From an uncultured archaeon (GTDB lineage Archaea; Aenigmatarchaeota; Aenigmatarchaeia; CG10238-14; SCSR01), in contig CAYNTH010000001.1 in assembly GCA_964400475.1 (NCBI GenBank), forward strand, positions 819-64,818: a stretch of 64,000 nt of DNA, given 5' to 3'. Within the stretch, counting starts at the first letter, position 1. Each line of letters begins with the position of its first letter. The notes under the pieces were generated by a model. That model saw nothing but the letters and a program-made list of their open reading frames with translations. It ran no database searches and was not told where the DNA came from. The position numbers were made by a program, and so were the translations under genes. Shown piece after piece: positions 1 through 64,000 of the stretch.

Positions 1-3000
1 CATCCACTCGGGCAACACCAAACAGTCTTATCACCGGTATTTAGTCCATGGTAATATCCACAGTTATGATGATATATCCCATAATTGCTATCACCGTCAG
101 TATCTCTAATATAACAATTCTGGGGAGTTTGTATTTCTAGAGTTACGGTTCCAGATGAATCCGCAGATCCAAAATAAGGTCTTAATATTGTCCAATAATT
201 ATCCCATGTCCGTTGTCTCCTCAATTCGACTGTTAATCCAGAATCATCGCTGGGGTCATTCCACCAATCATGTGGGTCTATTCCACACCTGAATCTTAAG
301 AAATCATCTTGTGGGTTTGCATCATTATATCTTGTTTCGATATATCCACTCCACGAAATTGTAGATCCACGTTGATAACCTTCACCGTCTATTGAGGATG
401 TCCTTGTTATATCTAAATAGTCTTGTGTCCACACTAAACAAATCTCATCCGCATTCAATCCTGAGCTTGTTGTGTAATTAACACATGTCTTAGATTTTCT
501 ACCATGACTTAACACAGCATTGTCGTCTGTCAAAAATCTTATGTAATTGCCGTCATTGGTCGGTCCATACATATCGCCAATTTGTGGATTACCATCAAAA
601 CAATCATCATAGTCATCGTCCATTCTGTCGTTCCACCAAGTATTTGTATCCGGCTCTGCACTTCCCCAATTCTTTGCTACACCATTACAATTTCCGAATG
701 CAGTGTCTACAGTACAACCAGAATAACTACCATCGTTCTCACAACCATACATTATCCAATCAGATTCCCCTGAACTCATTGGAGATGTTATTTGAGCAAC
801 ATTCGAGTGTGAACTCGCGTCAATGTACCATGCTTCTACTCTGAAATCCTTATCCCATGAATAATATCCAGAATAATGACCACTCATTTCATCTTCAAAC
901 CAGAAATCCTGTAGATCAACTTCTACCCATTGTCCATTATAACAGCCTTCATTTCTACCATCATCGTCGGTATCGCCCCTATTATTTTCTGATTCCCATG
1001 TACCCGCATTACAATAAATCGCTTGATCATCATTACATATGTAAGAACCTGAATTCTTACATTCACCATTCCATACACATTTATTATTTGCATCACAACA
1101 CGCGTCATCATTTGAATCCGATGTACATCCAGATGTACAAGATCTGCTCCTCTTGTATTCATTCGAATCATCCCCACAACACGTAGTTGCTGCAGTCTCC
1201 CCACCAAGATTCCAGTAGCCAGAACCCACACACGCAGAACATGCGGTGGATGAATCATCGTTGTCTATCCATGTACCCGAATCACAATATTCATCTGCAG
1301 ACGCGGATGAACCAGTATTGTGGCAAGAGCCCGTATTGTAACAACCCCAATTGCTTGATGAATAATCGTCTACACAATCAGTTGAATCATCACAGCAGCT
1401 TGTACTGGAACTCCCATCAGTTTCACCCTGCTCATTTATCAACCATCCTAATAGCACATTGTCATATTCGTGACAACATGTTGTGGTATCAAACTCCCAT
1501 ACATTATTGCCTGTTGTTGACTGGGCTGATACATCGTAATATTTGTATCTCAACCAAGCATTGTTTCCACCTCCTTCAGCATCTGCAACTTTAGTTCTCT
1601 GATGATATATGTCAAATTGTGTGCTGTCCTCGGCATCATAAACATCATACATTATGCATACATCAGATGCCGAACTGATATCAGCGTACCATCCTATATC
1701 GTCTACAGTTCCAGTACCATAATTAGTAGTATCTTTTGTCCCTCTCGGGAGCGATATGGCATCTTCACAACTATAAGGTCTTGTTCCAGAATTATCTCCA
1801 TCATCACAGTATTGTAGCGAATCACATTTAGAATCAGCACAGCATCCTATATCCCCCTTGTCCACATCACAATTGTTGCTGCCGTCACAGGTGTATCCAG
1901 TGTATCTGGTATCACCTGAACAATGATCTGTGCCACTACAATAGTTGGCACTTCCACATGTACCGCCACTACACGATGTGCCTGAAGCACAATTCTCATT
2001 TTCATCGTTTGTGGCACAACTCCCGCTACCATCACACGTACCCGAATCTCTTATTCGCTGACAACCGCCGTTACAACTCCAAGACCCAACACTACAGTCT
2101 CCATGCGGATCTGAATCGCTCCCCACATTTTCACATGCAGCATCTGCATCATTACAATATTCACACGTTCCACAATTCCCCTTCTCACCACTGGAATATA
2201 TCTTACAACTACCACTACCGTCACAATCTCCAGTGTAACAATCTGTGGCAGAACAATCACCATGTGGATCCGTGTCTACGGGCACGTTCGTACATTGTCC
2301 TTCCGACCCAGAAACATCACATGCTTGGCACCCGCTGCTACAAGCAGAATTACAACAATAACCATCCACACAATTACCACTGTAACATTCTGCATCTCCA
2401 GAACACGTACACCCGTTCCTTTTCTTACACGTGTATGTGTTTTCCGAACTTATTGAGCTGTATACATAATGATCAAATCCGAATGTTTCCTTTCCACCAC
2501 TCATTGCCCAATAACTTGTTGTACTGTATTCACAGTCCGAACACGTGTGTGCGGTACAGCTGGGATTATCTGCAACATATCCGGAAGAACAGTCGCAGCC
2601 AGATGTTGATTCATAATCAACTCTGACAACATCCACGTACAGCATCGCGTCGTTCACCATGCAACTACTGGTCGAATATATCTCCGCTTTGATGTATCTG
2701 TAAGTACCTGAAACCGTATCGAAATAAGTAGATGTATAAGGGCTCCATGCACCATCACCTGCTGCATGTTCGAACGTACCCGACCTTATGGTTGACCAGG
2801 ACGAACCGTCATTCGACGCGTAAACTCCATAATCTACATCCACACAATGATCTGGAAGATAGTCTCCGGTTATATTTGCTATCCATTTTATTTTGAATGT
2901 ACCTGTGTAGCTGGAGCCGAAATCCCATGTCAGTCTACCACCCACATCCTCTTCAGACCATGCATCGTGTATGTTAATATATCCCCATGCATCATCTTCG

Positions 3001-3380
3001 CTTAACGTATTTTCAACAGAACCTGAGTTCGCATAGGTTGAACCGTAACTCCCGTATGTTGTAAATGTTGGATTGGATGGTGCATCTACGGAGTCGCCTT
3101 TACAATCCGTGCAAGAAGAATCATCGCATACGAACAGTCTTATCGTTCCACCACTGGCGCTATCCGTGGAGCTTATTGATATAGTTTCGCTGGAATTTGC
3201 CGGATTTGGATTAGCGCTGAATGATGGTGGGGATGATGATGGGGTGGCTGCATATGTGATTTCAGCGTTGTTGAGAAAGTAGACACTATATAATATGAGA
3301 AATAGAGTTACGAATAGGTAAATGCCGATCCTGGCTATAGCCTTTCTGCTACCCAATCCGTCCAAATTTGGAAATTCCAC
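1..3380 (-). CDS. Large secreted/surface cysteine-rich protein with N-terminal signal-anchor; partial, C-terminus lies beyond the window start
   Basis: Absent from the ORF track because there is no stop in the window. My manual minus-strand translation is open from GTG at 3380 to position 1, about 1126 codons. An in-frame TAA lies upstream at 3438-3440 and a GGGG SD-like element sits ~10 nt upstream of the GTG. The N-terminus VEFPNLDGLGSRKAIARIGIYLFVTLFLILYSVYFL is hydrophobic. It is followed by a Ser/Pro linker, a beta-rich module (WDFGSSYTGTFKIKW...YRYIKAEIY) and dense Cys repeats such as DTDPHGDCS..GDCDGSGSC and DSDPHGDCS..GTCDGSGSC. Start codon choice is uncertain (GTG 3380 or TTG 3365). 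Confidence 0.75.
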   Translation of the reverse strand, partial: MEFPNLDGLGSRKAIARIGIYLFVTLFLILYSVYFLNNAEITYAATPSSSPPSFSANPNPANSSETISISSTDSASGGTIRLFVCDDSSCTDCKGDSVDAPSNPTFTTYGSYGSTYANSGSVENTLSEDDAWGYINIHDAWSEEDVGGRLTWDFGSSYTGTFKIKWIANITGDYLPDHCVDVDYGVYASNDGSSWSTIRSGTFEHAAGDGAWSPYTSTYFDTVSGTYRYIKAEIYSTSSCMVNDAMLYVDVVRVDYESTSGCDCSSGYVADNPSCTAHTCSDCEYSTTSYWAMSGGKETFGFDHYVYSSISSENTYTCKKRNGCTCSGDAECYSGNCVDGYCCNSACSSGCQACDVSGSEGQCTNVPVDTDPHGDCSATDCYTGDCDGSGSCKIYSSGEKGNCGTCEYCNDADAACENVGSDSDPHGDCSVGSWSCNGGCQRIRDSGTCDGSGSCATNDENENCASGTSCSGGTCGSANYCSGTDHCSGDTRYTGYTCDGSNNCDVDKGDIGCCADSKCDSLQYCDDGDNSGTRPYSCEDAISLPRGTKDTTNYGTGTVDDIGWYADISSASDVCIMYDVYDAEDSTQFDIYHQRTKVADAEGGGNNAWLRYKYYDVSAQSTTGNNVWEFDTTTCCHEYDNVLLGWLINEQGETDGSSSTSCCDDSTDCVDDYSSSNWGCYNTGSCHNTGSSASADEYCDSGTWIDNDDSSTACSACVGSGYWNLGGETAATTCCGDDSNEYKRSRSCTSGCTSDSNDDACCDANNKCVWNGECKNSGSYICNDDQAIYCNAGTWESENNRGDTDDDGRNEGCYNGQWVEVDLQDFWFEDEMSGHYSGYYSWDKDFRVEAWYIDASSHSNVAQITSPMSSGESDWIMYGCENDGSYSGCTVDTAFGNCNGVAKNWGSAEPDTNTWWNDRMDDDYDDCFDGNPQIGDMYGPTNDGNYIRFLTDDNAVLSHGRKSKTCVNYTTSSGLNADEICLVWTQDYLDITRTSSIDGEGYQRGSTISWSGYIETRYNDANPQDDFLRFRCGIDPHDWWNDPSDDSGLTVELRRQRTWDNYWTILRPYFGSADSSGTVTLEIQTPQNCYIRDTDGDSNYGIYHHNCGYYHGLNTGDKTVWCCPSG

Positions 3381-3381
3381 T

Positions 3382-3612
3382 TCAGTTTTTCCCCTTTTTA
3401 ACCTTATTAGAAGCCTTCTCTTTGATGTAGCACAGTTTTAATGTTTTCAAATCCCTTATCTTGATCAGGTCAGCCCCCTTCATCTCGTAGAGGTATTTGG
3501 TAACGGTATTCCTATGAACACCCACTTCCCTAGAAATATGCGAGAACGTCAGTCCTTCCGGATGTTCTGAAAGGACCTTGAGGATTTTCTCCCTAATATC
3601 GTTTTTAACCAT
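3382..3612 (-). CDS. Small winged-helix DNA-binding protein (76 aa)
   Basis: REKILKVLSEHPEGLTFSHISREVGVHRNTVTKYLYEMKGADLI matches an archaeal-type wHTH pattern. The stop (3382-3384) lies 1 nt before the GTG of the giant Cys-rich gene, so the two probably form an operon. Confidence 0.7.
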   Translation of the reverse strand: MVKNDIREKILKVLSEHPEGLTFSHISREVGVHRNTVTKYLYEMKGADLIKIRDLKTLKLCYIKEKASNKVKKGKN

Positions 3613-4074
3613 CTAGAACACTTCTAATTTAAACATCGATGCTGTGTTTCAATATTGTGCAACGTTGAACAACAATATAACACTACGTTATAGCAATGCA
3701 TTATAATACAATTACGATGTCGAAGGGGATAAGTTAATGCCCGCCAGAGACGACTTTTTCAATGAAATGTATCCGTTAAGAATCTAATATATCATTTTGT
3801 CACTATTTACCCCATTTTTTGTCCAATGGGTTGATTTTAGCGGTTTAAATCATTTAAGCTCCCATTACCGGACTTTTCTATTTTGATTTTGTTTGGGTTT
3901 AGTCGAATGTAATCGAATGTTTTTTATTTACATCCAGATCCGATATAACCCATAAAGGGAGCGATTGATAATCATGTGCATGTGGGTATATCGAATGCAC
4001 CCGAATACGACTGCCATCAGCTAATTGTCGATGAGTCGAAACGCTTTTTTATCCACTAAATCAATAATAAAATA
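3613..4074. promoter_or_regulatory. Long divergent intergenic region between the wHTH gene and the coiled-coil/wHTH gene
   Basis: 462 bp without a credible ORF in an otherwise gene-dense window. It contains repeated TCGAATG-type words (3902-3919 tandem gtcgaatgtaatcgaatgt; 3990-3997; related gtcgaaacg near 4034) and AT-rich TATA-like stretches close to both starts. Confidence 0.3.
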
Positions 4075-4563
4075 ATGCCATTCTTCAAAAAGGAAAAAAA
4101 CGACGGGAAAATAAACGAGATTATCCACAAGTTAGACGAATTGAATATGGTTATGAACGATGTTCAAGAGCGTGTGGATATGATCGAAGATGTTTTGGCA
4201 AAAAGACTGCCGCCTGACATATTGACCGAACGTAAATTTGTCGAAGAAGTCGAAACAGGTGATGAGATAGTTGAGAAACTCCTATCAGATATACAGGGTA
4301 TGGTCAAAAAGAATTCCGTGCGGAGTCTGATAGAAGACAGGATAGACGACAGATTCGATGCAAAACCTACCAGGGTAGAGACCAAACGAATAGAGAAAAT
4401 CACTAGGGTTTTACAGAACCATGATAGATTATCCAGTAATGATCTATCTGATTTAATCGGACTGTCTAGAACAAGGTGTAACGAGTATTTCAAACAGATG
4501 CAGGAATTGGGTATAGTGGAGCCTGTCAGGGAAGGGAGGAAGAAGTTCTACAGACTGAGTTAG
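4075..4563 (+). CDS. Coiled-coil N-terminus plus C-terminal winged-helix DNA-binding domain protein
   Basis: The C-terminus LSSNDLSDLIGLSRTRCNEYFKQMQELGIVEPVREGRKKFYRL looks like a wHTH. The N-terminal half is charged and helical. Confidence 0.6.
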   Translation: MPFFKKEKNDGKINEIIHKLDELNMVMNDVQERVDMIEDVLAKRLPPDILTERKFVEEVETGDEIVEKLLSDIQGMVKKNSVRSLIEDRIDDRFDAKPTRVETKRIEKITRVLQNHDRLSSNDLSDLIGLSRTRCNEYFKQMQELGIVEPVREGRKKFYRLS

Positions 4564-5915
4564 ATTCTCTCATATACGAAATATGTCGGGTTGCCATCGA
4601 ATGTCTCCTTTAACTGGTATTTTGAGAATAGTTCATCGAATTCAATTCTAGACGAATAATAATTGTCCATATCTATTATGAATTCGGGGGTGTCGGACTC
4701 TATATTGTTAATAACCTCGGTCGTATTCTCGAACAACATGTGCCTTAGATATGAATCCATGTAATTCCCGGAGACTCGTCTGCCTGTTGAGAACGACACA
4801 TAATTCACCATAATCGGTTCCCCGAATATGGTGTCGTTTTTCGAGGTATTTTCTTTGATAAGCTCCGATATCTTGTAGAAGTTTTCGGAATGAGACGGAT
4901 TCAGATAGAAATCGATTGTTTGTGTGTTGGATAGAATCATTAGTAATAATATTGTAGGTATGATAATTTTCACGATTTTTTCATCGGATTTTGAAAATGC
5001 ACGACCCGCCGCTATTGAATAGAACGGCACCGAAATGAGGAAATAGTGGTAAAATATGAGGTTAATCCCGAACAATATTGTCAAATCCACTATTATTGGC
5101 ACTATGGATAATAACATCAGTTTTTTATCTTTCTCAATATATCCGACCATGGCTGATATTGTGCTGAGAAATATTGTGAAGAATCCCATGTTCCAATATT
5201 GCATTTTTTGGGATTCTGGTGAACCCATGGATACTTTTGAGAATATGTGATATTCTATTGTCTGGTCCACAAAACCTTCTCCAAACAGCAACAACAATGC
5301 GGAACCGGTTAACAAAAACAAAATAACAGAAGCTGCCAAGAACTCTTTGATTTTCTGCTTGTTCTCATAGCACAGTGCGATGATCATCGGCAGGTACAAC
5401 ATTGACAAATATCTCGTAAATATTGAGAGAACGAATGGTATAGATGCTAGATATGCTGATTTCTTATTATCCTTTAACATCAGTAACAACGAAAGCAGTA
5501 CCAATGCCCCACATTCCCACATACCGTATCCCATTGCGGAGAATGCGAAAAATGAAGGCAATGTGAGGAACACAAACACGGATGGCATTCTTTCCCAATC
5601 CAACTCATCGGTTATCATATAGATTAGCAATATACAAGAGGATGATGCAATTAGGGGTATGATTTTCGCCACAAAGAAATTAGCCCCGAATATCTTGAAT
5701 ACTGATGCCAATAGGTAGATTTGGAATGGCGGATGTGCGAAGAAAAAATCAATGTAGGGCGTTCTGCCTTCAAGGACATTTTTCGCAACATTGAAATAGA
5801 ACGTTTCATCTGAAAAGGACGGATGGATGTAAAACGATCTGATTATTATAAAAGATAGTATGAAAATTACAATGAGGTGTTTTTCACCAATATCTAATTT
5901 GATATCCTTTCCCAT
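4560..5915 (-). CDS. Polytopic membrane glycosyltransferase, GT-C fold (PMT_2/ArnT-like)
   Basis: About 10 hydrophobic segments. The first loop SDETFYFNVAKNVLEGRTPYIDFFFAHPPFQIYLLA resembles the DE...hPPl signature of GT39/GT83-type enzymes. A soluble C-terminal domain of ~130 aa follows. Confidence 0.6.
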   Translation of the reverse strand: MGKDIKLDIGEKHLIVIFILSFIIIRSFYIHPSFSDETFYFNVAKNVLEGRTPYIDFFFAHPPFQIYLLASVFKIFGANFFVAKIIPLIASSSCILLIYMITDELDWERMPSVFVFLTLPSFFAFSAMGYGMWECGALVLLSLLLMLKDNKKSAYLASIPFVLSIFTRYLSMLYLPMIIALCYENKQKIKEFLAASVILFLLTGSALLLLFGEGFVDQTIEYHIFSKVSMGSPESQKMQYWNMGFFTIFLSTISAMVGYIEKDKKLMLLSIVPIIVDLTILFGINLIFYHYFLISVPFYSIAAGRAFSKSDEKIVKIIIPTILLLMILSNTQTIDFYLNPSHSENFYKISELIKENTSKNDTIFGEPIMVNYVSFSTGRRVSGNYMDSYLRHMLFENTTEVINNIESDTPEFIIDMDNYYSSRIEFDELFSKYQLKETFDGNPTYFVYERI

Positions 5916-5960
5916 AACCCACTACTAAATGTTATAAAATTGATTGGTTAAATAATTCTT

Positions 5961-6770
5961 GTGGATATATCCTATATAATAGAACAATTGAAGAGAATTT
6001 TGGAATACAAAGACACTATCAAAATATTGACTTTGAGTGATTTGAAGTTGAAATATGCGTCATCTACCCTGGGATTCCTTTGGTCCATACTTGAGCCATT
6101 ATTACTGATAGGGGTTTATTCACTGGTATTTCCGTTAATATTAAACGCCGATTTCTACGAGTGGGTTTTGTATTTTTTGGCAGGTTTCATACCATTCAGA
6201 TATTTTGAAAGAGGTATACGATCTGCTACAACTTCTTTGGTTGACAACAGGAATGTCCTTAATCGCGTTGACATACCATATATTATTATACCAATCTCTG
6301 TTGTGTTGTCAGATTCCATATCCTTCTTTTTGGAAAGTCTATTGTTTTTTGGGCTGATACTTCTTTCGGGGATATCGCCTACGCGTTATATGATATTTTT
6401 TCCACTTTTATTCTTGATGGAATTCTTCTTTATACTCGGTATAGGTATGTATCTCTCCATATCTTATGTGAAATTGAGGGATTTGAATTATATATTGAAT
6501 GTATTATTTCAGGCATTGTTTTTCTTAACACCGACAGTTTATAGGCTTGGTATGATCCCAATAAAATACAGAAGTATATACCTGAGCAATCCAATAGCCC
6601 GGTTAGTCTTATTGTATCAAGAGATAGCTCTTAGAAATCTTGCCTCTTTTTCGGAGACAATCCCGACAATTACAAATATTTCAATATTACTTATATTTTC
6701 CATATCAACTTTAATTGTCGGTTTTTGTCATTTTATTAGAAGGAATTTTAAAATAGGGGAGAAGTTATAG
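5961..6770 (+). CDS. ABC-2 type polysaccharide exporter permease (Wzm/TagG-like)
   Basis: LKLKYASSTLGFLWSILEPLLLIGVYSLVF is the N-terminal signature typical of ABC-2 permeases. About 6 TM segments. The ATPase gene follows immediately. Confidence 0.85.
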   Translation: MDISYIIEQLKRILEYKDTIKILTLSDLKLKYASSTLGFLWSILEPLLLIGVYSLVFPLILNADFYEWVLYFLAGFIPFRYFERGIRSATTSLVDNRNVLNRVDIPYIIIPISVVLSDSISFFLESLLFFGLILLSGISPTRYMIFFPLLFLMEFFFILGIGMYLSISYVKLRDLNYILNVLFQALFFLTPTVYRLGMIPIKYRSIYLSNPIARLVLLYQEIALRNLASFSETIPTITNISILLIFSISTLIVGFCHFIRRNFKIGEKL

Positions 6771-6772
6771 AA

Positions 6773-8170
6773 ATGATGGACAGTGTAATCGAATTAAAAA
6801 ATGTATCCAAGAGATTTGAGATAACGCACCAGAAAAGGGACACCGTAAAAGAAAATTTCATAGGATTCATAAAAGGAGACAATACACACACCGAATCTCT
6901 TTGGGCGCTGAAAGATATAAATCTCGATATAAAAAGTGGACAATGTGTGGGGATAGTTGGTGAAAATGGATCAGGTAAGACAACTTTATTGAAACTTATG
7001 GGCAGAATTCTCGAACCAACTACTGGAGAAATCTCGATCAATGGCAAGGTCGCGCCTCTGCTCAGTCTTGGTGTCGGATTCGAGTCTGATTTGACAGCCA
7101 AGGAAAATGTCTATTTATACGGTTCTATAATGGGATTAACAGAAAAACAGATAGATGAGAGATATGATGATATAGTCGAATTTTCTGAATTGGGGAGATT
7201 TATGGATGCTCAACTGAAAACATTTTCATCAGGTATGAAGATACGCCTTGGATTCGCAACAGCGATTAACATAGATTGTGATATTTTATTGGTTGATGAG
7301 GTGTTGTCTGTCGGTGATGGGGCGTTCCAAAAAAAGTGCTTGGAGGAATTTGATAAATTCAAGCGACGTGGGAAGACCATAGTGTATGTATCTCACGGCA
7401 TGGGCACGATCAAAAAGTACTGTGATAAGGTGTTGTTTCTGCACGAAGGTAAAGTTAGGATATTTGGCGATACACTGGATGTTATACCTCTCTACAAGAA
7501 ACACTTACTTAGTAAAGAACTAAGGGTCAATAATTCACACATATTGGATAGTATTAACAATCGTTACATGGATATAGGACTGCCTTATATCGAAGATTTG
7601 AAAATTTACAATCACGAAGAAGAAGAAGCATATGTTTTGGATTCTGGGAAAAAATGTCATATATTGGTTAAGGTCAGGAATGTCCCAGAGAATCAAATTT
7701 TGGTAGCTGATTTGTCAGGTCAAAACGACGGCGTTTATCTATTTTCTAAAAACTATGTCGGAGATTTCCTATGTTTCAAGGTGGATTCTCTGCCGTTGAC
7801 CTGTGGTGAATACAAGTTATCTATAAAGACAGTTGATGGAGATTTGTTAACCGGGTATGAAAAATTTGACATCTCGGTTAACATCGGACCCAATGCCAAA
7901 GGAATCAGAAGGATCTTTATAGAAAATCCGGTCACTTTAGACAAGGAGGTATTATCATTTGGCAAAGAATCTGAAAATGTTTTCAAAGATTTCAATGATG
8001 GGCACACATTGATATGTTTTGATGATTTGGATGTTGCGATTGAAGGTTGTGAAGAGGGCTCGTTGTTTTTTTACAAAGAGCTCTTATTGAATGGTTCTCC
8101 CGAGAAGATTATAGGAGAGTATAATAAGAGGGTATACAAATCTGCAATTTCAATTCTTGCAAGAGCCTAA
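6773..8170 (+). CDS. ABC polysaccharide exporter ATP-binding protein (Wzt/TagH-like) with a C-terminal ~220 aa extension
   Basis: Walker A GENGSGKTTLLK, the Wzt/TagH-typical INGKVAPLLSLGVGFESDLTAKENVYLYG, signature FSSGMKIRLGFA and Walker B ILLVDEV. The C-terminal beta-rich part (LPLTCGEYKLSIKTVDGDLL) resembles Wzt-C glycan-terminus-binding domains. Confidence 0.9.
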   Translation: MMDSVIELKNVSKRFEITHQKRDTVKENFIGFIKGDNTHTESLWALKDINLDIKSGQCVGIVGENGSGKTTLLKLMGRILEPTTGEISINGKVAPLLSLGVGFESDLTAKENVYLYGSIMGLTEKQIDERYDDIVEFSELGRFMDAQLKTFSSGMKIRLGFATAINIDCDILLVDEVLSVGDGAFQKKCLEEFDKFKRRGKTIVYVSHGMGTIKKYCDKVLFLHEGKVRIFGDTLDVIPLYKKHLLSKELRVNNSHILDSINNRYMDIGLPYIEDLKIYNHEEEEAYVLDSGKKCHILVKVRNVPENQILVADLSGQNDGVYLFSKNYVGDFLCFKVDSLPLTCGEYKLSIKTVDGDLLTGYEKFDISVNIGPNAKGIRRIFIENPVTLDKEVLSFGKESENVFKDFNDGHTLICFDDLDVAIEGCEEGSLFFYKELLLNGSPEKIIGEYNKRVYKSAISILARA

Positions 8171-8183
8171 TAGAGATTTAAAT

Positions 8184-9770
8184 ATGAACAATATAGATAA
8201 ATCAGCTGTCCATATGAAATTAAAAAAAATAGTTGATAGGATAATCCGGTTGGATTTGGCAAAGAATAATGATATTGCTATAATAGGGGATGGTAAAGAT
8301 CCGAACGCTTATCCAGGTCTCAAATATTTTACATATGACGACATACCGTTAATCAAAGAAAATAGTTTCAAATTTATCATATTGAGAGATCCCAGCAAGA
8401 TAAAAAATGGACAATTGAATGATATTTTCAAATTGAGTAGAAAATACGTGCTGTTAGAAGATCCATCATATATGGGCGCGCTCAAAAAAACCAACGATTT
8501 TGTAAAGGAGACACTTGACGGTGGCTTCGGTCAGATTTACGACCCGAAAAAACGTAATAGTGATGCGAATGTAATATCCGAAGAAATCGAAAAATCAGAT
8601 ATTGATAAAAATTTTACCATATTCAGCAAAGATGGTGATATATTCAGCAATTTGGAGAGTTTATCCGATAAAAACACTTCCGAAGATGATGATTTTCTGA
8701 TAAATTTCGCACTGATACAGAATTTGAAGAAGCAGATATCTGAAAAAGAGAAGGAAATCGTTTCCAAATCTAAGGACATCGAGATTTTGAAAAAGGGCAT
8801 GGAGTCGTCAAATGAGATTTCGAGGAATAAGATAAATAATTTAAAGATTATTTTGGAGCAACGGTCAAGAGAGAAAAAGATTCTTTCTAAAAGTTTCAGA
8901 GAAAAAGAAATTGAAATGGATAAGATGAGGGGAGACTTTCAAAGAACGATAGAGGAGAGGAGTAGGAAACTGGAACAAGACTATAAAAGAAAGGTAAAGG
9001 AGATAGAAGAGCAAAAATTGAAGTATCATGAAGACATCAACAGTGAATTGGATAGATTGGAAAGGATGTACACGCAGAAAAATGAGAGACTTAAGAAAAC
9101 GATTAAAAAATTGGAGACAAAACTACGCAAGGAAAAAAGAAGATTGATAGTGAATCATAGTAAGGAATTAGAGTCATATAAAGAGAGAATATCGGCTCTC
9201 AAGGATCAATATCAGAAGGAGATAACGGGTATATCTGATGCATATGAAAAACAAATTAGGAAGTTACATGAGAAAGAAAGCGAACTTAGAGAGAGTTTCA
9301 AAAAAGAAAAGAAATTGATATCTAAAAATTATGAGAATAAAATTAGCATTAAAGGGGAGCAAATCAAAAATCTCAAGAATGAGATAAATGAGAGATTATC
9401 TGATATTGGTTTACTCGAAGATAAGATATTGGAACTGAAAAAACAACATCAGTCGGAAATGATGAAAATATCTCAAAAAATAGAGAAAATAAACGAAGAA
9501 CACGAACGCGAAAAAGAAGAGATAATAATTAAGTTGGGTCGGGAGATTAAGAAGAGAGATGATGAATTGAATGAGGTAAAATCAAAATATAAACGAGATG
9601 TGCAGGAAAAAATTTCTAAAACTATCGATATTAAACAGCGTAAAGAGCGCGAAATTTCTAAATTGAAATCGGAATTGAATTCAATAAAATCATCTCCAAT
9701 TTATAGATTGTTATCGAAATTGGATTTTTTCAACGAAAAAGACGATGAGCCTGATATAGAGTGGGTATGA
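8184..9770 (+). CDS. Long coiled-coil protein with a small N-terminal globular domain (possibly a degenerate Rossmann/methyltransferase-like fold)
   Basis: The track ORF starts at TTG 8157, inside the wzt-like gene; ATG 8184 is more likely. Roughly 350 aa are K/E-rich heptad-like sequence. The N-terminus has DIAIIGDGKD...FKFIILRD...KYVLLEDP. The C-terminal tail is SSPIYRLLSKLDFF. Confidence 0.6.
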   Translation: MNNIDKSAVHMKLKKIVDRIIRLDLAKNNDIAIIGDGKDPNAYPGLKYFTYDDIPLIKENSFKFIILRDPSKIKNGQLNDIFKLSRKYVLLEDPSYMGALKKTNDFVKETLDGGFGQIYDPKKRNSDANVISEEIEKSDIDKNFTIFSKDGDIFSNLESLSDKNTSEDDDFLINFALIQNLKKQISEKEKEIVSKSKDIEILKKGMESSNEISRNKINNLKIILEQRSREKKILSKSFREKEIEMDKMRGDFQRTIEERSRKLEQDYKRKVKEIEEQKLKYHEDINSELDRLERMYTQKNERLKKTIKKLETKLRKEKRRLIVNHSKELESYKERISALKDQYQKEITGISDAYEKQIRKLHEKESELRESFKKEKKLISKNYENKISIKGEQIKNLKNEINERLSDIGLLEDKILELKKQHQSEMMKISQKIEKINEEHEREKEEIIIKLGREIKKRDDELNEVKSKYKRDVQEKISKTIDIKQRKEREISKLKSELNSIKSSPIYRLLSKLDFFNEKDDEPDIEWV

Positions 9771-10693
9771 TGAGTGAAAAAATATCTGTTGTGGTTTGTA
9801 CTATAAACAGGGCCAGTTTGACGGATTGCTTGAAATCTATTTATCAACAGGATTATAACGATATAGAAGTTATAGTGATTTCCCCAGACGAACGCGGTGT
9901 AAAAAAGATATTGAATGATTCATTGGATACGAAAAATCTAGAGTCAACTAAATTTGTACAGTCGCCCAAAGCAAATGTTTCTATACAGAGGAATTTGGGC
10001 ATAATGAATTCTTCGTCTGATATAGTTTGTTTTATAGACGATGATGCAGTTGCAGAAAAATCTTGGGTAACCAATCTGATTAAACATTATTCTGATAAGA
10101 AAGTAATGGCAGTTGGAGGTAAAATAAATCCTAAATTTAAGGGGTCCATACCAGACGAACTCAAAGAACTACCTGATAGTATTTTCAAGGGTTTTTTAGG
10201 TGAGACATTGTTTGAAACGGATGAGACAAAGCGGCTGGATATGCCTCTTCTGTGGGGGTCTAATATATCCTTTAGGAAAGAGATTTTTGACAGGATTGGA
10301 TTTTTCAACGAGGAATTGGGTAGGGCTGGAGACAAATTGTTGTGTGAGGAAGAAATAGATATACAATCCAAAATTCTAGATAAGGGTTATGATATAATCT
10401 ATGAACCATCATCTGTTGTTATTCATTATGTGGGTAAAAATAAACTTAATAGGAATTATTTTATTAAACGTGCATTTTGGCAGGGTTATTCTGAAGTAAT
10501 TAAAATTAAAGGATATTCTGATTTTAGGAAAAATATGGGGAATATCAGAATATCACATTTGCGATATGTGAATAACATAAAGTTTTTAGAATTGCTGTTT
10601 GAATTGGAAAGTTCGCCCAACCTTAAGAACAGTGTAGAAAAGTCATATAGGTTGGGCCGTATTGTGGGTTTGTCGTGCCTCGTTAATCGGTGA
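9767..10693 (+). CDS. Family 2 glycosyltransferase (GT-A fold)
   Basis: ISVVVCTINRASLTDCLKSIYQQDYNDIEVIVISPDE plus the DxD region VCFIDDDAVAE. ATG 9767 forms an ATGA overlap with the upstream stop; the track start is GTG 9761. Confidence 0.85.
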   Translation: MMSEKISVVVCTINRASLTDCLKSIYQQDYNDIEVIVISPDERGVKKILNDSLDTKNLESTKFVQSPKANVSIQRNLGIMNSSSDIVCFIDDDAVAEKSWVTNLIKHYSDKKVMAVGGKINPKFKGSIPDELKELPDSIFKGFLGETLFETDETKRLDMPLLWGSNISFRKEIFDRIGFFNEELGRAGDKLLCEEEIDIQSKILDKGYDIIYEPSSVVIHYVGKNKLNRNYFIKRAFWQGYSEVIKIKGYSDFRKNMGNIRISHLRYVNNIKFLELLFELESSPNLKNSVEKSYRLGRIVGLSCLVNR

Positions 10694-11736
10694 TTTTCTT
10701 GGAAGATATGAGAAAAGATAAAATGTTGTTATATCTGCTGTCGTATTATTCAAACATACCACTTGTTAAACCAGATTTCATAAATTTTGGTTTGACCCAC
10801 AGATGTAATTTGGGTTGCAATATTTGTGAAACATGGGAGGAACGACCCAACGTTGAAGATGAACTAATTCTAGATGATTTGAAGAAAACAATTTTTGATA
10901 TTTCAAAATGGGGTAGGATTAATATCTCTTTTGCGGGCGGGGAACCACTTATACGGAAAGATGATTTATTGCAATGCATAAAATATGCCAGTGGGTTGGG
11001 GTTGGATACACATGTTACAACGAATGGGATATTAATAAATGATAAAACAGCTGCTGAATTGGTGAAATCTGGGTTGGATTATTTGCAAGTATCGTTGGAT
11101 GGAATAAACGAAAAGACGAACGACAGTATTCGGAATGATGGATCTTATGCTGGAGCAATTCGTGCAATAGAAAAAATCAAAAAACACATCGAATTGGAGG
11201 AATCTGATATGAAGTTATCCATTACAACTGTAATTACAGATAAGAATATCGATGAATTATTGGGCATATACACGTTCGTCGAGGAAAATGATTTGCATGA
11301 AGTTTCGTTTAATCCGTATATAGCCGATAACTCCTATACAAAAGATAAAAATTATGAAGATGACGATTTCTGGGTGTCAGAAGAAAATATACCAAAATTA
11401 AGACGTGTATCTGATGAGTTGATAAAATTAAAAAAAGACAGGGGTAAAATAGGCACACCTCTTATAACATTGAAGCTGATGGGTGATTATTTTGAGAAGA
11501 AAACTTCATTTGATTCGGGTATATGCTTGGCAGGATATAGTTATATGTATGTTAAACCCAACGGCGAGGTCGATGTCTGCGGTAAAGGTCCATCAATGAA
11601 CGTCAGAGACAGCAATATAAGAAAGATATGGTATAGCCTAAAATTCGCGAAAACAAGATTAAAGATAACGCAGTGTAAAAAACCTTGTTTGATGTTATGT
11701 TTCCCCCGTGTAAGGTTTAAAGATTTTCTAAAATAG
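10690..11736 (+). CDS. Radical SAM enzyme, array paralog 1 (subfamily A tail)
   Basis: GLTHRCNLGCNICE (CX3CX2C), FAGGEPL, TTNGIL, SLDG..TNDSIRNDGSY. Tail: GICLAGYSYMYVKPNGEVDVCGKGP...CKKPCLMLCF. Confidence 0.9.
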   Translation: MIFLEDMRKDKMLLYLLSYYSNIPLVKPDFINFGLTHRCNLGCNICETWEERPNVEDELILDDLKKTIFDISKWGRINISFAGGEPLIRKDDLLQCIKYASGLGLDTHVTTNGILINDKTAAELVKSGLDYLQVSLDGINEKTNDSIRNDGSYAGAIRAIEKIKKHIELEESDMKLSITTVITDKNIDELLGIYTFVEENDLHEVSFNPYIADNSYTKDKNYEDDDFWVSEENIPKLRRVSDELIKLKKDRGKIGTPLITLKLMGDYFEKKTSFDSGICLAGYSYMYVKPNGEVDVCGKGPSMNVRDSNIRKIWYSLKFAKTRLKITQCKKPCLMLCFPRVRFKDFLK

Positions 11737-11759
11737 AATTTATTATCAATTAGATTGTT

Positions 11760-12857
11760 ATGTTAATCGATTATAAGCGGGAATTGGATTTAATTTTGGA
11801 TTATTTGCTTAGTGTGATTTCTTATAGAACAAATATCCCGTTAGTTAAGCCAACCAGAATTAATTTCGATATAACCAACAGATGTCCATTGAGATGTGTT
11901 ATGTGCAATATCTGCAGGCGAGATCACAGAGAAAATGACGAATTGGAGTTGTCTGAGTTGGAAAGTATAATAGACCAGGCAGTTGAATGGGGTATAGATA
12001 ATATCTCTTTTGCAGGCGGCGAAACCCTGGTGAGGAAAAATGATGTTTTGGAATTGATAGATTATTGTAGTTCGAAAAATATGACAACATCTCTGATCAC
12101 GAGCGGTACAATATTCGACAAAAAAACATTTGACAAAATTTTTGAATCTGGTTTGGACAAACTTACAATATCACTCGATGGTGCAACAGAGAAAACCCAC
12201 GATTATATCAGAGGAAAGGGTGCGTTTGAGAAGGCTATGCGAACTGCAAAATATTTCTCAAATAATAGAAACGGCAAGAAAAACCTTGAATTAGAGTTCG
12301 CAACATGTGTCATGTCTTATAATTATATGGAATTGCTAGACATTTATGAACTCATGAAAGAGGTTGGTTTTGATTTTGTAAATTATCAAGCTGTTGTTCC
12401 AGACAACAATTATTCGAATTTTAATAAGTCTGTGTATGATGTAGATTTTTGGTTAGATAGTGGCGAATCAAATAATCTGAGATCGATAGTTAACAAATTG
12501 ATAAAATTAAAGGAGGAAGAAGGTAAAATACGGAATAGCAAATACTATCTTAAAAAGATGCCTGATTACTTTATATTAAAAAACGAATTCAACCCCGGGA
12601 GATGTATGGCAGGATATAGGGTGATTAACATAGACCCGTATGGTAATATCAATATCTGCGGCCTTGGCCCTAATCTGAATGTGAGGGATGCGCCATTGAG
12701 GGAGTTATGGACACATGATGAATTCAAGAAGACCAGGATAAAGATAAAAGACTGCAAGGTTCCATGCATGATGTTGTGTTACGAAAAATTGGTTTTTATG
12801 GACCTATATAACAGTTGGATTGACAAAAGGATAGGTGAAGAATTACATGATGAATGA
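11760..12857 (+). CDS. Radical SAM enzyme, array paralog 2 (subfamily A tail)
   Basis: DITNRCPLRCVMCN, FAGGETL, SLDGATEKTHDYIRGKGAFEKA. Tail: GRCMAGYRVINIDPYGNINICGLGP...DCKVPCMMLCY. Confidence 0.9.
   Translation: MLIDYKRELDLILDYLLSVISYRTNIPLVKPTRINFDITNRCPLRCVMCNICRRDHRENDELELSELESIIDQAVEWGIDNISFAGGETLVRKNDVLELIDYCSSKNMTTSLITSGTIFDKKTFDKIFESGLDKLTISLDGATEKTHDYIRGKGAFEKAMRTAKYFSNNRNGKKNLELEFATCVMSYNYMELLDIYELMKEVGFDFVNYQAVVPDNNYSNFNKSVYDVDFWLDSGESNNLRSIVNKLIKLKEEEGKIRNSKYYLKKMPDYFILKNEFNPGRCMAGYRVINIDPYGNINICGLGPNLNVRDAPLRELWTHDEFKKTRIKIKDCKVPCMMLCYEKLVFMDLYNSWIDKRIGEELHDE
12657..12783. repeat. 127-bp perfect identity tract shared by paralogs 2 and 3 (partner 13750-13876)
   Basis: Base-by-base comparison by eye: tgcggccttggccctaatctgaat...gatgttgtgttacg is identical in both genes and lies in frame in both. 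Confidence 0.9.
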
Positions 12858-13920
12858 TATTCATAAAAAATTTGATTATGTTAAGAGATATCTCGGTTAT
12901 TTGTTATCACATGAATTTAATTATCCATTATCCCATCCTAAGGAATTAAATTTTCAGGTTACCAACAGGTGTCCGTTGAATTGTATAATGTGCAACATAT
13001 CTAAATTGTCCCCATCATCTAACGAGATGACATATGAAGAAATGAGAGATGTTATAGATCAGGTAGTTGATTGGGGAGTGGAATATATTTCTTTCGTTGG
13101 AGGAGAGGCCTTAGTTAGAAAAAATGATACTTTAAGATTGATAAAATATTCAAACGAGAGAGGATTTCATACAACTTTAATATCTTCTGGTTATTTTCTC
13201 GATAGGAAAGTTTGTAAAGAGTTGATAGACAACGGTTTAAACAGGTTAACGATATCACTCGATGGTGCAACAGAGAAAACCCACGATTATATCAGAGGAA
13301 AGGGTGCGTTTGAGAAGGCTATTAGCAGCATGGGGAAACTTGTCGAATTGAGAGGTAAAGTGTCAAATTGTGACTTGGCACTCGATTTTTCCACAGTCAT
13401 TATGTCTCATAATTTTAGGGAGTTAGTGGACATATATAGATTGGCTAAGAACATCGGAGTCGACCGTATATTCTATCAAGCCGTTGTTTTAGATAATACT
13501 TATGAATCTGGTCCGTCTGGATATAATGGATGTGATTTCTGGATAAACGAAGACGATATGAATGAATTTGAAAACGTTGTTGATAAATTAATAAAAATTA
13601 AAGAAAATGATAGCGATTTCTTGTTTAATTCACGCACATATTTGGAATTATTACCGGATTATTTCAGGCTGAAAAACGAATTCAACCCTGGGAGATGTTT
13701 GGCCGGATATATGAATTTGAATATAGACCCCTACGGCAACATCAGTGTGTGCGGCCTTGGCCCTAATCTGAATGTGAGGGATGCGCCATTGAGGGAGTTA
13801 TGGACACATGATGAATTCAAGAAGACCAGGATAAAGATAAAAGACTGCAAGGTTCCATGCATGATGTTGTGTTACGGTAAATTTGAACCCAAAGAGATGA
13901 TTAAGCATTTATTAGATTGA
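12835..13920 (+). CDS. Radical SAM enzyme, array paralog 3 (subfamily A tail)
   Basis: QVTNRCPLNCIMCN, FVGGEAL, SLDGATEKTHDYIRGKGAFEKA. Tail: GRCLAGYMNLNIDPYGNISVCGLGP...DCKVPCMMLCY. Overlaps paralog 2 by 23 nt. Confidence 0.9.
   Translation: MKNYMMNDIHKKFDYVKRYLGYLLSHEFNYPLSHPKELNFQVTNRCPLNCIMCNISKLSPSSNEMTYEEMRDVIDQVVDWGVEYISFVGGEALVRKNDTLRLIKYSNERGFHTTLISSGYFLDRKVCKELIDNGLNRLTISLDGATEKTHDYIRGKGAFEKAISSMGKLVELRGKVSNCDLALDFSTVIMSHNFRELVDIYRLAKNIGVDRIFYQAVVLDNTYESGPSGYNGCDFWINEDDMNEFENVVDKLIKIKENDSDFLFNSRTYLELLPDYFRLKNEFNPGRCLAGYMNLNIDPYGNISVCGLGPNLNVRDAPLRELWTHDEFKKTRIKIKDCKVPCMMLCYGKFEPKEMIKHLLD
13750..13876. repeat. 127-bp perfect identity tract (partner 12657-12783)
   Basis: See the partner entry. 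A second perfect 71-bp tract links 12168-12238 with 13252-13322, and the sequence between the two tracts is strongly diverged. Confidence 0.9.
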
Positions 13921-13924
13921 TAAT

Positions 13925-14959
13925 ATGATTGATGATAGATTCGACAAAGTTTGCAAAGCAATCAACAGTGGGTGTAAAGTTGGCCCTGAGAAAGTTATGA
14001 TATCCCCTACCGATTATTGTAATTTAAATTGTGGTATTTGCTGGAGAAATGAAAAAGAAGAAAAATATGATGAACTCACCCTGGATGAAATAAAATCAAT
14101 ATTGGAAGAATGTAAAGAGATGGGTGTTAGGATCATAGATTTTACTGGAGGAGGGGAACCGTTTATCAGGCATGATATATTCGATATAATGAAAATGATT
14201 AAAGATTTTGGTTTTTTCGGTACACTTACAACTAATGGAACATTATTGGATAAGGATAAGATTATGAAAATTGTCGATATTGGCCTGGATGATATATGTT
14301 TTTCACTGGACGGGCATACCGCTGCGATAAATGATTCTATACGGGGCAATGGTGTTTATTCAGATGTTATAAAATCGATTAGATTATTGAAATCCATGAA
14401 GAATGATTGTAGTTCGGATTTGCCTGTAATTAGAATAGGTACTGTCATCACCTCTAAAAATTTCAAACACCTAGACGATATTGTAGAATTGGCCCATGAG
14501 TTAGACATAAATGCCATAAATTTTTCTGTTTTGATTGAATGGGAGTCGAATAGGAGTTTTTGGATGAGGGATATCGATGAAGACCATATACATAAAGAAC
14601 TTGCCATGGCCAAGAGAAAATGCGACAAATACAGTATAAATTCTAATATAGAAAGTATTCTGGAGTTTGGGGTTTTTGAACACAAGACGCCTGATTTTTG
14701 TTTTGCCCCATGGGAAATGGTCTTTATTAATGCTAGTGGAGATGTTATGGCATGTTGTACACTTGCCAGTCTTTATGAAAATATTATTGGCAACATCAAA
14801 GAAAGTTCTCTTAGGGATATTTGGTACGGGGAAAGGATGGAAAAATTTAGAAAAATGATTATAGATCACAACTTACCAAAAAATTGTAAAAAATGCATAC
14901 CCGATTTTACAAAACAATACAATAAAAAATATAATAAAATGGTATCGATCAATGGATGA
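13925..14959 (+). CDS. Radical SAM enzyme with SPASM/Twitch-type tail, array paralog 4
   Basis: SPTDYCNLNCGICW, FTGGGEPF, TTNGTL, SLDGHTAAINDSIRG. Tail: FCFAPWEMVFINASGDVMACC...NCKKC. Confidence 0.9.
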   Translation: MIDDRFDKVCKAINSGCKVGPEKVMISPTDYCNLNCGICWRNEKEEKYDELTLDEIKSILEECKEMGVRIIDFTGGGEPFIRHDIFDIMKMIKDFGFFGTLTTNGTLLDKDKIMKIVDIGLDDICFSLDGHTAAINDSIRGNGVYSDVIKSIRLLKSMKNDCSSDLPVIRIGTVITSKNFKHLDDIVELAHELDINAINFSVLIEWESNRSFWMRDIDEDHIHKELAMAKRKCDKYSINSNIESILEFGVFEHKTPDFCFAPWEMVFINASGDVMACCTLASLYENIIGNIKESSLRDIWYGERMEKFRKMIIDHNLPKNCKKCIPDFTKQYNKKYNKMVSING

Positions 14960-16049
14960 AAAAATCAAAAGGTTGTTGAAATGGGCGAATGGTGGTAAAG
15001 CGGGGCCTGTTAGGATAGAATTGCATCCCACAGATAAGTGCAATCTCAATTGTAGGTTCTGTTGGCAGAGTACTGTCGAAAATCCGGATTACAGTAAAGA
15101 ATTGAGCGAGGACAAAATACTTTCGATTATCGATGAAGCAGCTTTGATGGATGTAAGGGAATGGATAATTTCTGGCGGAGGGGAACCGTTTATGCGACGT
15201 GACACTACTATGAAAATTTTGAAAAAGATAAAGAAATATGGGATGTGGGGCCAATTGACCACGAACGGAACCCTTATTCAGGATTCTGATATAGAGATTC
15301 TCGTGAGAATTGGATGGGATCAGATACAATTTAGCATAGATGGACCCAATGCAGATATACATAATTATCTCAGACGGGGGGACGATGCTTTTGAAAAGGC
15401 CATCAATAATGTTGAAAAATTTTCTGCTATGAAGAAAAAATTGGGACTGACTAAGCCTTATATAGGATTTAATATGGTTTTGAACGCAATGAACTATGAT
15501 AAGATACCTGATATGATACGTTTGGCAGATAGTGCAGGGAGCCAATTAGTGTATATAGAACCCATTTATCCAGGGTATTTGAGCAATGAGAGACTGAGTT
15601 TAAATGATGATGAAAAAAAGGAACTTAAATATCATATAAAAGATACCATAAAAATCTCTAAGGAACTCGGAGTCAGTACGAATGCGGATCACTTTTTCCA
15701 GAAGTATCTAATAGATAAGGACAAATTCGATAAAACTATCCTTAATGAAGTATCTGGAACGAATAACACCATGTCGAACGCACCTTGTTATCAGCCATGG
15801 TATTTAATGGGGATAAAAGGATCTGGATTCGCTGGATGTTGCTCTACATTTGAGGAGGGAGAATTCATCCATGAAAAAAGTCTATCAGATGTTTGGTACG
15901 GAGATATTTTCGACAAAGTTAGGGACAGAATGATAGAAAAAAATATACCAGATTATTGTTCTAAATGTAGTGTCGTAGTGATGATGGACAATAAAAAGAT
16001 TCGTGAGAAATTTAAAAAACGAATAAGCAATGCTAATTCAAATAATTGA
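14952..16049 (+). CDS. Radical SAM enzyme with SPASM/Twitch-type tail, array paralog 5
   Basis: HPTDKCNLNCRFCW, ISGGGEPF, TTNGTL, SIDGPNADIHNYLR. Tail: PCYQPWYLMGIKGSGFAGCC...YCSKC. 8-nt overlap with paralog 4. Confidence 0.9.
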   Translation: MDEKIKRLLKWANGGKAGPVRIELHPTDKCNLNCRFCWQSTVENPDYSKELSEDKILSIIDEAALMDVREWIISGGGEPFMRRDTTMKILKKIKKYGMWGQLTTNGTLIQDSDIEILVRIGWDQIQFSIDGPNADIHNYLRRGDDAFEKAINNVEKFSAMKKKLGLTKPYIGFNMVLNAMNYDKIPDMIRLADSAGSQLVYIEPIYPGYLSNERLSLNDDEKKELKYHIKDTIKISKELGVSTNADHFFQKYLIDKDKFDKTILNEVSGTNNTMSNAPCYQPWYLMGIKGSGFAGCCSTFEEGEFIHEKSLSDVWYGDIFDKVRDRMIEKNIPDYCSKCSVVVMMDNKKIREKFKKRISNANSNN

Positions 16050-17215
16050 ATTTATATTTGTTCAATATGGATCTCGATACCATCCGATTAGAACGAAATA
16101 AGAGATTGTTGAAGTGGGAATCCGGTAAGACAGCCCCGCCACTGAGATTGATAGTTTTTCCTACCGCTAAATGTAATCTTCAATGCAGGATGTGTAAAAG
16201 AACACACAATTATCCAAATTCTTATACCGAAAATCTGGAATTAGGTGAAATGCCAATTGATAGATGGATAAAAATAACAAAAGAAGCCATAGAGATGGGT
16301 GTCAAAGATTGGTGGATACCTGGCTCGGGTGAACCTATGATGAGGTCAGATGCGGTGGTCAAAGTAGTGGAAGAGGTTAAATATCATTCAGATGATTCCA
16401 ATATAATGTTAACTACCAATGGCACACTTTTCACACCCCTGATAATAAGGAAATTTGTCAAACTAGGGGTTGATAGAATACAATTCAGCTTGGATTCAGC
16501 TGATCCTAAAATACATGATAGTATTAGAGGTGTTAAAGGTAGTTTCTATAGAACAATAAAAAATATCAGGCTTTTTAACTATTATAAAAAAATTTTTGAT
16601 ACTGACAAGCCCGACATGTATGTCAATTCTGTTATTACAAGAAAAAACTATACGAGTCTAGATAAATTAGCTGAGAAGTCTAAATTTTTAGGATGCAGTA
16701 GGATAAATTTGAATGAAATGATAGTCTATGACAAAGCAACCCCCAAAATAAAGGATTTAGTAATTTTAGATAAATCGAAAATAAAAGGCGAAATTGAAAA
16801 TTTGAAATCGTTTGGAAGCGCTGATAATTTTGATGTTTCAATAAGGATCGATACCGGGCCAGAAAAAAAAGAAATAACAAATGATAGATGTATTGGGAAA
16901 AGGAACAAAAATCAGATTATTGAGCGTAAATTCCTATCCCTCCCCTGTTTTGAGCCGTGGTACAGTATAAGTATAGACCCATACGGTTTCATTTCTCCGT
17001 GTTGCAATTGGGGAAAAGGTAAAGAAGAGTTTTCTATAGTGGGTAAGTCTCTATCAGAAGTATGGTATGGGGAATATATGGAATATTTCAGAGATATGAT
17101 CAGTGAGGGAAGATTAGAAGGACCTTGTAGAGGATGTAATATGAAATTTGTGTCAGATGAGATATCGAAAGAACTTAAGGATTATCAGACTTCAAATAAA
17201 AAAATAAGTATGTAG
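16046..17215 (+). CDS. Radical SAM enzyme with SPASM/Twitch-type tail, array paralog 6
   Basis: FPTAKCNLQCRMCK, IPGSGEPM, TTNGTL, SLDSADPKIHDSIRG. Tail: PCFEPWYSISIDPYGFISPCC...PCRGC. The start may be ATG 16067. Confidence 0.9.
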   Translation: MNLYLFNMDLDTIRLERNKRLLKWESGKTAPPLRLIVFPTAKCNLQCRMCKRTHNYPNSYTENLELGEMPIDRWIKITKEAIEMGVKDWWIPGSGEPMMRSDAVVKVVEEVKYHSDDSNIMLTTNGTLFTPLIIRKFVKLGVDRIQFSLDSADPKIHDSIRGVKGSFYRTIKNIRLFNYYKKIFDTDKPDMYVNSVITRKNYTSLDKLAEKSKFLGCSRINLNEMIVYDKATPKIKDLVILDKSKIKGEIENLKSFGSADNFDVSIRIDTGPEKKEITNDRCIGKRNKNQIIERKFLSLPCFEPWYSISIDPYGFISPCCNWGKGKEEFSIVGKSLSEVWYGEYMEYFRDMISEGRLEGPCRGCNMKFVSDEISKELKDYQTSNKKISM

Positions 17216-18825
17216 TGGGAACAATGGTAAAAGTAAAACTCATTTACGTCCCAAGATATTACAGTGGTGGGAAATTCGGATTCGGATATAGTAGATCACA
17301 CACCTTTACACCACCTTTAGGTATATCTATTTTAACATCATTGTTAAAAAAATTCGATATATATGTGAAACAAGACGATTTAGACGCGAGGATATTTTTT
17401 AATAATCCAGAAACGAGAGAAGATCTTAAAGTATTCGATGATAAAGCGCGTATAGAAGCCTTTTTAGACACAGCATATGATAGTGAGTTAGAGAGAAGAG
17501 CCGAAAAAATGCTTGAAAAAACAGAAATTAAAGGATACGATTTGATTGGTTTATCACTGTGTGGTCAGCATAATTTTTCTGTTATAGGAACGTGCGTGGT
17601 ATTGGCAAAATTGATTAAGGAAAAAACAGGCGCTAAAATTATAGTTGGTGGCGTTGATAAGAATGAATGCATGATAGAATTTTCTAAGTTAGTAGATTTT
17701 GATTATATAGATTTTGTTGTTTCTAGTAAAGGTGAAGAGGCTCTTTTGAATATTTGTCTCGAATTGGAAAATACTGGGGAAGTGGATCTTAAGATGGACA
17801 ATTTGTTTTATGTTGGTATGAAGGATGCTGATAAGAAACCAAAAATAAATATACAACCCTGGAACGATCTTTTAAAGCCAGATTTCGATGGGTTACCTCT
17901 TGATCTTTACCGATATAATCCGTATGAAGAATACGAGGATTTGAATCCATCTTTTGAAACGAATCTAAGAATTTTGATGCTGCCGTACGCGTTCACGTAT
18001 GGATGTCCAAACAATTGTGCATTTTGTTCTGAATATGAAAATAATTTTACTTACAAAAAAATACAGGATGTAATTGAAGACTTGAAATTTTTAAAAGAAA
18101 GGTACAACACGAAATATTTTTTCTTTTTAGTGAATAACATTAACCCATGGTATAATTATGCAGAGGAGCTTGCAGACGAGATAGTAAATCAAGATTTAGA
18201 TATAATGTGGACGGCTTGTGCCAATTTTAGCAATATGGATAAGAATCTACTTCATAAATTTAAGTTGTCTGGGGCTGTACGTTTGATTTATGGATTAGAA
18301 ACGGCCAGCAATAAGTTATTAAAATATGTTTTAAAGGGATTTACCCGTGAGAAGGCACGCAAAATGTTGGAGATTTCTGATAAATTTGGGATATGGAACG
18401 AGATAGAAATGATATCAGGATTACCGTTCGAACGAACCGATGATATAAAGACTAGTAAAGATTTTATCAGTCAAAATAAAGATTATATAAATTCATGCCA
18501 TCTCAATAAATTCATGCTCAAGAAGAGCTTATTCCTTAAATTTCCAGAAAGGTTTGGATTGACCAATACCAGTAGAATATCGCGCCCTTTCTATTTTTAT
18601 AGATTTGATGAAATAAACGGGTTAAAGTGGGCAGAAAAAGTTAAACAAATAGAAGATTCGTATAATGAATTACACACTGTAATAAATAACGAATTTCATT
18701 CAAAGGGATGGAAATATTATAGACCGAGTTCGAATTTCCCATTTTTGCTATATTTCTATGCAGTTATTGGAAATAAAGATGAAGTAGAATCGATTGTTTA
18801 TTCCAACACAGAATTTGGTGTGTGA
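17215..18825 (+). CDS. B12-binding-domain-type (class B-like) radical SAM enzyme
   Basis: N-terminal Rossmann-like region (PPLGISILTSLL..., IGLSLCGQHNFS...AKIIVGG) followed by AFTYGCPNNCAFCSEY (CX3CX2C). 536 aa. Confidence 0.8.
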   Translation: MGTMVKVKLIYVPRYYSGGKFGFGYSRSHTFTPPLGISILTSLLKKFDIYVKQDDLDARIFFNNPETREDLKVFDDKARIEAFLDTAYDSELERRAEKMLEKTEIKGYDLIGLSLCGQHNFSVIGTCVVLAKLIKEKTGAKIIVGGVDKNECMIEFSKLVDFDYIDFVVSSKGEEALLNICLELENTGEVDLKMDNLFYVGMKDADKKPKINIQPWNDLLKPDFDGLPLDLYRYNPYEEYEDLNPSFETNLRILMLPYAFTYGCPNNCAFCSEYENNFTYKKIQDVIEDLKFLKERYNTKYFFFLVNNINPWYNYAEELADEIVNQDLDIMWTACANFSNMDKNLLHKFKLSGAVRLIYGLETASNKLLKYVLKGFTREKARKMLEISDKFGIWNEIEMISGLPFERTDDIKTSKDFISQNKDYINSCHLNKFMLKKSLFLKFPERFGLTNTSRISRPFYFYRFDEINGLKWAEKVKQIEDSYNELHTVINNEFHSKGWKYYRPSSNFPFLLYFYAVIGNKDEVESIVYSNTEFGV

Positions 18826-19901
18826 TTATGACTGAAAAAACAGATAGATTGAAAAAATGGATGAATGGTGGGGAAGCCCCCCCAACAACAATGGAAATTA
18901 ACATAACCAACAGATGTAATTTGAAGTGTTTGTCGTGTTGGCAACGTAGCGGGAATATTAATTATGATGAACTGAGTTCCGAAAAATGGTTGGAGATTGT
19001 AAAAGATGCTGGTGAGATGGGCGTTGAAGAAATTAGAATTCCAGGAAGTGGCGAACCTCTTATAAGAAGCGACTTGGTTTTAGATATAATGGAAGAATCT
19101 AAAAAATATGGAATGAATGGTCTTATTATAACCAATGGGACGTTGTGGACGGATGAATTGGTCGAGAAGGCGATTAATGTCGGGTGGGACAATGTTACTT
19201 TCAGTATAGATGCACCTGATGCCGAGACCCACGACTATCTGAGGGGTATGGACGGTGCATTCGATAAAGCAATGAAATGGTTACGGAAGTTTAAGCATAT
19301 GAAGAGAAAAATGGATGAGACTCTTCCACTTCTGCGATTAAATGTAGTTTTGAGTAATGAGAATTTTGATAAGTTGGATAGAATGATGGAATTTGCCCAC
19401 ATAAATGGTTGCGATTCTCTTTCTCTTCAGCCAATGACGATATTTTCTCCTTTAGGTGAGAGATTAAAGCTAAACGATGAACAAATAAAGGAGTTGCCAG
19501 AGAATATTAAAAGAGCAAAAAGAATTGCAGATAAATATTCAATCTATACAAATGTAGATGATTTTGTTGATTCAGATATCGTTAAAAAAACCAATAAAAT
19601 GGATGAAGTGATAGCTGAAAAAATAGACGATTATAGTAATGAATTCCTATCCCTCCCCTGCTTCGAACCATGGTATAATATCATAATAATGCCTAACGGG
19701 ACAATGGGTCCTTGTAGTATGTTCGGGGGCGAAAAGGGCATAAGTCTGAAAAATAAATCTCTATCAGAAGTATGGTATGGGGAATATTTTACAAATATTC
19801 GGAAAAGATTACTAAATAAAAATCTCTTCGATTTTTGTAAAAATTGTTGTGTTGTTGTTTTTGAAGAAAATAAAAAAATCAGAGGAGAACTTTCAAAATA
19901 G
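18822..19901 (+). CDS. Radical SAM enzyme with SPASM/Twitch-type tail, array paralog 7
   Basis: NITNRCNLKCLSCW, IPGSGEPL, ITNGTL, SIDAPDAETHDYLRGMDGAFDKA. Tail: PCFEPWYNIIIMPNGTMGPC-x40-CKNCC. Confidence 0.9.
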   Translation: MIMTEKTDRLKKWMNGGEAPPTTMEINITNRCNLKCLSCWQRSGNINYDELSSEKWLEIVKDAGEMGVEEIRIPGSGEPLIRSDLVLDIMEESKKYGMNGLIITNGTLWTDELVEKAINVGWDNVTFSIDAPDAETHDYLRGMDGAFDKAMKWLRKFKHMKRKMDETLPLLRLNVVLSNENFDKLDRMMEFAHINGCDSLSLQPMTIFSPLGERLKLNDEQIKELPENIKRAKRIADKYSIYTNVDDFVDSDIVKKTNKMDEVIAEKIDDYSNEFLSLPCFEPWYNIIIMPNGTMGPCSMFGGEKGISLKNKSLSEVWYGEYFTNIRKRLLNKNLFDFCKNCCVVVFEENKKIRGELSK

Positions 19902-19909
19902 GTTATTAC

Positions 19910-21088
19910 ATGGATCGAGGGGACATATATCAAATTAAGATTAATCGCCTATCCGAATGGATGAAAACTGGGAGGGCGGGTCCTGTAAAAATTGACATAG
20001 AACCTACAAATACATGCAATCTCAATTGTAAATTTTGTTGGACTCAGTCTAGGGACAGACTGAACAATTGTCAGTATGATGAAATACTTACTGCTGAGAG
20101 GATACTTTCGATTATCGATGAAGCAGCTGAACTTGGAGTCGTTGAATGGCAGATAGCGGGTGGATGGGAACCAACCGTTAATCGAGATCTTCTAATAGAA
20201 ATGGCCAAACGTATAAAATCGTATGGGATGTATGGGTGTATAACGACCAATGGGACACTTTTCACAGACGAGATGATCGAAACTTTTGTTAGCATAGGCT
20301 GGGATGAAATATTATTTAGTTTAGAGGGAGCTAATCCAGAGACTCACGATTACTTAACCGGTATTAACGGTTCATTCTATAAATCAACGAGTGCAATGGA
20401 AACTTTCAAAAAAGTAAAAGAAAAATACGGTAAATCAACTCCAAATTATAGTTTTCATGCAGTTTTGACTAATAAGAATTATAAGCAACTTGAGGAGATG
20501 ATTCGGTTAGGTAAAAAGATTGGATGTACTGGGGTAAATTTTGAGCCATTGACTGTTTGGTCGGATATTGGTAAGAACTTGAAGCTAAATGAGAATGAAA
20601 TGGAAGATGTTAAGAAATACGCCAGGGATGCAATAAAAACTGCAAAAAAATTGGGAATCCATACAACTGCAGAAAATTTATTGGACACAAAACTGGTTAA
20701 AAAGGATCACATGGATGAAATTCTGATAAACGAGTTTTCGAATATGAAAAAGGACAAGGATTCTGATTCAATTTTGAATTCACCATGTTTCGAACCTTGG
20801 CTGAGTTTAGAGATTAGAGTTAACGGGAGGGTCGCTCCTTGTAGGATATGTGATTTCGATTCTAACTGCGAAACAGTTCAAAATAAATCCTTGAAGGATG
20901 TATGGGAAGGCGAATATTTTCAAAATTTGAGGAAAAAAATGGTGAGTGGACACATGCCGAAATTCTGTACTGATTGTGCAGCGGGTAATGTTGTGACTAA
21001 TTTGAAAATGAAGCGTGATATAATAGAGAATAATAAGGTGTTTTCTATCAGTAAGATTAAAAATATGGTGAGAGCTTTTTATGGATAA
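19910..21088 (+). CDS. Radical SAM enzyme with SPASM/Twitch-type tail, array paralog 8
   Basis: EPTNTCNLNCKFCW, IAGGWEPT, TTNGTL, SLEGANPETHDYLTG. Tail: PCFEPWLSLEIRVNGRVAPC...FCTDC. Confidence 0.9.
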   Translation: MDRGDIYQIKINRLSEWMKTGRAGPVKIDIEPTNTCNLNCKFCWTQSRDRLNNCQYDEILTAERILSIIDEAAELGVVEWQIAGGWEPTVNRDLLIEMAKRIKSYGMYGCITTNGTLFTDEMIETFVSIGWDEILFSLEGANPETHDYLTGINGSFYKSTSAMETFKKVKEKYGKSTPNYSFHAVLTNKNYKQLEEMIRLGKKIGCTGVNFEPLTVWSDIGKNLKLNENEMEDVKKYARDAIKTAKKLGIHTTAENLLDTKLVKKDHMDEILINEFSNMKKDKDSDSILNSPCFEPWLSLEIRVNGRVAPCRICDFDSNCETVQNKSLKDVWEGEYFQNLRKKMVSGHMPKFCTDCAAGNVVTNLKMKRDIIENNKVFSISKIKNMVRAFYG

Positions 21089-22232
21089 TCATGAACTTGA
21101 AAAATGTGAGAGGATAATTACCCAGCTAAATGGCAATTCCGCACCGCCATTTAAAATAGATTTAGAACTACACCGAAGATGTAATTTGAATTGTTTAAGT
21201 TGTTCCAGACGCTCGGCCCAAAATTATGGTAGTATAAATGAATATTCAGAAAAGGTCGAAATGTCAACGGAAAGATGGTTGGATATAGTTGATGAAGCTG
21301 GTAAGATTGGTGTAAAGGAATGGCATATAGCTGGTGGAGGGGAGCCAATGTTTCTCCCAGACAGAGCAATTCCCATCATGGATATGATTAAAAAATATGC
21401 GATGTATGGGATAATAACCACAAATGGGACCTTATGGGACGAAGAAAAGATTGAGAAATTGGTTAAAATCGGGTGGGATAGGATACATTTCAGCATAGAT
21501 GCACCTGATGCCGAGACCCACGACTATCTGAGGGGTATGGACGGTGCATTCGATAAAGCCGTTAATACCATAAAAGTTTTCAATAAATTCAAGAAAAAAT
21601 ATAATTCCGAAAAACCTATGATGAATACTAATACTGTTTTATCAGTTGAAAATTACAAAAAAATGCCGGAAATGGTGGAATTTGTTCATAGTATTGGTAT
21701 TGAGTATATGTTCATTGAACCATTGATTGTTTATTCTGACTTGGGCAGGGAACTCAAATTAAATAAATCCCATATAGCTGAGTTTTCTGTGTATTTAGAG
21801 CGCGCCAAAAAATTAGCCGATAAATATGGATTGTCAAATAATTTTTCTGGCATTGACCAAAATTTGACCAAAGATCTTATTGATAAGAGCAGTAGAATGG
21901 ATGAGGTTGTTGAGGAAGATACTAAAGAGGCACTTAATTTAGACACCGATAACGATTTTTTGAAAAAAATCTTGTCAATTCCTTGTTATAAGCCATGGTG
22001 GCATATGACAATTAAATGCGATGGTAGAGTAACTTCTTGTGATGTTCCGATTAAAGGCGGTGATAATCTCACTGATAAAAGTTTGAAGGATGTATGGGAA
22101 GGCGAATATTTTCAAAATTTGAGGAACGGATTGTTGAAAAGTAATATACCTGAATTTTGTGGCCAATGCAATCCGAGTCATACTACTCAAAGGCGTAGAA
22201 TGAGAAAAGATATTATGGATATCTTGAGTTGA
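21081..22232 (+). CDS. Radical SAM enzyme with SPASM/Twitch-type tail, array paralog 9 (ELHRRCNL subfamily)
   Basis: ELHRRCNLNCLSCS, IAGGGEPM, TTNGTL, SIDAPDAETHDYLRGMDGAFDKA. Tail: PCYKPWWHMTIKCDGRVTSC...FCGQC. Confidence 0.9.
   Translation: MDNHELEKCERIITQLNGNSAPPFKIDLELHRRCNLNCLSCSRRSAQNYGSINEYSEKVEMSTERWLDIVDEAGKIGVKEWHIAGGGEPMFLPDRAIPIMDMIKKYAMYGIITTNGTLWDEEKIEKLVKIGWDRIHFSIDAPDAETHDYLRGMDGAFDKAVNTIKVFNKFKKKYNSEKPMMNTNTVLSVENYKKMPEMVEFVHSIGIEYMFIEPLIVYSDLGRELKLNKSHIAEFSVYLERAKKLADKYGLSNNFSGIDQNLTKDLIDKSSRMDEVVEEDTKEALNLDTDNDFLKKILSIPCYKPWWHMTIKCDGRVTSCDVPIKGGDNLTDKSLKDVWEGEYFQNLRNGLLKSNIPEFCGQCNPSHTTQRRRMRKDIMDILS
21401..21559. repeat. 159-bp perfect identity tract shared by paralogs 9 and 11 (partner 24185-24343); its 3' 65 bp also occur in paralog 7 (19206-19270)
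   Basis: gatgtatgggataataaccacaaatggg...ggacggtgcattcgataaagc was checked by eye and is identical. It encodes MYGIITTNGTLWDEEKIEKLVKIGWDRIHFSIDAPDAETHDYLRGMDGAFDKA. Confidence 0.9.
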
Positions 22233-22271
22233 TGTAAGATAAAATCTAATTTATAAATATTCCAGAGATAG

Positions 22272-23462
22272 TTGAATTTAATCAGGGGTAATGAAATGGA
22301 TTTATACGATGAACGTGTCAGTAGACTTGTTAAATGGGCGAATGGTGGTAAAGCGGGGCCTGTAAGCATAGAATTAGTACCTACGGATAAGTGTAATCTT
22401 AATTGTTTAAGTTGTTGGAGGCAGGGATGGAACAAAGAAAAACTTGAAAAGAGATATTCGAAAGAAATGTCTGATGAGAGGCTCCTTAAACTTATTGATG
22501 AAGCTGCTGATTTAGATGTTAAAGAGATAGCATTTGTTGGAGGAGGGGAACCATTTTGCAGGGATATTACTCCTGAATTAATTAAGAAAATTAAGAAATA
22601 TGGGATGGAATGTGATATTGTTACGAATGGTGCACTCCTTGATAAAGAATTAATAGATATGATGATTAGAATCGGAGTTGACCGAATAAAGTTCAGTGTA
22701 GATGGTGTAAATTCAGAAACCCACGATTATCTCAGAGGTGTTGATGGAACTTTCAATAAAGTAATTGAAAATATAAAACATTTTTCCCTTCTTAAAGAAG
22801 AATTGGGCGCAGAAAGACCAAGATTGTTATTTAATACTGTTATATCTAGCAGAAATTATGAGCAACTTCCCGATATTGTTAAAATGGGTAATGACATAGG
22901 GTTAAACGGTATATGGCTTTTACCTTTGACGGTTTTCGATGATTCTGCTAAAAATCTTAAATTAACACATGAACAAACTTTGGAATTCAAAACAATTCTG
23001 GATAGGTCCATTAAGCTGTCTAAAGAATTTGGCATGAATAATAATTTTGAAAATTTTGTTGACACGAAATATATGGAAAAAACAGAAAGCATGGACGAAG
23101 TGATGATGGAAGAAGCCCCCAAAGGTAATAACTTAGATGATATTATATCAAATGAATATCCGAAGTCAAGAAACCCGTTGAAAAATTTTCAACTCTTACC
23201 TTGTTATATTCCCTGGCATCATATAACTATTATTCCAAATGGTAATATAGCACCGTGTTTCAGTCCCTGGGTTTGGGATACGAAAACGTCTATTAAAGAT
23301 AATTCTTTGGAAGAACTTTGGTATGGGGGATATTTTGATAAATTTAGGGACATTATGTTAAGTAGAAAATTACCAGATAATTGTAAGAGATGTTGTGTTT
23401 GGGAAGTGTTCAATAATAAAAAAATTAGAAAAGGTATAAAAAAATTTATGAAATCTGGATGA
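22272..23462 (+). CDS. Radical SAM enzyme with SPASM/Twitch-type tail, array paralog 10
   Basis: VPTDKCNLNCLSCW, FVGGGEPF, VTNGAL, SVDGVNSETHDYLRG. Tail: PCYIPWHHITIIPNGNIAPC...NCKRCC. The start may be ATG 22296. Confidence 0.9.
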   Translation: MNLIRGNEMDLYDERVSRLVKWANGGKAGPVSIELVPTDKCNLNCLSCWRQGWNKEKLEKRYSKEMSDERLLKLIDEAADLDVKEIAFVGGGEPFCRDITPELIKKIKKYGMECDIVTNGALLDKELIDMMIRIGVDRIKFSVDGVNSETHDYLRGVDGTFNKVIENIKHFSLLKEELGAERPRLLFNTVISSRNYEQLPDIVKMGNDIGLNGIWLLPLTVFDDSAKNLKLTHEQTLEFKTILDRSIKLSKEFGMNNNFENFVDTKYMEKTESMDEVMMEEAPKGNNLDDIISNEYPKSRNPLKNFQLLPCYIPWHHITIIPNGNIAPCFSPWVWDTKTSIKDNSLEELWYGGYFDKFRDIMLSRKLPDNCKRCCVWEVFNNKKIRKGIKKFMKSG

Positions 23463-23484
23463 ATTTTAGGAGTTGATAAATAAT

Positions 23485-23829
23485 ATGGATGATAATATTA
23501 CAAAAGAAGTTTTAGAAGAATTTGAAAATAACTTTAAACAAGAGACCGAGGAGAATTCCATTAAAGATCCAATGATAGATGAAAATCCATTAACGCACAA
23601 TGAAAACGACGATCAAACAGAAGATTTAGGTAACAAATACAGGAAAGTTATTGAGGAAAATGAATTGTTAAAAATACAGCTTAAATCCAGGCAAAAAGAA
23701 ATTGATGATTTAAGAGCTGAATTAGACGATATTCACAATTCAATTAGTTATAGATTGGGTAGAAGATTTGCTGAAACTAGTTTGGGTGGAATTATTAAGA
23801 AGATTCTTCATAAGTATTTTTTTAGATAG
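23485..23829 (+). CDS. Small acidic coiled-coil protein with an NSISYRLG tail motif
   Basis: Acidic N-terminus, then the heptad-like ENELLKIQLKSRQKEIDDLRAELDDIH, then NSISYRLGRRFAETSLGGIIKKI. No Cys. The track start is TTG 23473. Confidence 0.55.
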   Translation: MDDNITKEVLEEFENNFKQETEENSIKDPMIDENPLTHNENDDQTEDLGNKYRKVIEENELLKIQLKSRQKEIDDLRAELDDIHNSISYRLGRRFAETSLGGIIKKILHKYFFR

Positions 23830-23843
23830 TTTTGTTTTAGAAG

Positions 23844-25016
23844 TTGGTATGTTTGAGAGATTTTAGTAAGGAAGAGATGATCAATAAAGAAAGGATACGT
23901 CGTTTAGTTAATTGGTATTATGGTAAGAATGAGGGGCCTATACACATTGATGCCGAACTACACAAAAGATGTAATCTCAGTTGTCGTTTTTGTCCGAGGA
24001 GCGCATCTGATTATGATTTGAATTTAGAATCTAAAACCAAGGAGTTACCAGTTGAGCGATGGATTGGTATTGTTGAAGAAGCTGCCGATTTGGGTGTCAT
24101 GGTTTTCAATTTGGAAGGAGCAAATGAACCAATATTTGTTCCAGAATTAGCCTTTCCCGTTATAGAGAAGATAAAAGATTTGGAGATGTATGGGATAATA
24201 ACCACAAATGGGACCTTATGGGACGAAGAAAAGATTGAGAAATTGGTTAAAATCGGGTGGGATAGGATACATTTCAGCATAGATGCACCTGATGCCGAGA
24301 CCCACGACTATCTGAGGGGTATGGACGGTGCATTCGATAAAGCGATAAAAAATATCAGAATTTTGAATAAATATAAGGAACGTGAAGGTTCTGATTTTCC
24401 GATGTTGAATATGAATATAATGATTTGTAATAAAAATTTCCGGAAACTTCCAGATATGGTCGAATTGGCTAATAAGTTAAATGTGGATTATATTTTTGTT
24501 GAACCTTTAATGATATTTTCTGAAATAGGTAGGGAACTTAAGATAAATAATAATCATGTTGAGAATACTTTGCCAGAATATATAAGAACTGCTAAAAATT
24601 TAGCAGAAAAATACTTCATTGATAATAATTTTTCAACTCAGGACAAAAATCTTGATGAGGATTTAGTTACAGAAGTCGATAAGAAGAAAGTCCTTATAAG
24701 TGATGTTAAACGCTTTAGTAATGATGGTTTATTATCTTCTCCTTGTTTCAAACCTTGGTCCAGAATTGCTATAAAATATGACGGATTAATAGGGCATTGT
24801 GGTTTGATTCAAGACGGTGAAAATATTATGGAAAAAAGTTTGAAGGAGTTTTGGTATGGTCAATGGTTAAATGATATAAGAAAAAAAATGAAAAATGGTC
24901 AATTATTAAAGCATTGTTCCAATTGCATACCAAGCGATATAACTCAGAGAAGACGGTTTAGAAAGAAAATCATTGAATCCCTGAGATCTGATAAAATAGA
25001 TTCTAAGCAAATTTAG
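23844..25016 (+). CDS. Radical SAM enzyme with SPASM/Twitch-type tail, array paralog 11 (ELHKRCNL subfamily, degenerate GGEP)
   Basis: ELHKRCNLSCRFCP; the GGEP position reads LEGANEPI; TTNGTL; SIDAPDAETHDYLRGMDGAFDKA. Tail: PCFKPWSRIAIKYDGLIGHC...HCSNC. Confidence 0.85.
   Translation: MVCLRDFSKEEMINKERIRRLVNWYYGKNEGPIHIDAELHKRCNLSCRFCPRSASDYDLNLESKTKELPVERWIGIVEEAADLGVMVFNLEGANEPIFVPELAFPVIEKIKDLEMYGIITTNGTLWDEEKIEKLVKIGWDRIHFSIDAPDAETHDYLRGMDGAFDKAIKNIRILNKYKEREGSDFPMLNMNIMICNKNFRKLPDMVELANKLNVDYIFVEPLMIFSEIGRELKINNNHVENTLPEYIRTAKNLAEKYFIDNNFSTQDKNLDEDLVTEVDKKKVLISDVKRFSNDGLLSSPCFKPWSRIAIKYDGLIGHCGLIQDGENIMEKSLKEFWYGQWLNDIRKKMKNGQLLKHCSNCIPSDITQRRRFRKKIIESLRSDKIDSKQI
24185..24343. repeat. 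159-bp perfect identity tract (partner 21401-21559)
   Basis: See the partner entry. Confidence 0.9.
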
Positions 25017-25024
25017 GTGTTTAT

Positions 25025-26164
25025 ATGAATAAATACGAATTAACGAAAAAATTTGGAAAAATGGGTCATATATATCATAGTTTAATGCAATGGAATAAGA
25101 ACAACAACGGATACCCGACTCAGGCGCAGATTCATTTAACAAATTTTTGTAATTTAAAATGCTTTTTCTGCCCGACCAGAACTCTTTTAGGTGGTAATTT
25201 AAAAAAAGAAGACGAATTAACGACGAATCAGTGGTTATCTATAATTGATGAAGCAAATGAAATGGGTGTTGATGAATGGCACATATGTGGAGGAGGGGAG
25301 CCACTTTTTTTTAAGGATAGATTTTCGGCTGTTATAGAGAAAATAAAAAAATCTGGAAAAAGGGGAGAATTAATTACTAATGGTGTTTTATTCGATAATC
25401 GACTTATTGAAAAAATGGTCGAACTTAGTTGGGATAAAATAACCTTCAGTTTAGATTCTCCTTTATCGGAAATACAAAACGAATTGAGAGGTAAAGACTG
25501 TTTTGAAGATATTGTGAAAAATATCAAGTATTTTTCTAAAGTTAAGAAGGCGAGAGAAACGAATTATCCAGTATTATGCATACATTCAGTAATATGTAAT
25601 AAAAATTATAAACAGATTACTGAATTAATCGAATTAGCAAAAGAGATAGGAGTAGATGAAGTTCTGTTAAATGCACTGAATATATGGTCATCTGAAATAG
25701 AAAAACTTAAATTGACTGATGATCAGGAAAAAGAATTGATACCGATATTGGATAATGCTCGTAGACTGGCTGATGATTTAGATATAAGTACAAATATAGA
25801 GGAGTTCTTGAAATCAGAACTATTCAAAAAGGCAAATATCATGGATAAGGTAATGAAAAATGAAACCAAAAATCAAAATGACAGTAGCACGGACAACATT
25901 CTCAACGTCCCATGTTATTATCCGTGGTATAATCTTTCAATTTTTCCAGACGGTACAGTTCAGCCCTGTTTTATTCCTCAAGGGACGGGTGAACAGATTA
26001 AGGACAAGAAATTAAAAGAAATCTGGTTCGGAAGAGTATTCTCAGATTTTCGGAATCAAATGAAAAAAGGTAATGTAAGTAAATATTGTGAGAAGTGCAA
26101 TCCTTGGAACCTGGAGAAAATGTCTGAAATACGTGAAAATCTCAGGAAAGAATTAGACCATTGA
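25025..26164 (+). CDS. Radical SAM enzyme with SPASM/Twitch-type tail, array paralog 12
   Basis: HLTNFCNLKCFFCP, ICGGGEPL, ITNGVL, SLDSPLSEIQNELRG. Tail: PCYYPWYNLSIFPDGTVQPC...YCEKC. Confidence 0.9.
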   Translation: MNKYELTKKFGKMGHIYHSLMQWNKNNNGYPTQAQIHLTNFCNLKCFFCPTRTLLGGNLKKEDELTTNQWLSIIDEANEMGVDEWHICGGGEPLFFKDRFSAVIEKIKKSGKRGELITNGVLFDNRLIEKMVELSWDKITFSLDSPLSEIQNELRGKDCFEDIVKNIKYFSKVKKARETNYPVLCIHSVICNKNYKQITELIELAKEIGVDEVLLNALNIWSSEIEKLKLTDDQEKELIPILDNARRLADDLDISTNIEEFLKSELFKKANIMDKVMKNETKNQNDSSTDNILNVPCYYPWYNLSIFPDGTVQPCFIPQGTGEQIKDKKLKEIWFGRVFSDFRNQMKKGNVSKYCEKCNPWNLEKMSEIRENLRKELDH

Positions 26165-27289
26165 TTTAAGATTTTTCCTTATGTCTCTATTATTTACATA
26201 TTGGGAAAGTACACATGTTTTACAATCATCTGGGATTTTTTTATTAAGGAAGTTTTGTCTCATTTTATTGAATATTTTACCGTACCATATCTCTCTTAAA
26301 TTGTTTTTCTTCAAATTGTCCTGAAAACTCTCCATCATGCAACAGCAACTAACATCGCCGTTAGGTTTGATAAGTAGATGGAGAAATGGTTGATAACATG
26401 GTGAAAAAATAATATTATCGTTGGGTGAAGAATCTATCCTTTTCATGATTTTATTGTTCATATCATTGCTGCTTTCTATACCTTCTTTTCTGATATCTTC
26501 TAAATTTGTGTTTATTGATAAATTGTTTGAAAGTGATATTAATTCTTTGATAGAATTTTGTAATTTTCTAGATTCAGAATCATTCAATTTTAATTTTTCT
26601 ATAGTTTCATCATATGCTATTAGCGGAATAAATGTTATATCTTCACAGCCAACATCATCTGCAAGTTTGATAATGTCTTCTATTTTTTCATAGTTCCTAT
26701 TGGTAATCACTGTATTGAACACAATCTTCGGTACTTCTTTATTTAGTTTTTCTTTCAACATCTGAATTTTTTTGAGATTTTTGTAGGTTCTTTCAAACGC
26801 CCCTTTGACACCCCTTATATAATCATGTGTTTCAGCATCCGGCCCATCTATACTGAACATAATCATATTCCAGTCAATATTTACAATTTTTCTGATATCG
26901 TTTTCAGATAATAATGATCCATTAGTATTCAAGTTTCCAAATAATTCATTTTTCTTGATTTTTTGCATGATTTCTAAAGTTATTTCTTTTCGTACAAATG
27001 GTTCTCCTCCCCCGGTAATTAGAAATCTTTTTGCTCCCATTTCGATAGTTGTTTTGGTGATACTCATTAGTAATTCATCTGATAATTCATTGTTGGATTC
27101 TTCTTCTGGATTATAAAATATTCCAGATTTTTCATCTTCTCTTCGTCTGGCCCAAGTGCCACACATTTTACATTTTAGATTACATCTGTTTGTCGGCCAA
27201 ATTTCTATAGAATACGGTCCAGGTCTTTCATTATTGGACCAATCCAACAATCTTTTAATTTTATTTTCCATTCGTTCTCCTTTGTACAT
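26153..27289 (-). CDS. Radical SAM enzyme with SPASM/Twitch-type tail, array paralog 13
   Basis: WPTNRCNLKCKMCG, ITGGGEPF, NTNGSL, SIDGPDAETHDYIRGVKGAFE. Tail: PCYQPFLHLLIKPNGDVSCCC...DCKTC. Converges on paralog 12 with a 12-nt overlap. Confidence 0.9.
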   Translation of the reverse strand: MYKGERMENKIKRLLDWSNNERPGPYSIEIWPTNRCNLKCKMCGTWARRREDEKSGIFYNPEEESNNELSDELLMSITKTTIEMGAKRFLITGGGEPFVRKEITLEIMQKIKKNELFGNLNTNGSLLSENDIRKIVNIDWNMIMFSIDGPDAETHDYIRGVKGAFERTYKNLKKIQMLKEKLNKEVPKIVFNTVITNRNYEKIEDIIKLADDVGCEDITFIPLIAYDETIEKLKLNDSESRKLQNSIKELISLSNNLSINTNLEDIRKEGIESSNDMNNKIMKRIDSSPNDNIIFSPCYQPFLHLLIKPNGDVSCCCMMESFQDNLKKNNLREIWYGKIFNKMRQNFLNKKIPDDCKTCVLSQYVNNRDIRKNLKSMV

Positions 27290-27294
27290 TATTT

Positions 27295-28881
27295 TTAATC
27301 ACTATTTATTTGGTAGAATTCTATCCCATGTTTTTCTTCTAATTTCTTAACATCAAAATTGTTCTCAATATTATCCCATTCTTCAATGGTAATCACGTTA
27401 CCTGTGTTTAATTTTTTTTCGGCTATACAATCCATTACATGTTTGTTAAGTATTACATAATCTAATTCTGGATAAATGTTAGTGCGGTTTTCATTGATTA
27501 TATATGTGTTTTCTCTATTTACAAACGCCAATGCCAATGTACCGTCTATACCAATGATCGAATTTTCAGGTATTTTTTCTTTTAAGTGAATGATATAATC
27601 CCATCTTTTATCATATTCTGTCGTATTTTTTTCATACTTTAGGAATGTCCCACCTTCTTTCATTATCTGCGAATTTGGTAGAGGGCAAAAATCAGAATAA
27701 TCTAGACCGTTTTCTTTTAGATGCATATTTGGATTGAGTGTATTCGTGTTGTGTAGGATTCTGGCGTAATTTAAAAAAAGCAAAAATATTATTAGGTATG
27801 TGATTATTTTTTGATTTCTAAATTTTGGAAATTTTTTCAATCTGCTGGACAATCTCTTAATAGCATATATGGAAGATACAAAGAATATTGGTATAAGTAT
27901 GGCATTGTTATTTGACCACAAATATATGTTCTTATCTCCAATGTATGCTAAATTTTCAACAATTTTTGGGATTGCGATTAGAAGTATGTCATATCCTATA
28001 ATTGGGAGAAACATGAAGATAGAGAAAATGTTTACCAAATAACTGGCGTTGTTCGTATTTTCCAAAAAAATATTTCTAATAGCAACTATTGGTAACATGA
28101 TTAGTTTGTATTTTGTTGCATCTTCTCCAAAATGTGTTCTAATTAAATCTTCGTAGTGATTGGGGAACACAGTATATCCTTTAAACATAACAAATGCATA
28201 CAGTAGAAGAATAACAATACCTCCGATTATTGGGTATATTGTCCATTTTTTGTTCTTTTCATTGTAGAAACAATAAATGCCGAAAAAAATTGCCAAAAGT
28301 GATATATTTTCTTTAGTGAGGAGAGAGAGTGTTAGAAATAAAATGAAATATCGGAAATTCTTTTTTTCGTAAAAATACCACATAAACAAGATAAATGGGA
28401 CTGCTTGGTATACCTCAAAATCTGGAGTTAATTTTAACTGCATTAATATTAATGGGTTTAATAAGAATCCCAGTCCCAAAAGAAACGCCAATTTTTTTGA
28501 GTTAAATTTAGTTTCGGCTATTTTGTAAATCGGTATTGATCCAATGGTCAACGTAATTCCGTGAAGAAAAAAATAAGTTCCCATTGTTGGATATATGCTA
28601 AAAATTATTGCACATAATATTGCCGTGAAGCTGAGATGTCCATATAAAATATTTGCCCCATACATTTCTGAAAAAGGTATAACCATCGTTATTTTTCTGG
28701 AAAAGTTAAAGAAGCTGTTCAATTCAAATCCAATATCTCTTGATCCAGATATAAATTTGTAATTCTTAAGCCAATATGATCGAGAGTATATACCGAAAAA
28801 CATTATTAATATTATTAAAATTGCCAAAAATTTATCAGAAGTTATCTGAGTTATGATTTTCGTAGCATTTTTTAATTTCAT
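27295..28881 (-). CDS. Polytopic membrane protein, DUF2079-like (putative GT-C-type), paralog of 45068-46624
   Basis: More than 10 hydrophobic segments. YGHLSFTAILCAIIFSIYP...LHGITLTIGSIPIYKIA and WYFYEKKNFRYFILFLTLSLLTKENISL are shared with the 45068 gene. It has a C-terminal soluble domain. The family call comes from pattern memory only. Confidence 0.5.
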   Translation of the reverse strand: MKLKNATKIITQITSDKFLAILIILIMFFGIYSRSYWLKNYKFISGSRDIGFELNSFFNFSRKITMVIPFSEMYGANILYGHLSFTAILCAIIFSIYPTMGTYFFLHGITLTIGSIPIYKIAETKFNSKKLAFLLGLGFLLNPLILMQLKLTPDFEVYQAVPFILFMWYFYEKKNFRYFILFLTLSLLTKENISLLAIFFGIYCFYNEKNKKWTIYPIIGGIVILLLYAFVMFKGYTVFPNHYEDLIRTHFGEDATKYKLIMLPIVAIRNIFLENTNNASYLVNIFSIFMFLPIIGYDILLIAIPKIVENLAYIGDKNIYLWSNNNAILIPIFFVSSIYAIKRLSSRLKKFPKFRNQKIITYLIIFLLFLNYARILHNTNTLNPNMHLKENGLDYSDFCPLPNSQIMKEGGTFLKYEKNTTEYDKRWDYIIHLKEKIPENSIIGIDGTLALAFVNRENTYIINENRTNIYPELDYVILNKHVMDCIAEKKLNTGNVITIEEWDNIENNFDVKKLEEKHGIEFYQINSD

Positions 28882-28944
28882 CTCTTTGCCCTCATATGGA
28901 ATTCATTGAATTTTTATATTATCCTCTTGTTGTTGCATTTTAAA

Positions 28945-30054
28945 TTACTCGTTTCTCAAATTTGAGATTTCATATCTAATTTCTTGATTATTCAATACCG
29001 AGCCACCGCAACATCCTCTGCACCTCTCGGGTATGTTCCCATTCATTAAAGTCTTTCTAAATTCATTGAATTTTTTTCCATACCATACTTCTTTTAATGA
29101 GTTTTTTCTAACAGATTCATGTTCTTGGTCAACGGGCACAGTGGTGCAAGGCCATGCCATCCCAATCGGATTTATAGATATATGATAAAACGGAAGAAAG
29201 CATGGGATTTGTGTTGAATTTTTCTCATATCTTTTGATGTCTAAATTAAGAGATTCCTTAATGTCTGGACTTTTTTCTATAAATCCCTTTTTCAAGAAAG
29301 AGTTAAGATTTGTTTTAATTTCCAATTCTTTTGAGATATTTATACCCTTTGAAATAGTCTTGTTAACTTTTTCTATTTGTCTTTTTTCAATTATCATTTT
29401 ATCTGCATCATTGCATTTTATGTCAAAAATATGGAGAGGTTTAAAGTATATTTCTTTAACATGAAGTTTCTTGGCCAATTTTATCAATTCGGACATTTCG
29501 TTAAAGTTTTTATTTGACAAAACTGGAACAAATATAATTTTTGGGTTGGTTTTATTCAAATCTTTTTTCCAACTGTTAATCAAATTTATGGACTTTATTA
29601 TTTTTTTGAAGGTCCCTTTAACACCTCTAATACGGTCTTGTGTGCTTTCTATAGGAGAATCTATACTAAATGCTATCAAATTCCAATTATTCTCTACGAA
29701 TTTTTTTGCTATTTTCGATGTGAAAAGCGTACCGTTTGTAGTCATTGTTCTATTAATTCCAGAGTTTTTAGTTATGCCGATTATTTTTTCTATCAAGTTA
29801 AATCTCGCCAATGGTTCTCCACCACCAACTATTTCAATTCTAGATACATTTAATTCGTTTGCTTCTTCCATTATTTCAATCCATCTTTTATCACTCATTT
29901 CATTGTCGTAAATTTTTTTCTTATTAACTTTCCAAACATCACAATATCTACATCTTAGATTGCATTTGAATGTTGGTCTAATTTCAAGGGTGTGTGGGTT
30001 TGTTTTTTTCCCATCTACCCATTTTAGGATTCTTCTAATTTTTTCTTTGTTCAT
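28945..30054 (-). CDS. Radical SAM enzyme with SPASM/Twitch-type tail, array paralog 14
   Basis: RPTFKCNLRCRYCD, IVGGGEPL, TTNGTL, SIDSPIESTQDRIRG. Tail: PCFLPFYHISINPIGMAWPC...RCRGCC. Confidence 0.9.
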   Translation of the reverse strand: MNKEKIRRILKWVDGKKTNPHTLEIRPTFKCNLRCRYCDVWKVNKKKIYDNEMSDKRWIEIMEEANELNVSRIEIVGGGEPLARFNLIEKIIGITKNSGINRTMTTNGTLFTSKIAKKFVENNWNLIAFSIDSPIESTQDRIRGVKGTFKKIIKSINLINSWKKDLNKTNPKIIFVPVLSNKNFNEMSELIKLAKKLHVKEIYFKPLHIFDIKCNDADKMIIEKRQIEKVNKTISKGINISKELEIKTNLNSFLKKGFIEKSPDIKESLNLDIKRYEKNSTQIPCFLPFYHISINPIGMAWPCTTVPVDQEHESVRKNSLKEVWYGKKFNEFRKTLMNGNIPERCRGCCGGSVLNNQEIRYEISNLRNE

Positions 30055-30131
30055 TAAAATATCAGTTAATTTTTATAATTAAATAAAATTCGTTTTAAAA
30101 TATATACAGGAGTAATTAAATTATAACATTA
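30055..30131. promoter_or_regulatory. Short divergent promoter region between paralogs 14 and 15
   Basis: A 77-bp AT-rich spacer with TATA-like words (tttttataatt; ttttaaaatatata) about 20-35 nt from each start. Confidence 0.3.
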
Positions 30132-31181
30132 TTGTTTGATATGTCAGAAAATAGATTAATTAAAGAATATTTAGAAGGACATCTTCCCCAACCACACAGG
30201 GTTCAATTTCACTTGACGAATAGGTGTAACCTAAAGTGTATTTTTTGTTGGCAATATTTCGATTCGAATTCCAGCAATGAATTGAGTGATGATAAATGGG
30301 TGTCCCTCTCTAAAGAGATATTTGATTTGGGTGTCAACAGATTAACGATATCTGGTGGAGGGGAGCCTCTGATACGAAAGAATGTAGTTTCTGATATCAT
30401 TAAAAACAAAAAAAATACCGAAATTGAAATTATCACGAATGGAACGTTGATATCTTCTGATATTGCAAAAACTTTTGTAGATATGGGCCTCGAAAATATA
30501 ATTTTTAGCATAGGATCACCTTTCGATAAGAAAGATAGTTTGATACGTGGCGGGGAATCATCTCTAAAAAAAACCATTAGAGGAATTGATAATATAAACT
30601 ATTGGAAGGAGAAATTTGATAGCGATATTCCTAAGACATCGATAAATATGGTAATATTAAAGCAAAATTACAATGACATATATCCAATGACGATATTTTC
30701 AGAAAAAAATAAAATAAGTAAAATAAATCTGAGAATGGTAAACGAAAAAGGAAAAGATTATCAGTCTGGAGAAGGTCTGCTCCCAACTAGGGGACAACTT
30801 GATGAGTTTTTCATGGAAATAGACAAATCTGAAAAATTAGCAAAGTCATCTGGTATAGAATTTGATATGGAATTTAATCGAGATGACATTGATTCTTATT
30901 TGACTACTAATAACAAAATAGGGAAAATCATGGAATCTCATGAAAAAATATGTTTAATTCCTTTTCACGAAATGGTTGTTTTTGCGAATGGTAATACTTC
31001 GCAATGCTGTAATTTTTTTGATGGTGATGTCAATTTTGTAGATAATATTAAAAATAAGACATTATCAGATGTTTGGTGGGGTAATAAATTTAATAGGCTA
31101 AGAGAATCTATATTAAAAAGACATCTCTCTGAGACGTGTAAAGATTGTAGCTTAGATTTATCAATTCATCAGGTTGGATAA
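30132..31181 (+). CDS. Radical SAM enzyme with SPASM/Twitch-type tail, array paralog 15 (divergent)
   Basis: HLTNRCNLKCIFCW, ISGGGEPL, ITNGTL, SIGSPFDKKDSLIRG. Tail: ICLIPFHEMVVFANGNTSQCC...TCKDC. The start is TTG 30132 or ATG 30141. Confidence 0.85.
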   Translation: MFDMSENRLIKEYLEGHLPQPHRVQFHLTNRCNLKCIFCWQYFDSNSSNELSDDKWVSLSKEIFDLGVNRLTISGGGEPLIRKNVVSDIIKNKKNTEIEIITNGTLISSDIAKTFVDMGLENIIFSIGSPFDKKDSLIRGGESSLKKTIRGIDNINYWKEKFDSDIPKTSINMVILKQNYNDIYPMTIFSEKNKISKINLRMVNEKGKDYQSGEGLLPTRGQLDEFFMEIDKSEKLAKSSGIEFDMEFNRDDIDSYLTTNNKIGKIMESHEKICLIPFHEMVVFANGNTSQCCNFFDGDVNFVDNIKNKTLSDVWWGNKFNRLRESILKRHLSETCKDCSLDLSIHQVG

Positions 31182-31249
31182 TATTTTGATTATATTAAGG
31201 AATATCGTAGAGAACCTTGTTAGTATTTTTTGATAATGGTGTTTGTATA

Positions 31250-32338
31250 ATGAAATATAGAGAATTGGGAAAAACTGGAATGAAAGTATCTGTAATTGGG
31301 TTGGGTGGTGGAGTTTTTAATGTGAATAAAGATCCAACATTAACTGTGAAAGAAGCAAGAAATGTCGTCTCTCATGCTGTTGAAAATGGAATTAATATAA
31401 TAGATACTAGTAAGGAGTATGATGAAGAATTCCTATCTAATGTCATTGATGATTTGGAAGACGAGCTCAAAATAATTACGAAATCTGAAGCTAGGTCCAG
31501 AAAAAAAATGAAAAATGATATGAAAGATAGCTTTGATAAAATGGGAAAAGATTTTGTAGATATATATCAACTTCACATGGTCAATTCAATAAAGGATTTG
31601 AATAATAGAATTGATGCAGGAGTTTTGGATGTTCTTAAGGATGCCAAACGAGATGGAACAATTGGACATATCGGAATATTCAGCCACAAAATAGATGTTC
31701 TTAAAGAAGCGATAAAGACCGACGAATTCGATGTTGTTACAACTCTTTACAATGCGGCTCATACAAAATCAGATGAACTGAATAGTCTTGGCGAAAGTTT
31801 CGATGTAGGCCTTATTGCTGCTGCACCACTTGCTAATGGAATATTGGTTTTACCGAAATATGGTAGAAAATCTGATGTTAAAGGTGACGTCAGTCAGATG
31901 AATGTTGAATCTGCACTGAAGTTCGTTTTATCGAATAAAAATTTTTCTACAGCTCTTGTAGGATCTAGAAACATGCCCCACATCAAGGAAAATGTCAAAA
32001 TGGGTGACATAAATTTTGATATATCACAGGGCGAGAGAGCTGAAATAGAAAGAAAGGTTTTGGAGTTTTTAGGTGAAGATTTTTGCAGAGGTTGTCGATA
32101 TTGTGAACCATGTGATGTTCACGGTGATAAACTCCCGATAAGCGACATACTCAAATTGAAAATCCTTTATGAAAGGTATGGATTAAAAAACTTTGCAAAG
32201 AATCAATATTTAATGAAAAAGAAAGTACATGGCATCCCTGAGTGTACAAAATGCATGAAGTGTGAAATTAAGTGCCCTTATAATGTTCCGATTGTAGATG
32301 AATTGGATGATGCTATCAGATTATTTGAAAATGGGTGA
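31250..32338 (+). CDS. Aldo/keto reductase fused to a C-terminal Fe-S (ferredoxin-like) domain
   Basis: MKYRELGKTGMKVSVIGLGG is a typical AKR N-terminus. The C-terminus has CRGCRYCEPC plus CTKCMKCEIKCP. The track start TTG 31217 is probably too far upstream. Confidence 0.85.
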   Translation: MKYRELGKTGMKVSVIGLGGGVFNVNKDPTLTVKEARNVVSHAVENGINIIDTSKEYDEEFLSNVIDDLEDELKIITKSEARSRKKMKNDMKDSFDKMGKDFVDIYQLHMVNSIKDLNNRIDAGVLDVLKDAKRDGTIGHIGIFSHKIDVLKEAIKTDEFDVVTTLYNAAHTKSDELNSLGESFDVGLIAAAPLANGILVLPKYGRKSDVKGDVSQMNVESALKFVLSNKNFSTALVGSRNMPHIKENVKMGDINFDISQGERAEIERKVLEFLGEDFCRGCRYCEPCDVHGDKLPISDILKLKILYERYGLKNFAKNQYLMKKKVHGIPECTKCMKCEIKCPYNVPIVDELDDAIRLFENG

Positions 32339-32342
32339 TTAG

Positions 32343-33965
32343 ATGAAATATAAAGAATTGGGAAGGACCGGGTTGAAAGTTTCCGTTTTAGGAATAGGTG
32401 GTGGTGCATTTTATGGCCCCAACAAAACCCATGAAAAGGTCAGAAAAATAATAGAATATGGTGTTAATCACGGTGTTAATTTTATAGAGACAGCTGAAGA
32501 ATACGATGAGACTAAAATTGGAAATGCTCTGAAAAATGTCAATAAGGATTTGATAATCGCGTCTAAATCGTGTGCACATACACCAGAGATAATGGAAACC
32601 GCTTTGAATAATAGTATTAAGAAAATAGGTAAAAATATCGATATTTACATGTTGCAGACTGTTATGACTTCTGATCAATTGAAGACTAGAATAGGTAATG
32701 GTACTTTAGATGTGTTAAAACATGCTAAGAAAAATGGCAAAATTAAATCTATTGGAATCACAGGTCATAGGATATCCACATTAATAGAAGCGATAAAGAC
32801 CGACGAATTCGATGTTGTCGAAGTTCCTTACAGTATAGGTCAGTTTAAAAGCGAAGAACTTTTTGAAGTTGCTGAAAAGTATGGTGTGGGTGTTATTGCT
32901 ATAACTCCTTTGGCTGGTGGAGTATTAATTGATAGAGATGGTAATAGTGATGCATCTGATTTTATGAATGCTAAAAATGCAATCGGTTACGTCATTTCTA
33001 ATAATCATGTATCAACTACTTTAGTTGGTATGAGTTCAATTGAACATATAAAAGAGAATATACAGGTAATTGATAATTATATTGATATTTCCCAAGAAGA
33101 TCGGAGATACATAGAAGAAAAAGTTATAGAATTCCTTGGAGATAATTTTTGCAGAAGTTGTAAGGCGTGCATGCCTTGTAGTAAATATGGTTGGAATTTT
33201 TCAATAGATAATTTTCTCAGATTTAAGACATTTTATTTAAAATATGGGATTGATGCTTTTGCTGAAGAATATTGGAAATTGGACTTAAAGGCCAATGAAT
33301 GTATAGAATGTGGGGGTTGTATTAATAGATGTCCTTACGGAGTTGATATAATTCAAGAGTTAAACAAAACTCACAAAATTTTTAGAGAGAAATTAGATGA
33401 CGTATCTAAGGATATAATTGGTAAAATAAATGATAAGAAAGATGAAATTGAGCGGACTCTTAAAGATTTAAAGGGTAAAATACCTCCAGATTTATACGAC
33501 GAGATGAAACAAATTTGTGATTTAAATTCTGTAGAGAAATCTCTTGGAGAGATTTTTGATATGAAGAAAGAAGAGCAGATAAGGGATTTGAGAAAAATTT
33601 TAGATCAAATTAATGAAATAAAATCCAAAATGGATAATCTCGGCGGTATTAGAGAGAATATAGAAAAAACAAGAAAGGTTAGCGAATTGATAGATTCAGT
33701 TTCAAGAACAATTCAAGAAGAGGGGGCCAAAGTTTTTTCTCATCAAGATGTCCTTGAAAGGATAAATCAGATTCATGAAAGCGTTTGTAAAGTCTATAAA
33801 ACTAAAAATATACAAGATGAAGAAATAATACGTGAATATATAAGACTTAATACTCTTCATCAAAAAGCTATGATGGAAAAAGATTCCGTTCAAAAAGGAA
33901 AGATGATGGACGATGTATTGATGAGAAACATAAAATTGCTCCAAAAAATAAAATTTTTGGATTAG
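32343..33965 (+). CDS. Aldo/keto reductase with Fe-S domain and a ~170 aa C-terminal coiled-coil extension
   Basis: MKYKELGRTGLKVSVLGIGGG, CRSCKACMPC, CIECGGCINRCP, then a K/E-rich helical tail. Confidence 0.85.
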   Translation: MKYKELGRTGLKVSVLGIGGGAFYGPNKTHEKVRKIIEYGVNHGVNFIETAEEYDETKIGNALKNVNKDLIIASKSCAHTPEIMETALNNSIKKIGKNIDIYMLQTVMTSDQLKTRIGNGTLDVLKHAKKNGKIKSIGITGHRISTLIEAIKTDEFDVVEVPYSIGQFKSEELFEVAEKYGVGVIAITPLAGGVLIDRDGNSDASDFMNAKNAIGYVISNNHVSTTLVGMSSIEHIKENIQVIDNYIDISQEDRRYIEEKVIEFLGDNFCRSCKACMPCSKYGWNFSIDNFLRFKTFYLKYGIDAFAEEYWKLDLKANECIECGGCINRCPYGVDIIQELNKTHKIFREKLDDVSKDIIGKINDKKDEIERTLKDLKGKIPPDLYDEMKQICDLNSVEKSLGEIFDMKKEEQIRDLRKILDQINEIKSKMDNLGGIRENIEKTRKVSELIDSVSRTIQEEGAKVFSHQDVLERINQIHESVCKVYKTKNIQDEEIIREYIRLNTLHQKAMMEKDSVQKGKMMDDVLMRNIKLLQKIKFLD

Positions 33966-33972
33966 TATTTGT

Positions 33973-34350
33973 ATGTTAGATAAAATATTTTTTTTAGGAA
34001 ATAAGGATAAGAAAAAAGAAGATTTTATTAGAGGAGTTAAAGAAGCATCATTAAAATCGGATATAATGATGAATGAAACTGATAAAAATCTAAAATATGA
34101 AGCTATGATTGTATTGATGAATGACTTGGAAATTTTGGGGGCCCGTGATATTAGTTATGATACTGTTAGAGATTATTTAAGGAAAAAATCATGGAATAAT
34201 ATAAATTCGAAAATGTTGGGAAATTTTCTTAATAAGATGAAAAGCGATGATTTTGAAAAGTCAGTTACTGATTGGATACTTGAGGTATGCCCAGAAGAAG
34301 ATAAAATTATTTATATGAATGCACTTAATGCACTTAATACTAAATTTTAA
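33973..34350 (+). CDS. Hypothetical protein (125 aa)
   Basis: ORF only. It is co-directional with the AKR genes. I recognise no motif. Confidence 0.4.
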   Translation: MLDKIFFLGNKDKKKEDFIRGVKEASLKSDIMMNETDKNLKYEAMIVLMNDLEILGARDISYDTVRDYLRKKSWNNINSKMLGNFLNKMKSDDFEKSVTDWILEVCPEEDKIIYMNALNALNTKF

Positions 34351-34358
34351 TTATTTTT

Positions 34359-35453
34359 TCAGTCGTTCAATATTTTTCTCGGTAAGATACTCATGTCCAA
34401 TGCCATTGTTGCACAGCATGATTTGCATTTTTCAAGGAGTTTTCCACTCTCCAATGTTTTCCTGTATTTTTCGAAATATTCGCTTTTCCACATATCTTTT
34501 AAGCGTTTATTTCTGATATTTTCTCCCTTTTCATTCCATAGTACAGAACACGGGTGTGTAAACCCTTCTGCGTTAATACATATTTTTAACCATGGCGAAA
34601 AGCATGGAATCGAAAAGAAATCACCATTTCCTTTATCTACACTCGTTTCAATGATTTTAGGTATGTTGTCATTTTGTTGTATAATATTATTTGTTTCTTG
34701 AAAATTATTTTCAATTTCATAAGCATTTGCCAATGATATCAATTCGTCTAAATTAGTAGCGATTCTTTTTCTATTTTCTCTGTCTAATTTGAGATCTTTT
34801 CCAACTTCATCATGAATTGCAAGAGGTTGAATTATGAATGCATTTACTCCAATTTTTTTAGATAGTTTCAATGTTTCTTCAATTTTATCATAGTTTTTGT
34901 TTGTCAACACATACCCTATTACAATTTTTGGTTTCGTCGATCCATTTTTCTCTTTCAATTTTGATAAAATTTCTATATTTTTTGTCATTTTTTCAAATGC
35001 TCCCTCTTTACATACAATCTTATCATGTGTTTCAGCATCCGGTCCATGTAAGCTGAAAACTATGTCATCCCATTTTATATCAACTATTAGCTTTAGATTT
35101 TCTTTTGTGATTAGTGTGCCGTTGGTAACTATCCATCCTTTCATTCCACTCTCTTTGATTTTTTTCATGGCTGTCATGGTTTTTTTTGGTACAGAGAATG
35201 GTTCACCAAGACACCCTATATCCACTCGTTTAATTCCTAATTCACTTGCTTGAAGTATAATATCAACGATTTCTTTTTCGTTCAATTCGTTCTTAGGATT
35301 TATTACTTCGGGTTTTAAGTTTCTTCTCCCACACATTAAACAATTTAAGTTACATTTTCTGGTTAAACTCATATATAGAAAATATGGTTCAGCTTGGTCG
35401 CCATTTGCCCATTTTATTAAATTCTTTGCAATTTCTTTATTCATCCGATTCAA
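34359..35453 (-). CDS. Radical SAM enzyme with SPASM/Twitch-type tail, array paralog 16 (degenerate GGEP)
   Basis: SLTRKCNLNCLMCG; the GGEP position reads IGCLGEPF; VTNGTL; SLHGPDAETHDKIV. Tail: PCFSPWLKICINAEGFTHPC...KCKSCC. Confidence 0.85.
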   Translation of the reverse strand: MNRMNKEIAKNLIKWANGDQAEPYFLYMSLTRKCNLNCLMCGRRNLKPEVINPKNELNEKEIVDIILQASELGIKRVDIGCLGEPFSVPKKTMTAMKKIKESGMKGWIVTNGTLITKENLKLIVDIKWDDIVFSLHGPDAETHDKIVCKEGAFEKMTKNIEILSKLKEKNGSTKPKIVIGYVLTNKNYDKIEETLKLSKKIGVNAFIIQPLAIHDEVGKDLKLDRENRKRIATNLDELISLANAYEIENNFQETNNIIQQNDNIPKIIETSVDKGNGDFFSIPCFSPWLKICINAEGFTHPCSVLWNEKGENIRNKRLKDMWKSEYFEKYRKTLESGKLLEKCKSCCATMALDMSILPRKILND

Positions 35454-35456
35454 CTT

Positions 35457-36521
35457 TTAACTGAAATAATGCAATAATCTATTTCTAATCGTTTTTGTTC
35501 TGTGTGACATTTCCAATGGACAATTCAGACACTGATCTTTTAATTTGTCCTTGAGAATATTTTTTCTTATTTTCTGCATGTGTTTACTTAACCACATGTC
35601 CATTATGTTTTGAGTTTTCATACTATCTTTACTTTTATTACAATATGTTGTGCAGCACGGTCCTACTTTTCCATTCGATATTATTTGCATATAATACCAA
35701 GGCTCGTAACATTTTAAATTGAGAATTTTATTTTCATACTTTTTAGGTCCGATATTCATCTTGTTTGTATTTTTTACTGTGGTTTCGGACATTTTCATCG
35801 TATTCTCTAAATTTATACTCTTCATAAATTCAGTCATTTCTCTTTCTTGACCGTGATTTAATTTTAGTTTTTCTGCTTCCGGTGTAGTATCATTTAATTG
35901 GAGGAAATTTACATCACAATCGTATTTTTTTGCCAATTCTAGTAACTTCTTTAGTTTGTTATAATTCCTATTTGTGACAACTGTGCTGAAAGATATTTTA
36001 GGATAATCGATATTGAATTTCTTTTTCAGAGAAGAAAAAACATTCAGAGATTTTAGTATTTTGTCAAAAGCCCCATCAACCCCTCTCAGATAATCATGCG
36101 TTTCAGCATCCGGGCCATCCACACTTATTTCTACATGTTCCCACCCAGTCTTTACTATAAGAGATATGATATGTTCGTCAAAAAGTGTACCATTCGTGGT
36201 CAAGTATCCAATCATCCCCATAGATTTTATTTTTTCGATCATTGATATTGCACGGTTTCTATAGAAAAGTGGTTCACCCCCACCAACTAATCTAATTTTT
36301 TTGACTCCCAATTTGCCAGCTTCCTCTATTATTTCAACCCATCTTCTTGTAGAAAGTTCATTTTCATAATCGATAAATGAATCTTTATCATCCCTTTTTT
36401 TCCTGTAATCACAAAATAAGCAATTTAAATTACATCTAAATGTTGGCCATAATTCTATCGTGTGTGGTGGAGACTGGGAATCGTTGAACCATTTTAATAT
36501 TTTTGCAATTTTTTCGTCCAT
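35457..36521 (-). CDS. Radical SAM enzyme with SPASM/Twitch-type tail, array paralog 17
   Basis: WPTFRCNLNCLFCD, LVGGGEPL, TTNGTL, SVDGPDAETHDYLRGVDGAFDK. Tail: KCYEPWYYMQIISNGKVGPCC...QCLNC. Confidence 0.9.
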   Translation of the reverse strand: MDEKIAKILKWFNDSQSPPHTIELWPTFRCNLNCLFCDYRKKRDDKDSFIDYENELSTRRWVEIIEEAGKLGVKKIRLVGGGEPLFYRNRAISMIEKIKSMGMIGYLTTNGTLFDEHIISLIVKTGWEHVEISVDGPDAETHDYLRGVDGAFDKILKSLNVFSSLKKKFNIDYPKISFSTVVTNRNYNKLKKLLELAKKYDCDVNFLQLNDTTPEAEKLKLNHGQEREMTEFMKSINLENTMKMSETTVKNTNKMNIGPKKYENKILNLKCYEPWYYMQIISNGKVGPCCTTYCNKSKDSMKTQNIMDMWLSKHMQKIRKNILKDKLKDQCLNCPLEMSHRTKTIRNRLLHYFS

Positions 36522-36566
36522 AATCTTCTAGAAATTTATTTGTTTATTACAAAAATAAAAGAATGT

Positions 36567-37673
36567 TTATTGTAATTCAGACTTCAATTTTTCACTAAGC
36601 ATTTTATTAATTGGTAGATGGGTTGATACACAGTTCTCACAATCTTCAGGAAGATCTCTATCCATGATCCTTCTTCTGAATTCGTTGAATTCTTTCCCAT
36701 ACCATATCTCGCTGAACGTCTTGTTTTTAATGTTGATTTTTAGAGGTACTGTGGAACATGGCCATACATCCCCGTTTGCCTCTATTTTGGGCCATAACCA
36801 CGGTTCATAACAAGGTAGATTCATGAATGGGTCGGTATTTTCGACGTTTTCAACACTGGACAATATCTGTTCTTTAAATTCACCTGTTTTTTCGATGTAT
36901 TTGACTTTTTTTAATTTGTTGAAGTTGGTGGATATTTTAAACTTATCTGCTAGTTTTATGGATTCTGGTATAATTTTTTTAAAAAACATTTCTCTATTTC
37001 TTTTATTGAGCTTTAATTCTAGTGTATTGGGATTATTTACACATATCGGTTCTAAATTCAGATGATTTATAGATATTTTTTTACACAGTTTTATCATATC
37101 TGATATTTTATCATAATTTTTGTTGCACAGCACTGACGTTATTTCTATAATAGGCTTTTCAGATGACGTTTTAGATTTCATTTTATTGAATTTTTCTATA
37201 TTCTCTATAGCTTTGTCAAAAGCCCCATCAACCCCTCTCAGATAATCATGCGTTTCAGCATCCGGGCCATCTATACTGAACATGATATTATCCCATCCCA
37301 TATCAACTGTCTTCTCTATGAGTTCATCGGTCCATAAAGTACCGTTGTTTATTAACCGTCCAGAAAGACCATTTCTTTTGATAATTCCCATCATTTTAAT
37401 AGTTGTTTTTGGTTCGCAAAGTGGTTCTCCGCCACCACTAATTAATATCTGATTTGTATCCATTTCACATATTTCTTCTACCGTTTCCAACCATTTTTTC
37501 TCTGTTACAGAGTTTGTTAAATCATATTCTTTTAATTGCTGATAACAAAAAATGCATCTTAAATTACATTTGTTGGTAGGATATATTTGGACAGTTTCAG
37601 GAGACGCCTTCCCACCCTTCGCCCATTTACGAAGTCTAGATATACTGTTTTTCATTTTAGACATAAACTCCAA
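36567..37673 (-). CDS. Radical SAM enzyme with SPASM/Twitch-type tail, array paralog 18
   Basis: YPTNKCNLRCIFCY, ISGGGEPL, INNGTL, SIDGPDAETHDYLRGVDGAFDKA. Tail: PCYEPWLWPKIEANGDVWPC...DCENC. Confidence 0.9.
   Translation of the reverse strand: MEFMSKMKNSISRLRKWAKGGKASPETVQIYPTNKCNLRCIFCYQQLKEYDLTNSVTEKKWLETVEEICEMDTNQILISGGGEPLCEPKTTIKMMGIIKRNGLSGRLINNGTLWTDELIEKTVDMGWDNIMFSIDGPDAETHDYLRGVDGAFDKAIENIEKFNKMKSKTSSEKPIIEITSVLCNKNYDKISDMIKLCKKISINHLNLEPICVNNPNTLELKLNKRNREMFFKKIIPESIKLADKFKISTNFNKLKKVKYIEKTGEFKEQILSSVENVENTDPFMNLPCYEPWLWPKIEANGDVWPCSTVPLKINIKNKTFSEIWYGKEFNEFRRRIMDRDLPEDCENCVSTHLPINKMLSEKLKSELQ
37198..37346. repeat. 149-bp perfect identity tract shared by paralogs 18 and 22 (partner 41896-42044)
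   Basis: atattctctatagctttgtcaaaagcccc...ggtccataaagtaccgtt is identical in both genes. On the minus strand it encodes TLWTDELIEKTVDMGWDNIMFSIDGPDAETHDYLRGVDGAFDKAIENI. Confidence 0.9.
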
Positions 37674-39060
37674 ATATTTTTTTTATTTTCTTTCCTAATC
37701 TAGTTTTTCCTATTTTACTTCCTAGTTTAAAACTGATAGAATTTTTAATTTTTTCAAGTTCCTTTTCCTTGATTTCTAAAGATTTTATTCTCTTAAAATC
37801 GCTAAATGTACCTTTCATATTCGATTGAAATAATTCTCTTTTTAAATCCATATTTTCCTTTAGAAGATCCAATATTTTTTTTCTCATGTAACCCATATCA
37901 CGATATCTAATTATACTTCTTCTCATTTCTCTAGTATCTTCTATCACATTTGGTCTACACATTTTACAATAAGACGGTAAATTACCTTTTACGAATTTTT
38001 TTCTTATTTTTTCCATAGTGCTGCCAGTCCAAACATCTTTTAAACTCTTATTTCTAATATTGTCATCTACTTCTTTGCATTCACCACAGTGTATTACAGA
38101 ACCATCCGTTCTAATCATAAGAAAAAACCAAGGATAATAACATGGTATTGACAAGATTTCATCTTCTGAATATTCTGCCGCATCTTTGATTAGGATTTCC
38201 CTTATGTCACTTGTTTTTCCTATTAGTTCTTTCTGAAATTCTTTTTCAGGTGTTATACAAGTTATTGTAGGTGAAATGCAATAATCGTCTGCCAATTTTT
38301 TGGTCTTTTCTATTATTTCAGGTAATTCTTCGATTTCTTTATCAGTTAGTTTTAGTTCATCCCCCAGCGGTCCATATGATATCATAGGTTCTACAAATAT
38401 GGAATCTGCTCCCAATTCACTTGCTAGCTTTATCATGTCTGGTAGTTTTTTATAGTTCAATTTATTCAGAACAACATTTAATGTTATACATGGTGTTCCC
38501 TTATTCAATTTTTTCCTCCATTTATCAAACAATTTCACTGTTTTCGTGGCTTTTTCATATGTCCCCTCAACCCCTCTAATATAATCATGCGTCTCAGCAT
38601 CTGGGGCATCTATACTCACACAAATACTATCCCATCCAAGTTCGACCGTCTTTTTTACATCCTTTTCATCCCACAAAGTTCCATTCGTTGTTAGCTCCCC
38701 AAAAATATCATAAGTCTTTAGAACTTCCATAACTTTGAATAGTGTTTTTCGTTTGCACATTGGTTCGCTGATCCCAGAGATATTCCACGATTTAGTTCCC
38801 ATTTCCCCCGATTCTTTGGCGATTTCTACCCATCTCTTAGTACTCATTTCTATTTTTTTCGATTCTTCCGTTAGATTAGTTTTTGATGTTTTTCTAGAAC
38901 ACATCCTACAATCTAAATTGCATCTTCTGTGTAGTTCCGCATCTATGCGCATTGGCCCCCGTTTTTTTCCCTTGAACCAGTCTTCCATACGAAATGCGTA
39001 TTCTTCCATCCACAACATGTTCTTAAAAATTAATACATTTGTAAGTAAATCTTCTGGCAA
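37657..39060 (-). CDS. Radical SAM enzyme, array paralog 19 (ELHRRCNL subfamily), fused to a C-terminal coiled-coil plus NSISFKLG tail
   Basis: ELHRRCNLDCRMCS; the GGEP position reads ISGISEPM; TTNGTL; SIDAPDAETHDYIRGVEG. Tail: PCYYPWFFLMIRTDGSVIHCGEC...YCKMC. A ~100 aa extension ends in EKELEKIKNSISFKLGSKIGKTRLGKKIKKIF. Confidence 0.85.
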   Translation of the reverse strand: MPEDLLTNVLIFKNMLWMEEYAFRMEDWFKGKKRGPMRIDAELHRRCNLDCRMCSRKTSKTNLTEESKKIEMSTKRWVEIAKESGEMGTKSWNISGISEPMCKRKTLFKVMEVLKTYDIFGELTTNGTLWDEKDVKKTVELGWDSICVSIDAPDAETHDYIRGVEGTYEKATKTVKLFDKWRKKLNKGTPCITLNVVLNKLNYKKLPDMIKLASELGADSIFVEPMISYGPLGDELKLTDKEIEELPEIIEKTKKLADDYCISPTITCITPEKEFQKELIGKTSDIREILIKDAAEYSEDEILSIPCYYPWFFLMIRTDGSVIHCGECKEVDDNIRNKSLKDVWTGSTMEKIRKKFVKGNLPSYCKMCRPNVIEDTREMRRSIIRYRDMGYMRKKILDLLKENMDLKRELFQSNMKGTFSDFKRIKSLEIKEKELEKIKNSISFKLGSKIGKTRLGKKIKKIFGVYV

Positions 39061-40233
39061 TTAAACACCGGTTAAATTGTTTTCTTTTAGGTACAGATTT
39101 AGATCTTCCCTTAATTCTCTAGACATATCAAGAAGACCACACTTGGTACAACAGTCCATCATAACATCATTGGTGATATTATTCCTTATTTTTTTAAAAT
39201 ACTCACCGTACCAAATCTCTTCCAAGTCTTTGTCTCTTACATTCAAATTTTCGATACCCATTCCATGTGGGACACAATGGCTGACCCCACCCTTTGGGCA
39301 TATTAATAACCCGTAAAATGGTTCAAAACATCTGGATTTACAAAATTTATTTTTAATACGATTTTCTTTGTTGTTGTTCTCCATATCAGCGTTTTCTATA
39401 TCATTTCCAATTGAATATATTTCTTTTACCATATCCAAATCTAGTTTAAAGTTTTTGTACCTTTCAGCTATTTTTTTGGATTTTTTGATACCTTCCAGCA
39501 TAATTTTTTCTTCATTTTTATTCATTACCAAATGTTTAACTTGTGGTTCAATTTCATCATATACTCTCATGGGGTGTAATGCCAATTCATTACATCCGAC
39601 CTTTTTAACATATTTTACAATGTCTACAATCTTGTCGTAATTTCTATTAGTGATTACCGTATTGATCTGTATTATTGGTTTGTCTGTTTTGAACAACTTC
39701 TTGTATTTTTTAAAGAAAAGTAAATTTTTGGTAACCCTTTCAAATGCAGTTCCAATTCCTGAAATGTATTCCTGTGTTTCTTTATCTGATCCATGAATAC
39801 TAAAAATTATTCGATCCATTTTAAGCCCAACTAGTTTTTTGATATCATCCTGCTCAAGCAGAAAACCATTTGTTATAATTTCACAATTACTTTCCTGATT
39901 TTTTCGTTTAATTCTATATATCATAGAAAGGGTAGTGTCATATCTTACTAGTGGCTCACCTCCTCCTAAGAATCTCCATTCATGTACCCCCAATTCTATA
40001 CCTTTGTCTACAATATCCAGCCACTCTTCTTTATTTAGTTCATCTTCTCTTTTGAATCTTCCCGAATTCCTTGCAACTGAATTTGGGCAGAAAAAACATC
40101 TAAAATTACATCTGTTTGTGGGTATTATAGAGATTTTAAAGGGAGCTGATTGATTGCCTCTAGACCATTCGGCCAGTCTTCTAAGCTTTTCAACATAATG
40201 CGTATTGTTATATCTGTTATATGATTTACTCAT
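39061..40233 (-). CDS. Radical SAM enzyme with SPASM/Twitch-type tail, array paralog 20
   Basis: IPTNRCNFRCFFCP, FLGGGEPL, ITNGFL, SIHGSDKETQEYISG. Tail: RCFEPFYGLLICPKGGVSHC...CCTKC. Confidence 0.9.
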   Translation of the reverse strand: MSKSYNRYNNTHYVEKLRRLAEWSRGNQSAPFKISIIPTNRCNFRCFFCPNSVARNSGRFKREDELNKEEWLDIVDKGIELGVHEWRFLGGGEPLVRYDTTLSMIYRIKRKNQESNCEIITNGFLLEQDDIKKLVGLKMDRIIFSIHGSDKETQEYISGIGTAFERVTKNLLFFKKYKKLFKTDKPIIQINTVITNRNYDKIVDIVKYVKKVGCNELALHPMRVYDEIEPQVKHLVMNKNEEKIMLEGIKKSKKIAERYKNFKLDLDMVKEIYSIGNDIENADMENNNKENRIKNKFCKSRCFEPFYGLLICPKGGVSHCVPHGMGIENLNVRDKDLEEIWYGEYFKKIRNNITNDVMMDCCTKCGLLDMSRELREDLNLYLKENNLTGV

Positions 40234-40234
40234 T

Positions 40235-41311
40235 TTAACCCTGACTCAATTGTTTTCGTATATTTTCATTTTCCTCTACTAGAGGTACGCAACATCTTTT
40301 GCAACATTCTGGTAATTCTTTATTTTTAATCTTCTTACGTATATCGTTGAAATACTCACCGTACCAAATCTCTTCCAAGCTTTTGTCTTTAATATTTACA
40401 ACCTTCGAGTTGAATTGTGAGCATGGTGTTACATACCCATTTGAATTTATGTTAATAGCGTACCATGGAATGAAACACGGTATATAATCATCGTTTTTTT
40501 TGACATCTTCGGATAGAATTATTTCGTCCATATTATTGGATTTTATTGTTAATTCTTTTTCAATGATATCTCTAAGATTAGTCGATATTCCCAATCTTTC
40601 AGATTCTTTTTCGGCTTTTTTCAATTCCCCTTTGACATCGCTTAGAATGTTGTGATCGATTTTTAGTTTTTTGGATTTTTCAGTGAATTCAATCATGGGT
40701 AATATAAATACATGTTCACATTCCATTTTTTTGGCGAGTTTTATCACATCTATGATTTCCGTATAATTTCTTTTACAGAGTACAGTGTTTATTTCAATTT
40801 TTGGTTTTCGTAATCCAAGCTCTTTTTTGTATTTTTTGAAGAGTTCGATTGAATTGGTTGTTTTTTTGTATGAATTATCTGCACCTCGCAAATAATCATG
40901 GGTTTTTTCATTGCCATCAACACTGAATCTTATGAAATCCCATCCAATTTCCGTTAAACTAAATATTTCTTCCTCTTCTAACAATGTTCCATTTGTGACT
41001 ATTGAACCGTCCATGTTATTTTTTTTGATTTTTTTCATCATTTCTAATATAACGTCTTTTCTTACAAACGGTTCTCCTCCGAGTATGCTGAAAACTTCTA
41101 CACCCAATTCCCCTGCGGTTTCCACAATTTTTAACAATTCATCTTTATTCAATTCTTTATTGTTTTTTTCAAGTAGTGGAAAATTACAAAATTTACACTT
41201 TAAGTTGCATTTTTCTGTGATGAATACATCCATTTTTACAGGAGGTTGTGGATATCCTTCAAACCATGAAGTCACGTTTTTTGTTACGTTTTCAATATTT
41301 ATTCGTATCAC
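40235..41311 (-). CDS. Radical SAM enzyme with SPASM/Twitch-type tail, array paralog 21
   Basis: FITEKCNLKCKFCN, ILGGEPF, VTNGTL, SVDGNEKTHDYLRG. Tail: PCFIPWYAININSNGYVTPC...CCKRCC. Confidence 0.9.
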   Translation of the reverse strand: MIRINIENVTKNVTSWFEGYPQPPVKMDVFITEKCNLKCKFCNFPLLEKNNKELNKDELLKIVETAGELGVEVFSILGGEPFVRKDVILEMMKKIKKNNMDGSIVTNGTLLEEEEIFSLTEIGWDFIRFSVDGNEKTHDYLRGADNSYKKTTNSIELFKKYKKELGLRKPKIEINTVLCKRNYTEIIDVIKLAKKMECEHVFILPMIEFTEKSKKLKIDHNILSDVKGELKKAEKESERLGISTNLRDIIEKELTIKSNNMDEIILSEDVKKNDDYIPCFIPWYAININSNGYVTPCSQFNSKVVNIKDKSLEEIWYGEYFNDIRKKIKNKELPECCKRCCVPLVEENENIRKQLSQG

Positions 41312-42359
41312 CTTTCAGTATCTTCCTGACCTTTTCGTTTAATTCTGGCCTCAATTTATTACAGTTCTTGCACCTATCAGGTAATATACTCGATATCATC
41401 TTATTTCTGAATTCGTTGAATTCTTTCCCATACCATATCTCGCTGAACGTCTTGTTTTTAATGTTACCTAGATTTATTTGATTTAATGGGCATACGGTTA
41501 CATTTCCATCTGAATTTATTGTTGGTCTAATCCACGGTTCATAACAATATACGTTTTTTATATTTTTTACATTCGTTGATTTTTCATCTAACGCAATATC
41601 GTTTTTTATATTCAAATCAAGAAAGTTATATTTAATTCCATATGATTTTGCAATTTCTTCAGATTCAATCAAGAACTTTTTTGCTATTTTTCTTTGAGAA
41701 TTGTCTAATTTTATTTTTGTCGCAACATCATTTTTTTCTATCATTTCATTTACATCCATGAAATCTATATTTAATTTTGCAGCCATCTCCACGATTTCCG
41801 GAATTTCTTTATAATTTTTAGAACAAATCGTTACTTGAATACCTAATGACGGCAAATCAGACTCGATACTTTTTTTCATTTCGTTGAATTTTTTGATATT
41901 CTCTATAGCTTTGTCAAAAGCCCCATCAACCCCTCTCAGATAATCATGCGTTTCAGCATCCGGGCCATCTATACTGAACATGATATTATCCCATCCCATA
42001 TCAACTGTCTTCTCTATGAGTTCATCGGTCCATAAAGTACCGTTCGTTATAATTGTGCCCGTTATATTGTTAGATTTAATTATTTTCATAAGTTCTTTAG
42101 TAACGTCTGGGTTATGTAGTGGCTCTCCCCCACCACTTAAATAAATTTTTTCAACCCCCATTTCACACAATTCTTTAGTTACATTAATCAATTCATCCTT
42201 TTTGATATCTTTCATTGTGTTTTTTTTATAGGATGGTACATTGCAAAATATACATTTCAGATTGCATAATCTGAATGGGTGTATTTCTACTGAATATGGT
42301 GAAAATTTTATATTAGATTTCCATTTCATTATTCTTTCAGTGATTTTATCTACTTTCAT
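41292..42359 (-). CDS. Radical SAM enzyme with SPASM/Twitch-type tail, array paralog 22
   Basis: HPFRLCNLKCIFCN, LSGGGEPL, ITNGTL, SIDGPDAETHDYLRGVDGAFDKA. Tail: YCYEPWIRPTINSDGNVTVC...RCKNC. Confidence 0.9.
   Translation of the reverse strand: MKVDKITERIMKWKSNIKFSPYSVEIHPFRLCNLKCIFCNVPSYKKNTMKDIKKDELINVTKELCEMGVEKIYLSGGGEPLHNPDVTKELMKIIKSNNITGTIITNGTLWTDELIEKTVDMGWDNIMFSIDGPDAETHDYLRGVDGAFDKAIENIKKFNEMKKSIESDLPSLGIQVTICSKNYKEIPEIVEMAAKLNIDFMDVNEMIEKNDVATKIKLDNSQRKIAKKFLIESEEIAKSYGIKYNFLDLNIKNDIALDEKSTNVKNIKNVYCYEPWIRPTINSDGNVTVCPLNQINLGNIKNKTFSEIWYGKEFNEFRNKMISSILPDRCKNCNKLRPELNEKVRKILKGDTNKY
41896..42044. repeat. 149-bp perfect identity tract (partner 37198-37346)
   Basis: See the partner entry. 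A further 82-bp perfect tract links 36654-36735 with 42454-42535 (paralogs 18 and 23), and 61 bp of it recur at 41405-41465 (paralog 22). Confidence 0.9.
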
Positions 42360-42363
42360 AAAA

Positions 42364-43467
42364 TCATTTCGATTTTATTTCTTTTAGGCTATTCCTTATT
42401 TTTTTATTCAATGATAGATGGGTTGATACACAGTTCTCACAGCCCTCTGGTAAATCTCTATCCATGATCCTTCTTCTGAATTCGTTGAATTCTTTCCCAT
42501 ACCATATCTCGCTGAACGTCTTGTTTTTAATGTTGGCATTTAAACTGTTAGTCGAACAAACTCCTATTGTACCATCTGCCTCTATCTTGGGCCATAACCA
42601 CGGTTCATAACAAGGTAGATTCAGGAATGAGTTATCCAATCCCGTGTTCTCGCTATTAGATAGTATCTGTTCTTTTAATTCACCCGTTTTTTCAACGTTC
42701 TCAACTTCTAAAATATCTTCGATATTAGTCGTAATATTCAGAGATTCCGATATCTGTACGACCTTTGGTACAATATTTTCAATAAAAAACATCCTCTCAC
42801 TTTCGTCAAGTTTTAAGTTTTTTACAGATGGGTTGCTCACAAATACAGGTTCTATAGTGATGTTTTCAACCCTCAATTCACTTGCCATCTCCACGATTTC
42901 CGGAATTTCTTTATAATTTATATTTGTGAGTACGGTGCTGAATTCGAGTTTTGGTATATCTCTTTTTGTTTCTTTTTTGTAGTCGTTAAAATATTTTATA
43001 TTTTTAATGATTTTTTCGAAGCATCCTTCCACACCCCTGGATTTATTTTGAATATCTGCGTTGGGACCATCCACACTGAAAATAACATTATCCCATCCCA
43101 TATCAACTGTTTTCTCTATGAGTTCATCGGTCCACAGAGTGCCGTTATTAACCAATCTTCCAGTTTTTTTGAATGATTTTACGATTTCCATCATTTCAAT
43201 AACAATATCGGATACAATCATCGGTTCTCCACCGCCGCTAATTTGTATTATATCAACCCCCATTTCACACAATTCTTTAGTTATAGAAATCCATTTTTCT
43301 TTTCCCAATTCATCAGTATAGTCGTATGGGGACAATCTCTGGAAGCAAAATGGACATTTCAAATTGCATCTATTTGTTGGATAAACAAGAACTCTTTGAG
43401 GTCCAGCTTTATCTCCATCGGACCATTTTCCCAACCGATTAACTAAATTTTGAATTTCCATTATCAA
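42364..43467 (-). CDS. Radical SAM enzyme with SPASM/Twitch-type tail, array paralog 23
   Basis: YPTNRCNLKCPFCF, ISGGGEPM, VNNGTL, SVDGPNADIQNKSRG. Tail: PCYEPWLWPKIEADGTIGVC...GCENC. Confidence 0.9.
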   Translation of the reverse strand: MIMEIQNLVNRLGKWSDGDKAGPQRVLVYPTNRCNLKCPFCFQRLSPYDYTDELGKEKWISITKELCEMGVDIIQISGGGEPMIVSDIVIEMMEIVKSFKKTGRLVNNGTLWTDELIEKTVDMGWDNVIFSVDGPNADIQNKSRGVEGCFEKIIKNIKYFNDYKKETKRDIPKLEFSTVLTNINYKEIPEIVEMASELRVENITIEPVFVSNPSVKNLKLDESERMFFIENIVPKVVQISESLNITTNIEDILEVENVEKTGELKEQILSNSENTGLDNSFLNLPCYEPWLWPKIEADGTIGVCSTNSLNANIKNKTFSEIWYGKEFNEFRRRIMDRDLPEGCENCVSTHLSLNKKIRNSLKEIKSK

Positions 43468-43597
43468 AACGTCTTAGAATTTTATATGATTCTGCAGGAA
43501 TATTATTATCTTAAAAATTTAAGAATATTCTAATTATTTACTTAATATTTTATTATTGATTACTATATAATCGATTGTATTACGAATAGAGATATAG
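43468..43597. promoter_or_regulatory. Divergent promoter region between paralog 23 and the B12-type rSAM gene
   Basis: A 130-bp AT-rich spacer. TATA-like tttatat lies at 43481-43487 and ctatataa at 43563-43570, each ~20-35 nt from the adjacent start. Confidence 0.3.
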
Positions 43598-45010
43598 GTG
43601 GATAAAATTAAAATAGTCCTTGTCCATTCGCCACATTTCCATCAACAGTTCATGGAGAATTTAGAATTCGTTAGTAATAATTTTGGCAAGTTCCCCCCAT
43701 TGGGATTGATGTATGTATCTTCGATATTGAAATCACATGGACACGATGTTATTATCATAGATTCTAATGTAGAGGGGCTTTCTAAAAAGGAGACAGTGAG
43801 CAGAATTAAGGAATTCAATCCAAATTTGGTCGGTTTCATGCTAACTATTTTCATGGGGGGAGAAACTTTAAAATGGGCCAGATATGTTAAAGAAAAAACA
43901 GGGTTACCAATAATTGTCGGAAATTATGCAATGGTACATTATCCAGAATCCATAATATCAAATGATTTTGTGGATTATGGTATTATTGGATCTGCTAGAG
44001 AGTCATTGCCTAGATTGATTGATTCATTGGAAAATAATAACGACATTAAGAATATAGAAGGGATTGCATTCAAAGACAGTGATGGAAAATTAATAATCAA
44101 TATGCCAAAAGATATCACCGAAGATTTGAATAAATTGCCCTTTCCTGACAGAGATTCTATAGATAATTCTAAGTATTATAGCATGGCCTCCAAGAAGAAA
44201 CCATTTACCATAATGACTACATCTTATGGTTGTCCATTTAATTGCGATTTTTGTGATATGGGCAGATTCGGTTATAGGGAACGTGATGTTGGTCAGGTTG
44301 TTGATGAGATCGAAATATGTGTTAAAAAATATGGTATAAAGGAAATCGATATTTTTGATAGGGATTTTTTAATAAATAAAGAACGGAGCAGGAAAATATG
44401 TGAAAAGATAATTGAACGTGGTATAGAAGTTGATTGGTCTTGTAGAACCAGAGTCGATCAAGTTGATGAAGATATATTGAAACTTATGAAGGATGCCGGG
44501 TGTAGATTAATTTTATATGGCATAGAATCTGGAGATCAGAAGATATTGGATAATGAACATAAGGGAATAAAGTTAAGTCAGATTAAAAATTCGATACAAA
44601 TTACTAAGAATATTGGAATAGAAACACTAGGATTTATAATAATCGGTCATCCTGGTGATACGATTGAGACTATAAGAAAGACCATTAATTTTTCAAAGGA
44701 ATTACCTCTTGATTATGTTCAATTCTTTAAGATGAGTGGAAAACCTGGTGCTAAGTTGTATGATCAAATAGTCGATGAGATGGGATACGATTATTTTGAA
44801 AAGTTTTTGAGGTTAGATATAGATGAGAGAGATTTACCAAGACCATGGACGGATTTGAGTAGCGAAGAAATCGAGAAGTGGGTTTCTAGGGCGTATGTAG
44901 AGTTCTATATGAGACCTAAATATTTGTTCAAACGACTCGTTAATGTAAGGTCCCCTAATGAATTTCTTAAATATTTAAGAGTAGGTGCTGAGATGTTATA
45001 TTCAATTTAA
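43598..45010 (+). CDS. B12-binding-domain-type (class B-like) radical SAM enzyme
   Basis: KIVLVHSP...PPLGLMYVSSILKSHGHDVIIIDSN (B12-binding-like N-domain), then TTSYGCPFNCDFCDM (CX3CX2C). 470 aa. Confidence 0.85.
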   Translation: MDKIKIVLVHSPHFHQQFMENLEFVSNNFGKFPPLGLMYVSSILKSHGHDVIIIDSNVEGLSKKETVSRIKEFNPNLVGFMLTIFMGGETLKWARYVKEKTGLPIIVGNYAMVHYPESIISNDFVDYGIIGSARESLPRLIDSLENNNDIKNIEGIAFKDSDGKLIINMPKDITEDLNKLPFPDRDSIDNSKYYSMASKKKPFTIMTTSYGCPFNCDFCDMGRFGYRERDVGQVVDEIEICVKKYGIKEIDIFDRDFLINKERSRKICEKIIERGIEVDWSCRTRVDQVDEDILKLMKDAGCRLILYGIESGDQKILDNEHKGIKLSQIKNSIQITKNIGIETLGFIIIGHPGDTIETIRKTINFSKELPLDYVQFFKMSGKPGAKLYDQIVDEMGYDYFEKFLRLDIDERDLPRPWTDLSSEEIEKWVSRAYVEFYMRPKYLFKRLVNVRSPNEFLKYLRVGAEMLYSI

Positions 45011-45067
45011 TAATTCCTATTATTAAAATATCATTATATCTATAATTTGAATAATTAAGTTGGTTTA

Positions 45068-46624
45068 ATGATATTTGGTAATTTTACTGCAGGATTTGAT
45101 GCTAATATATGGAAAAAAATGATAAGCGACAGAGTTCTTCTTGCAATTTTTTTAATCGTGTTCCTCTTTTCGACGTATTCTATGATTTATTGGAAAAATA
45201 ATTACAAATATTGTTCTGCATGTTCAGATACAGCTTTCGAAATAAACGCACTTTTTAATTCAGTATCAGGAAATCTGAATAATTTTTTTTATTCCACTCT
45301 CGGAGATAGAAGTATGATACACGACCACACCAATTTGACTTTTTTATTATATATTATAATTTTCTATATTTTTCCCAGCTTTAATACATATTATTTTCTT
45401 CACGGATTGACATTATCAATAGGAGCAATTCCTGTTTATAAAATTTCAGAACTGAAATTCAAATCCAGAAGAATAGCATTTTTGTTTTCATTATTATTTT
45501 TATTCAACCCACTGACAATTTTATTTTTAAAGGGGAAGGTTCTATTAAGAACTTATTCTGCAATCCCATTTTTACTTTTTACATGGTACTTTTATGAAAA
45601 AAAGAATTTCCGATATTTTACAATATTTTTAATTTTATCTTTGTTAACAAAAGAAAATATATCCCTAGTTTCGATTATGATGGGTTTATATTTTTGGATA
45701 AAGGGAGATAAAAAATATTCAAAAATTTCATTCATTGGAGGAATTTTGATATTTTTGTTATATTTATCTAATTTATTCGGTTACTTTGATGCATCCTATC
45801 ACAAGGTTATAGAGATACATTTTGGTAAGGATTTCATCGAGAATAAATTATATTTGAATCCTTTTAATGTATTTGAAAGGATATTTTCTGTTAATAATAT
45901 TAATTATCTTATTATTATTTTCTCGTTTTTTTCTTTTCTTCCATTAGTTGCTCCAGAAATATTGATAATAGCTGTTCCCAAATTCTTGGAAAATTTATTA
46001 TACGTAGACATTGACATAACTTCCAAGAATAATGCAATATTATTTCCATTATTATTCATTTCCATGATTTATGGGACTCATAATCTTAAAAAACGTATTA
46101 AAAATCCGAATTTGAAAAGACATTCAACTTTTTTGATTTTCTTAGTTTTGTTTTTCGGTTATATCATCTTCTTTAATCATTACATGATATTTAGTGGATA
46201 TGTACATAGAATAGTTGGGGTAAATAGAGGTTGTAAAGAATTAATGACGGATACCATATACGGTACAGGTCTCGCTGATTTTTTTTATTACCCTAAAACA
46301 GATGCATACGATTTGAAATGGAATTATGTACTTGAACTAAAAGATAAACTGCCTAAAAATGCTAGTTTGGTAGTTGATAGAAGTTTAACATTACCTTTTG
46401 CAGACAGACCAGGCGTTTATATGATACATGCAGCTGAGAGAAACCAAGAAAAAATAGAGTATATTGTTTTAAACGAAGAGCTCATCGATTGTTTGGAAAA
46501 TAAAGATTCCCCGTTATCTGGAGATTTTCATTCTAAATCTAGATATTATTCATATATTGAACAAAATAACATGACTAAGATAAGCCAAAGTAATGGAATA
46601 TCGCTTTTTGGACACGAATCATGA
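45068..46624 (+). CDS. Polytopic membrane protein, DUF2079-like (putative GT-C-type), paralog of 27295-28881
   Basis: DHTNLTFLLYIIIFYIFP...LHGLTLSIGAIPVYKIS and WYFYEKKNFRYFTIFLILSLLTKENISL. The architecture matches the 27295 gene. Confidence 0.5.
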   Translation: MIFGNFTAGFDANIWKKMISDRVLLAIFLIVFLFSTYSMIYWKNNYKYCSACSDTAFEINALFNSVSGNLNNFFYSTLGDRSMIHDHTNLTFLLYIIIFYIFPSFNTYYFLHGLTLSIGAIPVYKISELKFKSRRIAFLFSLLFLFNPLTILFLKGKVLLRTYSAIPFLLFTWYFYEKKNFRYFTIFLILSLLTKENISLVSIMMGLYFWIKGDKKYSKISFIGGILIFLLYLSNLFGYFDASYHKVIEIHFGKDFIENKLYLNPFNVFERIFSVNNINYLIIIFSFFSFLPLVAPEILIIAVPKFLENLLYVDIDITSKNNAILFPLLFISMIYGTHNLKKRIKNPNLKRHSTFLIFLVLFFGYIIFFNHYMIFSGYVHRIVGVNRGCKELMTDTIYGTGLADFFYYPKTDAYDLKWNYVLELKDKLPKNASLVVDRSLTLPFADRPGVYMIHAAERNQEKIEYIVLNEELIDCLENKDSPLSGDFHSKSRYYSYIEQNNMTKISQSNGISLFGHES

Positions 46625-46636
46625 TTTTTTCATATT

Positions 46637-46798
46637 TTATACTAGCGGATATACAAAAATAGGGACAGGAGAAACACTACCAACTATGATTAGGATTCCT
46701 ATTATAAAGAGCACACATATTAATGGCAGTAACCACCATTTCTTATTTTTGAACAGATATCTCAAAAAATCTTTAATGTAATAAAATTTATTTGCCAT
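46637..46798 (-). CDS. Small (53 aa) single-pass membrane protein, DUF5989-like; not in the ORF track
   Basis: Manual translation gives MANKFYYIKDFLRYLFKNKKWWLLPLICVLFIIGILIIVGSVSPVPIFVYPLV. This matches the remembered pattern of the small DUF5989 proteins found in polysaccharide clusters (..KKWWLLPii..LLl.G.l.......s...PFIYtLF). It lies directly downstream of the SGNH gene and is co-directional with it. Confidence 0.6.
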   Translation of the reverse strand: MANKFYYIKDFLRYLFKNKKWWLLPLICVLFIIGILIIVGSVSPVPIFVYPLV

Positions 46799-46858
46799 AA
46801 TAACAACCAATATTTTTTTTCAAATTTAATTGTTTAGATATTTTTGATTAATTGCTGT

Positions 46859-47872
46859 TTATACTGTAATTTTTCTGTATATTCTTTCCGCCATTAGTCT
46901 GTGTGTAAATTCATTCGGATGATTGTCTTTTTCATGTACGCTAGTCTTTTCCCACCCATATTTATGGATTATTTCATCTGCATGTATTACTTCCCATCCA
47001 AAATTATCTGAAATCCTTTCCAGATATACGTTAAATTTACCTATAGGATGTGCAATTAAAATTATCACATCTATCTCCATATCATCGGTGGTATTATTGA
47101 GTTCTAATAAAGGATTCTCGACATTTTGCCAGACTTCTTCGGGATTACTCTCCATTTTCTTATTAAGCTCTTTTTGATATTTTTCGTATGCCGCATCATA
47201 TAATCGATTTCTGTCTCTATCCGGTATTTCCGATTGATTACTTATAGAATTTTTTTCGATGTATTCTTTGGCTAGTCCTCTATATACTTCATATAATTCT
47301 GTTCGATTATGATAATCATCTTCGGTATATTGGAATATTACCATATCTGGATTAAATTCCATTCCTTTTCCTTTCAGGATTTCAACTTTTTCGATGGCAT
47401 TATGCCCTGGGACACCGAAATTTAAGACTTCATATTTCCGATTATCTTCTGTTTTATTATTTAGCATACGTTCTAATGTTTTCACATATGTATCTTCTAA
47501 TTCAACTCCGTGTCCCCATGTGATGGAATCCCCCAATGCAATTATCCTGAAAGTATTGGTTGGTTTTTCTATGGAATATTCGTAATCTCTAAGTCCATGA
47601 GAATTTATCGATATATTCGTTGCAGGTATTTTGACGGTTAGTCCATCAAAAATAGTTTCACAATTTGGAATCAATATGTTGACAGGAATTGAACTATAAT
47701 TAGTTCGTGTGCAATGAAATTTAAATCGCGGCATTTCCGATTCTTTTTCTACATGTCCAAGAATAATGAATTTACCAGTAATCCCATCATTTAGTAACCA
47801 GAAAGATATGAGTGCTGTTACTATTAAGATTGTTGTTGCGTATATTGTATAATATCTACTTTCTTTTCTCAT
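46859..47872 (-). CDS. SGNH/GDSL-family hydrolase (esterase or acyl-modifying) with an N-terminal membrane anchor
   Basis: Block I is FRIIALGDSITWGHGV. Block V is EKDNHPNEFTH (DxxH). N-terminal TM segment YYTIYATTILIVTALISFWLL. Confidence 0.8.
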   Translation of the reverse strand: MRKESRYYTIYATTILIVTALISFWLLNDGITGKFIILGHVEKESEMPRFKFHCTRTNYSSIPVNILIPNCETIFDGLTVKIPATNISINSHGLRDYEYSIEKPTNTFRIIALGDSITWGHGVELEDTYVKTLERMLNNKTEDNRKYEVLNFGVPGHNAIEKVEILKGKGMEFNPDMVIFQYTEDDYHNRTELYEVYRGLAKEYIEKNSISNQSEIPDRDRNRLYDAAYEKYQKELNKKMESNPEEVWQNVENPLLELNNTTDDMEIDVIILIAHPIGKFNVYLERISDNFGWEVIHADEIIHKYGWEKTSVHEKDNHPNEFTHRLMAERIYRKITV

Positions 47873-47986
47873 TTAAAGCATCTAATTTTATTTTAGTTTG
47901 AAAATTTAAATTAAACCATAATTCGTGTAACTCACTTTTTAAATTAAGGTTAAATATCTTTAATCAATTTATTATTCATCCGCAAT
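47873..47986. promoter_or_regulatory. Divergent promoter region between the SGNH operon and paralogs 24-27
   Basis: A 114-bp AT-rich spacer with the TATA-like ttaaatat at 47950-47957, ~30 nt upstream of ATG 47987. Confidence 0.3.
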
Positions 47987-49108
47987 ATGATTGATATGGA
48001 AGAAAAGGTAAAACGACTTCTTAATTGGTCCAAAGGCCGTGCCCAGGGTCCAATAAGTGTTCACATAGATCCAACCAATAGATGCAATTTGAAATGTAGA
48101 TTCTGTTGGCAACGCTCGCATGAAAGATTTGGTTGGTTGAATACTGAAAATGAACTATCCAGAGAGAAATTAGTTTCAATTGTGGATGAAGCAGCTGAAC
48201 TTGGAGTGAAAGATTGGCTAATATCCGGCGGTGGTGAGCCCATGATGAGAGTGGACGATACTGTGGATATGATGGTAAATATTAAAAAACATGGGATGTG
48301 GGGAGATATAATAACAAATGGTACAATACCAAATGATTCACATCTGAGTAAAATAGTTAATTCCGGCTGGGATGTTTATAGGGTTAGCATAAACGCTCCC
48401 AATGAAAATGTTCACGATTATCTGGTCAATACTCCTGGAGCTTTTAGAAAAGCAGTTTCTAGAATTAAAAAAATAAACAAATTAAAAGAGAAGTTTGGAA
48501 TTGACAAGCCTGATATTGGGTTTAATACAGTCATAAATAGAGAGAATTATTCGCTTATGCCGGGTATAATAGAATTTCTGCACGAGTTGGGCGGTTCCTT
48601 CATAAATGTTCAAACAATTATACTTTATTCTGATGAAGAAGCTAGATGGTCACTGGACGAAAAACATAGAAGAGATTCTCAGAAATATCTGAAGGAAGCT
48701 ATTGAGATTTCCCATGACCTAAATATACGGACAAATTTAGAAAATTATCTAGACGATCAGTTAATGAGAGAATCAACTGAGATGGATAAGATGAAAAAAT
48801 TAGGTTTATCCGATTTGGAAAATATAGAACATTCTAATGCATTTTTTAAGTCGTTTTGTTTTGAACCATTCTATCTTATGACAATAAGATCTGATGGTAC
48901 CGTGGGATCTTGTAGATTGTTTGGTGATCAGGGGGATAATATAATCGATAAATCCTTGAAAGATGTATGGTTTGGTGATTATTTTGAGAAGGCCAGAAAA
49001 GCACAAATCAATGGTAATATTCCAAAATTTTGTTCAAAATGTGGTTCAAACGAATTTTTGGAAAATAGAAGAATAAGACGGGAATTGATTAAATATTCAG
49101 ATGATTAG
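47987..49108 (+). CDS. Radical SAM enzyme with SPASM/Twitch-type tail, array paralog 24
   Basis: DPTNRCNLKCRFCW, ISGGGEPM, ITNGTI, SINAPNENVHDYLV. Tail: FCFEPFYLMTIRSDGTVGSC...FCSKC. Confidence 0.9.
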   Translation: MIDMEEKVKRLLNWSKGRAQGPISVHIDPTNRCNLKCRFCWQRSHERFGWLNTENELSREKLVSIVDEAAELGVKDWLISGGGEPMMRVDDTVDMMVNIKKHGMWGDIITNGTIPNDSHLSKIVNSGWDVYRVSINAPNENVHDYLVNTPGAFRKAVSRIKKINKLKEKFGIDKPDIGFNTVINRENYSLMPGIIEFLHELGGSFINVQTIILYSDEEARWSLDEKHRRDSQKYLKEAIEISHDLNIRTNLENYLDDQLMRESTEMDKMKKLGLSDLENIEHSNAFFKSFCFEPFYLMTIRSDGTVGSCRLFGDQGDNIIDKSLKDVWFGDYFEKARKAQINGNIPKFCSKCGSNEFLENRRIRRELIKYSDD

Positions 49109-50215
49109 ATGGAAAAAATTGTCGAATCATTTATAAGTTGGATCAATGGAAACGTAAAAGGTCCATTAAAATTGCAGTTAAATCCAACCAATAGATGCAA
49201 TTTGAAATGCAGATTCTGTTGGTTACGGGATTATGATTCTAAACCTACCAATTATGATGAGGTAGACAGAGACCGGTATCTAGAAATAATTGAAGAAGCA
49301 AATGATTTAGGTGTCAACAAAATTGAAATAACCGGTGGCGGCGAACCGTTTTGTAGGTCTGATATACTCGATATCATGGAAAGAATAAAATCCTATAATA
49401 TTTTTGGGGAATTGATTACAAATGGAACTTTGTTTAACAATGATTCTATAAAAAAAATAATTGATATTGGTTGGGATAGAATCGTTTTTAGTTTGGATGC
49501 ACCTGATGCTGAGACGCATGATTATCTGAGAGGGGTTAGTGGATCATTTGAAAAAACAGCTTATTCTATAAAAGAATTCATAAAACACACTGACGATATG
49601 AAAAAAAGTCTACCTGAATTATGTGTTCATATGGTATTATGTAATGAAAACCATGATAAAATTTCAACTATGTTCGAATTCGTGAACAGTCTTGGTATAG
49701 ATAATCTATTTATAGAACCTATCGTGCTTCTAGCACCTGAAACAAATTCTGGTAATGATCTTATGATTGACTCTGAGCATAAGAAGAAATTATTATTGGA
49801 AATTGAAGATGCGATAGAAATTGCGACAAAATATGGATTTAAAACGAATATAGACAAATTAAGGCTGCAATTTATTGAGAACGTAAATAAAATGGATAAA
49901 TTCATAATTAGTGAATCGGTTCGATATGATAAGAATTCATTATTATCGATACCATGTTATTATCCGTGGTATCAGATGATAATAAGGCCTTGGGGGTCAG
50001 TTGGTCCATGTTGTATGTTCGATAATATTGGTGAGAACATAAAGGAGAAAAGTTTACATGACATATGGTATGGCGATTATTTTGAAAAAATGAGAGATAT
50101 ATTGAAAAAAAATAAACTTCCTAAATTTTGTTCAAAATGCAATCCTAGTCAAGTCCAGGAGAATAATAAAATACGTGAGTTTTTGAAAAGATATGAAAGA
50201 CGAAAAAATCAATAG
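49109..50215 (+). CDS. Radical SAM enzyme with SPASM/Twitch-type tail, array paralog 25
   Basis: NPTNRCNLKCRFCW, ITGGGEPF, ITNGTL, SLDAPDAETHDYLRGVSGSFEK. Tail: PCYYPWYQMIIRPWGSVGPCC...FCSKC. Confidence 0.9.
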   Translation: MEKIVESFISWINGNVKGPLKLQLNPTNRCNLKCRFCWLRDYDSKPTNYDEVDRDRYLEIIEEANDLGVNKIEITGGGEPFCRSDILDIMERIKSYNIFGELITNGTLFNNDSIKKIIDIGWDRIVFSLDAPDAETHDYLRGVSGSFEKTAYSIKEFIKHTDDMKKSLPELCVHMVLCNENHDKISTMFEFVNSLGIDNLFIEPIVLLAPETNSGNDLMIDSEHKKKLLLEIEDAIEIATKYGFKTNIDKLRLQFIENVNKMDKFIISESVRYDKNSLLSIPCYYPWYQMIIRPWGSVGPCCMFDNIGENIKEKSLHDIWYGDYFEKMRDILKKNKLPKFCSKCNPSQVQENNKIREFLKRYERRKNQ

Positions 50216-51269
50216 GCTGCTCAAATGGGCAGACGGTCAGACAGCACCACCATTCACTCTAGACATTAGTCCAACAGATAAATGTAATCTAAGGTGTTTG
50301 TCGTGTTGGCAACGAAGATTCGATACTATTGATTCTAATTATGAGTTATCTGATGCTAAGTTACTCGAAGTTGTCAATGAAGGTATTGGTATGGGGGTTG
50401 AAGAATTTGAAATAACCGGTGGCGGCGAACCCTTGATGCGGAGAAAGATTGTCATCGAAATGATGGAGTTAATCAAATCTAATGATAAGTTTGGAAATAT
50501 CACAACAAATGGAACTTTGTTTAGACGTCAAGATATTGAGAAAATCGTCGATATTAATTGGGATCAAATAACTTTTAGTTTGGACGGTCCTGATTCAAAA
50601 ACAAATAATTATTTGAGAGGAGATGAGTCTTTTGAAAAAGTAATGTCAGCAATTTCTACTTTTAATGAGCTCAAAGCACCGAAATCATCTTATCCTAAAT
50701 TAAAATTTAATTGCGTTCTTAGTAATGTCAATTATGATAAGATTGGTGAAATCATAGAATTGGCGAGTGCAAATAATGTTGGTATTGTTAGTTTTGAACC
50801 TCTCACTGTCCATTCATCGATAGGTGAAAAGTTAAAACTGGGTAGAGATGAAATTGAGAAGCTTAAGTCTACTATAATCAATTCGATTGAATTGGCGAAA
50901 AAATATAATATTATCACAAATTTAGACGGATTGAGGAATGAATCTTTCATTGAAAAATCTAATCAGATGGATGACGTTATTTTAGAAAATAACAAAGAAA
51001 AAATTAGAAGATTTCATTCAATCCTGTGCTACGAACCGTGGTGGCATATAGTTGTTAAAGTCGATGGATCAGTACAACCATGTTGTTTGTATGATTTAAA
51101 GGACGAAAATGTCAGAAATAATTCTCTAGAATACATATGGTTTGGCGAGACTTTTCAAAAAATCAGAAAAAATATTTTAGATAGAAACCTATCGGAATAT
51201 TGCTCTATATGTAATGCAGGTCAGGTTATGGAAAATATAAAGATTAGTAATTTGTTGAGTGGTGTATAA
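50193..51269 (+). CDS. Radical SAM enzyme with SPASM/Twitch-type tail, array paralog 26
   Basis: SPTDKCNLRCLSCW, ITGGGEPL, TTNGTL, SLDGPDSKTNNYLRG. Tail: LCYEPWWHIVVKVDGSVQPCC...YCSIC. 23-nt overlap with paralog 25. Confidence 0.9.
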   Translation: MKDEKINRLLKWADGQTAPPFTLDISPTDKCNLRCLSCWQRRFDTIDSNYELSDAKLLEVVNEGIGMGVEEFEITGGGEPLMRRKIVIEMMELIKSNDKFGNITTNGTLFRRQDIEKIVDINWDQITFSLDGPDSKTNNYLRGDESFEKVMSAISTFNELKAPKSSYPKLKFNCVLSNVNYDKIGEIIELASANNVGIVSFEPLTVHSSIGEKLKLGRDEIEKLKSTIINSIELAKKYNIITNLDGLRNESFIEKSNQMDDVILENNKEKIRRFHSILCYEPWWHIVVKVDGSVQPCCLYDLKDENVRNNSLEYIWFGETFQKIRKNILDRNLSEYCSICNAGQVMENIKISNLLSGV

Positions 51270-51303
51270 AATAAAGATATTTTATTCATAGTTTGTGTAA
51301 ATT

Positions 51304-52407
51304 GTGTTAGATATGAAAGACGAAAAAATCAATAGGCTGCTCAAATGGGCAGACGGTCAGACAGCACCACCATGGAGCATAGAGCTTAGTCCAACTTTGA
51401 AGTGCAATTTAAATTGTTTGTTTTGTTGGAGACATGGAAAGAATAATATCGATTTTGGAAATGAAATTAGTCTGGAGAAATATAAAAAAATAATAAAGGA
51501 AGCATCTGATATTGATGTTAGAGAGATTAAGATAATAGGTGGCGGCGAGCCATTTTTTAGGAATGATACAATTGAAATAATGAAAAATGTTAAGTTATAC
51601 GATATGATGGGATATATTTGTACGAACGGTACACGTTTCACATCTGATATGATTAATGAATTAACCGACATTGGTTGGGATCATATAAAAATAAGTTTAC
51701 ACGGTGCAAGAGAATCAACTCATGATAAATTAACTCAAGTGGATGGTTCATTCGAAAAATGTATAAAATCGATTGAGAAATTCAGAGAAGTTAAAAAAAT
51801 GTTAAAATCGAATAATCCTCACATCGAAATCGGATTTGTTCTAGTTAAGGATAATTATCATGAAATATCTGAAATGATTGATATTTCGGCTGAGTTGGGT
51901 GTGAATTCTTTTTTTGTTGAACCAATTACAGTATATAGCGAAATAGGTAAAAGAATGAAACCAAATCAATCCGATTACGAGACTTTTAGGGATATTGCAA
52001 AAAATGCCAATTTAAAAGCGAATGAATTTGGAATAGAAACAAACCTTTCTAATTTCGTCGAATCTAGATTCATGGAGAAGACAGGAGAAATGATAGATTT
52101 GATTAAAGAAGATTCTGGTGATAGTCTAGACTTCTATTCGATTCCATGTTATGAACCATGGTATAGAATGGGTATACGAGTTGACGGATCGGTTTGTCCA
52201 TGTGGGTTTTTCGATCAGGGGACAACAGATAACATAAAGGAGAAAAGTTTACATGACATATGGTATGGCGATTATTTTGAAAAAAGAAGGTACCAGTTAC
52301 TAAATAACGATTTACCACATCATTGTAAGAAGTGTTGTGTTACTCTTGTTGTAAATAATCAGAGATTAAGGAATGAATTAAAGAAGATGAGTCGAACTGA
52401 ACATTAA
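51304..52407 (+). CDS. Radical SAM enzyme with SPASM/Twitch-type tail, array paralog 27
   Basis: SPTLKCNLNCLFCW, IIGGGEPF, CTNGTR, SLHGARESTHDKLT. Tail: PCYEPWYRMGIRVDGSVCPC...HCKKCC. The start is GTG 51304 or ATG 51313. Confidence 0.9.
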   Translation: MLDMKDEKINRLLKWADGQTAPPWSIELSPTLKCNLNCLFCWRHGKNNIDFGNEISLEKYKKIIKEASDIDVREIKIIGGGEPFFRNDTIEIMKNVKLYDMMGYICTNGTRFTSDMINELTDIGWDHIKISLHGARESTHDKLTQVDGSFEKCIKSIEKFREVKKMLKSNNPHIEIGFVLVKDNYHEISEMIDISAELGVNSFFVEPITVYSEIGKRMKPNQSDYETFRDIAKNANLKANEFGIETNLSNFVESRFMEKTGEMIDLIKEDSGDSLDFYSIPCYEPWYRMGIRVDGSVCPCGFFDQGTTDNIKEKSLHDIWYGDYFEKRRYQLLNNDLPHHCKKCCVTLVVNNQRLRNELKKMSRTEH

Positions 52408-52910
52408 TCTTTAACAACCTTTAAACAATCGTTTTTCATTATATTGTTTTGGATTTTTCCACATTTCTTGATTGCATTTTCTTTATCAATCACCTTAAGC
52501 ACATTGGCTTCACAAAATGATTTTCTATCATTATTTCCTATTTTTTTACATTCTTCAAGTCCTCTTTGATAGTCTATTTCTCTTAACACATCGGCAAAAC
52601 AAAAAAATCCACTGTATTCGTCATTTAATCTATAGCATATCTCTTTAGCCACGTCTTCGTTTTCTCTTATGAAGTGATGTGATACACATGTATAAACACT
52701 CAGACTATAATCGAAATTTCTTTCACATGATTTGAATATGTCTTTACAAGAGTGTCTTAAATTATCTGAGTTTAGATTTTCACATACAGTTGTATCAATT
52801 TTTACGACATCTCCCGTGACATTTGGTTTATTGGGATATAGAAAAGTTATTGATATTCCAATAAAAATTAGAAAAGCTATTAATAATAATTTTGTTCTCT
52901 TAACATACAT
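52404..52910 (-). CDS. Small secreted or membrane-anchored protein with periodic Cys-pair repeats
   Basis: N-terminal hydrophobic segment LLLIAFLIFIGISITFLY. Three ~29-aa repeats show exact spacing C-x11-C-x16-C-x11-C-x16-C-x11-C (EICYRLNDEYSGFFCFADVL / ECKKIGNNDRKSFCEANVL / KCGKIQNNIMKNDCLKVV). No family recognised. Confidence 0.5.
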   Translation of the reverse strand: MYVKRTKLLLIAFLIFIGISITFLYPNKPNVTGDVVKIDTTVCENLNSDNLRHSCKDIFKSCERNFDYSLSVYTCVSHHFIRENEDVAKEICYRLNDEYSGFFCFADVLREIDYQRGLEECKKIGNNDRKSFCEANVLKVIDKENAIKKCGKIQNNIMKNDCLKVVKD

Positions 52911-52961
52911 ATTTAGACTTGGTTTTTCAAATATTTTAAATTATAGAAAGAATTTCTTCTT

Positions 52962-54158
52962 ATGAAAATATGTGTAATTAGTAGAGGTGATATCGAAATC
53001 GTCCCACCTACTCAGGGGGCATCTGTCAAATTATTTTCTACAATAAAATTTTTGTCCCTTCTAGGACATGAAGTCTATTTTGTAACAAGTGAACAAAGTT
53101 TTTACATTCATGTGAAAGATGGAAACTTTGAAAAAAGAATCTATCCAGATAAAATAAGGAATTTTTTTCCATATGGCAATATTAGAAAGAAAATATTGAT
53201 TAATTTAGGGATACCCAAAGAAGACGTTGTTTTGTATAAACCTTTACTCGATTTCAATCTTTGGGTTAAATCAATGTATGTTGCAAGAAAGGAGAAAATC
53301 GATATTGTACAAGCTGAATTTCCCGCATTTTCAATACCGGCCCTATTTTCTAAGTTAATGGCAAGAGTGCCTTCTGTTTTAGTCGAACATAATGTAGAAT
53401 ATTTTAGGATTAGGGAAACATCTAAACCGTCTAAGTTGGGTAATTTTATTTTGAAGTTGATAGAAAAAGTTGCATGTAAAATATCTGATTCTGTGGTATC
53501 TATAACTAGTGATGACAAGGTGAGACTGGAAAAGCTCGGTATAGATGATGAGAAAATACATATCATTCCACACGGTGTTAATTTGAATGATTTTATCAAT
53601 GTTGATCAAAAATATATTAAGAGTTTCTATGAATTGAATGGTACAGTGTTGTTTTTTCATGGAGTATTAGTTTATCCACCGAATAAAGAAGCTGCTAGAA
53701 TAATAACAAATAAAATCATGCCTTCTTTGAAAAAGATGGAAAATAAATACAGTGCAATGATTGTGGGTGATTACCCACCAAAAGAGTTGAAGCATGAAGA
53801 TGTTGTATTCACAGGTGTTGTAAAAGATTTACCCAAGTACATAGATGCTTGTGATATTGCAATAGTCCCGTTAACTGCTGGTGGGGGTATGAGGATGAAA
53901 ATACTCGAATACTTTGCTGCAAAAAAACCTGTTATATCTACGCCAAAAGGTGCGGAAGGATTTGATGTGACTGATGGGAAGGAATTAATACTTGCTGAGA
54001 TAGATGAATTCCCGGATAAAATTGAAGAATTGAATAATTCGAAAAAACTTCAAAAAAAATTGATAAATAATGCATATGAATTTGTTAAGGACTATGATTG
54101 GAAAAACATATGTAAGATGTATGTACGTGTCTATACTGATTTATTGAGCGATGATTAA
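52962..54158 (+). CDS. Family 4 glycosyltransferase (GT-B, Glycos_transf_1-like)
   Basis: MKICVISRG...; C-terminal motif VPLTAGGGMRMKILEYFAAKKPVISTPKGAEG. Confidence 0.85.
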   Translation: MKICVISRGDIEIVPPTQGASVKLFSTIKFLSLLGHEVYFVTSEQSFYIHVKDGNFEKRIYPDKIRNFFPYGNIRKKILINLGIPKEDVVLYKPLLDFNLWVKSMYVARKEKIDIVQAEFPAFSIPALFSKLMARVPSVLVEHNVEYFRIRETSKPSKLGNFILKLIEKVACKISDSVVSITSDDKVRLEKLGIDDEKIHIIPHGVNLNDFINVDQKYIKSFYELNGTVLFFHGVLVYPPNKEAARIITNKIMPSLKKMENKYSAMIVGDYPPKELKHEDVVFTGVVKDLPKYIDACDIAIVPLTAGGGMRMKILEYFAAKKPVISTPKGAEGFDVTDGKELILAEIDEFPDKIEELNNSKKLQKKLINNAYEFVKDYDWKNICKMYVRVYTDLLSDD

Positions 54159-54214
54159 ATCTTTGAAATAAAACAAATGTGTAATGATTTAAAGGTCAAA
54201 ATGTTGTGGAAATT

Positions 54215-55342
54215 ATGAAGATATTGTTTATAACACCCTTTAACTTGTTTCCACCGTATTGGGGTGGAGGCACGAGGACTTATAATCTAGTAGAGAAATT
54301 ATCGGAGAGTCATGAAGTTCATTTGATGTATCCATCCTTGAAACAGTTCAAATCCAAGGATTCCAATCAACACAAAGAGAAGTTAGAGAATCTTGGAGTC
54401 CGGCTTCACGAAGTATATACACCTTTAGGTATATTACAGTATGTGAATCCGTTTTTTCTATTTAAGTCGGTTTATCTTTCTATTAAAACTGACATAGATA
54501 TGATATTCTGCGATTATCCGTGGTCGGGTCTTTATACACTCTTTGTACATTTTTTAACTGGGAAAAAGTTTGTATTCATTGAGCACAATGTGGAGTATTT
54601 AATAAAATGGCAAATTGGTGCCAAGTATGTTAATGTAATGAAATATGTTGAAAAATTATTGGCTGAAAGGTCTTCTGCAGTTACAGTCGTATGTAGGGAA
54701 GATAAAGATGAATTGTCTAGGTTTGATTCAATATCCAGTAAGATTTTTGTTCTCGAGAATGGATTCGATGAGAAAAAGTTCTATCCAGATAAAAAATATA
54801 GTCGAGAGATAAGAAAAAAATTAGGTGTTGGTGAATCTCCATTCATATTATTTTTTGGAAAGTTGGATTATCCTCCTAATAAAGAAGCAGTTTATCATAT
54901 TAGGTGGGAAATAATGCCTAAGATTCTTGAAAAAATGCCTGATGCAAAATTCGTTGTTGTTGGAGATAGTTATAGGTTTGATTTAGAACACGACTCTCTG
55001 ATATTTACAGATGTAGTCGACAATATTGAAAGGTATATAAACGCATCAGATGTTGTAATAGCTCCATTGTTGAAAGGAGGTGGGACCAAGATAAAGATAC
55101 TTGAGTCGATTGCATGCGGAAAGAAAGTCATTACCACCTCAAAAGGAGCGGAAGGACTTATGAACGAATTCACTAGGGATTTCATAGAAGTTTCGGACGA
55201 TTGGGAATCGTTTTCAGAAAACATAATTGATGAATTAAAAAGTGAACATAACCCCAAAATTCCAAACGGATTTATAAAGAAATATTCTTGGAATAACATA
55301 TACGAAAAATTTGATAAAATTCTAGAGGGTATTAGTAATTAG
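54215..55342 (+). CDS. Family 4 glycosyltransferase (GT-B, Glycos_transf_1-like)
   Basis: MKILFITPFNLFPPYWGGGTRTYNL; C-terminal motif APLLKGGGTKIKILESIACGKKVITTSKGAEG. The track start is GTG 54206. Confidence 0.85.
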   Translation: MKILFITPFNLFPPYWGGGTRTYNLVEKLSESHEVHLMYPSLKQFKSKDSNQHKEKLENLGVRLHEVYTPLGILQYVNPFFLFKSVYLSIKTDIDMIFCDYPWSGLYTLFVHFLTGKKFVFIEHNVEYLIKWQIGAKYVNVMKYVEKLLAERSSAVTVVCREDKDELSRFDSISSKIFVLENGFDEKKFYPDKKYSREIRKKLGVGESPFILFFGKLDYPPNKEAVYHIRWEIMPKILEKMPDAKFVVVGDSYRFDLEHDSLIFTDVVDNIERYINASDVVIAPLLKGGGTKIKILESIACGKKVITTSKGAEGLMNEFTRDFIEVSDDWESFSENIIDELKSEHNPKIPNGFIKKYSWNNIYEKFDKILEGISN

Positions 55343-55349
55343 CGGTGGT

Positions 55350-56363
55350 TTGATTTCAAAAAAAAATATGCGTGGAATGACAATCAAAACTATTGTTCTG
55401 GTAATATGTTTATCAATTTTGCATTTTCTTTTACTGTTCTCTAGAACGGAACACATACAATATAGGGGATTCGGTTGGTATGGGTACAATGCAGATTATG
55501 AATTTGATATGGAGAGCGTTGACAAAATTAAAGATTTAGGTGGGAATAGTGTGAATTTGAATGTTTATTATGAATATTCTCTAGAAACCGGTACATTTGA
55601 TTTAAAATCTAATCTGACTAGGGTAGAAGAGAATATAGAACTTGCTCATCAGAATGATTTAACAGTTTTTTTATCGCCATTTGTTAATTTGGTTGGGGGA
55701 CATTACATGGCCAATTCTATTGTCGATAATACATCGGCTTATTTGTCTGGTGCACAGGACATTTCTATTGAGCTGGCTGAATTCAGTGAAGAAAATGATG
55801 TTGAATTGTATTCAATTTGGACAGAAATGGGACTGTCTTTAATTAGAATACCCAATTCTACCGAGCTAGTCAATGAATGGATACAAAATACTCGAATGAA
55901 AGTGGATAATGTATATGACGGTGACATCACAACGAAAGAGGGTGTGCAATTGAGGGTTTATAAGGATTATAATTTTTCTGGATTTGATTACATCGGAGTT
56001 TCATTCTACCCATTTACCGATTCATATTATACAGATCCATATACTAATATGACTTTTGCAGGTGTTCATGACTTAGATGAATATGAAAGAATTGTTAAAA
56101 ATGAATATGATAATTTGGAAGAATTAGAAAAGAAATTTGGATCTAAGGGGATAATATTGGGTGAGATTGGAATAGATGTTGTTGATGAAAAATATGTAGG
56201 GAGAGATAACGAGAGCAGACAAATCAGAGCCAAAGCTTATGATATACTTTTAGAATATGGTAAAAACAGCATAGATGGTTTTTATTTCGGCAAGTTTGAA
56301 CATAAATACGGTGGAAGTGAGAAACTGGATGACGTATTTAAGTCATATTTTAAGGACAATTAA
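55350..56363 (+). CDS. Membrane-anchored protein, possibly a TIM-barrel glycoside-hydrolase-like (clan GH-A-like) enzyme
   Basis: N-terminal TM segment. Candidate acid/base region SIWTEMG and candidate nucleophile region IILGEIGID, with alternating beta/alpha character. This is a weak, pattern-only call. Confidence 0.4.
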   Translation: MISKKNMRGMTIKTIVLVICLSILHFLLLFSRTEHIQYRGFGWYGYNADYEFDMESVDKIKDLGGNSVNLNVYYEYSLETGTFDLKSNLTRVEENIELAHQNDLTVFLSPFVNLVGGHYMANSIVDNTSAYLSGAQDISIELAEFSEENDVELYSIWTEMGLSLIRIPNSTELVNEWIQNTRMKVDNVYDGDITTKEGVQLRVYKDYNFSGFDYIGVSFYPFTDSYYTDPYTNMTFAGVHDLDEYERIVKNEYDNLEELEKKFGSKGIILGEIGIDVVDEKYVGRDNESRQIRAKAYDILLEYGKNSIDGFYFGKFEHKYGGSEKLDDVFKSYFKDN

Positions 56364-56378
56364 AAATACTATACTTTC

Positions 56379-58445
56379 TTATGATATTACGATATCCCCA
56401 ATTTTAAAGCTGATGCATCTAAAATCACATTCTCTGATTCCTAGTTGGGTTGGTCTATCACATCCGTCCGATTTAAATTTAATTTTATTCACACCTTGTT
56501 CAATTGGTATTTCTTTATTGATCCATTCGGATTTTATCATATCCTCTAACACAAGTTTGTCATTTATGTAAATTTCCAGTCTTCTTGATTTGTTGAAAGA
56601 TTTAATATTAAAATTCAATTTATTCCAATCTTTCTGATCACTGTTAAAAATAGTTAATGATGATTTTTCAGTCATCCATTGATATTCGCCTATTTTTCCA
56701 TTATGGAATTCTGGAGAATACCATCCAGAATCAAAGCTGACATTCGTTGTCTCAAAAAACATCAATATGAAAATTAAAATTAACCCAGCACTCAATACTA
56801 TCTTACTTTTTCCATTTAACCTGATTTTTTTGAAAATTTCTTTTTTCCATATAGCAAGAATAATGATGGATATTGGTATAAGCGATATGAATGGAGTTTT
56901 AAGAGAAAGTATGCCGATAGATTTCAAAGTGAGAAGATTTATTTTTGTTTTCCCAATGACGGGCGGAGTTAATCCACATGAATGTGGTGTAAGTCGAATA
57001 TCTATTTTTTTATTCAATATTAAATTTTCGAAAAGGATACTTCTTGGTCCATTATATGAAAATAACGGTAAATAGTGATTTATTAATGGATTTGACAATA
57101 CTTCAAATGTTTTTAATTTATTTTCATATTCAGATGGATTCATCGATGATATGGCGTCTTCTCCGTATTGTAATAAGAGAAAATTAACAAAAATTGAAAT
57201 AACTAAAGGAATTATGAGTAATTTATAATTAATTTTTTTTATCAATTCTGCTAGGGGTATCATGAGAAATGGAATAGTTGGTAATAGATATCTCAAGCCA
57301 AACCCACTAAACGCCCCCCACCATATGAGAACTTGAAATGGAATGATGCATATGAACAGAATAAACAAAAATAATAATAGAACAGATTCAATTCTATATT
57401 TTTTATAGATATAGACTATTCCTATAATTGAAAAAATAAGAATTGGATAATAAAAAAATATACCTTTAGATGGAAAAATCAGTATTTGAAGAATTATTGG
57501 AATTGAAGTTGATTTTAATCTGATGAAATTCTGAACGGTCGATAAGATGCCACTATTCTGGTTTATATAAATTTTTTTCAAGTTCTGTGGAATGGATATG
57601 GTTTCTATATATTCCAATCTTCCAGCAAAATCCAATGGATTGGAAAATATTGAATAATTGTAAACAATCAGAGGTAATAATCCAATAGAGGTTCCAATTA
57701 CAAAAATATAGATATAGTCTTTTCTTATAGACATTGCATATAAAAGACATATAATTGAAATCAATAAGATGGAATACCCAACCACTATACCGAAACCTAA
57801 AAAAATCCCAGCCAAGAATGGTATTCTCTTTTGCAGTGGATTTTTCTTAAATTTAAAGAGTAGATAGAACGATAAGAATCCAAAAAAAGTTTCTACAGCG
57901 TGACCTGTAAAAACCAATGAATGCGGGAATGCCAGAGTACCCAATCCATATATAGACGCAAGTAAAATCCTCTGTAGTTCATTGTTTGTAAAATATTTCG
58001 AAATTTTATACAATAATAAAACGGTCAGTGCAGAAATTAATGAACTAGTAAACGTTGTGATCAAAAACATTGAAATAAGTTCAAAGCTGCCTGGATTAGG
58101 ATAATACGTGAAAGCGACATCATTTACATAATAAATCATTTCTTCTTTGAATGTATCTTGGGGTGTTTGCGGATTATAATAACGATGTACTATTTCCCAT
58201 AATTTATAAATAGGAGTAGCTAAGAAAGACATCCCAGGGGGTTTATCTGTATAGTAATGATTTTTATAGTAAGATCTATCACCCGTTTCATTATAAAAAG
58301 AATCTATATTGAGTGTGTTTTCTTCGATTATGGATTTTGTCAAAGCAAATCTACTAAATTCGTTCCAAGATATCCATTGTGAAAAAAAAGAAAATATCAA
58401 AAAAAAGGTTAAAAATATTTTTATATCTTTGGAAATTTTAACCAT
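56379..58445 (-). CDS. Large polytopic membrane glycosyltransferase, GT-C fold (ArnT/PMT_2-like), with a C-terminal beta-rich extracytoplasmic domain
   Basis: The first loop DRSYYKNHYYTDKPPGMSFLATPIY resembles the y.eKPPl motif of ArnT/PMT_2 enzymes. About 13 or more hydrophobic segments. The C-terminal ~130 aa are soluble (GWYSPEFHNGKIGEYQWMTEKSSLTIFN...). Confidence 0.6.
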   Translation of the reverse strand: MVKISKDIKIFLTFFLIFSFFSQWISWNEFSRFALTKSIIEENTLNIDSFYNETGDRSYYKNHYYTDKPPGMSFLATPIYKLWEIVHRYYNPQTPQDTFKEEMIYYVNDVAFTYYPNPGSFELISMFLITTFTSSLISALTVLLLYKISKYFTNNELQRILLASIYGLGTLAFPHSLVFTGHAVETFFGFLSFYLLFKFKKNPLQKRIPFLAGIFLGFGIVVGYSILLISIICLLYAMSIRKDYIYIFVIGTSIGLLPLIVYNYSIFSNPLDFAGRLEYIETISIPQNLKKIYINQNSGILSTVQNFIRLKSTSIPIILQILIFPSKGIFFYYPILIFSIIGIVYIYKKYRIESVLLLFLFILFICIIPFQVLIWWGAFSGFGLRYLLPTIPFLMIPLAELIKKINYKLLIIPLVISIFVNFLLLQYGEDAISSMNPSEYENKLKTFEVLSNPLINHYLPLFSYNGPRSILFENLILNKKIDIRLTPHSCGLTPPVIGKTKINLLTLKSIGILSLKTPFISLIPISIIILAIWKKEIFKKIRLNGKSKIVLSAGLILIFILMFFETTNVSFDSGWYSPEFHNGKIGEYQWMTEKSSLTIFNSDQKDWNKLNFNIKSFNKSRRLEIYINDKLVLEDMIKSEWINKEIPIEQGVNKIKFKSDGCDRPTQLGIRECDFRCISFKIGDIVIS

Positions 58446-58598
58446 AGTATCAATTAGTATTTGTTATTGAAGATGAATAAAAGATTTTATGCATTGTTTC
58501 TAGTGGTCGTTCGCGAAGAAGTTCAGCCCCTTTTTTATTTAGAGTCTGGATAACAGTTGATAAATAATATTAATTAATAGTAAATATAACTTATTATT

Positions 58599-59861
58599 AT
58601 GGAACAAAATTTATTACAAAGCCCGTTAATCAGGGAGAAAGAAGCTTCAATTTGCCCCAGATGTGGTGAAATTGTTTCTATAAAAAAAGAGTTGAATGGG
58701 GGGTTTTTGTATGTTACAAGAGACTGTCCTAATTGTAATTTAAAGAAGGAACTTGTATGCAAAAAAGACGATATTACTGATAATTATTTCTGGAACAGCC
58801 CAACGTCTAATCTCATAAGAGAGGAAAATTATTTAAATAATATCAGAGTTTTTGACGTTCTTGTCACGCGAAAATGTAATTCCAATTGTAATGTATGTTT
58901 TGAAAAATGGTGTGGGGATAAATATGAAGAAATGAGTATATCGAATCTTGAAGAATTGTCGAAGTCTGTCAAAAATTCTAAGATAGTATTGAATGGGGGT
59001 GAGCCCACCGTAAGAGAGGATTTGGTAGAGATGATAGAGATTATTAAAAATAGTGGGAATATCCCACTATTATATACAAATGGTTTGAAACTATCAAACC
59101 GAAGTTATCTTAAAAAATTAAAGGAAAGCGGACTTAATGAAGTTTCGATATCATTCGATGGGTTCGATGGCAATATTTATGAAACAATTCGTGGAGGTAA
59201 AGAACAATATTCTGAAACTGTTAAAGCTCTTGATAATCTTGAGAAGGAGAAAATAAAGGTCTCCTTATATTCTACGATTGTTAAAAATCTTAACGAGAAA
59301 CAGATTCATAACATTATAGATTTTGCCAATTCACATAGTTTTGTATGGACGGTTTCTTTTAAGCCATTGTATTTACCTGGTGTTAATCCCTCGGCCGGGT
59401 TCGATAAAAATCATGTGATGTCTTATTCCGAAATATTGAATTTGATTAGTCAAGATATTGATGGATTAAATTATGAATATATATGTTTAACCCAGAGTAT
59501 TTTTTCATCTTTACAAGAGATATTTGCTGAGAAAAAAAATCCAGTTTACCTTTCGTGGGTCGATTTACCATGTATCTATGTGAAAAGGGGAGATAGTGGC
59601 CCTCAACTACTTTTTTCCCACGAAACTCTGAGGAAAATAAATAGCATCTTGAATACAGAAAGTGCTAGATCCTCAATAAAATTAATTTCTAAAATAATGC
59701 CATTTGGTTTGGATTCTTTGGAATCACTTATACAAGAAAGAAAAGTTTTCAGAATTCTGTTAGGAGGTATAATGCCTCAAATTTCATTATACAAGCCTCC
59801 AATAGCTATGGTATGTCAAAAGAATAACGAGTTATCTCTTTATTCTTATTTGGCATGGTAG
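58599..59861 (+). CDS. Radical SAM protein with N-terminal zinc-ribbon, tandem family member 1 (tentatively Tes/GDGT-MAS-like)
   Basis: ICPRCGE...DCPNCN (CxxC...CxxC), then VTRKCNSNCNVCFE (CX3CX2C), NGGEPTVREDL, YTNGLKL, SFDGFDGNIYETIRG. Confidence 0.75.
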   Translation: MEQNLLQSPLIREKEASICPRCGEIVSIKKELNGGFLYVTRDCPNCNLKKELVCKKDDITDNYFWNSPTSNLIREENYLNNIRVFDVLVTRKCNSNCNVCFEKWCGDKYEEMSISNLEELSKSVKNSKIVLNGGEPTVREDLVEMIEIIKNSGNIPLLYTNGLKLSNRSYLKKLKESGLNEVSISFDGFDGNIYETIRGGKEQYSETVKALDNLEKEKIKVSLYSTIVKNLNEKQIHNIIDFANSHSFVWTVSFKPLYLPGVNPSAGFDKNHVMSYSEILNLISQDIDGLNYEYICLTQSIFSSLQEIFAEKKNPVYLSWVDLPCIYVKRGDSGPQLLFSHETLRKINSILNTESARSSIKLISKIMPFGLDSLESLIQERKVFRILLGGIMPQISLYKPPIAMVCQKNNELSLYSYLAW

Positions 59862-59923
59862 TTATTTTATTGGACAATTGATTTAGTTAAATCTATATCT
59901 AATATTCTATATAATAGGAGATA

Positions 59924-61309
59924 GTGGTAATTTTGTCTAAAAGTTATCGGCATTTAAACAATATTAAAAGTGTATGCCCACAATGTTTGAAAATCATTGA
60001 AGCGGATGTTATCGAAAAAGATGGAAAAGTCATAATATCAAAGGTATGTCCAGAGCACGGAAAATTCGAATGTCTGCACATCTGGGATGATCCTTGGTGT
60101 TATGAAAAAATAAATAAACTATTTGAAAATGAACGAACCTACCCAAATGGTATACTCATAGATTTAACTTTAAGATGCAATATGAACTGCCCCTTTTGCT
60201 TTTCGTCAGACACCGATAATCAAAATTTAGATTTCAAGGAGCCGACCATCGACGATATCATAGATGATGTAAATAAATTTAAAAAAATTGTACCGTTTTC
60301 CACTGTATTTCTTTTTGGTGGTGAACCAACTATGAGGGATGATATTTTTGAAATAATATCGAGGTTAAAGGAATTAGTTCCTGATGTCTGTCTTTTTACC
60401 AATGGACTGAAATTGTCGGATGAAGATTATGTTCACAAACTTAAGAATTCTGGTATTGATTATGTTGTTTTACAATTAGATTCTTTGGATGTTGAAAAAA
60501 ATGAAAAAATTCGCGGAGAAAATTTTTTAGATGAGAAGCTGTCGGCCGTATCTAATTTAGATAAATATGATATCTCAGTCGATTTATTTACAGTGATAAT
60601 GAAAGATATCAATGAGGACGACATTGGTGGAATAATATTATTCGCATCAAAAAATTCTAAAATTATTAATAATATTTATTTATCCACTATAACTCATGAG
60701 GGAAGAGGTGAGAATACTAATATTTTTAAACAAGTTACGAATGCAGAAAGGCTCGGGATAATTGAACATAAGTTTGGAATAAAGAAAGATGATTTCTTAG
60801 AATCAACGGTATTTGATCATTATTTGTCGAGATTTTTCAGTAAACTAACAGGAACACATTGTAAACATCTTGCGGTATGTGACATGATGTGTTATATGTA
60901 CTCTTTAGACGATGATATTGTAGTTTCTTTAAACCAGTTACTTAATTTAAAAAATATCACTTCGTTTCTAGAGGAATCTATAGAAATTTTGGACAGTAAA
61001 AAATCTTTTAAACGTTTTAGAATTTTATATAATTTTCTAAAAACAATATCATGTAATGAAATGTTCATTGATATGAATATCGTTCCCAGTTTTCTATTAT
61101 CGAGCATACATTCCTTGGGACCTTTATTGAGAAACAAACCAATCAAAAATAATTTTAACAACATTTTTAGACTTATTGTGACTCAATTTCAAGACAGGTA
61201 TAATATAGATTTTGACACATTTAGGAATTGTAATTTATGGGCAAAATTACCCAATGGTGAGATTAATTCTTTTTGTAAAAAGAATATACTCTGTAGATAT
61301 ACAAAATGA
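59924..61309 (+). CDS. Radical SAM protein with N-terminal zinc-ribbon, tandem family member 2 (tentatively Tes/GDGT-MAS-like)
   Basis: VCPQCLKIIEADVIEKDGKVIISKVCPEHGKFECLHIWDDP, LTLRCNMNCPFCFS, FGGEPTMRDD, FTNGLKL, QDRYNIDFDTFRNCNLWAKLPNGEINSFCKKN. Confidence 0.8.
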   Translation: MVILSKSYRHLNNIKSVCPQCLKIIEADVIEKDGKVIISKVCPEHGKFECLHIWDDPWCYEKINKLFENERTYPNGILIDLTLRCNMNCPFCFSSDTDNQNLDFKEPTIDDIIDDVNKFKKIVPFSTVFLFGGEPTMRDDIFEIISRLKELVPDVCLFTNGLKLSDEDYVHKLKNSGIDYVVLQLDSLDVEKNEKIRGENFLDEKLSAVSNLDKYDISVDLFTVIMKDINEDDIGGIILFASKNSKIINNIYLSTITHEGRGENTNIFKQVTNAERLGIIEHKFGIKKDDFLESTVFDHYLSRFFSKLTGTHCKHLAVCDMMCYMYSLDDDIVVSLNQLLNLKNITSFLEESIEILDSKKSFKRFRILYNFLKTISCNEMFIDMNIVPSFLLSSIHSLGPLLRNKPIKNNFNNIFRLIVTQFQDRYNIDFDTFRNCNLWAKLPNGEINSFCKKNILCRYTK

Positions 61310-61344
61310 GAACGCCTTTATATCTAAAAAATAAGTTTTAGAAT

Positions 61345-62712
61345 ATGCCTATTGAGGTGCTTAATAGTACAATTAGTTTATGTCCGTCGTGTTTAGATAG
61401 AATTAATGCTAAAGTTATCGAAAAAGATGGAAAAGTCATAATATCAAAGGTATGTCCAGAGCACGGAAAATTCGAATGTCTGCATGCATGGGACGACCCC
61501 CGGCTTTATAGAGCATTTTATGAAATTTCTAAAGAAAAACAAACTTTTATCAAAGATACTACATTGGACATAACATCTAGATGCAATATGAACTGCCCCT
61601 TTTGCTTTTCCACTACAAAAAATAAATCATATGAACCGAATTTCGAAGAAATAATTAGAAGGGCGAATTTATGGAAAGATGGTAATATTCTGTTATATGG
61701 TGGTGAGCCTACACTTAGAGAAGATATTTTTGAAATAATTAAAAAAATAAAAAATAATGGGTCAGATGTACATATACTGACGAATGGTTTAAATCTTAGT
61801 AAAGAATATGTGGAAGAATTAGATAACGTTGGACTCGATAGAGTTCAACTTCAATTTGATTCATTTGATGATCAGGTAAATATTGAATTGAGGAATGAAA
61901 AAATTGTAAATCGTAAATTACGAGCAATTAGCAATTTGAAAGATACCGACATTGACTTAACTCTATTTGTTGTATTAGTCAAGAATTATAATGATGATGA
62001 ATTGGATAAAATTATTTCCTTTACTGCAAAAAATTCCAACAAAATTGTAACACTGATATTTACTCCCGTTTCTCCTGAGGGCTCTTACAACAATTTTAAA
62101 GCAGAGCATATGACAAATGATGTAATTTTCGAAAGGATTGAAGAAAAATTTGATATAAATAAAGAAGATTTTATAACTTGTACAAGATTTGATGTATCTT
62201 TGTCCAATTTCTTATACGAAATATTTGGGATCAAAAGAAGGAGCGTTGCACCATGCGAGGCACTTTGTTACATACTTGTTAAAAATCACAGAGTGTTGCC
62301 TTTAAATCGTTTAATCGAATTGGATAAATTTTCAGAAATTTTTGACAACATATGTCGGATGGATAATCGGAGTCGATTGATAAAACCATTCAGCTTTCTC
62401 TTTAAATGTATTGAAAAAAGAGTCAAAATATCCCCATCGTCTATCGGATTTTTATTTACATCATTATTGTCTATATTTATTTCCAAAATTTTTGGAAAAG
62501 CTGTTAAAAAGAATTTCACAAATACTTTTGGATTAATAATCAATCCATCCCAAGACAGGTATAATATAGATTATAATTTTATCAAGAAATGTAATTTATA
62601 CAGTGACTGTGATAATGACGAATTCACGACTTTTTGTGAAAAAAACATATTTTCTACTGGATATAAGCCTCTAGAATTATTGGATAAAAATAAAATTTTA
62701 AATCATATGTGA
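61345..62712 (+). CDS. Radical SAM protein with N-terminal zinc-ribbon, tandem family member 3 (tentatively Tes/GDGT-MAS-like)
   Basis: LCPSCLDRINAKVIEKDGKVIISKVCPEHGKFECLHAWDDP, ITSRCNMNCPFCFS, YGGEPTLRED, LTNGLNL, QDRYNIDYNFIKKCNLYSDCDNDEFTTFCEKN. Confidence 0.8.
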   Translation: MPIEVLNSTISLCPSCLDRINAKVIEKDGKVIISKVCPEHGKFECLHAWDDPRLYRAFYEISKEKQTFIKDTTLDITSRCNMNCPFCFSTTKNKSYEPNFEEIIRRANLWKDGNILLYGGEPTLREDIFEIIKKIKNNGSDVHILTNGLNLSKEYVEELDNVGLDRVQLQFDSFDDQVNIELRNEKIVNRKLRAISNLKDTDIDLTLFVVLVKNYNDDELDKIISFTAKNSNKIVTLIFTPVSPEGSYNNFKAEHMTNDVIFERIEEKFDINKEDFITCTRFDVSLSNFLYEIFGIKRRSVAPCEALCYILVKNHRVLPLNRLIELDKFSEIFDNICRMDNRSRLIKPFSFLFKCIEKRVKISPSSIGFLFTSLLSIFISKIFGKAVKKNFTNTFGLIINPSQDRYNIDYNFIKKCNLYSDCDNDEFTTFCEKNIFSTGYKPLELLDKNKILNHM

Positions 62713-62717
62713 TTTCT

Positions 62718-64000
62718 ATGAATATCATTGGAAAAACGACGAGCCTTTGTCCAAAGTGTTTTAAAAAAATAGACGCAGACATTATCGAAAAGAATGGCGT
62801 TTCGATTCTTCGTAAGGAATGTGAAAAACATGGAATTTTTGAACATCCTCATTTTTGGGACGATCCAGAAATGTATTTGTATATGTCAAAACTTTTTAGG
62901 AACATAACTGTAGAACCAGATGAGTATGGGTTTGAATTAACAACAAGATGTAATATGCATTGTCCATTCTGTTTCACAAGTGCAGATAATACTGGCGATG
63001 AGTGGAAAAAAATTGAAATGAGTAAAAAGGAGATACTCAGAACAATTAAAGGGATGAAAGATAAGACCATCTCTTTTACTGGGGGTGAGCCCACCGTAAG
63101 AGAGGATTTGGTAGAGATTTTGAATGATGTTAATAAATGTGGGTTGAGAACAGCTGTTTTAACAAATGGATTAAATTTGAATAAAAGATATATTGGACAA
63201 CTTAAAGACGCGGGAGTAGATAAGATTCAGCTTCAATTTGACTCCTTAAATGACAATGATTACCAAAAAATTAGAGGTCAAAAATGCTTAGATTCTAAAC
63301 TTGACGCAATTTCTAATTTGAGGAAATCCAATATTCATGTTAATATTTTCTCAATGCTTGCAAAAGATGTAAATGATGATCAGGTTGGTGATATAATAGA
63401 TTTTGTTATTGAACATTCAGACGTTATAAGAGCTGTTATGTTTTCTTCTTTATGTTATGAAGGAAGATATAACGAAAAATTGGAAAAAATGTCAACATCT
63501 GATATAATCGAAACTATTGAAAATCAAACTGAAATAAAGAAGAAAGATTTCATGGAATGTACCCGATTCGATGTACTGTTTTCCAATACAATCGGTCATG
63601 TCTTAAGAACCAAGAGTATTTCTCCTTGTGATACAATTTGTTATCTATACGTTGATTCGTCTAACCAACAAATTCCGATTAATCGGATAATAAATCTACA
63701 CGAGATTTCTGATATTTTTGAAAAAAATATTGAGAATAATTTAAAAATATTATTGGCACTGTTGAACCCGATGAATCTTAGAAAGATTATTAAGAATAAA
63801 AAATCAATACACCATTTACTTATGATTTCATTTAGTATTGTTAAAAATTTAGTAGGTCGTTTATTCGGAAAATCATATCATTTAGAGAATATAGTTGGCG
63901 TACTGGTAACATCGTTTCATAACAGATACAATGTTGATTTAGAATTTTTAAGGAACTGTACGATCAGAGTATATGATGGCAATAAATTCATTTCTTTTTG
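62718..64000 (+). CDS. Radical SAM protein with N-terminal zinc-ribbon, tandem family member 4; partial (runs off the window end)
   Basis: Not in the track because there is no stop in the window. Manual translation from ATG 62718 gives MNIIGKTTSLCPKCFKKIDADIIEKNGVSILRKECEKHGIFEHPHFWDDP, LTTRCNMHCPFCFT, TGGEPTVREDL, LTNGLNL and HNRYNVDLEFLRNC. The frame stays open to 64000. Confidence 0.8.
   Translation, partial: MNIIGKTTSLCPKCFKKIDADIIEKNGVSILRKECEKHGIFEHPHFWDDPEMYLYMSKLFRNITVEPDEYGFELTTRCNMHCPFCFTSADNTGDEWKKIEMSKKEILRTIKGMKDKTISFTGGEPTVREDLVEILNDVNKCGLRTAVLTNGLNLNKRYIGQLKDAGVDKIQLQFDSLNDNDYQKIRGQKCLDSKLDAISNLRKSNIHVNIFSMLAKDVNDDQVGDIIDFVIEHSDVIRAVMFSSLCYEGRYNEKLEKMSTSDIIETIENQTEIKKKDFMECTRFDVLFSNTIGHVLRTKSISPCDTICYLYVDSSNQQIPINRIINLHEISDIFEKNIENNLKILLALLNPMNLRKIIKNKKSIHHLLMISFSIVKNLVGRLFGKSYHLENIVGVLVTSFHNRYNVDLEFLRNCTIRVYDGNKFISF

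Follow-up and report, generated by a model that had tools for sequence, protein, structure and literature searches.

The window analysed here, a 64,000-nucleotide stretch of DNA from an uncultured archaeon of the Candidatus Aenigmatarchaeota, carries between positions 10690 and 52407 a run of 27 intact radical SAM (rSAM) ORFs of 344-467 aa, a count made in the initial annotation and upheld by ORF calls, Pfam and motif checks. The genes fill 30,249 of the 41,718 nt in this span (73%), in strand blocks of 12 (+), 2 (-), 1 (+), 8 (-) and 4 (+) copies, with same-strand neighbours mostly overlapping by 1-23 nt or standing 0-8 nt apart. Profile searches recovered Pfam Radical_SAM and SPASM in all 27, as expected from the initial assignment, and each has an N-terminal CxxxCxxC (predominantly as C-N-L-x-C-x-x-C, and directly followed by W in 11), a GGE-type motif (the few variants being GSGEP, GGWEP, GANEP, GISEP and CLGEP), TNG with SxDG..ETHD..RG, and C-terminal Cys. 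The original ‘SPASM-Twitch’ label needs narrowing, however: the SPASM profile matches stand, but the C-terminal domain conserves just four Cys (CX17C...CxxC) instead of the seven-Cys motif of SPASM, which makes the enzymes Twitch-like, with a single auxiliary cluster. No copy is truncated or has lost a cluster Cys, and Pfam found no transposase or integrase domain in ORFs of at least 150 aa across the span, both in agreement with what was first noted. With two B12-binding rSAMs and four Tes-like rSAM genes (58599-64000; NCBIfam-based), the window holds 33 rSAM genes in total.

Leading into the array is an operon of an ABC-2 type permease (Wzm/TagG-like; 5961..6770, +; Pfam ABC2_membrane 4.3e-08), a TagH/Wzt-like ABC ATPase (6773..8170, +), a 537-aa protein (8157..9770, +) that overlaps both neighbours, a GT2 glycosyltransferase (9761..10693, +; Pfam Glycos_transf_2 2.3e-17) and rSAM paralog 1, with stop/start overlaps of 4-14 nt (4 nt between GT2 and paralog 1); the surface-glycan context originally proposed is well founded in this respect. 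The ATPase matches TagH (7.1e-65) and Wzt/RfbE (2.4e-54) in NCBIfam, and TagH (2e-63), TarH and Aquifex Wzt (1.6e-56) in the PDB, and has a C-terminal extension of ~210 aa that is conserved in relatives. The 537-aa protein has no match in Pfam, NCBIfam or PDB; in related loci L008/L009 its slot is taken by a coiled-coil protein with the C-terminal tag described below. Divergent from the operon lies a PMT_2 (GT-C family) membrane glycosyltransferase (4560..5915, -; Pfam PMT_2 2.3e-06), and PMT/PMT_2 genes also occur in L023 and L025. Beyond the array come a 168-aa membrane-anchored, Cys-containing protein (52404..52910, -; no Pfam match, a 35%-identity homolog in L024), the GT4 glycosyltransferases GT4a (52962..54158, +; Pfam Glyco_trans_1_4 6e-20, Glyco_transf_4) and GT4b (54206..55342, +; Pfam; L010 ortholog, 46% identity), and a 688-aa polytopic membrane protein, an LA_3751/LA_3752-like putative glycosyltransferase (56379..58445, -; NCBIfam NF047440 2.3e-15, below cutoff) with homologs at the edges of L014 and L016. 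The array is hence flanked, by exporter and GT2 on one side (5961-10693) and by both GT4 genes on the other (52962-55342), rather than interleaved with them as first described; the SGNH gene is indeed interleaved.

Set among the Twitch-type genes are the two B12-binding rSAMs, two DUF2079 proteins, two AKR+4Fe-4S reductases, a GDSL/SGNH protein, a 118-aa coiled-coil ORF and a DUF5989 mini-ORF. ‘B12a’ (536 aa; 17215..18825, +; Pfam Radical_SAM 2.5e-12) has NCBIfam matches, all below cutoff, to B12 rSAM C-/P-methyltransferase families, and three tandem homologs in L023; ‘B12b’ (470 aa; 43598..45010, +; Pfam B12-binding 2.2e-14, Radical_SAM 8e-22) is HpnJ/BchE-like (NCBIfam HpnJ 1.9e-57, 195 bits where the cutoff is 578; BchE 3e-55), and domains homologous to it occur in P0242 and P0350 as fusions with Twitch rSAM domains. 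Both DUF2079 proteins are polytopic in the membrane (27295..28881, -, Pfam DUF2079 3.3e-29; 45068..46624, +, 2.4e-28), the first with a putative GT-C-like function. They are joined by the 57-aa DUF5989 membrane ORF (46637..46810, -; Pfam DUF5989 8.9e-13) and the GDSL/SGNH hydrolase-like protein (46859..47872, -; Pfam Lipase_GDSL 8.8e-06; homologs in L023 and L024). The reductases each combine an Aldo/keto reductase with a 4Fe-4S dicluster: AKRa (31217..32338, +; Pfam Aldo_ket_red 4.9e-29, Fer4_17) has orthologs adjoining arrays in L001, L006 and L007, and AKRb (540 aa; 32343..33965, +; Aldo_ket_red 4.1e-31, Fer4 families) has orthologs at 41-62% identity in L001, L006, L007 and L024. The coiled-coil ORF (23473..23829, +) is conserved, occupying the same place in the arrays of L001, L002 and L013-L016 (49-60% identity); its C-terminal tag, h-x-S-I-S-Y-R-[LV]-G-R..AET.IGG..KK.L.KY, recurs on paralog 19 and other proteins of these loci.

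The paralogs were identified by Pfam Radical_SAM and SPASM plus a motif check, and orthology was called from reciprocal best hits (RBH) and an NJ tree within locus views of +/-10 kb each; the counts are accordingly minima, and an ortholog listed as absent may in some cases lie beyond the view. In the first plus-strand block, paralog 1 (348 aa; 10690..11736), whose last Cys pair is a CxxxC variant, has an orthogroup in nine other loci (48-63% identity); paralogs 2 (365 aa; 11760..12857) and 3 (361 aa; 12835..13920) belong to orthogroups common to nine loci and paralog 4 (344 aa; 13925..14959) to one common to ten. Paralog 5 (365 aa; 14952..16049) has an RBH group in 16 other loci that also includes paralog 24, and L021 and L022 contribute further orthologs, from bacteria; for paralog 6 (389 aa; 16046..17215) neither RBH nor tree found an ortholog among the loci viewed. 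Orthogroups are common to 12 loci, bacterial L004 among them, for paralog 7 (359 aa; 18822..19901), to ten each for 8 (392 aa; 19910..21088) and 9 (383 aa; 21081..22232), to six for 10 (396 aa; 22272..23462), to four plus L024 for 11 (390 aa; 23844..25016), to six plus L024 for 12 (379 aa; 25025..26164) and, on the minus strand, to four plus L024 for 13 (378 aa; 26153..27289). No ortholog was found among the loci viewed for paralogs 14 (369 aa; 28945..30054, -), 16 (364 aa; 34359..35453, -), 17 (354 aa; 35457..36521, -) and 22 (355 aa; 41292..42359, -), the last being a mosaic with paralogs 18 and 23; paralog 15 (349 aa; 30132..31181, +) has weak counterparts only (33-39% identity; L023 and L024).

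The remaining minus-strand copies comprise paralog 18 (368 aa; 36567..37673; orthologs L023_10001, 52%, and L024_9977, 49%); paralog 19 (467 aa; 37657..39060), which bears a C-terminal coiled coil and SxSF[RK]LG tag and has orthologs L023_8577 (65% identity over 100% of length, tag also present) and L024_11091 (53%); paralog 20 (390 aa; 39061..40233; ortholog L023_7455, 53%, collinear with 19 and 18); paralog 21 (358 aa; 40235..41311; five loci); and paralog 23 (367 aa; 42364..43467; three loci, plus L024 at 51%). The final plus-strand block holds paralogs 24 (373 aa; 47987..49108; L001_18568, 64%, L009 and L024_104, 56%), 25 (368 aa; 49109..50215; L001_19679, 57%, and L009), 26 (358 aa; 50193..51269; L001_15474, 50%, and L009) and 27 (367 aa; 51304..52407; L001, L009 and L010), which ends the array and adjoins GT4a.

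The initial annotation implied that the array was unique, which is not the case: numerous independent MAGs of Candidatus Aenigmatarchaeota (DPANN) contain syntenic arrays. Six separate loci (L001, L009, L013-L016) each pack 13-14 family members into no more than 21 kb, and GCA_030018415.1 has at least 22 (across L025, L023 and L001). The island is a lineage-wide feature of this group. The order ABC2-ABC-GT2-rSAM-array is repeated in L002, L009, L013, L014 and L016; ABC-2 permease orthologs lie upstream of arrays in ten loci, and GT2 (26-45% identity) upstream of rSAMs in 12, directly so before rSAM #1 in ten of these (40-45%). L010 departs from this order, with its exporter genes on the opposite strand and no detected GT2 ortholog; GT4a orthologs come after the arrays in L009 and L010. 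Conserved partners are the TagH/Wzt-type ABC exporter, GT2, GT4, AKR-ferredoxin reductases and B12 rSAMs, and related islands also encode DegT, GFO/IDH/MocA, carbamoyltransferase, polysaccharide deacetylase, PMT and methyltransferase. None of the papers searched describes such an rSAM array, and we know of no pathway that uses this many rSAM enzymes; a tiny-genome archaeon devotes one island to 27 different rSAMs around an apparent surface-sugar export system, and related archaea retain it.

Gene neighbourhoods and fusions elsewhere link the family to sugar chemistry. One bacterial operon (L021) runs GT4 (41% identity to GT4a), rSAM (48% to paralog 5) and rSAM (40% to paralog 7) with a 4-nt overlap, and another (L022) ThiF, DegT aminotransferase and rSAM. 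In both L009 and L010 the orthologs of paralog 27 and GT4a overlap by 4 nt; P0343 fuses an array-family rSAM to a GT4 homologous to GT4a (E 4e-23), and P0324 another to a phosphodiesterase domain. Public proteins with two to four fused array-family domains, some plus a B12b-like domain, support co-function of the paralogs. Modelled with AF2 (pLDDT 91), paralog 5 has an rSAM core and Twitch hairpin, its N-terminus being one short helix. BtrN, DesII, BlsE, NeoN and AprD4 are rSAM enzymes acting on sugars; BlsE and DesII are among the structural neighbours of the array enzymes, and BtrN is a neighbour by sequence.

Our best reading, to which we would give roughly even chances, is that this is an Aenigmatarchaeota ABC-transporter-dependent surface-glycopolymer locus, whose Twitch rSAMs tailor a lipid-linked surface glycan, their putative substrate, by radical chemistry. 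The following account of substrate class, individual chemistries, AKR and tag roles and final acceptor is our inference. The exporter would be of Wzm/Wzt or TagGH type, and the tailoring section would have expanded to ~20-30 differentiated rSAMs, each with one auxiliary cluster. GT2 and GT4 would make the glycan on the cytoplasmic membrane face, lipid-linked or from nucleotide-activated precursors; each Twitch rSAM would then cleave SAM reductively, and the 5'-deoxyadenosyl radical take one specific sugar C-H, with, by analogy to the five sugar enzymes named above, ketone oxidation, epimerisation, deoxygenation/dehydration, decarboxylation or C-C bond formation as possible outcomes. The two AKR-ferredoxin proteins may reduce keto intermediates or supply electrons, and the B12 rSAMs may methylate or rearrange rings, with tagged coiled-coil/TPR proteins keeping the enzymes at the membrane. 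Finally, the ABC transporter would export the finished polymer, to be attached or decorated outside the cell by GT-C-type enzymes (PMT_2, DUF2079, LA_3751-like) and the SGNH enzyme.

Several observations speak against a glycan. For a glycan built of repeat units, three cytoplasmic GTs against 27 rSAMs is an unusual proportion; Pfam found no polyprenyl-phosphate initiating transferase within the window; searches did not show a Wzt-type carbohydrate-binding module in the C-terminal extension of the ATPase; and the four Tes-like, lipid-type rSAMs lie close to the array. None of the 27 reaches an NCBIfam equivalog cutoff, and we know of no characterised member of the family. By sequence and fold searches the family is, moreover, equally near the peptide maturases SkfB, SuiB, PqqE and CteB and the sugar enzymes, and similarity therefore cannot tell the possible substrates apart. 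The TPR fusions of array-family rSAMs seen among public proteins would be compatible with protein substrates too.

The variable or combinatorial repertoire raised in the initial annotation is not supported. Other Aenigmatarchaeota loci contain 1:1 orthologs of at least 21 of the 27 copies (43-65% identity, mostly collinear), and 17 of these copies fall in single-copy clades of the NJ tree. The paralogs are therefore differentiated enzymes of long standing, each conserved in its own right; a fast-turning cassette set is rejected on these grounds, and the conservation points to an old multi-step pathway. That the copies are maintained, as was supposed, is supported by strong purifying selection: between ortholog pairs dS is saturated and dN far lower, with dN/dS of 0.02-0.27 where calculable.

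Inflation of the array during assembly is ruled out because the copies share only 18-54% protein identity (median 31%), with orthologous arrays in at least ten independent assemblies. Short gene-conversion patches, along with the ~6 copies for which the viewed stretches showed no ortholog, do hint at some local dynamism: paralogs 2 and 3 (54% protein identity) share a 230-nt patch at 89% nucleotide identity, 9 and 11 one of 201 nt at 91%, and 18 and 22 one of 177 nt at 96.6%, and a 66-nt patch in paralog 17 is 97% identical to both 18 and 22.

Twenty-seven uninterrupted radical SAM (rSAM) genes lie between positions 10690 and 52407 of the window, as the initial annotation had read from the bare sequence; ORF listing and a motif scan recover them all, coding for proteins of 344-467 aa and numbered here 1 to 27 along the window. 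They account for 30,249 of the 41,718 nt of the span, close to the 30 kb first estimated, and, with start codons set mechanically at the first ATG, GTG or TTG, same-strand neighbours mostly overlap by 1-23 nt or stand 0-8 nt apart. No silent or truncated cassettes were detected, in line with the earlier view that no copy is pseudogenised, and no transposase or integrase was found among the other ORFs scanned in the span, again as claimed. In all, the window holds 33 rSAM genes, the 27 of the array and six others; Rfam and tRNA scans of the window returned no matches.

In the profile search that had been recommended, all 27 proteins match the Pfam families Radical_SAM (PF04055, best E 1.8e-27) and SPASM. 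Each carries one N-terminal CxxxCxxC, the motif for the SAM-binding [4Fe-4S] cluster, and a SAM-binding motif GGGEP or a variant of it, whose Glu is invariant. The proteins can be aligned over their full length, at pairwise identities of 18-54% (median 31%), and among the residues identical in all copies are the three Cys of the cluster motif, the Glu of GGE, the Gly of TNG, the Ser of SxDG and three C-terminal Cys. CX17C (with GX4C) is present at constant spacing in every copy and is followed by CxxC, or by CxxxC in paralogs 1-3. Of the ‘SPASM-Twitch’ label first given to the family, it is the Twitch half that stands; NCBIfam N_Twi_rSAM matches all 27 (best E 2.3e-29), four Cys are conserved at fixed spacing throughout, and an AlphaFold2 (AF2) model of paralog 5 places a hairpin at residues 285-295. 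The full seven-Cys SPASM motif, CX9-15GX4C...CX2CX5CX3C...C, does not occur, no CX2CX5CX3C being found in any of the 27, and the Pfam SPASM match spans only the half shared with Twitch. With four auxiliary Cys instead of seven, the family is Twitch-like by sequence, with a single predicted auxiliary cluster.

The top PDB profile matches of the family are SkfB (1.5e-29), PqqE (2.8e-28) and SuiB (8.7e-26), together with MoaA, BlsE, BtrN and CteB. Structure prediction and a fold search, which had also been advised, gave a model of paralog 5 (pLDDT 91) that matches SkfB, SuiB, BlsE, DesII, CteB, viperin, PqqE and anSME at TM ~0.55-0.64, anSME being merely mid-ranking. Likeness in sequence and fold does not discriminate between substrate classes, and gene context is more informative. 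Paralog 1, the copy for which NCBIfam bit scores were set against cutoffs (the remaining 26 were judged by best E-values), falls below the cutoff of every family listed, with 88.9 against 381 bits for PqqE and 81.8 against 265 for mycofactocin. The best NCBIfam model over the 27 is TIGR04317 (best E 5.6e-47), the ‘tungsten cofactor oxidoreductase radical SAM maturase’, which likewise describes a small archaeal rSAM/SPASM protein; the scores lie far under its 380-bit cutoff, however (84 bits for paralog 1), and the window has no aldehyde:ferredoxin oxidoreductase gene. A defence role as viperin was rejected, since the PADLOC pVip match is partial and covers the core only (residues 31-191 of paralog 1 against model positions 2-154 of 257); against NCBIfam viperin_w_prok, paralog 1 reaches 89 bits where the cutoff is 180.

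Upstream of the array, genes for an ABC-2 permease, an ABC ATPase (6773-8170), a 537-aa protein and a GT2 overlap one another, and the GT2 stop overlaps the start of rSAM gene 1; a PMT_2 (GT-C) gene diverges from this operon. The ATPase is TagH/Wzt-like (NCBIfam TagH, 7.1e-65; PDB matches to TagH at 2e-63, TarH, Aquifex Wzt at 1.6e-56 and mycobacterial RfbE), and permease and nucleotide-binding protein together make up a Wzm/Wzt (TagGH) exporter, predicted to be of the type that exports lipid-linked glycopolymers. An ABC-2 permease with an extended TagH/Wzt-like ATPase, in an operon with glycosyltransferases, is likewise seen in the O-antigen Wzm/Wzt, wall teichoic acid TagGH and mycobacterial galactan Wzm/Wzt systems. 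The island departs from ABC-dependent glycopolymer pathways in that no polyprenyl-phosphate initiating transferase of the WecA/WbaP type is present among the window ORFs scanned, although one may lie elsewhere in the genome, and we know of no such pathway with more than an occasional rSAM. The C-terminal 216 aa of the ATPase (window 7520-8167) are beta-rich, contain ‘SLPL..GEY.V.I’ and are conserved in Aenigmatarchaeota orthologs; this extension (~210 aa) has no Pfam or PDB sequence match, its single-sequence AF2 model is unusable (pLDDT 32), and it may be a Wzt-like carbohydrate-binding module. PDB and Pfam searches with the 537-aa protein gave nothing usable.

The same architecture was found in other Aenigmatarchaeota metagenome-assembled genomes (MAGs), as the initial annotation had asked to be checked; related loci read ABC2-ABC-(variable protein)-GT2 and then continue as a run of family members. 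These loci (L001-L025) come from exact protein look-up and a scan of GTDB representative genomes and were viewed over +/-10 kb, so that copy numbers are lower bounds and the lack of an ortholog refers to those views. Scored with an HMM built from our alignment, L001, L009 and L013-L016 hold 13-14 family members per 21 kb or less, and L002, L008 and L010 hold 8-10, with only 1-5 in L004, L006, L007, L011, L012 and L017-L020, some of which are bacterial. One contig of GCA_030018415.1, tiled by three look-ups, carries at least 22 Twitch rSAMs and several B12-type rSAMs along with DegT, GFO/IDH/MocA, PMT, carbamoyltransferase, two phosphodiesterase-family genes, GT4s and a methyltransferase, and a locus in a different genome (L024) has an equal rSAM density. 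Paralog 5 has ~100 orthologs at 45-71% identity, of which the named ones are nearly all from Candidatus Aenigmatarchaeota MAGs and one is labelled as a bacterium. More widely, a profile search of 1.84 billion representative proteins gave 10,807 clusters at E<=1e-30; no relatives were present on the viral contigs scanned, and a viral or mobile-element origin was rejected for this reason.

Interspersed among the 27 genes are two B12-type rSAMs (17215-18825 and 43598-45010, both +), the second HpnJ/BchE-like, along with two DUF2079 polytopic membrane proteins, a GDSL/SGNH gene, a DUF5989 mini-ORF, a 118-aa coiled-coil ORF and two tandem aldo/keto reductases (31217-33965, +), each fused to a domain of the 4Fe-4S dicluster type and the second with ~200 extra C-terminal residues. 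After the array come two GT4 genes (52962-54158 and 54206-55342, both +), a GH113-like gene and a gene for a 688-aa membrane protein similar to the LA_3751/2 putative glycosyltransferases. Orthologs of the aldo/keto reductases (39-62% identity) adjoin rSAM arrays in at least four other genomes, and both B12 rSAMs and aldo/keto reductase-ferredoxin pairs recur next to arrays in related loci; the reductases may act on keto-sugars or as electron donors.

The family is tied to sugar enzymes by its overlap with GT2, by adjacency and fusion to GT4 and by adjacency to DegT. In a bacterial mini-operon of the order GT4-rSAM-rSAM (L021), the products are 41%, 48% and 40% identical to the first window GT4 (GT4a, 52962-54158), paralog 5 and paralog 7; a second operon (L022) reads ThiF-DegT-rSAM, and the orthologs of paralog 27 and GT4a overlap in L009 and L010. 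The public protein P0343 joins a family rSAM, which has the N-terminal LLKW..G..P motif of the family, to a GT4 homologous to GT4a (E 4e-23). Further fusion partners of the family are a phosphodiesterase domain, TPR repeats, other family domains and a B12-type rSAM; P0242 (1927 aa), P0350, P0243, P0244 and P0238-P0241 place two to four family Twitch domains in one polypeptide, with an extra N-terminal B12-binding rSAM like that of window 43598-45010 in P0242 and P0350. At L004 (7474-9765, -), a bacterial 764-aa protein combines a GT4 with a degenerate rSAM-like domain, a ‘pseudo-rSAM’ that has lost CxxxCxxC and kept CX17C...CxxC, next to a GT2 and three rSAM/SPASM genes, two of which (orthologs of paralogs 5 and 7) score as family members. 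This fusion was dropped as evidence, its rSAM-like half being without CxxxCxxC and without a family-HMM match; P0343 is the genuine case.

Of the characterised enzymes, BtrN and the other Twitch carbohydrate rSAMs (DesII, BlsE, NeoN and AprD4), which serve aminoglycoside and nucleoside-sugar pathways, share with the array an rSAM core followed by a four-Cys C-terminal domain (CX~18C...CX2C) for a single auxiliary cluster, predicted in the array, and the BtrN/DesII/BlsE group are among its neighbours in sequence or structure, although without equivalog-level similarity. The toolkit at related loci (GT4, DegT aminotransferase, GFO/IDH/MocA dehydrogenase, B12 rSAM, TobZ/NodU-type carbamoyltransferase and deacetylase) is one that we take to be the same as that around the Twitch rSAMs of aminoglycoside pathways. 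BtrN-type pathways use one to four rSAMs, however, against 27 of one family here, and the island has a polymer-type TagH/Wzt exporter and GT-C enzymes, which point to a cell-surface polymer and not to a diffusible pseudo-oligosaccharide.

Bringing these observations together, we propose, with confidence that is about evenly balanced, that the island encodes an ABC-transporter-dependent surface-glycopolymer pathway in which many site-specific Twitch rSAMs carry out cytoplasmic tailoring. The layout of the island, its conservation and the links to GT, DegT and phosphodiesterase are observed; we infer that the substrate of the rSAMs would be a sugar and their chemistry directed at its C-H bonds. 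The aldo/keto reductases with Fe/S domains and the B12 rSAMs would serve as partners of the Twitch enzymes, and extracellular completion of the product would fall to the GT-C and SGNH enzymes.

We think it unlikely that the 27 enzymes are instead protein or peptide maturases, each making a specific thioether or C-C cross-link or an epimerisation in a ribosomally made peptide or in a large surface protein that is secreted, such as the 118-aa ORF or a Cys-rich protein encoded at 3-3380 (-). The closest solved relatives by sequence and fold (SkfB, PqqE, SuiB and CteB) are enzymes of this kind, several family members carry TPR fusions, a small ORF is conserved within the array in many genomes, and the Cys-rich, Ser/Thr-rich secreted protein lies 7 kb upstream. 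Compared with the RiPP and cofactor SPASM maturases (those four and anSME), which the array resembles in its Pfam SPASM match, the family nevertheless has four auxiliary Cys and not seven, and no PqqD/RRE domain matches in Pfam in any of the 27; the N-terminal extension of 25-40 aa forms one short helix (residues 2-12) ahead of the core in the paralog 5 model, so there is no RRE. No clear precursor peptide, pqqA-like gene or sulfatase was found in the window (no Sulfatase domain among the ORFs scanned), its copy number is about ten times that of RiPP and cofactor maturase loci, and the arrays were not seen to share a Cys-rich or repeated small ORF or any other typical precursor. Also against maturation are the exporter, which is of the TagH/Wzt type and not a peptidase-containing peptide exporter, and the fusions and mini-operons that link the family to GT4 and DegT.

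No Pfam family matches the Cys-rich protein (>1126 aa, running off the window start), which has an N-terminal anchor, 79 Cys (7%) and many Ser, Asp, Gly and Thr residues; as a candidate surface protein it might be glycosylated or cross-linked, and it was dropped as a conserved array partner because no counterpart was found near the arrays at any other locus fetched. The 118-aa ORF (23473-23829, +) occupies the same array position in many genomes and has no Cys at all; its C-terminal tag, SISYR[LV]GR..AET.IGG..KK.L.KY, is found at the end of rSAM paralog 19 and of its ortholog as well, and likewise at the end of the post-ABC protein of L008 and L009 and of one TPR protein of L002. The tag thus looks more like a targeting or scaffolding signal than like a core peptide, and its distribution would suit a common module for membrane targeting or scaffolding; coiled-coil proteins whose C-terminus is basic and amphipathic may resemble the WbdD/WbbB-type scaffolds of ABC-dependent glycopolymer pathways. 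A database search with the ORF returned only itself. As a recurring module, a coiled coil with the tag SxS[YF][RK][LIV]G...G..[IL]KK, which no Pfam family covers, is present in the window at 23473-23829 (+) and at the C-terminus of 37657-39060 (-), and in relatives at L001 20770-20973, L002 15580-15789 and 18359-19246, L008 26-823, L009 4100-4939 and L023 8577-9983.

Somewhat more doubtful still is a role in remodelling isoprenoid lipids, whether host-derived archaeol or GDGT or a dolichol carrier, with each rSAM functionalising a particular unactivated C-H of the chain, through cyclisation, cross-linking, hydroxylation or methylation, as Tes, Gms and GrsAB do. DPANN archaea rely on the lipids of their hosts, archaeal lipid-tail chemistry as known so far is rSAM chemistry, and the B12-type rSAM at 43598-45010 is most like HpnJ, a hopanoid side-chain enzyme. 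Directly 3' of the island, moreover, stand four tandem Tes/GDGT-MAS-like rSAM genes (58599-59861, 59924-61309, 61345-62712 and 62703 to the window end, all +, the last running off it), three of the four with a Zn_ribbon_HMPTM domain. Their NF045702 scores of 115, 222 and 222 bits fall far short of the 450-bit cutoff, which makes them relatives of tetraether lipid synthase rather than its orthologs, and none of the other loci viewed showed them next to an array. As a group, they form a second, separate rSAM expansion in the window. The array family itself shares with Tes/GDGT-MAS, Gms and GrsAB an association with anaerobic archaea, but lacks the Zn ribbon and the cap found in Tes. Gms, a SPASM enzyme of more than 420 aa, has a six-helix N-terminal domain and two auxiliary clusters (PMC11186832); a Gms-like identity was rejected on architecture, the array family having one N-terminal helix, four auxiliary Cys and ~360 aa, and neither the N-terminal domain nor the second cluster. 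The conserved partners of the arrays are an exporter and glycosyltransferases and not lipid-synthesis genes, and the links to GT4 and DegT are hard to account for by lipid-tail chemistry alone.

A different reading, which the initial annotation had raised as a variable repertoire, is that gene conversion, inversion and gain or loss reshuffle the paralogs and so alter a surface structure, for instance in virus evasion or host switching. The alignment and phylogeny that it had called for speak against this. By reciprocal best hits, 18 window copies fall into 17 groups (paralogs 5 and 24 forming one) that are common to 2-16 other loci at 42-68% identity, the best in-window paralog of these copies being just 35-47% identical (54% for the pair 2/3), and three further copies (starting at 39061, 37657 and 36567) have collinear orthologs in L023 at 53, 65 and 52%. 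In a neighbour-joining tree, 17 window copies sit in clades with exactly one member per genome. Gene order is largely kept, running through copies 1-5, 7-10, the coiled-coil ORF and 11-12, and then an inverted block. Among the orthologs in L013, L014 and L016, dS is saturated, dN is 0.12-0.46 and dN/dS is 0.02-0.27 where calculable. The duplications are therefore older than the divergence of the lineages and all copies are under purifying selection, which argues for paralogs with differentiated, non-redundant functions, probably in one pathway.

The observations that do suit a shuffled repertoire are the alternating strand blocks, the variation in copy number among loci, the six copies without a clear ortholog in the limited views (starts 16046, 28945, 30132, 34359, 35457 and 41292), and a set of near-identical short patches between paralogs that are otherwise 30-45% identical. 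Such patches measure 58-300 nt at 82-98% identity, with third-codon-position identity of 0.8-0.86 inside against ~0.4 outside. One of 177 nt (37176-37352 against 41874-42050) is 96.6% identical between genes whose proteins are 45% identical; others pair 36602-36742 with 42402-42542, 21274-21573 with 24058-24357, 12561-12790 with 13654-13883, and 50033-50090 with 52228-52285. In a 201-nt patch (91% identical), third positions agree at 0.85, compared with 0.41 across the remainder of the gene, and a patch of 66 nt (97%) is common to three genes. This mosaic bears the signature of occasional gene conversion within the array. With at least 21 of the 27 copies in conserved order as one-to-one orthologs, dN/dS nowhere above 0.27 where calculable, no silent or truncated cassettes, recombinase or invertible-promoter repeats found, and all copies in tightly packed operons, we regard a diversity-generating repertoire as very improbable. 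That the array is an assembly or binning artefact inflating fewer genes, as a MAG contig might allow, can be practically dismissed, since an assembler cannot have created copies that are only 18-54% identical in protein, the window lies inside a 164-kb contig, and collinear orthologous arrays occur in at least ten independent assemblies from different projects.

We return, then, to a surface glycopolymer tailored by Twitch rSAMs, for which no described system of the same architecture came to light; the literature searched on radical SAM/SPASM enzymes in Aenigmarchaeota and DPANN and on rSAM and glycans or polysaccharides contained no such array, only work on lipids (Tes, Gms), RiPP surveys and unrelated papers. 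Radical SAM pathways normally involve one to four such enzymes, and characterised rSAM-rich clusters (aminoglycoside, polytheonamide, bottromycin and ladderane) have about three to five. The parts of the island are known superfamilies; its radical SAM load is unprecedented for a glycan or biosynthetic island.

We also speculate, more tentatively, that the product of the island is an archaeal envelope polymer or glycoconjugate of a class unknown to date, its units remodelled in a series of over 20 radical reactions, each at a specific site, to yield sugars that are, for instance, deoxy, keto, epimerised, carbocyclic or C-C/C-O cross-linked. If so, the pathway would far exceed every known radical SAM pathway in length, and its product would be a lineage-defining surface structure where small-genome DPANN archaea meet their hosts. 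Aenigmatarchaeota genomes are only ~1 Mb, so the island would occupy a few percent of coding capacity, an investment which implies that the product is central to Aenigmatarchaeota biology; most plausibly it is the cell surface that mediates host contact. For archaeal cell biology, the island predicts an envelope component of an undescribed kind, and for enzymologists it offers dozens of related enzymes, probably differing in regio- or stereospecificity, with the bacterial GT4-rSAM-rSAM operon of three genes and the naturally occurring rSAM-GT4 fusion as a tractable entry.

Some smaller features complete the picture. The DUF5989 membrane ORF (57 aa, 46637-46810, -) lies next to the GDSL gene, and in L024 its counterpart adjoins a carbamoyltransferase and a GDSL gene, a neighbourhood that suggests a conserved small-protein, acyl/carbamoyl-transfer module. 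Two small winged-helix/HTH proteins (3382-3612, -, and 4075-4563, +), encoded between the gene for the Cys-rich protein and the PMT_2/ABC operon, may be local regulators of the island. In the GCA_030018415.1 island, L025 contains at 4102-4786 and 6318-8103 a MazE/PIN toxin-antitoxin pair and PAPS-reductase-family and TauE sulfite-exporter-family genes, the latter two of which hint at sulfur or sulfation chemistry in that relative.

Follow-up and report, generated by a model that had tools for sequence, protein, structure and literature searches.

Domain-restricted gene conversion has been described for the mtrA-1 and mtrA-2 paralogs in the mtr operons of methanogens (Wang et al. 2015, PMC4632066). 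The 64,000-nt stretch of DNA analysed here (the window) resembles that case in being archaeal, in carrying old paralogs in one operon, in the homogenisation of only part of a gene and in recurrence in separate lineages. The mtrA case involves two paralogs, whereas the window holds at least 31, and a whole mtrA domain is homogeneous over the very long term, whereas the window has many short (30-160 nt), mostly recent, lineage-specific tracts. Unlike in the mtrA case, donors and acceptors change in the window, where flank identity is only about 50%. A set of 26 long-lasting cases of concerted evolution among duplicated prokaryotic genes has been compiled (Wang & Chen 2018, PMC6053082), and these cases, together with rrn operons and tuf, share the mechanism class of the window, a non-reciprocal homologous exchange that leaves paralogs of one genome more alike than orthologs. 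The copies in all these cases are near-identical over their full length, whereas the window paralogs are 29-55% identical at the aa level and converted only in islands of conserved motifs.

Cassette antigenic variation by gene conversion is known from Neisseria pilE/pilS, Borrelia vlsE, Anaplasma msp2 and Treponema tprK. The window is like these systems in its segmental non-reciprocal copying, its many paralogous sequences and its link to the cell surface; it differs in lacking an expression site served by truncated silent donors, in bidirectional transfer, in the exchange of conserved segments and in encoding enzymes rather than antigens.

An array of radical SAM/SPASM paralogs in a glycan-export locus

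The host is a Candidatus Aenigmatarchaeota MAG, a tiny DPANN archaeon, and the array lies in its glycan-export locus, side by side over 10.7-64 kb of the window; the locus also encodes functions of surface-glycan export and tailoring (Wzm/Wzt, GT2, GT4, PMT_2, DUF2079). The paralogs carry PF04055 and PF13186 domains and have remote PDB matches to SkfB, PqqE and BlsE. All 30 genes examined are intact and all contain Cx3Cx2C. Their gene family is that of the radical SAM/SPASM (and twitch) enzymes such as anSME, PqqE, SkfB, AhbD, NirJ and the tungsten-cofactor maturase. Unlike these named enzymes, the window paralogs reach none of the NCBIfam equivalogs (best 90-115 bits against cut-offs of 380-650) and have no recognisable precursor peptide in their Wzm/Wzt glycan-export setting. 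The plus-strand block is organised as follows.

10690..26164, plus strand: block of 12 radical SAM/SPASM paralogs, r1-r12 (ORFs; Pfam PF04055 and PF13186)
10690-11736, plus strand: r1
11760-12857, plus strand: r2
12835-13920, plus strand: r3
13925-14959, plus strand: r4
14952-16049, plus strand: r5
16046-17215, plus strand: r6
17215-18825: B12-type rSAM gene breaking the block
18822-19901, plus strand: r7
19910-21088, plus strand: r8
21081-22232, plus strand: r9
22272-23462, plus strand: r10
23473-23829: 118-aa coiled-coil ORF breaking the block
23844-25016, plus strand: r11
25025-26164, plus strand: r12

Gene order in relatives is the same as in the window, and each paralog has a 1:1 ortholog in L001, L002, L004 and L006, with 47-72% aa identity between syntenic orthologs as compared to 29-55% between paralogs. 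Because flank dS is saturated and every paralog is matched by a syntenic ortholog of its own, the duplications are old; the paralogs diverged before the species splits and the tracts are young.

Identity tracts across the window

An earlier note on this DNA listed perfect tracts among the plus-strand paralogs. The four pairs of 71, 127, 159 and 32 nt were recovered at the same positions with 0 mismatches, in agreement with a repeat search. The pair between the eighth and ninth paralogs, given there as about 43 bp, is exact as claimed and measures 44 nt, one base further to the right. Also as the note had it, 65 bp of the 159-nt tract recur in the seventh paralog, the 65-mer being present three times. 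The tracts occupy homologous, in-frame positions within the plus-strand ORFs, and codon alignments contain 20-53 identical codons in a row in pairs that elsewhere are 35-55% identical at the aa level.

12168-12238 = 13252-13322, plus strand: exact 71-nt tract of r2 and r3, mid-gene, encoding SLDGATEKTHDYIRGKGAFEKA; r3 probable donor, r2 acceptor
12657-12783 = 13750-13876, plus strand: exact 127-nt tract of r2 and r3, encoding GLGPNLNVRDAPLRELWTHDEFKKTRIKIKDCKVPCMMLCY; r2 probable donor, r3 acceptor
21401-21559 = 24185-24343, plus strand: exact 159-nt tract of r9 and r11; r9 probable acceptor
19206-19270 = 21495-21559 = 24279-24343, plus strand: 65-nt tract of r7, r9 and r11, encoding IDAPDAETHDYLRGMDGAFDKA, the final 65 nt of the 159-nt tract
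14979-15010 = 22332-22363, plus strand: exact 32-nt tract of r5 and r10, N-terminal (KWANGGKAGPV)
20891-20934 = 22083-22126, plus strand: 44-nt tract of r8 and r9, encoding KDVWEGEYFQNLR of the SPASM domain (r9 residues ~335-349)
17048-17077 = 19758-19787, plus strand: 30-nt tract of r6 and r7, in the SPASM-block hot spot
15117-15143 = 20102-20128, plus strand: 27-nt tract of r5 and r8, borderline, just over the permutation maximum of 26

Tracts of exact identity, reaching 149 nt, extend over 10.7-63 kb on both strands, well beyond 12168-24343. They include a minus-strand block that is mosaic like the plus-strand one.

34359..43467, minus strand: block of 8 radical SAM/SPASM paralogs
34359-35453, minus strand: block member
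35457-36521, minus strand: block member
36567-37673, minus strand: block member
37657-39060, minus strand: block member
39061-40233, minus strand: block member
40235-41311, minus strand: block member
41292-42359, minus strand: block member
42364-43467, minus strand: block member
37198-37346 = 41896-42044, minus strand: 149-nt tract encoding NGTLWTDELIEKTVDMGWDNIMFSIDGPDAETHDYLRGVDGAFDKAIEN
36060-36119 = 37212-37271 = 41910-41969, minus strand: 60-nt tract, a third paralog with the mid-gene block
36654-36735 = 42454-42535, minus strand: 82-nt tract, NIKNKTFSEIWYGKEFNEFRRRIMDRD, SPASM block
41405-41465 = 36674-36734 = 42474-42534, minus strand: 61-nt tract, part of the 82-nt tract
50189-50253 = 51309-51373, plus strand: 65-nt exact repeat, N-terminal region of adjacent paralogs 50193-51269 and 51304-52407
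50036-50090 = 52231-52285, plus strand: 55-nt tract of paralogs 49109-50215 and 51304-52407, SPASM block
60008-60078 = 61414-61484, plus strand: 71-nt tract of adjacent Zn-ribbon rSAM paralogs 59924-61309 and 61345-62712
60173-60204 = 61579-61610: 32-nt tract of the same Zn-ribbon rSAM pair
31705-31737 = 32786-32818, plus strand: 33-nt exact tract of adjacent aldo-keto-reductase/4Fe-4S paralogs

The aldo-keto-reductase pair (31217-32338 and 32343-33965) is 42% identical at the aa level; since it too carries a tract, the process extends beyond the rSAM family.

Repeats of this kind could in principle have been made or homogenised by chimeric joins or bubble-popping during assembly or polishing; the source is a MAG contig, and the length of one tract, 127 nt, equals a common maximum k. 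Logan contigs (k=31) from runs SRR7048220, SRR7048227 and SRR7048218, which are independent of the window assembly, match the window at 99.8-100%, and the tracts persist in them; the loss of the tracts on re-assembly, which the earlier note had named as a refutation, did not occur. Contig ends lie precisely 30 nt (k-1) inside the 149-, 61-, 127-, 32- and 68-nt tracts: L010 ends 30 nt inside the 127-nt tract (13847) and the 32-nt tract (15008), a span predicted before the look-up, and L008 ends 30 nt inside the 149-nt tract (37317) and the 61-nt tract (41434). L033 begins where the 65-nt sub-tract has its left edge (24279), and L032 at 24317 (= 24346-29); in the reads the identity of r7 and r11 is 3 nt longer, to 24346, with A rather than G at 24344. 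The contigs of the three runs share one mosaic, save for one SNP at a tract edge. Contig ends 30 nt inside tracts mark genuine branching repeats in the reads, which excludes an assembly artefact as a credible source. Moreover, comparable tracts are found in other MAGs built with different assemblers (SPAdes NODE_ and MEGAHIT k141 contigs), and sequence that is 50-65% identical cannot be made identical by an assembler.

Excess over chance and over protein conservation

We compared exact runs in an 80-sequence codon alignment, in which pairs fell into 2,348 between-genome paralogous, 81 orthologous and 435 within-window pairs. The longest exact run was 22 nt in the first class and did not exceed 29 nt in the second (60-78% nt identity), as compared to at least 30 nt in 16 and at least 40 nt in 13 of the within-window pairs. 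When columns were permuted in the manner of GENECONV (300 permutations), the global maximum was 26; 16 pairs lie above it, including every pair of the earlier note, and the 32-nt tract of r5 and r10 surpasses both this maximum and the 22 nt of the between-genome paralogous pairs. High-identity segments number 34 within the window and 0 in the 2,348 between-genome paralogous pairs. By NG86, the tracts have a pS of 0, as compared to 0.64-0.79 for the flanks, whose dS either exceeds 1.4 or is undefined. The earlier note had held that synonymous sites are identical inside the tracts and saturated outside, and that selection on the protein cannot account for this; both statements hold against these nulls, and dS inside and outside the tracts does not match. 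Mismatches within tracts range from 0 to 8%, which would reflect a range of ages.

Selection on the nucleotides themselves (an embedded RNA, a regulatory element or extreme codon constraint) is refuted, and we give it next to no weight. The tracts do coincide with conserved protein motifs, but the motif blocks are only 60-86% identical between the same paralogs in other genomes and 54-77% identical to orthologs, no exact run shared by orthologs of different genomes is longer than 29 nt, tract sequence varies by paralog group and an Rfam search returned no match. Slow remnants of very recent whole-gene duplications are refuted to the same degree by the saturated flank dS and by the old syntenic paralogs, each with its own ortholog.

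The ortholog comparison bears on direction. Within each tract, the orthologs that both window copies resemble are those of a single paralog, and the flanks group with their own orthologs. Both copies of the 71-nt tract are 77%/72% identical to the r3 orthologs (L001/L006) as compared to 59-65% to the r2 orthologs. Both copies of the 127-nt tract are 65-69% identical to r2 orthologs as compared to 58-64% to r3 orthologs, and this tract carries PNLNV (r2-type), not PDIN(V/I) (r3-type). The 159-nt tract covers r9 residues 107-160, within the Radical_SAM domain by Pfam coordinates; window r9 has the r11-type WDEEKIEKLV and has lost YLRN(L/F/V)PG(Y/T)F, kept in 4/4 r9 orthologs. Read in this way, the alignments show that in each tract the sequence of one paralog was replaced, in a lineage-specific manner, by that of another, with an apparent direction that varies by tract (r3 to r2, r2 to r3, r11 to r9), the orthologs used being only 60-77% identical in the tracts. 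The recent non-reciprocal recombination proposed in the earlier note is supported: the paralogs are old and syntenic, the tracts match one paralog's orthologs and the flanks match their own.

Probable gene conversion and its limits

The tracts very probably represent recent, repeated, short-tract intrachromosomal gene conversion between neighbouring array members, with sequence copied non-reciprocally into the matching in-frame position, and the best reading is ordinary interparalog conversion with partial concerted evolution, not a new kind of system. Tracts occur in 9/23 pairs less than 1.5 kb apart and in 0/118 pairs separated by over 25 kb (p = 5e-10); events mostly link genes less than 6 kb apart, and some span 5-15 kb. 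Tracts are present in 22/235 same-strand and 4/200 opposite-strand pairs, an orientation effect that is confounded with distance. Tract coverage follows family-wide conservation (rho 0.49, p = 0.002), conserved motif blocks are filled edge to edge, and alignment columns 900-1350, the variable middle of the gene, have no tracts. When these paralog pairs are compared within the relatives, identity is 66-69% over the tract columns and 43-47% in the 12 nt outside.

Under gene conversion, pairing would be seeded in the few blocks where paralogs retain about 66-70% nt identity, S(I/L)DGxxxETHDYxRGxxGAFxKA of the radical-SAM barrel and KSLxxVWxGExFxxxR of the SPASM domain, and transfer would halt once similarity drops to about 45%. 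The enzymology would most likely be archaeal RadA-type short-patch recombination (synthesis-dependent strand annealing), perhaps aided by weak mismatch rejection. Since the tract edges are razor-sharp, the flanks only about half identical, and even the inferred pre-conversion identity of ~66% within tracts far under what RecA/RadA-type recombination usually accepts, this enzymatic route stays a proposal. Short-patch, uncoordinated conversion in the homologous recombination of Sulfolobus acidocaldarius (Mao & Grogan 2012, PMC3367456) offers a plausible enzymology, although it was studied by transforming a crenarchaeon experimentally with donor DNAs, and its substrates were far less diverged than the window paralogs.

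The same non-reciprocal outcome could arise without strand invasion if a nascent strand jumped during replication to a nearby paralog at a microhomology, copied 30-160 nt and jumped back at the next conserved block. Template switching of this kind would suit the observed tract lengths, the razor-sharp edges between perfect tracts and flanks of very low identity, the placement of both tract ends at the edges of conserved blocks, the strong short-range dependence and the fact that nearly all events join co-oriented genes. However, the confounding with distance weakens the orientation effect, events of 5-15 kb are long for a switch within a fork, and patchy tracts (36567/42364, exact runs split by single mismatches) fit heteroduplex repair or ageing equally well. 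We consider template switching a possible but rather unlikely source of the tracts.

An array that shuffles enzyme segments to vary the surface glycan, in the manner of pilE/pilS, vlsE or tprK, is very improbable. Surface variation would plausibly be useful to a DPANN episymbiont; the locus serves surface-glycan export and tailoring, its paralogs are many, its tracts are many and more numerous than in relatives, and the conversion into r9 displaced a motif common to its four syntenic orthologs. But all paralogs are full-length with an intact catalytic motif, transfer runs in both directions, exchange is confined to the most conserved blocks and always spares the variable middle, the unrelated AKR pair also carries a tract, the mosaic is constant over three sequencing runs apart from the tract-edge SNP, and neither a recombinase nor a reverse transcriptase nor any other dedicated machinery is encoded in the window. 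Between the concerted evolution and the active diversification that the earlier note had placed side by side, homology-limited partial concerted evolution is favoured and active diversification is not. Gene conversion would then be a side effect of general recombination among densely packed tandem genes, with no dedicated diversification device, and its net effect would be that generic cofactor-binding modules evolve partly in concert and specificity-determining parts go on diverging.

DPANN lineages are known hosts of diversity-generating retroelements (DGRs), which are common among them, and repeats of about 60-160 nt resemble TR/VR pairs. For the window a DGR is refuted and has a negligible probability: reverse transcriptase is absent among the window ORFs, most tracts lack any mismatch, the 62 mismatches of the imperfect tracts have no adenine specificity, and the tracts fall in enzyme cores rather than in C-terminal variable ligand-binding folds.

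GC3 in this genome is 0.41 in tracts as compared to 0.32 (0/5000 permutations), an enrichment not seen in other lineages. The combination of GC3-enriched tracts with flanks ~50% identical is unusual, and a plain neutral model does not predict the GC3 enrichment.

For the same genes, tracts are far more numerous and also longer in the window lineage than in four syntenic relatives. The same motifs have been struck independently in L018, L016, L012, L017, L004 and L001.

The radical SAM/SPASM array

At least 31 radical SAM/SPASM genes form an array of more than 50 kb on both strands (10690-64000), set in a locus with a Wzm/Wzt ABC exporter and glycosyltransferases. The homologs bear the name Candidatus Aenigmatarchaeota, which places the source among MAGs of DPANN archaea. 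From 10.7 kb to its end the window (G+C 32.9%) is nearly filled by these radical SAM genes of 344-467 aa, of which 30 are complete and the 31st is cut by the window end. The 30 paralogs are full-length ORFs with a start codon, lie in operon-like blocks, share 29-55% amino acid identity with each other and all carry a Cx3Cx2C motif (30/30). PF04055 was matched at 62-100 bits against a cut-off of 29.5, and PF13186 scored above its cut-off in most paralogs and was weak or absent in r2, r3 and r5 (r1-r12 are the plus-strand paralogs between 10690 and 26164). Each protein has 3-8 Cys in its last 40%. The NCBIfam equivalog models for AhbD, NirJ, PqqE, anSME, the W-cofactor maturase and RiPP maturases reached at best 90-115 bits against cut-offs of 380-650, and a PDB sequence search returned remote radical SAM matches only (SkfB, PqqE, BlsE).

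The array is accompanied by a Wzm-like ABC-2 permease and a Wzt/TagH-like ATPase for export, by the glycosyltransferases GT2, GT4 and PMT_2, and by two DUF2079 membrane proteins, a GDSL esterase, two aldo-keto reductase/4Fe-4S proteins and B12-binding radical SAM enzymes. This gene content points to a putative locus of surface-glycan export and tailoring. A small ORF on the plus strand (23473-23829, 118 aa) is syntenic in four relatives (69-120 aa) and combines an acidic, variable N-terminus with a conserved coiled coil, EENEILKIQLxSRExEIxELRxELDDIHxSISYRVGRWIAET...KYFFK; it may serve the glycan pathway as a scaffold or as a factor of the chain-length type. A RiPP cluster was considered and appears unlikely: the array has no sizeable intergenic gaps, a precursor peptide is not evident, and the conserved small ORF does not look precursor-like. 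The window holds no tRNA gene and no Rfam family. A literature search on radical SAM arrays in Aenigmarchaeota or DPANN archaea found nothing relevant; this array of at least 31 genes in a Wzm/Wzt locus, conserved across Aenigmatarchaeota and undescribed in the literature searched, may be a more interesting object than the tracts that it hosts.

Identity tracts and their persistence in independent assemblies

The earlier note had reported five perfect tract pairs between plus-strand paralogs, with part of one recurring in a third gene. All five pairs are exact matches, and the 65-mer at 19206 does recur at 21495 and 24279; the r8/r9 pair, reported as 20891-20933 = 22083-22125, is identical as described and extends one base further to the right, to 44 nt. 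Tracts also occur beyond the reported range of 12168-24343, within the window to about 63 kb.

Tracts of identity between paralogs in the window (coordinates, strand, description)
12168-12238 = 13252-13322, plus strand: r2/r3 mid-gene tract, 71 nt, exact, SLDGATEKTHDYIRGKGAFEKA
12657-12783 = 13750-13876, plus strand: r2/r3 C-terminal tract, 127 nt, exact
21401-21559 = 24185-24343, plus strand: r9/r11 tract, 159 nt, exact
14979-15010 = 22332-22363, plus strand: r5/r10 tract, 32 nt, exact
20891-20934 = 22083-22126, plus strand: r8/r9 tract, 44 nt, exact
starts at 19206, 21495 and 24279, plus strand: 65-mer common to r7, r9 and r11, exact, the last 65 nt of the 159-nt tract
37198-37346 = 41896-42044, minus strand: tract outside the range first reported, 149 nt
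36654-36735 = 42454-42535, minus strand: tract outside the range first reported, 82 nt
60008-60078 = 61414-61484, plus strand: tract of the zinc-ribbon subfamily, 71 nt
50189-50253 = 51309-51373, plus strand: tract outside the range first reported, 65 nt

An alignment-free scan of the window found 37 direct exact repeats of at least 20 nt and a longest inverted match of only 24 nt, and a separate repeat search recovered the same repeat families. A distinct subfamily, marked by an N-terminal zinc ribbon of the HMPTM type (PF23545), is made up of the last three radical SAM genes (59924-61309, 61345-62712 and a third that the window end truncates); it has its own tracts of 71, 32 and 22 nt. A 39-nt repeat (58994-59032 = 63080-63118) joins the gene at 58599-59861 to the gene running off the window end.

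As a null we used a codon alignment of 80 sequences, in which the 30 paralogs of the window were joined by 50 genes of the four relatives. Exact aligned runs reached at most 22 nt in the 2,348 between-genome paralogous pairs and at most 29 nt in the 81 orthologous pairs. Of the 435 pairs inside the window, 16 had an exact run of at least 30 nt and 13 one of at least 40 nt, and the exact tracts across the 16 gene pairs measured 30-159 nt. Maximal-scoring segments (scored +1/-3, score at least 26) numbered 34 within the window as compared to 0 in the 2,348 between-genome paralogous control pairs. These 34 segments contain 0 to 8% mismatches, indicating that the tracts span a range of ages. A GENECONV-like permutation of alignment columns (n = 300) gave a global maximum of 26, and the 16 pairs that exceed it include every pair first reported. 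In the codon alignments, 20-53 identical codons follow one another within pairs that are elsewhere 35-55% identical in amino acids. The NG86 pS is 0 inside the tracts (7-39 synonymous sites per pair) and 0.64-0.79 in the flanks, whose dS either exceeds 1.4 or is undefined. The contrast that the earlier note had drawn, with synonymous sites conserved inside the tracts and saturated outside, was thus borne out, and tract and flank divergence are far from equal.

It is extremely unlikely that the tracts are an assembly artefact, arising from a collapsed or chimeric repeat. Each set of Logan contigs is assembled independently from one sequencing run at k = 31, and a contig of this kind must break k-1 = 30 nt into any true repeat. 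The five contigs that we compared (L008, L009, L010, L032 and L033), drawn from three runs (SRR7048218, SRR7048220 and SRR7048227), all agree with the window at 99.8-100% identity. L008 (SRR7048220) is a 100% match to 37317-41434 and ends 30 nt inside the 149-nt tract and a 61-nt tract; L010 equals 13847-15008, a span predicted before the look-up of r4, and ends 30 nt inside the 127-nt and 32-nt tracts; L009 covers 37551-39248. L033 (SRR7048218) begins at 24279, the left edge of the 65-nt sub-tract common to r7, r9 and r11, and L032 (SRR7048220) begins at 24317, which is 24346-29. Position 24344, exactly where the 159-nt tract stops on the right, is polymorphic (A/G): G in the MAG, A in both L032 and L033, from two runs. 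With A, the r7/r11 identity grows from 65 to 68 nt and reaches 24346. The three runs therefore show the same sequences with branch points at tract edges. The tracts persist on re-assembly, with L008, L010 and L032 breaking k-1 nt inside them and L033 starting at a tract edge, and similar tracts are present in MAGs made by other groups using other assemblers. At the contig level the mosaics are alike in the three runs, except for the polymorphism at 24344 and one structural variant outside the tracts.

The structural variant (window 27271-30090, L032 2956-3192) is seen in L032, which is 99.9% identical to 24317-27271, falls to about 70% similarity over the next ~190 nt and matches the window again at 30038-30090. 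It is a co-occurring strain variant without most of a DUF2079 gene (27295-28881) and of the paralog r14 (28945-30054).

These data document directly, and with validation in the reads, that recombination within the chromosome is ongoing in a DPANN archaeon that is uncultivated and genome-reduced; to our knowledge, nothing is known experimentally of recombination in this group. In practice, such tracts interrupt assemblies made with short k, bias the trees of paralogs and orthologs, and can lead dating by dS astray in the radical SAM/SPASM family.

Direction, placement and origin of the tracts

Syntenic loci were found in four other lineages (L001; L002 = L003; L004 = L005; L006 ≈ L007), with the order ABC ATPase, unknown gene, GT2, 8-10 radical SAM genes, small ORF and further radical SAM genes. 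They contain one clear ortholog each for r1-r5 and r7-r12, in the same order in L001, L002, L004 and L006. Amino acid identity to the ortholog is 61-72% (47-62% in the most distant locus), as compared to 32-53% to any other paralog. Since these 1:1 syntenic orthologs are closer than other paralogs, the duplications are older than these species splits. The closest strain in the collections searched is no nearer than 69% amino acid identity.

In their flanks, r2, r3, r7, r9 and r11 share 53-70% identity with their own orthologs (63-70% where these come from L001, L002 or L006) and 47-56% with other paralogs. Within a tract the two copies in the window are 100% identical, and it is a single paralog whose orthologs both of them resemble. 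For the mid-gene r2/r3 tract, the identity of both copies to the r3 ortholog is 77% in L001 and 72% in L006, as compared to 59-65% to the r2 orthologs, which marks r3 as the donor. For the C-terminal tract of the same pair, both copies are 65-69% identical to r2 orthologs and 58-64% to r3 orthologs (PNLNV as compared to PDIN(V/I)), which marks r2 as the donor. Outside the tracts, r2 and r3 are 60-66% identical to their own orthologs in all but the most distant locus, L004, and 51-56% to the other paralog group. The r2/r3 pair of the other genomes is 60-86% identical in the tract columns and 52-56% elsewhere. The first 103 nt of the 159-nt r9/r11 tract are r11-like (WDEEKIEKLV), and the motif YLRN(L/F/V)PG(Y/T)F, present in all four r9 orthologs, is lost from the window r9, so that r9 is the acceptor. 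All k-mer tracts fall on aligned, in-frame columns. Transfer is non-reciprocal, its direction varies and gene order is kept.

At least one tract is present in 23 of the 30 paralogs, and 26 gene pairs are involved. Tract-bearing pairs fall off with distance (9/23 at less than 1.5 kb, 6/41 at 3-6 kb and 0/118 at more than 25 kb; Mann-Whitney p = 5e-10). They make up 22 of 235 same-strand pairs and 4 of 200 opposite-strand pairs, a comparison in which orientation is confounded with distance. Coverage is concentrated in two hot spots, TNGTLW...S(I/L)DGPDAETHDYLRGxxGAFDKA in the Radical_SAM domain (up to 13.5x) and KSLxxVWxGExFxxxR in the SPASM domain. These are the two most conserved blocks of the family, and tract coverage is correlated with nucleotide conservation across the family (rho 0.49, p = 0.002). 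Alignment columns 900-1350, which make up the variable region separating the two domains, are free of tracts. The result is a map of interchangeability within radical SAM/SPASM enzymes, useful for chimera design, in which a SAM-barrel block and one SPASM block have been swapped repeatedly and the bridging region never.

Tract edges are sharp, with identity at 0.43-0.55 within 2-30 nt of the edge. As a proxy for the pre-conversion state we took the same paralog pairs in the relatives: their identity is 66-69% over the tract columns and drops to 43-47% in the adjoining 12 nt, indicating that the tracts fill conserved blocks edge to edge. GC3 is 0.41 in the window tracts, a value reached in 0 of 5000 permutations; segments of equal length drawn at random from the same genes have 0.32 ± 0.02. 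In r2, r3, r9 and r11 the tract GC3 is 0.49-0.54, as compared to 0.34-0.42 in the same columns of orthologs. The tracts of other lineages show no GC3 enrichment. The enrichment could reflect GC-biased conversion, GC-favoured pairing or chance; GC-biased conversion is supported for the tracts of this genome and does not extend to those of other lineages. A 33-nt exact tract (31705-31737 = 32786-32818, plus strand) is also shared by the adjacent aldo-keto-reductase/4Fe-4S paralogs (42% amino acid identity), so the process is not specific to the radical SAM family.

We conclude that the tracts very probably arose by recent short-tract gene conversion between paralogs of an old radical SAM array. 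The reading of the earlier note as recent non-reciprocal recombination among paralogs is upheld by the pS contrast, the incongruence of tracts and flanks, the kept gene order and the read-level contigs. Pairing would be seeded in the few blocks where paralog similarity survives and transfer would stop where that similarity fades, and the outcome would be partial concerted evolution of generic cofactor-binding modules. We infer both the enzymology of conversion and the homology available for pairing, which is about 66% in the blocks and about 50% in the flanks. Such identity is very low for RecA/RadA-type recombination and stretches the usual homology requirement, and the array offers a natural data set on archaeal recombination as a function of divergence. 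Replication template switching between neighbouring co-oriented paralogs would be expected to leave the same pattern; it is a possible source of the tracts, although an unlikely one.

The earlier note had left the choice between concerted evolution and active diversification open. The data favour partial concerted evolution and give cassette-type diversification no support, with intact genes, bidirectional flow and conserved segments moved. In programmed variation of the pilE/pilS, vlsE, msp2 or tprK type, flow is unidirectional and variable regions are exchanged, and the window array does neither: r3 gave to r2 and r2 to r3 within one gene pair, r11 gave to r9 elsewhere, and the segments moved are conserved blocks, none of them in the variable columns. 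There is no expressed locus with silent, truncated or promoterless donors, as all 30 paralogs are intact; the unrelated aldo-keto reductase pair behaves alike, and the same mosaic is found in the Logan contigs of three runs. Programmed variation is therefore very unlikely. The activity of a diversity-generating retroelement can practically be excluded because there is neither a reverse transcriptase nor an adenine bias. No reverse transcriptase domain was found in any window ORF scanned, and most tracts have 0 differences; the 62 mismatches in imperfect tracts, with A in the first copy in 23 and in the second in 13, comprise all substitution types.

The mechanism class is already known: short-patch conversion is documented in the archaeon Sulfolobus (PMC3367456), domain-restricted conversion between operon paralogs for mtrA of methanogens (PMC4632066), and long-lasting concerted evolution for 26 prokaryotic genes (PMC6053082). 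What makes the present case of moderate interest is that homology is low, that the host is a DPANN archaeon and that no description of the array was found. Perhaps, though we think it improbable, this lineage copies and pastes DNA over short ranges with unusual activity and little homology, either by template switching anchored in microhomology or by RadA recombination with a GC bias and hardly any mismatch rejection. Catalytic modules would then be swapped between ~50%-identical radical SAM genes, yielding functional chimeric tailoring enzymes. If so, the glycan-modification repertoire of an episymbiont would be remodelled by a natural form of DNA shuffling, rather than neutral blocks merely being homogenised.

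Tracts in other lineages

A scan of genome contigs with a single protein gave no loci, and a profile of r9 orthologs gave 21. The array is also seen in L001-L007 and L011-L031, and many Aenigmatarchaeota MAGs have it conserved, with 13-16 members of the family per 21 kb. Six of the loci (L001 and L004 from the syntenic relatives, the others from further array contigs) have exact tracts of at least 30 nt between neighbouring paralogs.

Exact tracts between neighbouring paralogs in other loci
L018: 89, 65, 59, 53 and 34 nt
L016: 106, 41 and 41 nt
L012: 44 nt
L017: 42 nt
L004: 69 nt
L001: 32 and 31 nt

No tract of at least 24 nt was found in L006, L013, L014, L020 and L021. The tracts of other lineages fall on the same motif blocks as those of the window, and FSIDGPNPEINDYLRGKGS is common to three L018 paralogs. 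In the same orthologous genes the window lineage clearly has the most and the longest tracts, more than its relatives.

L006 and L007, from one species in different samples, are 100% identical over 11,323 nt, followed by 40 SNPs in the last 390 nt of L007. This divergent tail (11324-11700) lies in the r10 ortholog and causes 16 amino acid changes. We tried the pair as alternative mosaics and rejected it, the tail being orthologous (a strain diverged by ~10%) and no paralog copy; the switch marks a boundary of recombination between strains or else a chimera at the contig end.

Array contigs are also filed under Thermodesulfobacteriota, Syntrophomonadaceae and Methanosarcinales MAGs (L022, L023, L025, L028, L029 and L031), some with 57-60% G+C, reflecting either mis-binning or real occurrence outside Aenigmatarchaeota. 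The conserved unknown gene upstream of GT2, whose counterpart in the window (8157-9770, 537 aa) matches nothing in Pfam or NCBIfam, contains a direct repeat of 95-127 nt at a spacing of 258 nt in L002 (539-633 = 797-891) and L003 (1-127 = 259-385), and the L003 contig ends within the repeat.

Follow-up and report, generated by a model that had tools for sequence, protein, structure and literature searches.

Why should an uncultured archaeon carry 27 related radical SAM genes in a single locus, and on what do their products act? The array lies within the window, the whole stretch of 64,000 nucleotides analysed here, together with genes for glycosyltransferases and an ABC exporter (Table 1). An initial annotation had singled out one copy, the target gene, and argued from its reduced tail motif and short N-terminus against a role as a classical RiPP maturase. 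We therefore asked what kind of auxiliary-cluster domain the family has, and which substrate its domains and neighbours point to.

Table 1 Positions of the features discussed, in window coordinates
Feature	Position	Strand	Basis or remark
Cys-rich surface protein, >1145 aa	3-3437	-	flanks array
PMT_2 (GT-C type) membrane glycosyltransferase	4560..5915	-	
Wzm-like ABC-2 permease and Wzt/TagH-like ATPase	5961..8170	+	
GT2 glycosyltransferase, AglG-like	9761..10693	+	heads array, 4-bp overlap with first paralog
Array of 27 diverged Twitch radical SAM paralogs	10690..52407	both	
B12-binding radical SAM	17215..18825	+	directly upstream of target, 4-bp overlap
Target radical SAM gene, C-terminal Twitch-type domain	18822..19901	+	Pfam, AlphaFold2 model
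CX3CX2C (C32, C36, C39), SAM-binding [4Fe-4S] cluster motif	18915..18938	+	invariant in 27/27 paralogs
Twitch-type auxiliary-cluster domain, residues 277-346	19650..19859	+	Cys columns, BtrN alignment, NCBIfam
Codons of C280, C298, C339, C342	19659-61, 19713-15, 19836-38, 19845-47	+	
Codon of C343	19848-50	+	Cys specific to target's orthogroup
Small ORF, 118 aa, Cys-free, coiled coil	23473..23829	+	conserved inside array
DUF2079 membrane protein	27295..28881	-	related to cell-surface glycopolymer formation proteins
Two aldo-keto reductases (AKR) fused to 2x[4Fe-4S] ferredoxin domain	31217..33965	+	
Second B12-binding radical SAM, HpnJ/BchE-like	43598..45010	+	
Second DUF2079 copy	45068-46624	+	
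Cys-rich secreted protein, 168 aa	52404-52910	-	flanks array
Two GT4 glycosyltransferases and GH113/GH5-like hydrolase	52962..56363	+	
Three Tes/HMPTM-like radical SAM genes, Cys-rich	58599..62712	+	

The target gene and its cysteine pattern

The longest reading of the target frame starts at a GTG and encodes 359 residues; the true start is probably the ATG at 18828, giving 357 residues, because the database protein (P0001) has this length. Pfam matches Radical_SAM (PF04055) above its cut-off at E 3.8e-22, the translation reads CNLKCLSC at residues 32-39, and the AlphaFold2 model (pLDDT 95.4) has an alternating beta/alpha core, which together with C32/C36/C39 places the protein in the radical SAM superfamily. 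Pfam also matches SPASM (E 1.4e-8, profile positions 1-66 of 67 aligned), a match that stems from the shared first half-motif. The tail had been described as PC-x12-G-x4-C, then about 40 residues and CxxC(C), the first half as in the SPASM consensus, and the translation agrees: residues 279-298 read PCFEPWYNIIIMPNGTMGPC, that is C280-x12-G293-x4-C298, followed after forty residues by C339-K-N-C342-C343, with codon positions checked.

The paralog set was defined as the window ORFs of 344-467 aa that have an N-terminal CX3CX2C starting at residue 30-47; exactly 27 qualify. In their MAFFT alignment the three radical SAM cysteines, C280, C298 and C339 are each present in 27/27 and C342 in 24/27, and no other Cys column is occupied in most paralogs. 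A tail CxxC is found in 24 copies, while the remaining three (10690, 11760, 12835) have Cx3Cx3C instead and, despite missing C342, carry at least four tail Cys. The initial annotation ascribed a four- or five-Cys tail to most copies; all 27 keep at least four. The first two are spaced C-x17-C in every paralog and the next follows after 35-43 residues. Six columns out of about 95 are invariant across the tail domain (C, G, C, W, R and C, the fourth Cys being near-invariant), and because three of these six are Cys at a mean identity of 38%, the pattern is not due to chance. The four tail Cys occur in 100, 100, 100 and 99 of 100 public-data homologs, and no further ligand-type residue (His, Asp, Glu) is conserved in the tails of either set. 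Cys-column conservation, which had been proposed as a check, therefore yields four conserved tail Cys with no further conserved Cys, His or Asp. The CC doublet, noted earlier as an occasional variant, does occur in 9 of the 27 paralogs, but it is not sporadic: 57 of 58 members of the target's own orthologous group have it.

A Twitch-type auxiliary-cluster domain

Twitch and SPASM domains are used here as defined in PMC6231123 and PMC9012708; the elements of the former are a C-terminal beta-hairpin and then a helix, with Cys on both sides of the hairpin (PMC6231123). The model of the target has this topology, with hairpin strands 286-289/294-296 between C280 and C298, a helix at 321-331, and then C339/C342. 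From the seven-Cys SPASM motif, CX9-15GX4C-gap-CX2CX5CX3C-gap-C, the target retains the first half, whereas the second is reduced and the distal Cys is missing; the block CX2CX5CX3C plus distal Cys is absent from all 27 paralogs.

When a profile of the 27 tails was compared with all PDB sequences, BtrN came first at E 4.2e-10, about five orders of magnitude ahead of the next match, SuiB (1.5e-5), with SkfB at 0.06. The BtrN alignment spans the whole Twitch domain, and all four Cys pair with BtrN Cys. BtrN was also the only match aligning to the target tail in a single-sequence PDB search (E 9e-4), and it matched the full-length family profile in two stretches at E 5e-17, best in the Twitch domain. 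The NCBIfam model NF033640 (N_Twi_rSAM) matches residues 280-343 with its twitch segment and other parts of the protein with its core, although all NCBIfam matches lie far below curated cut-offs. The Cys columns, the PDB profile search and the AlphaFold2 topology thus agree independently with the one-cluster, BtrN-like domain read at the outset. Together they support assignment of the target to the Twitch subclass, in a family that keeps the Cys for one predicted auxiliary [4Fe-4S] cluster.

It is very improbable that the tail is instead an ordinary two-cluster SPASM domain whose second cluster sits on non-Cys or non-aligned ligands. The Pfam model is covered nearly end to end, PqqE provides a precedent with its Asp ligand (PMC6231123), and many paralogs have one or two additional Cys beside the conserved ones; these, however, are confined to individual paralogs or orthogroups, the tail has no conserved His, Asp or Glu and no distal Cys, and the domain terminates about 15-25 residues past the CxxC.

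N-terminus and precursor peptides

A fused RRE would be an N-terminal winged helix of about 80-100 residues. The CX3CX2C motif is preceded by 29-46 residues in the 27 paralogs and by 24-50 in homologs; about 20-35 had been estimated, and the conclusion that this is too few for an RRE stands with the wider range. Structure prediction bears it out, since the model has only a single helix (residues 2-14) ahead of strand 1. RREs may occur as separate proteins, and no match to a PqqD/RRE family was found in any ORF scanned. A Twitch domain alone does not exclude a RiPP substrate, because SkfB is a Twitch sactisynthase (PMC6231123).

Most array genes overlap or lie less than 40 bp apart, and the window has no short Cys-rich ORF between them, as reported at first. 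The related loci gave a divided answer on small precursor ORFs: none of the nine examined has a conserved Cys-rich ORF, but the Cys-free 118-aa ORF is conserved. Four other loci carry it too, each time at this position between the same pair of paralogs. It is conserved along its whole coiled coil in the manner of a structural protein and has an amphipathic motif, IHxSISYRxGRxxAET, at its C-terminus; it is missing from loci L002 and L006, where the enzyme family persists. An exhaustive search with this ORF returned seven small relatives and no enzyme fusions, and a word-index search returned only itself. A Cys-rich protein as a conserved partner of the paralogs was ruled out by its absence from related loci. 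An rRNA or tRNA gene was also considered for bases 1-4000, which have an odd composition, and rejected: Rfam and ARAGORN gave no match there, and the region is the gene of the large Cys-rich protein.

Genomic context

The array is interrupted by two B12-radical SAM genes, two AKR-ferredoxin fusions, two DUF2079 genes, one GDSL esterase gene and two small ORFs, and overlaps of 4-8 bp between genes suggest that the paralogs are co-transcribed with the GT2, GT4, B12-radical SAM, AKR-ferredoxin and exporter genes. An ABC-2 permease, a Wzt/TagH-like ATPase, a GT2 and two GT4s make up a Wzm/Wzt-type export locus. ABC2_membrane and galactan Wzm were matched at E 5e-10; the ATPase matched TagH (E 7e-65) and galactan Wzt (E 2e-54) below equivalog cut-offs, and at 465 aa it therefore carries a C-terminal extension. 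Other glycan-context genes in the window encode a putative GT-C of 688 aa, GDSL and DUF5989 proteins. The GT2 resembles AglG, and as such acts on a dolichyl-phosphate-linked sugar. A zinc-ribbon domain is present in the second Tes/HMPTM-like copy (59924-61309). Sulfatase maturation of the anSME kind was ruled out, as the window has no sulfatase gene and the tail lacks a two-cluster SPASM.

Seven further loci from archaea and bacteria carry relatives, which there too lie among glycan genes. On a Thermodesulfobacteriota contig they stand among GT2, GT4, GT9 and carbamoyltransferase genes, and in one archaeon among DegT, Wzx, epimerase, UDP-glucose dehydrogenase, NTP-transferase and PMT_2 genes; other loci have GT4, PMT_2 and sulfatase-type transferase genes, or ABC-2 and a phosphodiesterase-type transferase. 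Aenigmarchaeota arrays show synteny to the window, and the AKR-ferredoxin pair is conserved beside arrays in related loci. Paralogs have a median identity of 32%, and syntenic orthologs in the Aenigmarchaeota locus L001 are 50-64% identical. Because orthologs are thus more alike than paralogs in one genome, the array is, by these sequence comparisons, an old one whose copies are specialised and individually conserved. A GTDB genome scan with a single protein found one short Aenigmatarchaeota contig only, and a tail-profile search of a large protein database found fragments only. No description of such arrays was found in the literature on radical SAM enzymes combined with Aenigmarchaeota, DPANN, twitch or polysaccharide.

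Substrate and proposed mechanism

A glycan substrate is favoured because the window and the seven other loci all place the family among glycan genes, which upholds the earlier view that a non-RiPP substrate is likelier, on grounds of context that the initial annotation had not drawn on; judged from gene content, the paralogs probably tailor a sugar polymer, not a peptide. On balance, we regard the target as a Twitch radical SAM enzyme without a peptide-recognition domain that most likely tailors a lipid-linked surface glycopolymer or sugar precursors in the cytoplasm, before export. In the mechanism we propose, C32/C36/C39 would hold one [4Fe-4S] cluster for SAM cleavage, and C280/C298/C339/C342 one fully Cys-ligated auxiliary cluster arranged as in BtrN. 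The 5'-deoxyadenosyl radical would take hydrogen from a sugar C-H, and an electron would then pass to the auxiliary cluster to give a keto sugar, a BtrN-like dehydrogenation. In some paralogs, quenching of the radical may occur at the opposite face and lead to an epimerisation like that of HygY/NeoN, for which the orthogroup-conserved C197 and C343 are candidate hydrogen-donor Cys. For the AKR-ferredoxin proteins, a role in reducing keto intermediates or in electron transfer is possible.

Several observations run against this reading. The catalytic core is closest to the peptide-modifying enzymes SkfB (a Twitch sactisynthase), PqqE, SuiB and CteB, which are its nearest PDB relatives; the 118-aa ORF is conserved inside the array, in one slot; and two Cys-rich secreted proteins flank it. 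These would fit protein or peptide maturases without a fused RRE that act on a secreted protein, either cross-linking it by thioether or C-C bonds or epimerising its residues, with the two flanking proteins and the coiled-coil ORF as candidate substrates, and anSME does modify a protein without an RRE. We nevertheless consider this unlikely. The 168-aa protein is absent from the nine related loci, which also lack any conserved Cys-rich ORF; the 118-aa ORF has no Cys, shows a structural type of conservation and is dispensed with in two loci; no PqqD/RRE protein was detected among the ORFs scanned; and the constant neighbours are glycan genes. The auxiliary cluster also appears fully Cys-ligated as in BtrN, whereas the CteB site is open (PMC6231123). 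It is quite improbable that the paralogs modify isoprenoid lipids in a Tes/Gms-like way, whether the dolichol carrier or archaeal membrane lipids obtained by scavenging. The three Tes/HMPTM-like genes of the window, the resemblance of the B12-radical SAMs to HpnJ and to lipid-biosynthesis B12-radical SAM families, and the presence of SPASM domains in several lipid-modifying radical SAM enzymes (PMC13459092) all speak for such a role. Tes and Gms, however, have a full SPASM with two auxiliary clusters (PMC13459092), a feature that all 27 paralogs lack; 7tol, a Tes-type structure, gives a weak match to the family profile, confined to the core (E 1.3e-7); and the bacterial and archaeal relatives lie in nucleotide-sugar, glycosyltransferase and exporter loci, not lipid loci.

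Glycan tailoring remains our preferred reading, although the ratio of three cytoplasmic glycosyltransferases to 32 radical SAM genes, which would be odd in a plain glycan pathway, also counts against it. A tentative extension, which we would not yet call probable, is a tailoring line in which about 27 specialised enzymes, with the B12-radical SAMs and AKR-ferredoxin proteins, each modify a defined position of the glycopolymer before Wzm/Wzt export; the 118-aa coiled-coil protein could serve as its scaffold.

Implications

To our knowledge, sugar-acting Twitch radical SAM enzymes are known only as single enzymes of antibiotic pathways, such as BtrN, HygY and BlsE. The family described here is an uncharacterised subfamily, with no curated family matched above cut-off, that is linked with cell-envelope glycan genes in archaea and bacteria alike; in Aenigmarchaeota it has grown to 27 conserved copies within a single operon-like locus. 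Should the glycan reading prove true, uncultivated anaerobes would diversify their surface glycans to a major extent by radical chemistry, a route so far unrecognised, and the arrays would be a rich source of new enzymes that functionalise carbohydrate C-H bonds. With a tailoring line, an anaerobic DPANN archaeon that has few sugar-nucleotide pathways could vary its surface sugars by oxidation, epimerisation, deoxygenation, methylation or cross-linking; we know of no polysaccharide pathway of this kind. There is also a practical warning, in that a Pfam 'SPASM' label does not denote a RiPP cluster.

Comparison with known systems

Foldseek searches of the PDB gave TM scores around 0.6-0.67 for all matches, values that do not discriminate the subclasses. 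NF033640 has a twitch domain at the N-terminus, so that its module order is swapped relative to the target, and the scores, 61-85 bits, are far below its cut-off of 170. The enzymes anSME, PqqE, SuiB and CteB belong to the same superfamily branch and share the CX9-15GX4C half-motif and hairpin, but they have the seven-Cys motif and two auxiliary clusters (PMC6231123), unlike the 27 paralogs. The sactisynthase SkfB (PDB 6EFN) is the top PDB match to the catalytic core of the target in both sequence and fold, and its tail likewise forms a Twitch domain in which four Cys are conserved (PMC6231123). It differs in its N-terminal RRE of about 100 residues, its leader-bearing peptide substrate and its CXC motif, where the window proteins have CxxC.

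The sugar-nucleoside-modifying BlsE (cytosylglucuronate decarboxylase; PDB 7VOB) overlaps well in fold, with a TM score of 0.72 when normalised to the target, and its core matches the family profile at E 7e-22; the likeness is in the core only, the tail being unaligned, and BlsE is a single antibiotic-pathway enzyme. HygY and NeoN, radical SAM enzymes that act on sugar C-H bonds and serve as sugar epimerases in aminoglycoside pathways, offer a model for paralogs that would epimerise instead of oxidise, a likeness by description and not by sequence. The former is called a twitch enzyme in the title of a paper cited in PMC10991966. BtrN (2-deoxy-scyllo-inosamine dehydrogenase of the butirosin pathway; PDB 4M7T/4M7S), which the tail profile matches best in the PDB, combines, as is predicted for the target, a radical SAM core with a Twitch domain that has one fully Cys-ligated auxiliary [4Fe-4S] cluster (PMC9012708, PMC6231123). 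Both have one Cys before the hairpin, one after it and a CxxC past the next helix, and both have a short N-terminus with no RRE; the substrate of BtrN is of the carbohydrate type. Orthology, which would make the target a DOIA dehydrogenase, was rejected, as the single-sequence match covers the tail only and no aminoglycoside pathway genes are present in the window. The two are clearly alike in the Twitch domain only; BtrN is about 100 residues shorter and acts as a lone enzyme in an aminoglycoside pathway, whereas the target is one of 27 copies arrayed in a locus for glycopolymer export.

A Twitch-type tail with one predicted auxiliary cluster

The longest reading of the target radical SAM gene (18822-19901, +) translates to 359 residues; its database copy, P0001, has 357, and the start is therefore probably ATG 18828. 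Pfam identifies Radical_SAM (E 3.8e-22) and SPASM (E 1.4e-8, residues 280-342). Residues 32-39 read CNLKCLSC and residues 279-298 read PCFEPWYNIIIMPNGTMGPC, that is C280-x12-G293-x4-C298; 40 residues then precede C339-K-N-C342-C343. Translation and codon positions match the cysteine description of this tail in the initial annotation exactly.

SPASM domains carry the seven-cysteine motif CX9-15GX4C-gap-CX2CX5CX3C-gap-C and two auxiliary clusters, and the Twitch domain is a shortened SPASM that holds a single cluster and consists of a β-hairpin and then a helix (PMC6231123, PMC9012708). The BtrN cluster is fully ligated by four cysteines, one preceding the hairpin and, as in SkfB, one after the hairpin and two after the helix (PMC6231123, PMC9012708). 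Against all PDB sequences, a profile of the 27 paralog tails matched BtrN best (4m7s, E 4.2e-10), covering the entire Twitch domain and pairing all four cysteines, followed by SuiB (1.5e-5) and SkfB (0.06). BtrN was also the sole entry aligning to the tail in a PDB search with the target sequence alone, and the NCBIfam twitch-domain family N_Twi_rSAM matches residues 280-343. In the AlphaFold2 model (100 homologs as input, pLDDT 95.4, pTM 0.92) strands 286-289 and 294-296 lie between C280 and C298, with a helix (321-331) and then C339/C342 downstream. The target thus shares with BtrN a hairpin-flanking cysteine pair and a CxxC past the helix. Profile and predicted topology agree, supporting the earlier proposal of a BtrN-like, Twitch-type tail with one predicted auxiliary cluster.

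Conservation of cysteines across the array

Exactly 27 ORFs in the window have an N-terminal CX3CX2C (344-467 aa, first Cys at residue 30-47). When all 27 are aligned, the three radical SAM cluster cysteines, C280, C298 and C339 are each present in 27/27 and C342 in 24/27, and no other cysteine column is widely conserved. The hairpin spacing C-x17-C is universal, with 35-43 residues coming next. The three copies lacking C342 (10690, 11760 and 12835) have C-x3-C-x3-C in its place; their orthologs occupy the identical first three positions in the related loci L001 and L003. The four tail cysteines occur in 100, 100, 100 and 99 of 100 public-data homologs. The initial annotation's four- or five-cysteine tail in most copies, and its expectation of no additional conserved ligand column, are both borne out, with a CC doublet in nine paralogs. 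A second cluster hidden in the tail is unlikely: no paralog contains the SPASM block CX2CX5CX3C or the distal Cys, the only invariant columns of the tail alignment are C, G, C, W, R and C, and it holds no conserved His, Asp or Glu for such a cluster.

C343 (codon 19848-19850) is kept in 57/58 members of the target's orthologous group (58 sequences, at least 44% identity), so the CC doublet is a feature of this group and not noise. C197 (codon 19410-19412) is kept in 50/58. Both residues are conserved only inside this group, not family-wide, and might act as a catalytic hydrogen donor or as an alternative ligand of a cluster.

Identity between paralogs is 21-55% (median 32%), and many have a syntenic L001 ortholog at 50-64%, above their best in-genome paralog. 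The copies are therefore old, and each has been maintained in its own right, suggesting that their roles differ. A literature search found no description of such radical SAM arrays.

The N-terminus and a conserved small ORF

In all homologs 24-50 residues precede CX3CX2C, and the model places a single helix (residues 2-14) ahead of strand 1. An RRE does not fit into so short an N-terminus, in line with the earlier remark that there is no room for one; no scanned ORF matched a PqqD-like family. About 22 of the 27 paralogs share a helix motif, R-L-x-x-W-x-x-G-x-x-x-x-P, ahead of strand 1 (e.g. 18822-18914), and across 100 homologs R9, W13 and P21 hardly vary or do not vary at all. The motif could be a family signature or docking element.

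Array genes either overlap (1-23 bp) or lie less than 40 bp apart. The initial annotation had reported no short Cys-rich precursor ORFs between the genes. This stands, as none occurs in the few intergenic gaps, but one Cys-free small ORF is conserved in related loci. In L001, L003/L004 and L007 its counterparts sit at the corresponding position, flanked by orthologs of the same two paralogs, and it is absent from L002 and L006 though the enzyme family is present there. Searched exhaustively, 1.8 billion representatives yielded just seven relatives, all of 72-135 aa and none fused to an enzyme. The C-terminal end carries an amphipathic motif, IHxSISYRxGRxxAET..G..K..L.KY (IHxSISYRxGRWIAET in one form). 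Because conservation is even across ~60 residues, the protein looks structural rather than precursor-like; it could be a scaffold, membrane tether or substrate.

Features of the window and counterparts of the small ORF in related loci
Feature	Position	Strand	Remarks
Cys/Asp/Ser/Gly-rich protein, >1145 aa	3-3437	-	stop-free frame; runs off window start
Wzt/TagH-like ATPase, 465 aa	6773-8170	+	TagH E 7e-65; upstream of array
Array of 27 paralogs	10690-52407	both	CX3CX2C ORFs
First three paralogs	10690-13920	+	subgroup with C-x3-C-x3-C, not CxxC; Pfam SPASM matches weak or none
Small ORF, 118 aa	23473-23829	+	Cys-free coiled coil; conserved inside array
Counterpart in L001	18624-18827		
Counterpart in L003	18863-19099		
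Counterpart in L007	756-1163		
AKR-ferredoxin fusions, two	31217-32338, 32343-33965	+	2x[4Fe-4S] ferredoxin domain
DUF5989 membrane peptide, 57 aa	46637-46810	-	E 9e-13; between DUF2079 and GDSL esterase genes
Signal-anchored protein, 168 aa	52404-52910	-	10 Cys in repeating pattern; between last paralog and GT4 genes
Tes/HMPTM-like radical SAMs, three in tandem	58599-62712	+	12-16 Cys each

Gene neighbourhood and substrate

The genes preceding the array encode a PMT_2 GT-C enzyme, a Wzm-like permease, the Wzt/TagH-like ATPase, a 537-aa protein without assigned function and an AglG-like GT2; the GT2 gene and the first paralog overlap by 4 bp. The ATPase extends ~220 residues beyond its nucleotide-binding domain, and by analogy with O-antigen Wzt proteins this C-terminal extension may be a glycan-cap-binding module. 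Within or after the array are two B12-radical SAMs, two DUF2079 proteins, a GDSL esterase, two GT4s with a GH113/GH5-like hydrolase, and a putative glycosyltransferase of 688 aa. The AKR-ferredoxin pair, possibly keto-sugar reductases or electron partners of the radical SAM enzymes, also accompanies the arrays of L001 and L003. The >1145-aa protein carries a membrane anchor at its N-terminus and matches nothing in Pfam; its minus-strand gene explains why the first 4 kb have a higher GC content (41.5%) and an inverted GC skew, and ORF 1958-2626 (+) is a shadow of its frame on the opposite strand.

The best-matching named homologs are from Aenigmarchaeota, whose loci share the order AKR-ferredoxin, ABC-2/ABC ATPase, GT2 and then array. 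Distant relatives come in ones and twos, also among glycan genes: GT2, GT4, GT9 and carbamoyltransferase in a Thermodesulfobacteriota locus; DegT, Wzx, epimerase, UDP-glucose dehydrogenase, NTP-transferase and PMT_2 in an archaeal one; GT4, PMT_2 and a sulfatase-type transferase in a further locus; ABC-2 and a phosphodiesterase-type transferase on a bacterial contig. Glycan genes are thus constant neighbours in every locus with enough context, supporting the initial annotation's preference for a non-RiPP substrate and favouring a glycan.

Maturation of a protein or peptide is an unlikely role, even though the catalytic core resembles SkfB, SuiB, PqqE and CteB and Cys-rich secreted proteins flank the array in this window, since related loci keep no partner of this kind; the 168-aa protein matched no family and was not found in those examined. 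Lipid modification, suggested by the neighbouring Tes-like genes, seems less probable again: Tes and Gms carry the complete SPASM domain (PMC13459092), whereas the 27 paralogs lack the SPASM block, and the family's match to the Tes-type structure is weak. The Tes/HMPTM-like trio belongs to a different family from the Twitch paralogs, and its second copy (59924-61309) contains a zinc-ribbon domain. Overall, the cysteine observation is confirmed and its interpretation supported, with the caveats that a Twitch domain alone is compatible with RiPPs and that a small ORF is conserved in the array.

Proposed mechanism

For glycan tailoring, a lipid-linked polymer would be modified in the cytoplasm ahead of Wzm/Wzt export, which the pathway type fits. 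BtrN serves as the model (PMC9012708). By analogy, the SAM cluster would generate a 5'-deoxyadenosyl radical that abstracts a hydrogen from the sugar, and the fully ligated auxiliary cluster would take up the electron to yield a keto sugar. For the AKR-ferredoxin fusions, reduction of keto intermediates or recycling of electrons is a possible role. Some copies might instead catalyse epimerisation, the chemistry of HygY and NeoN.
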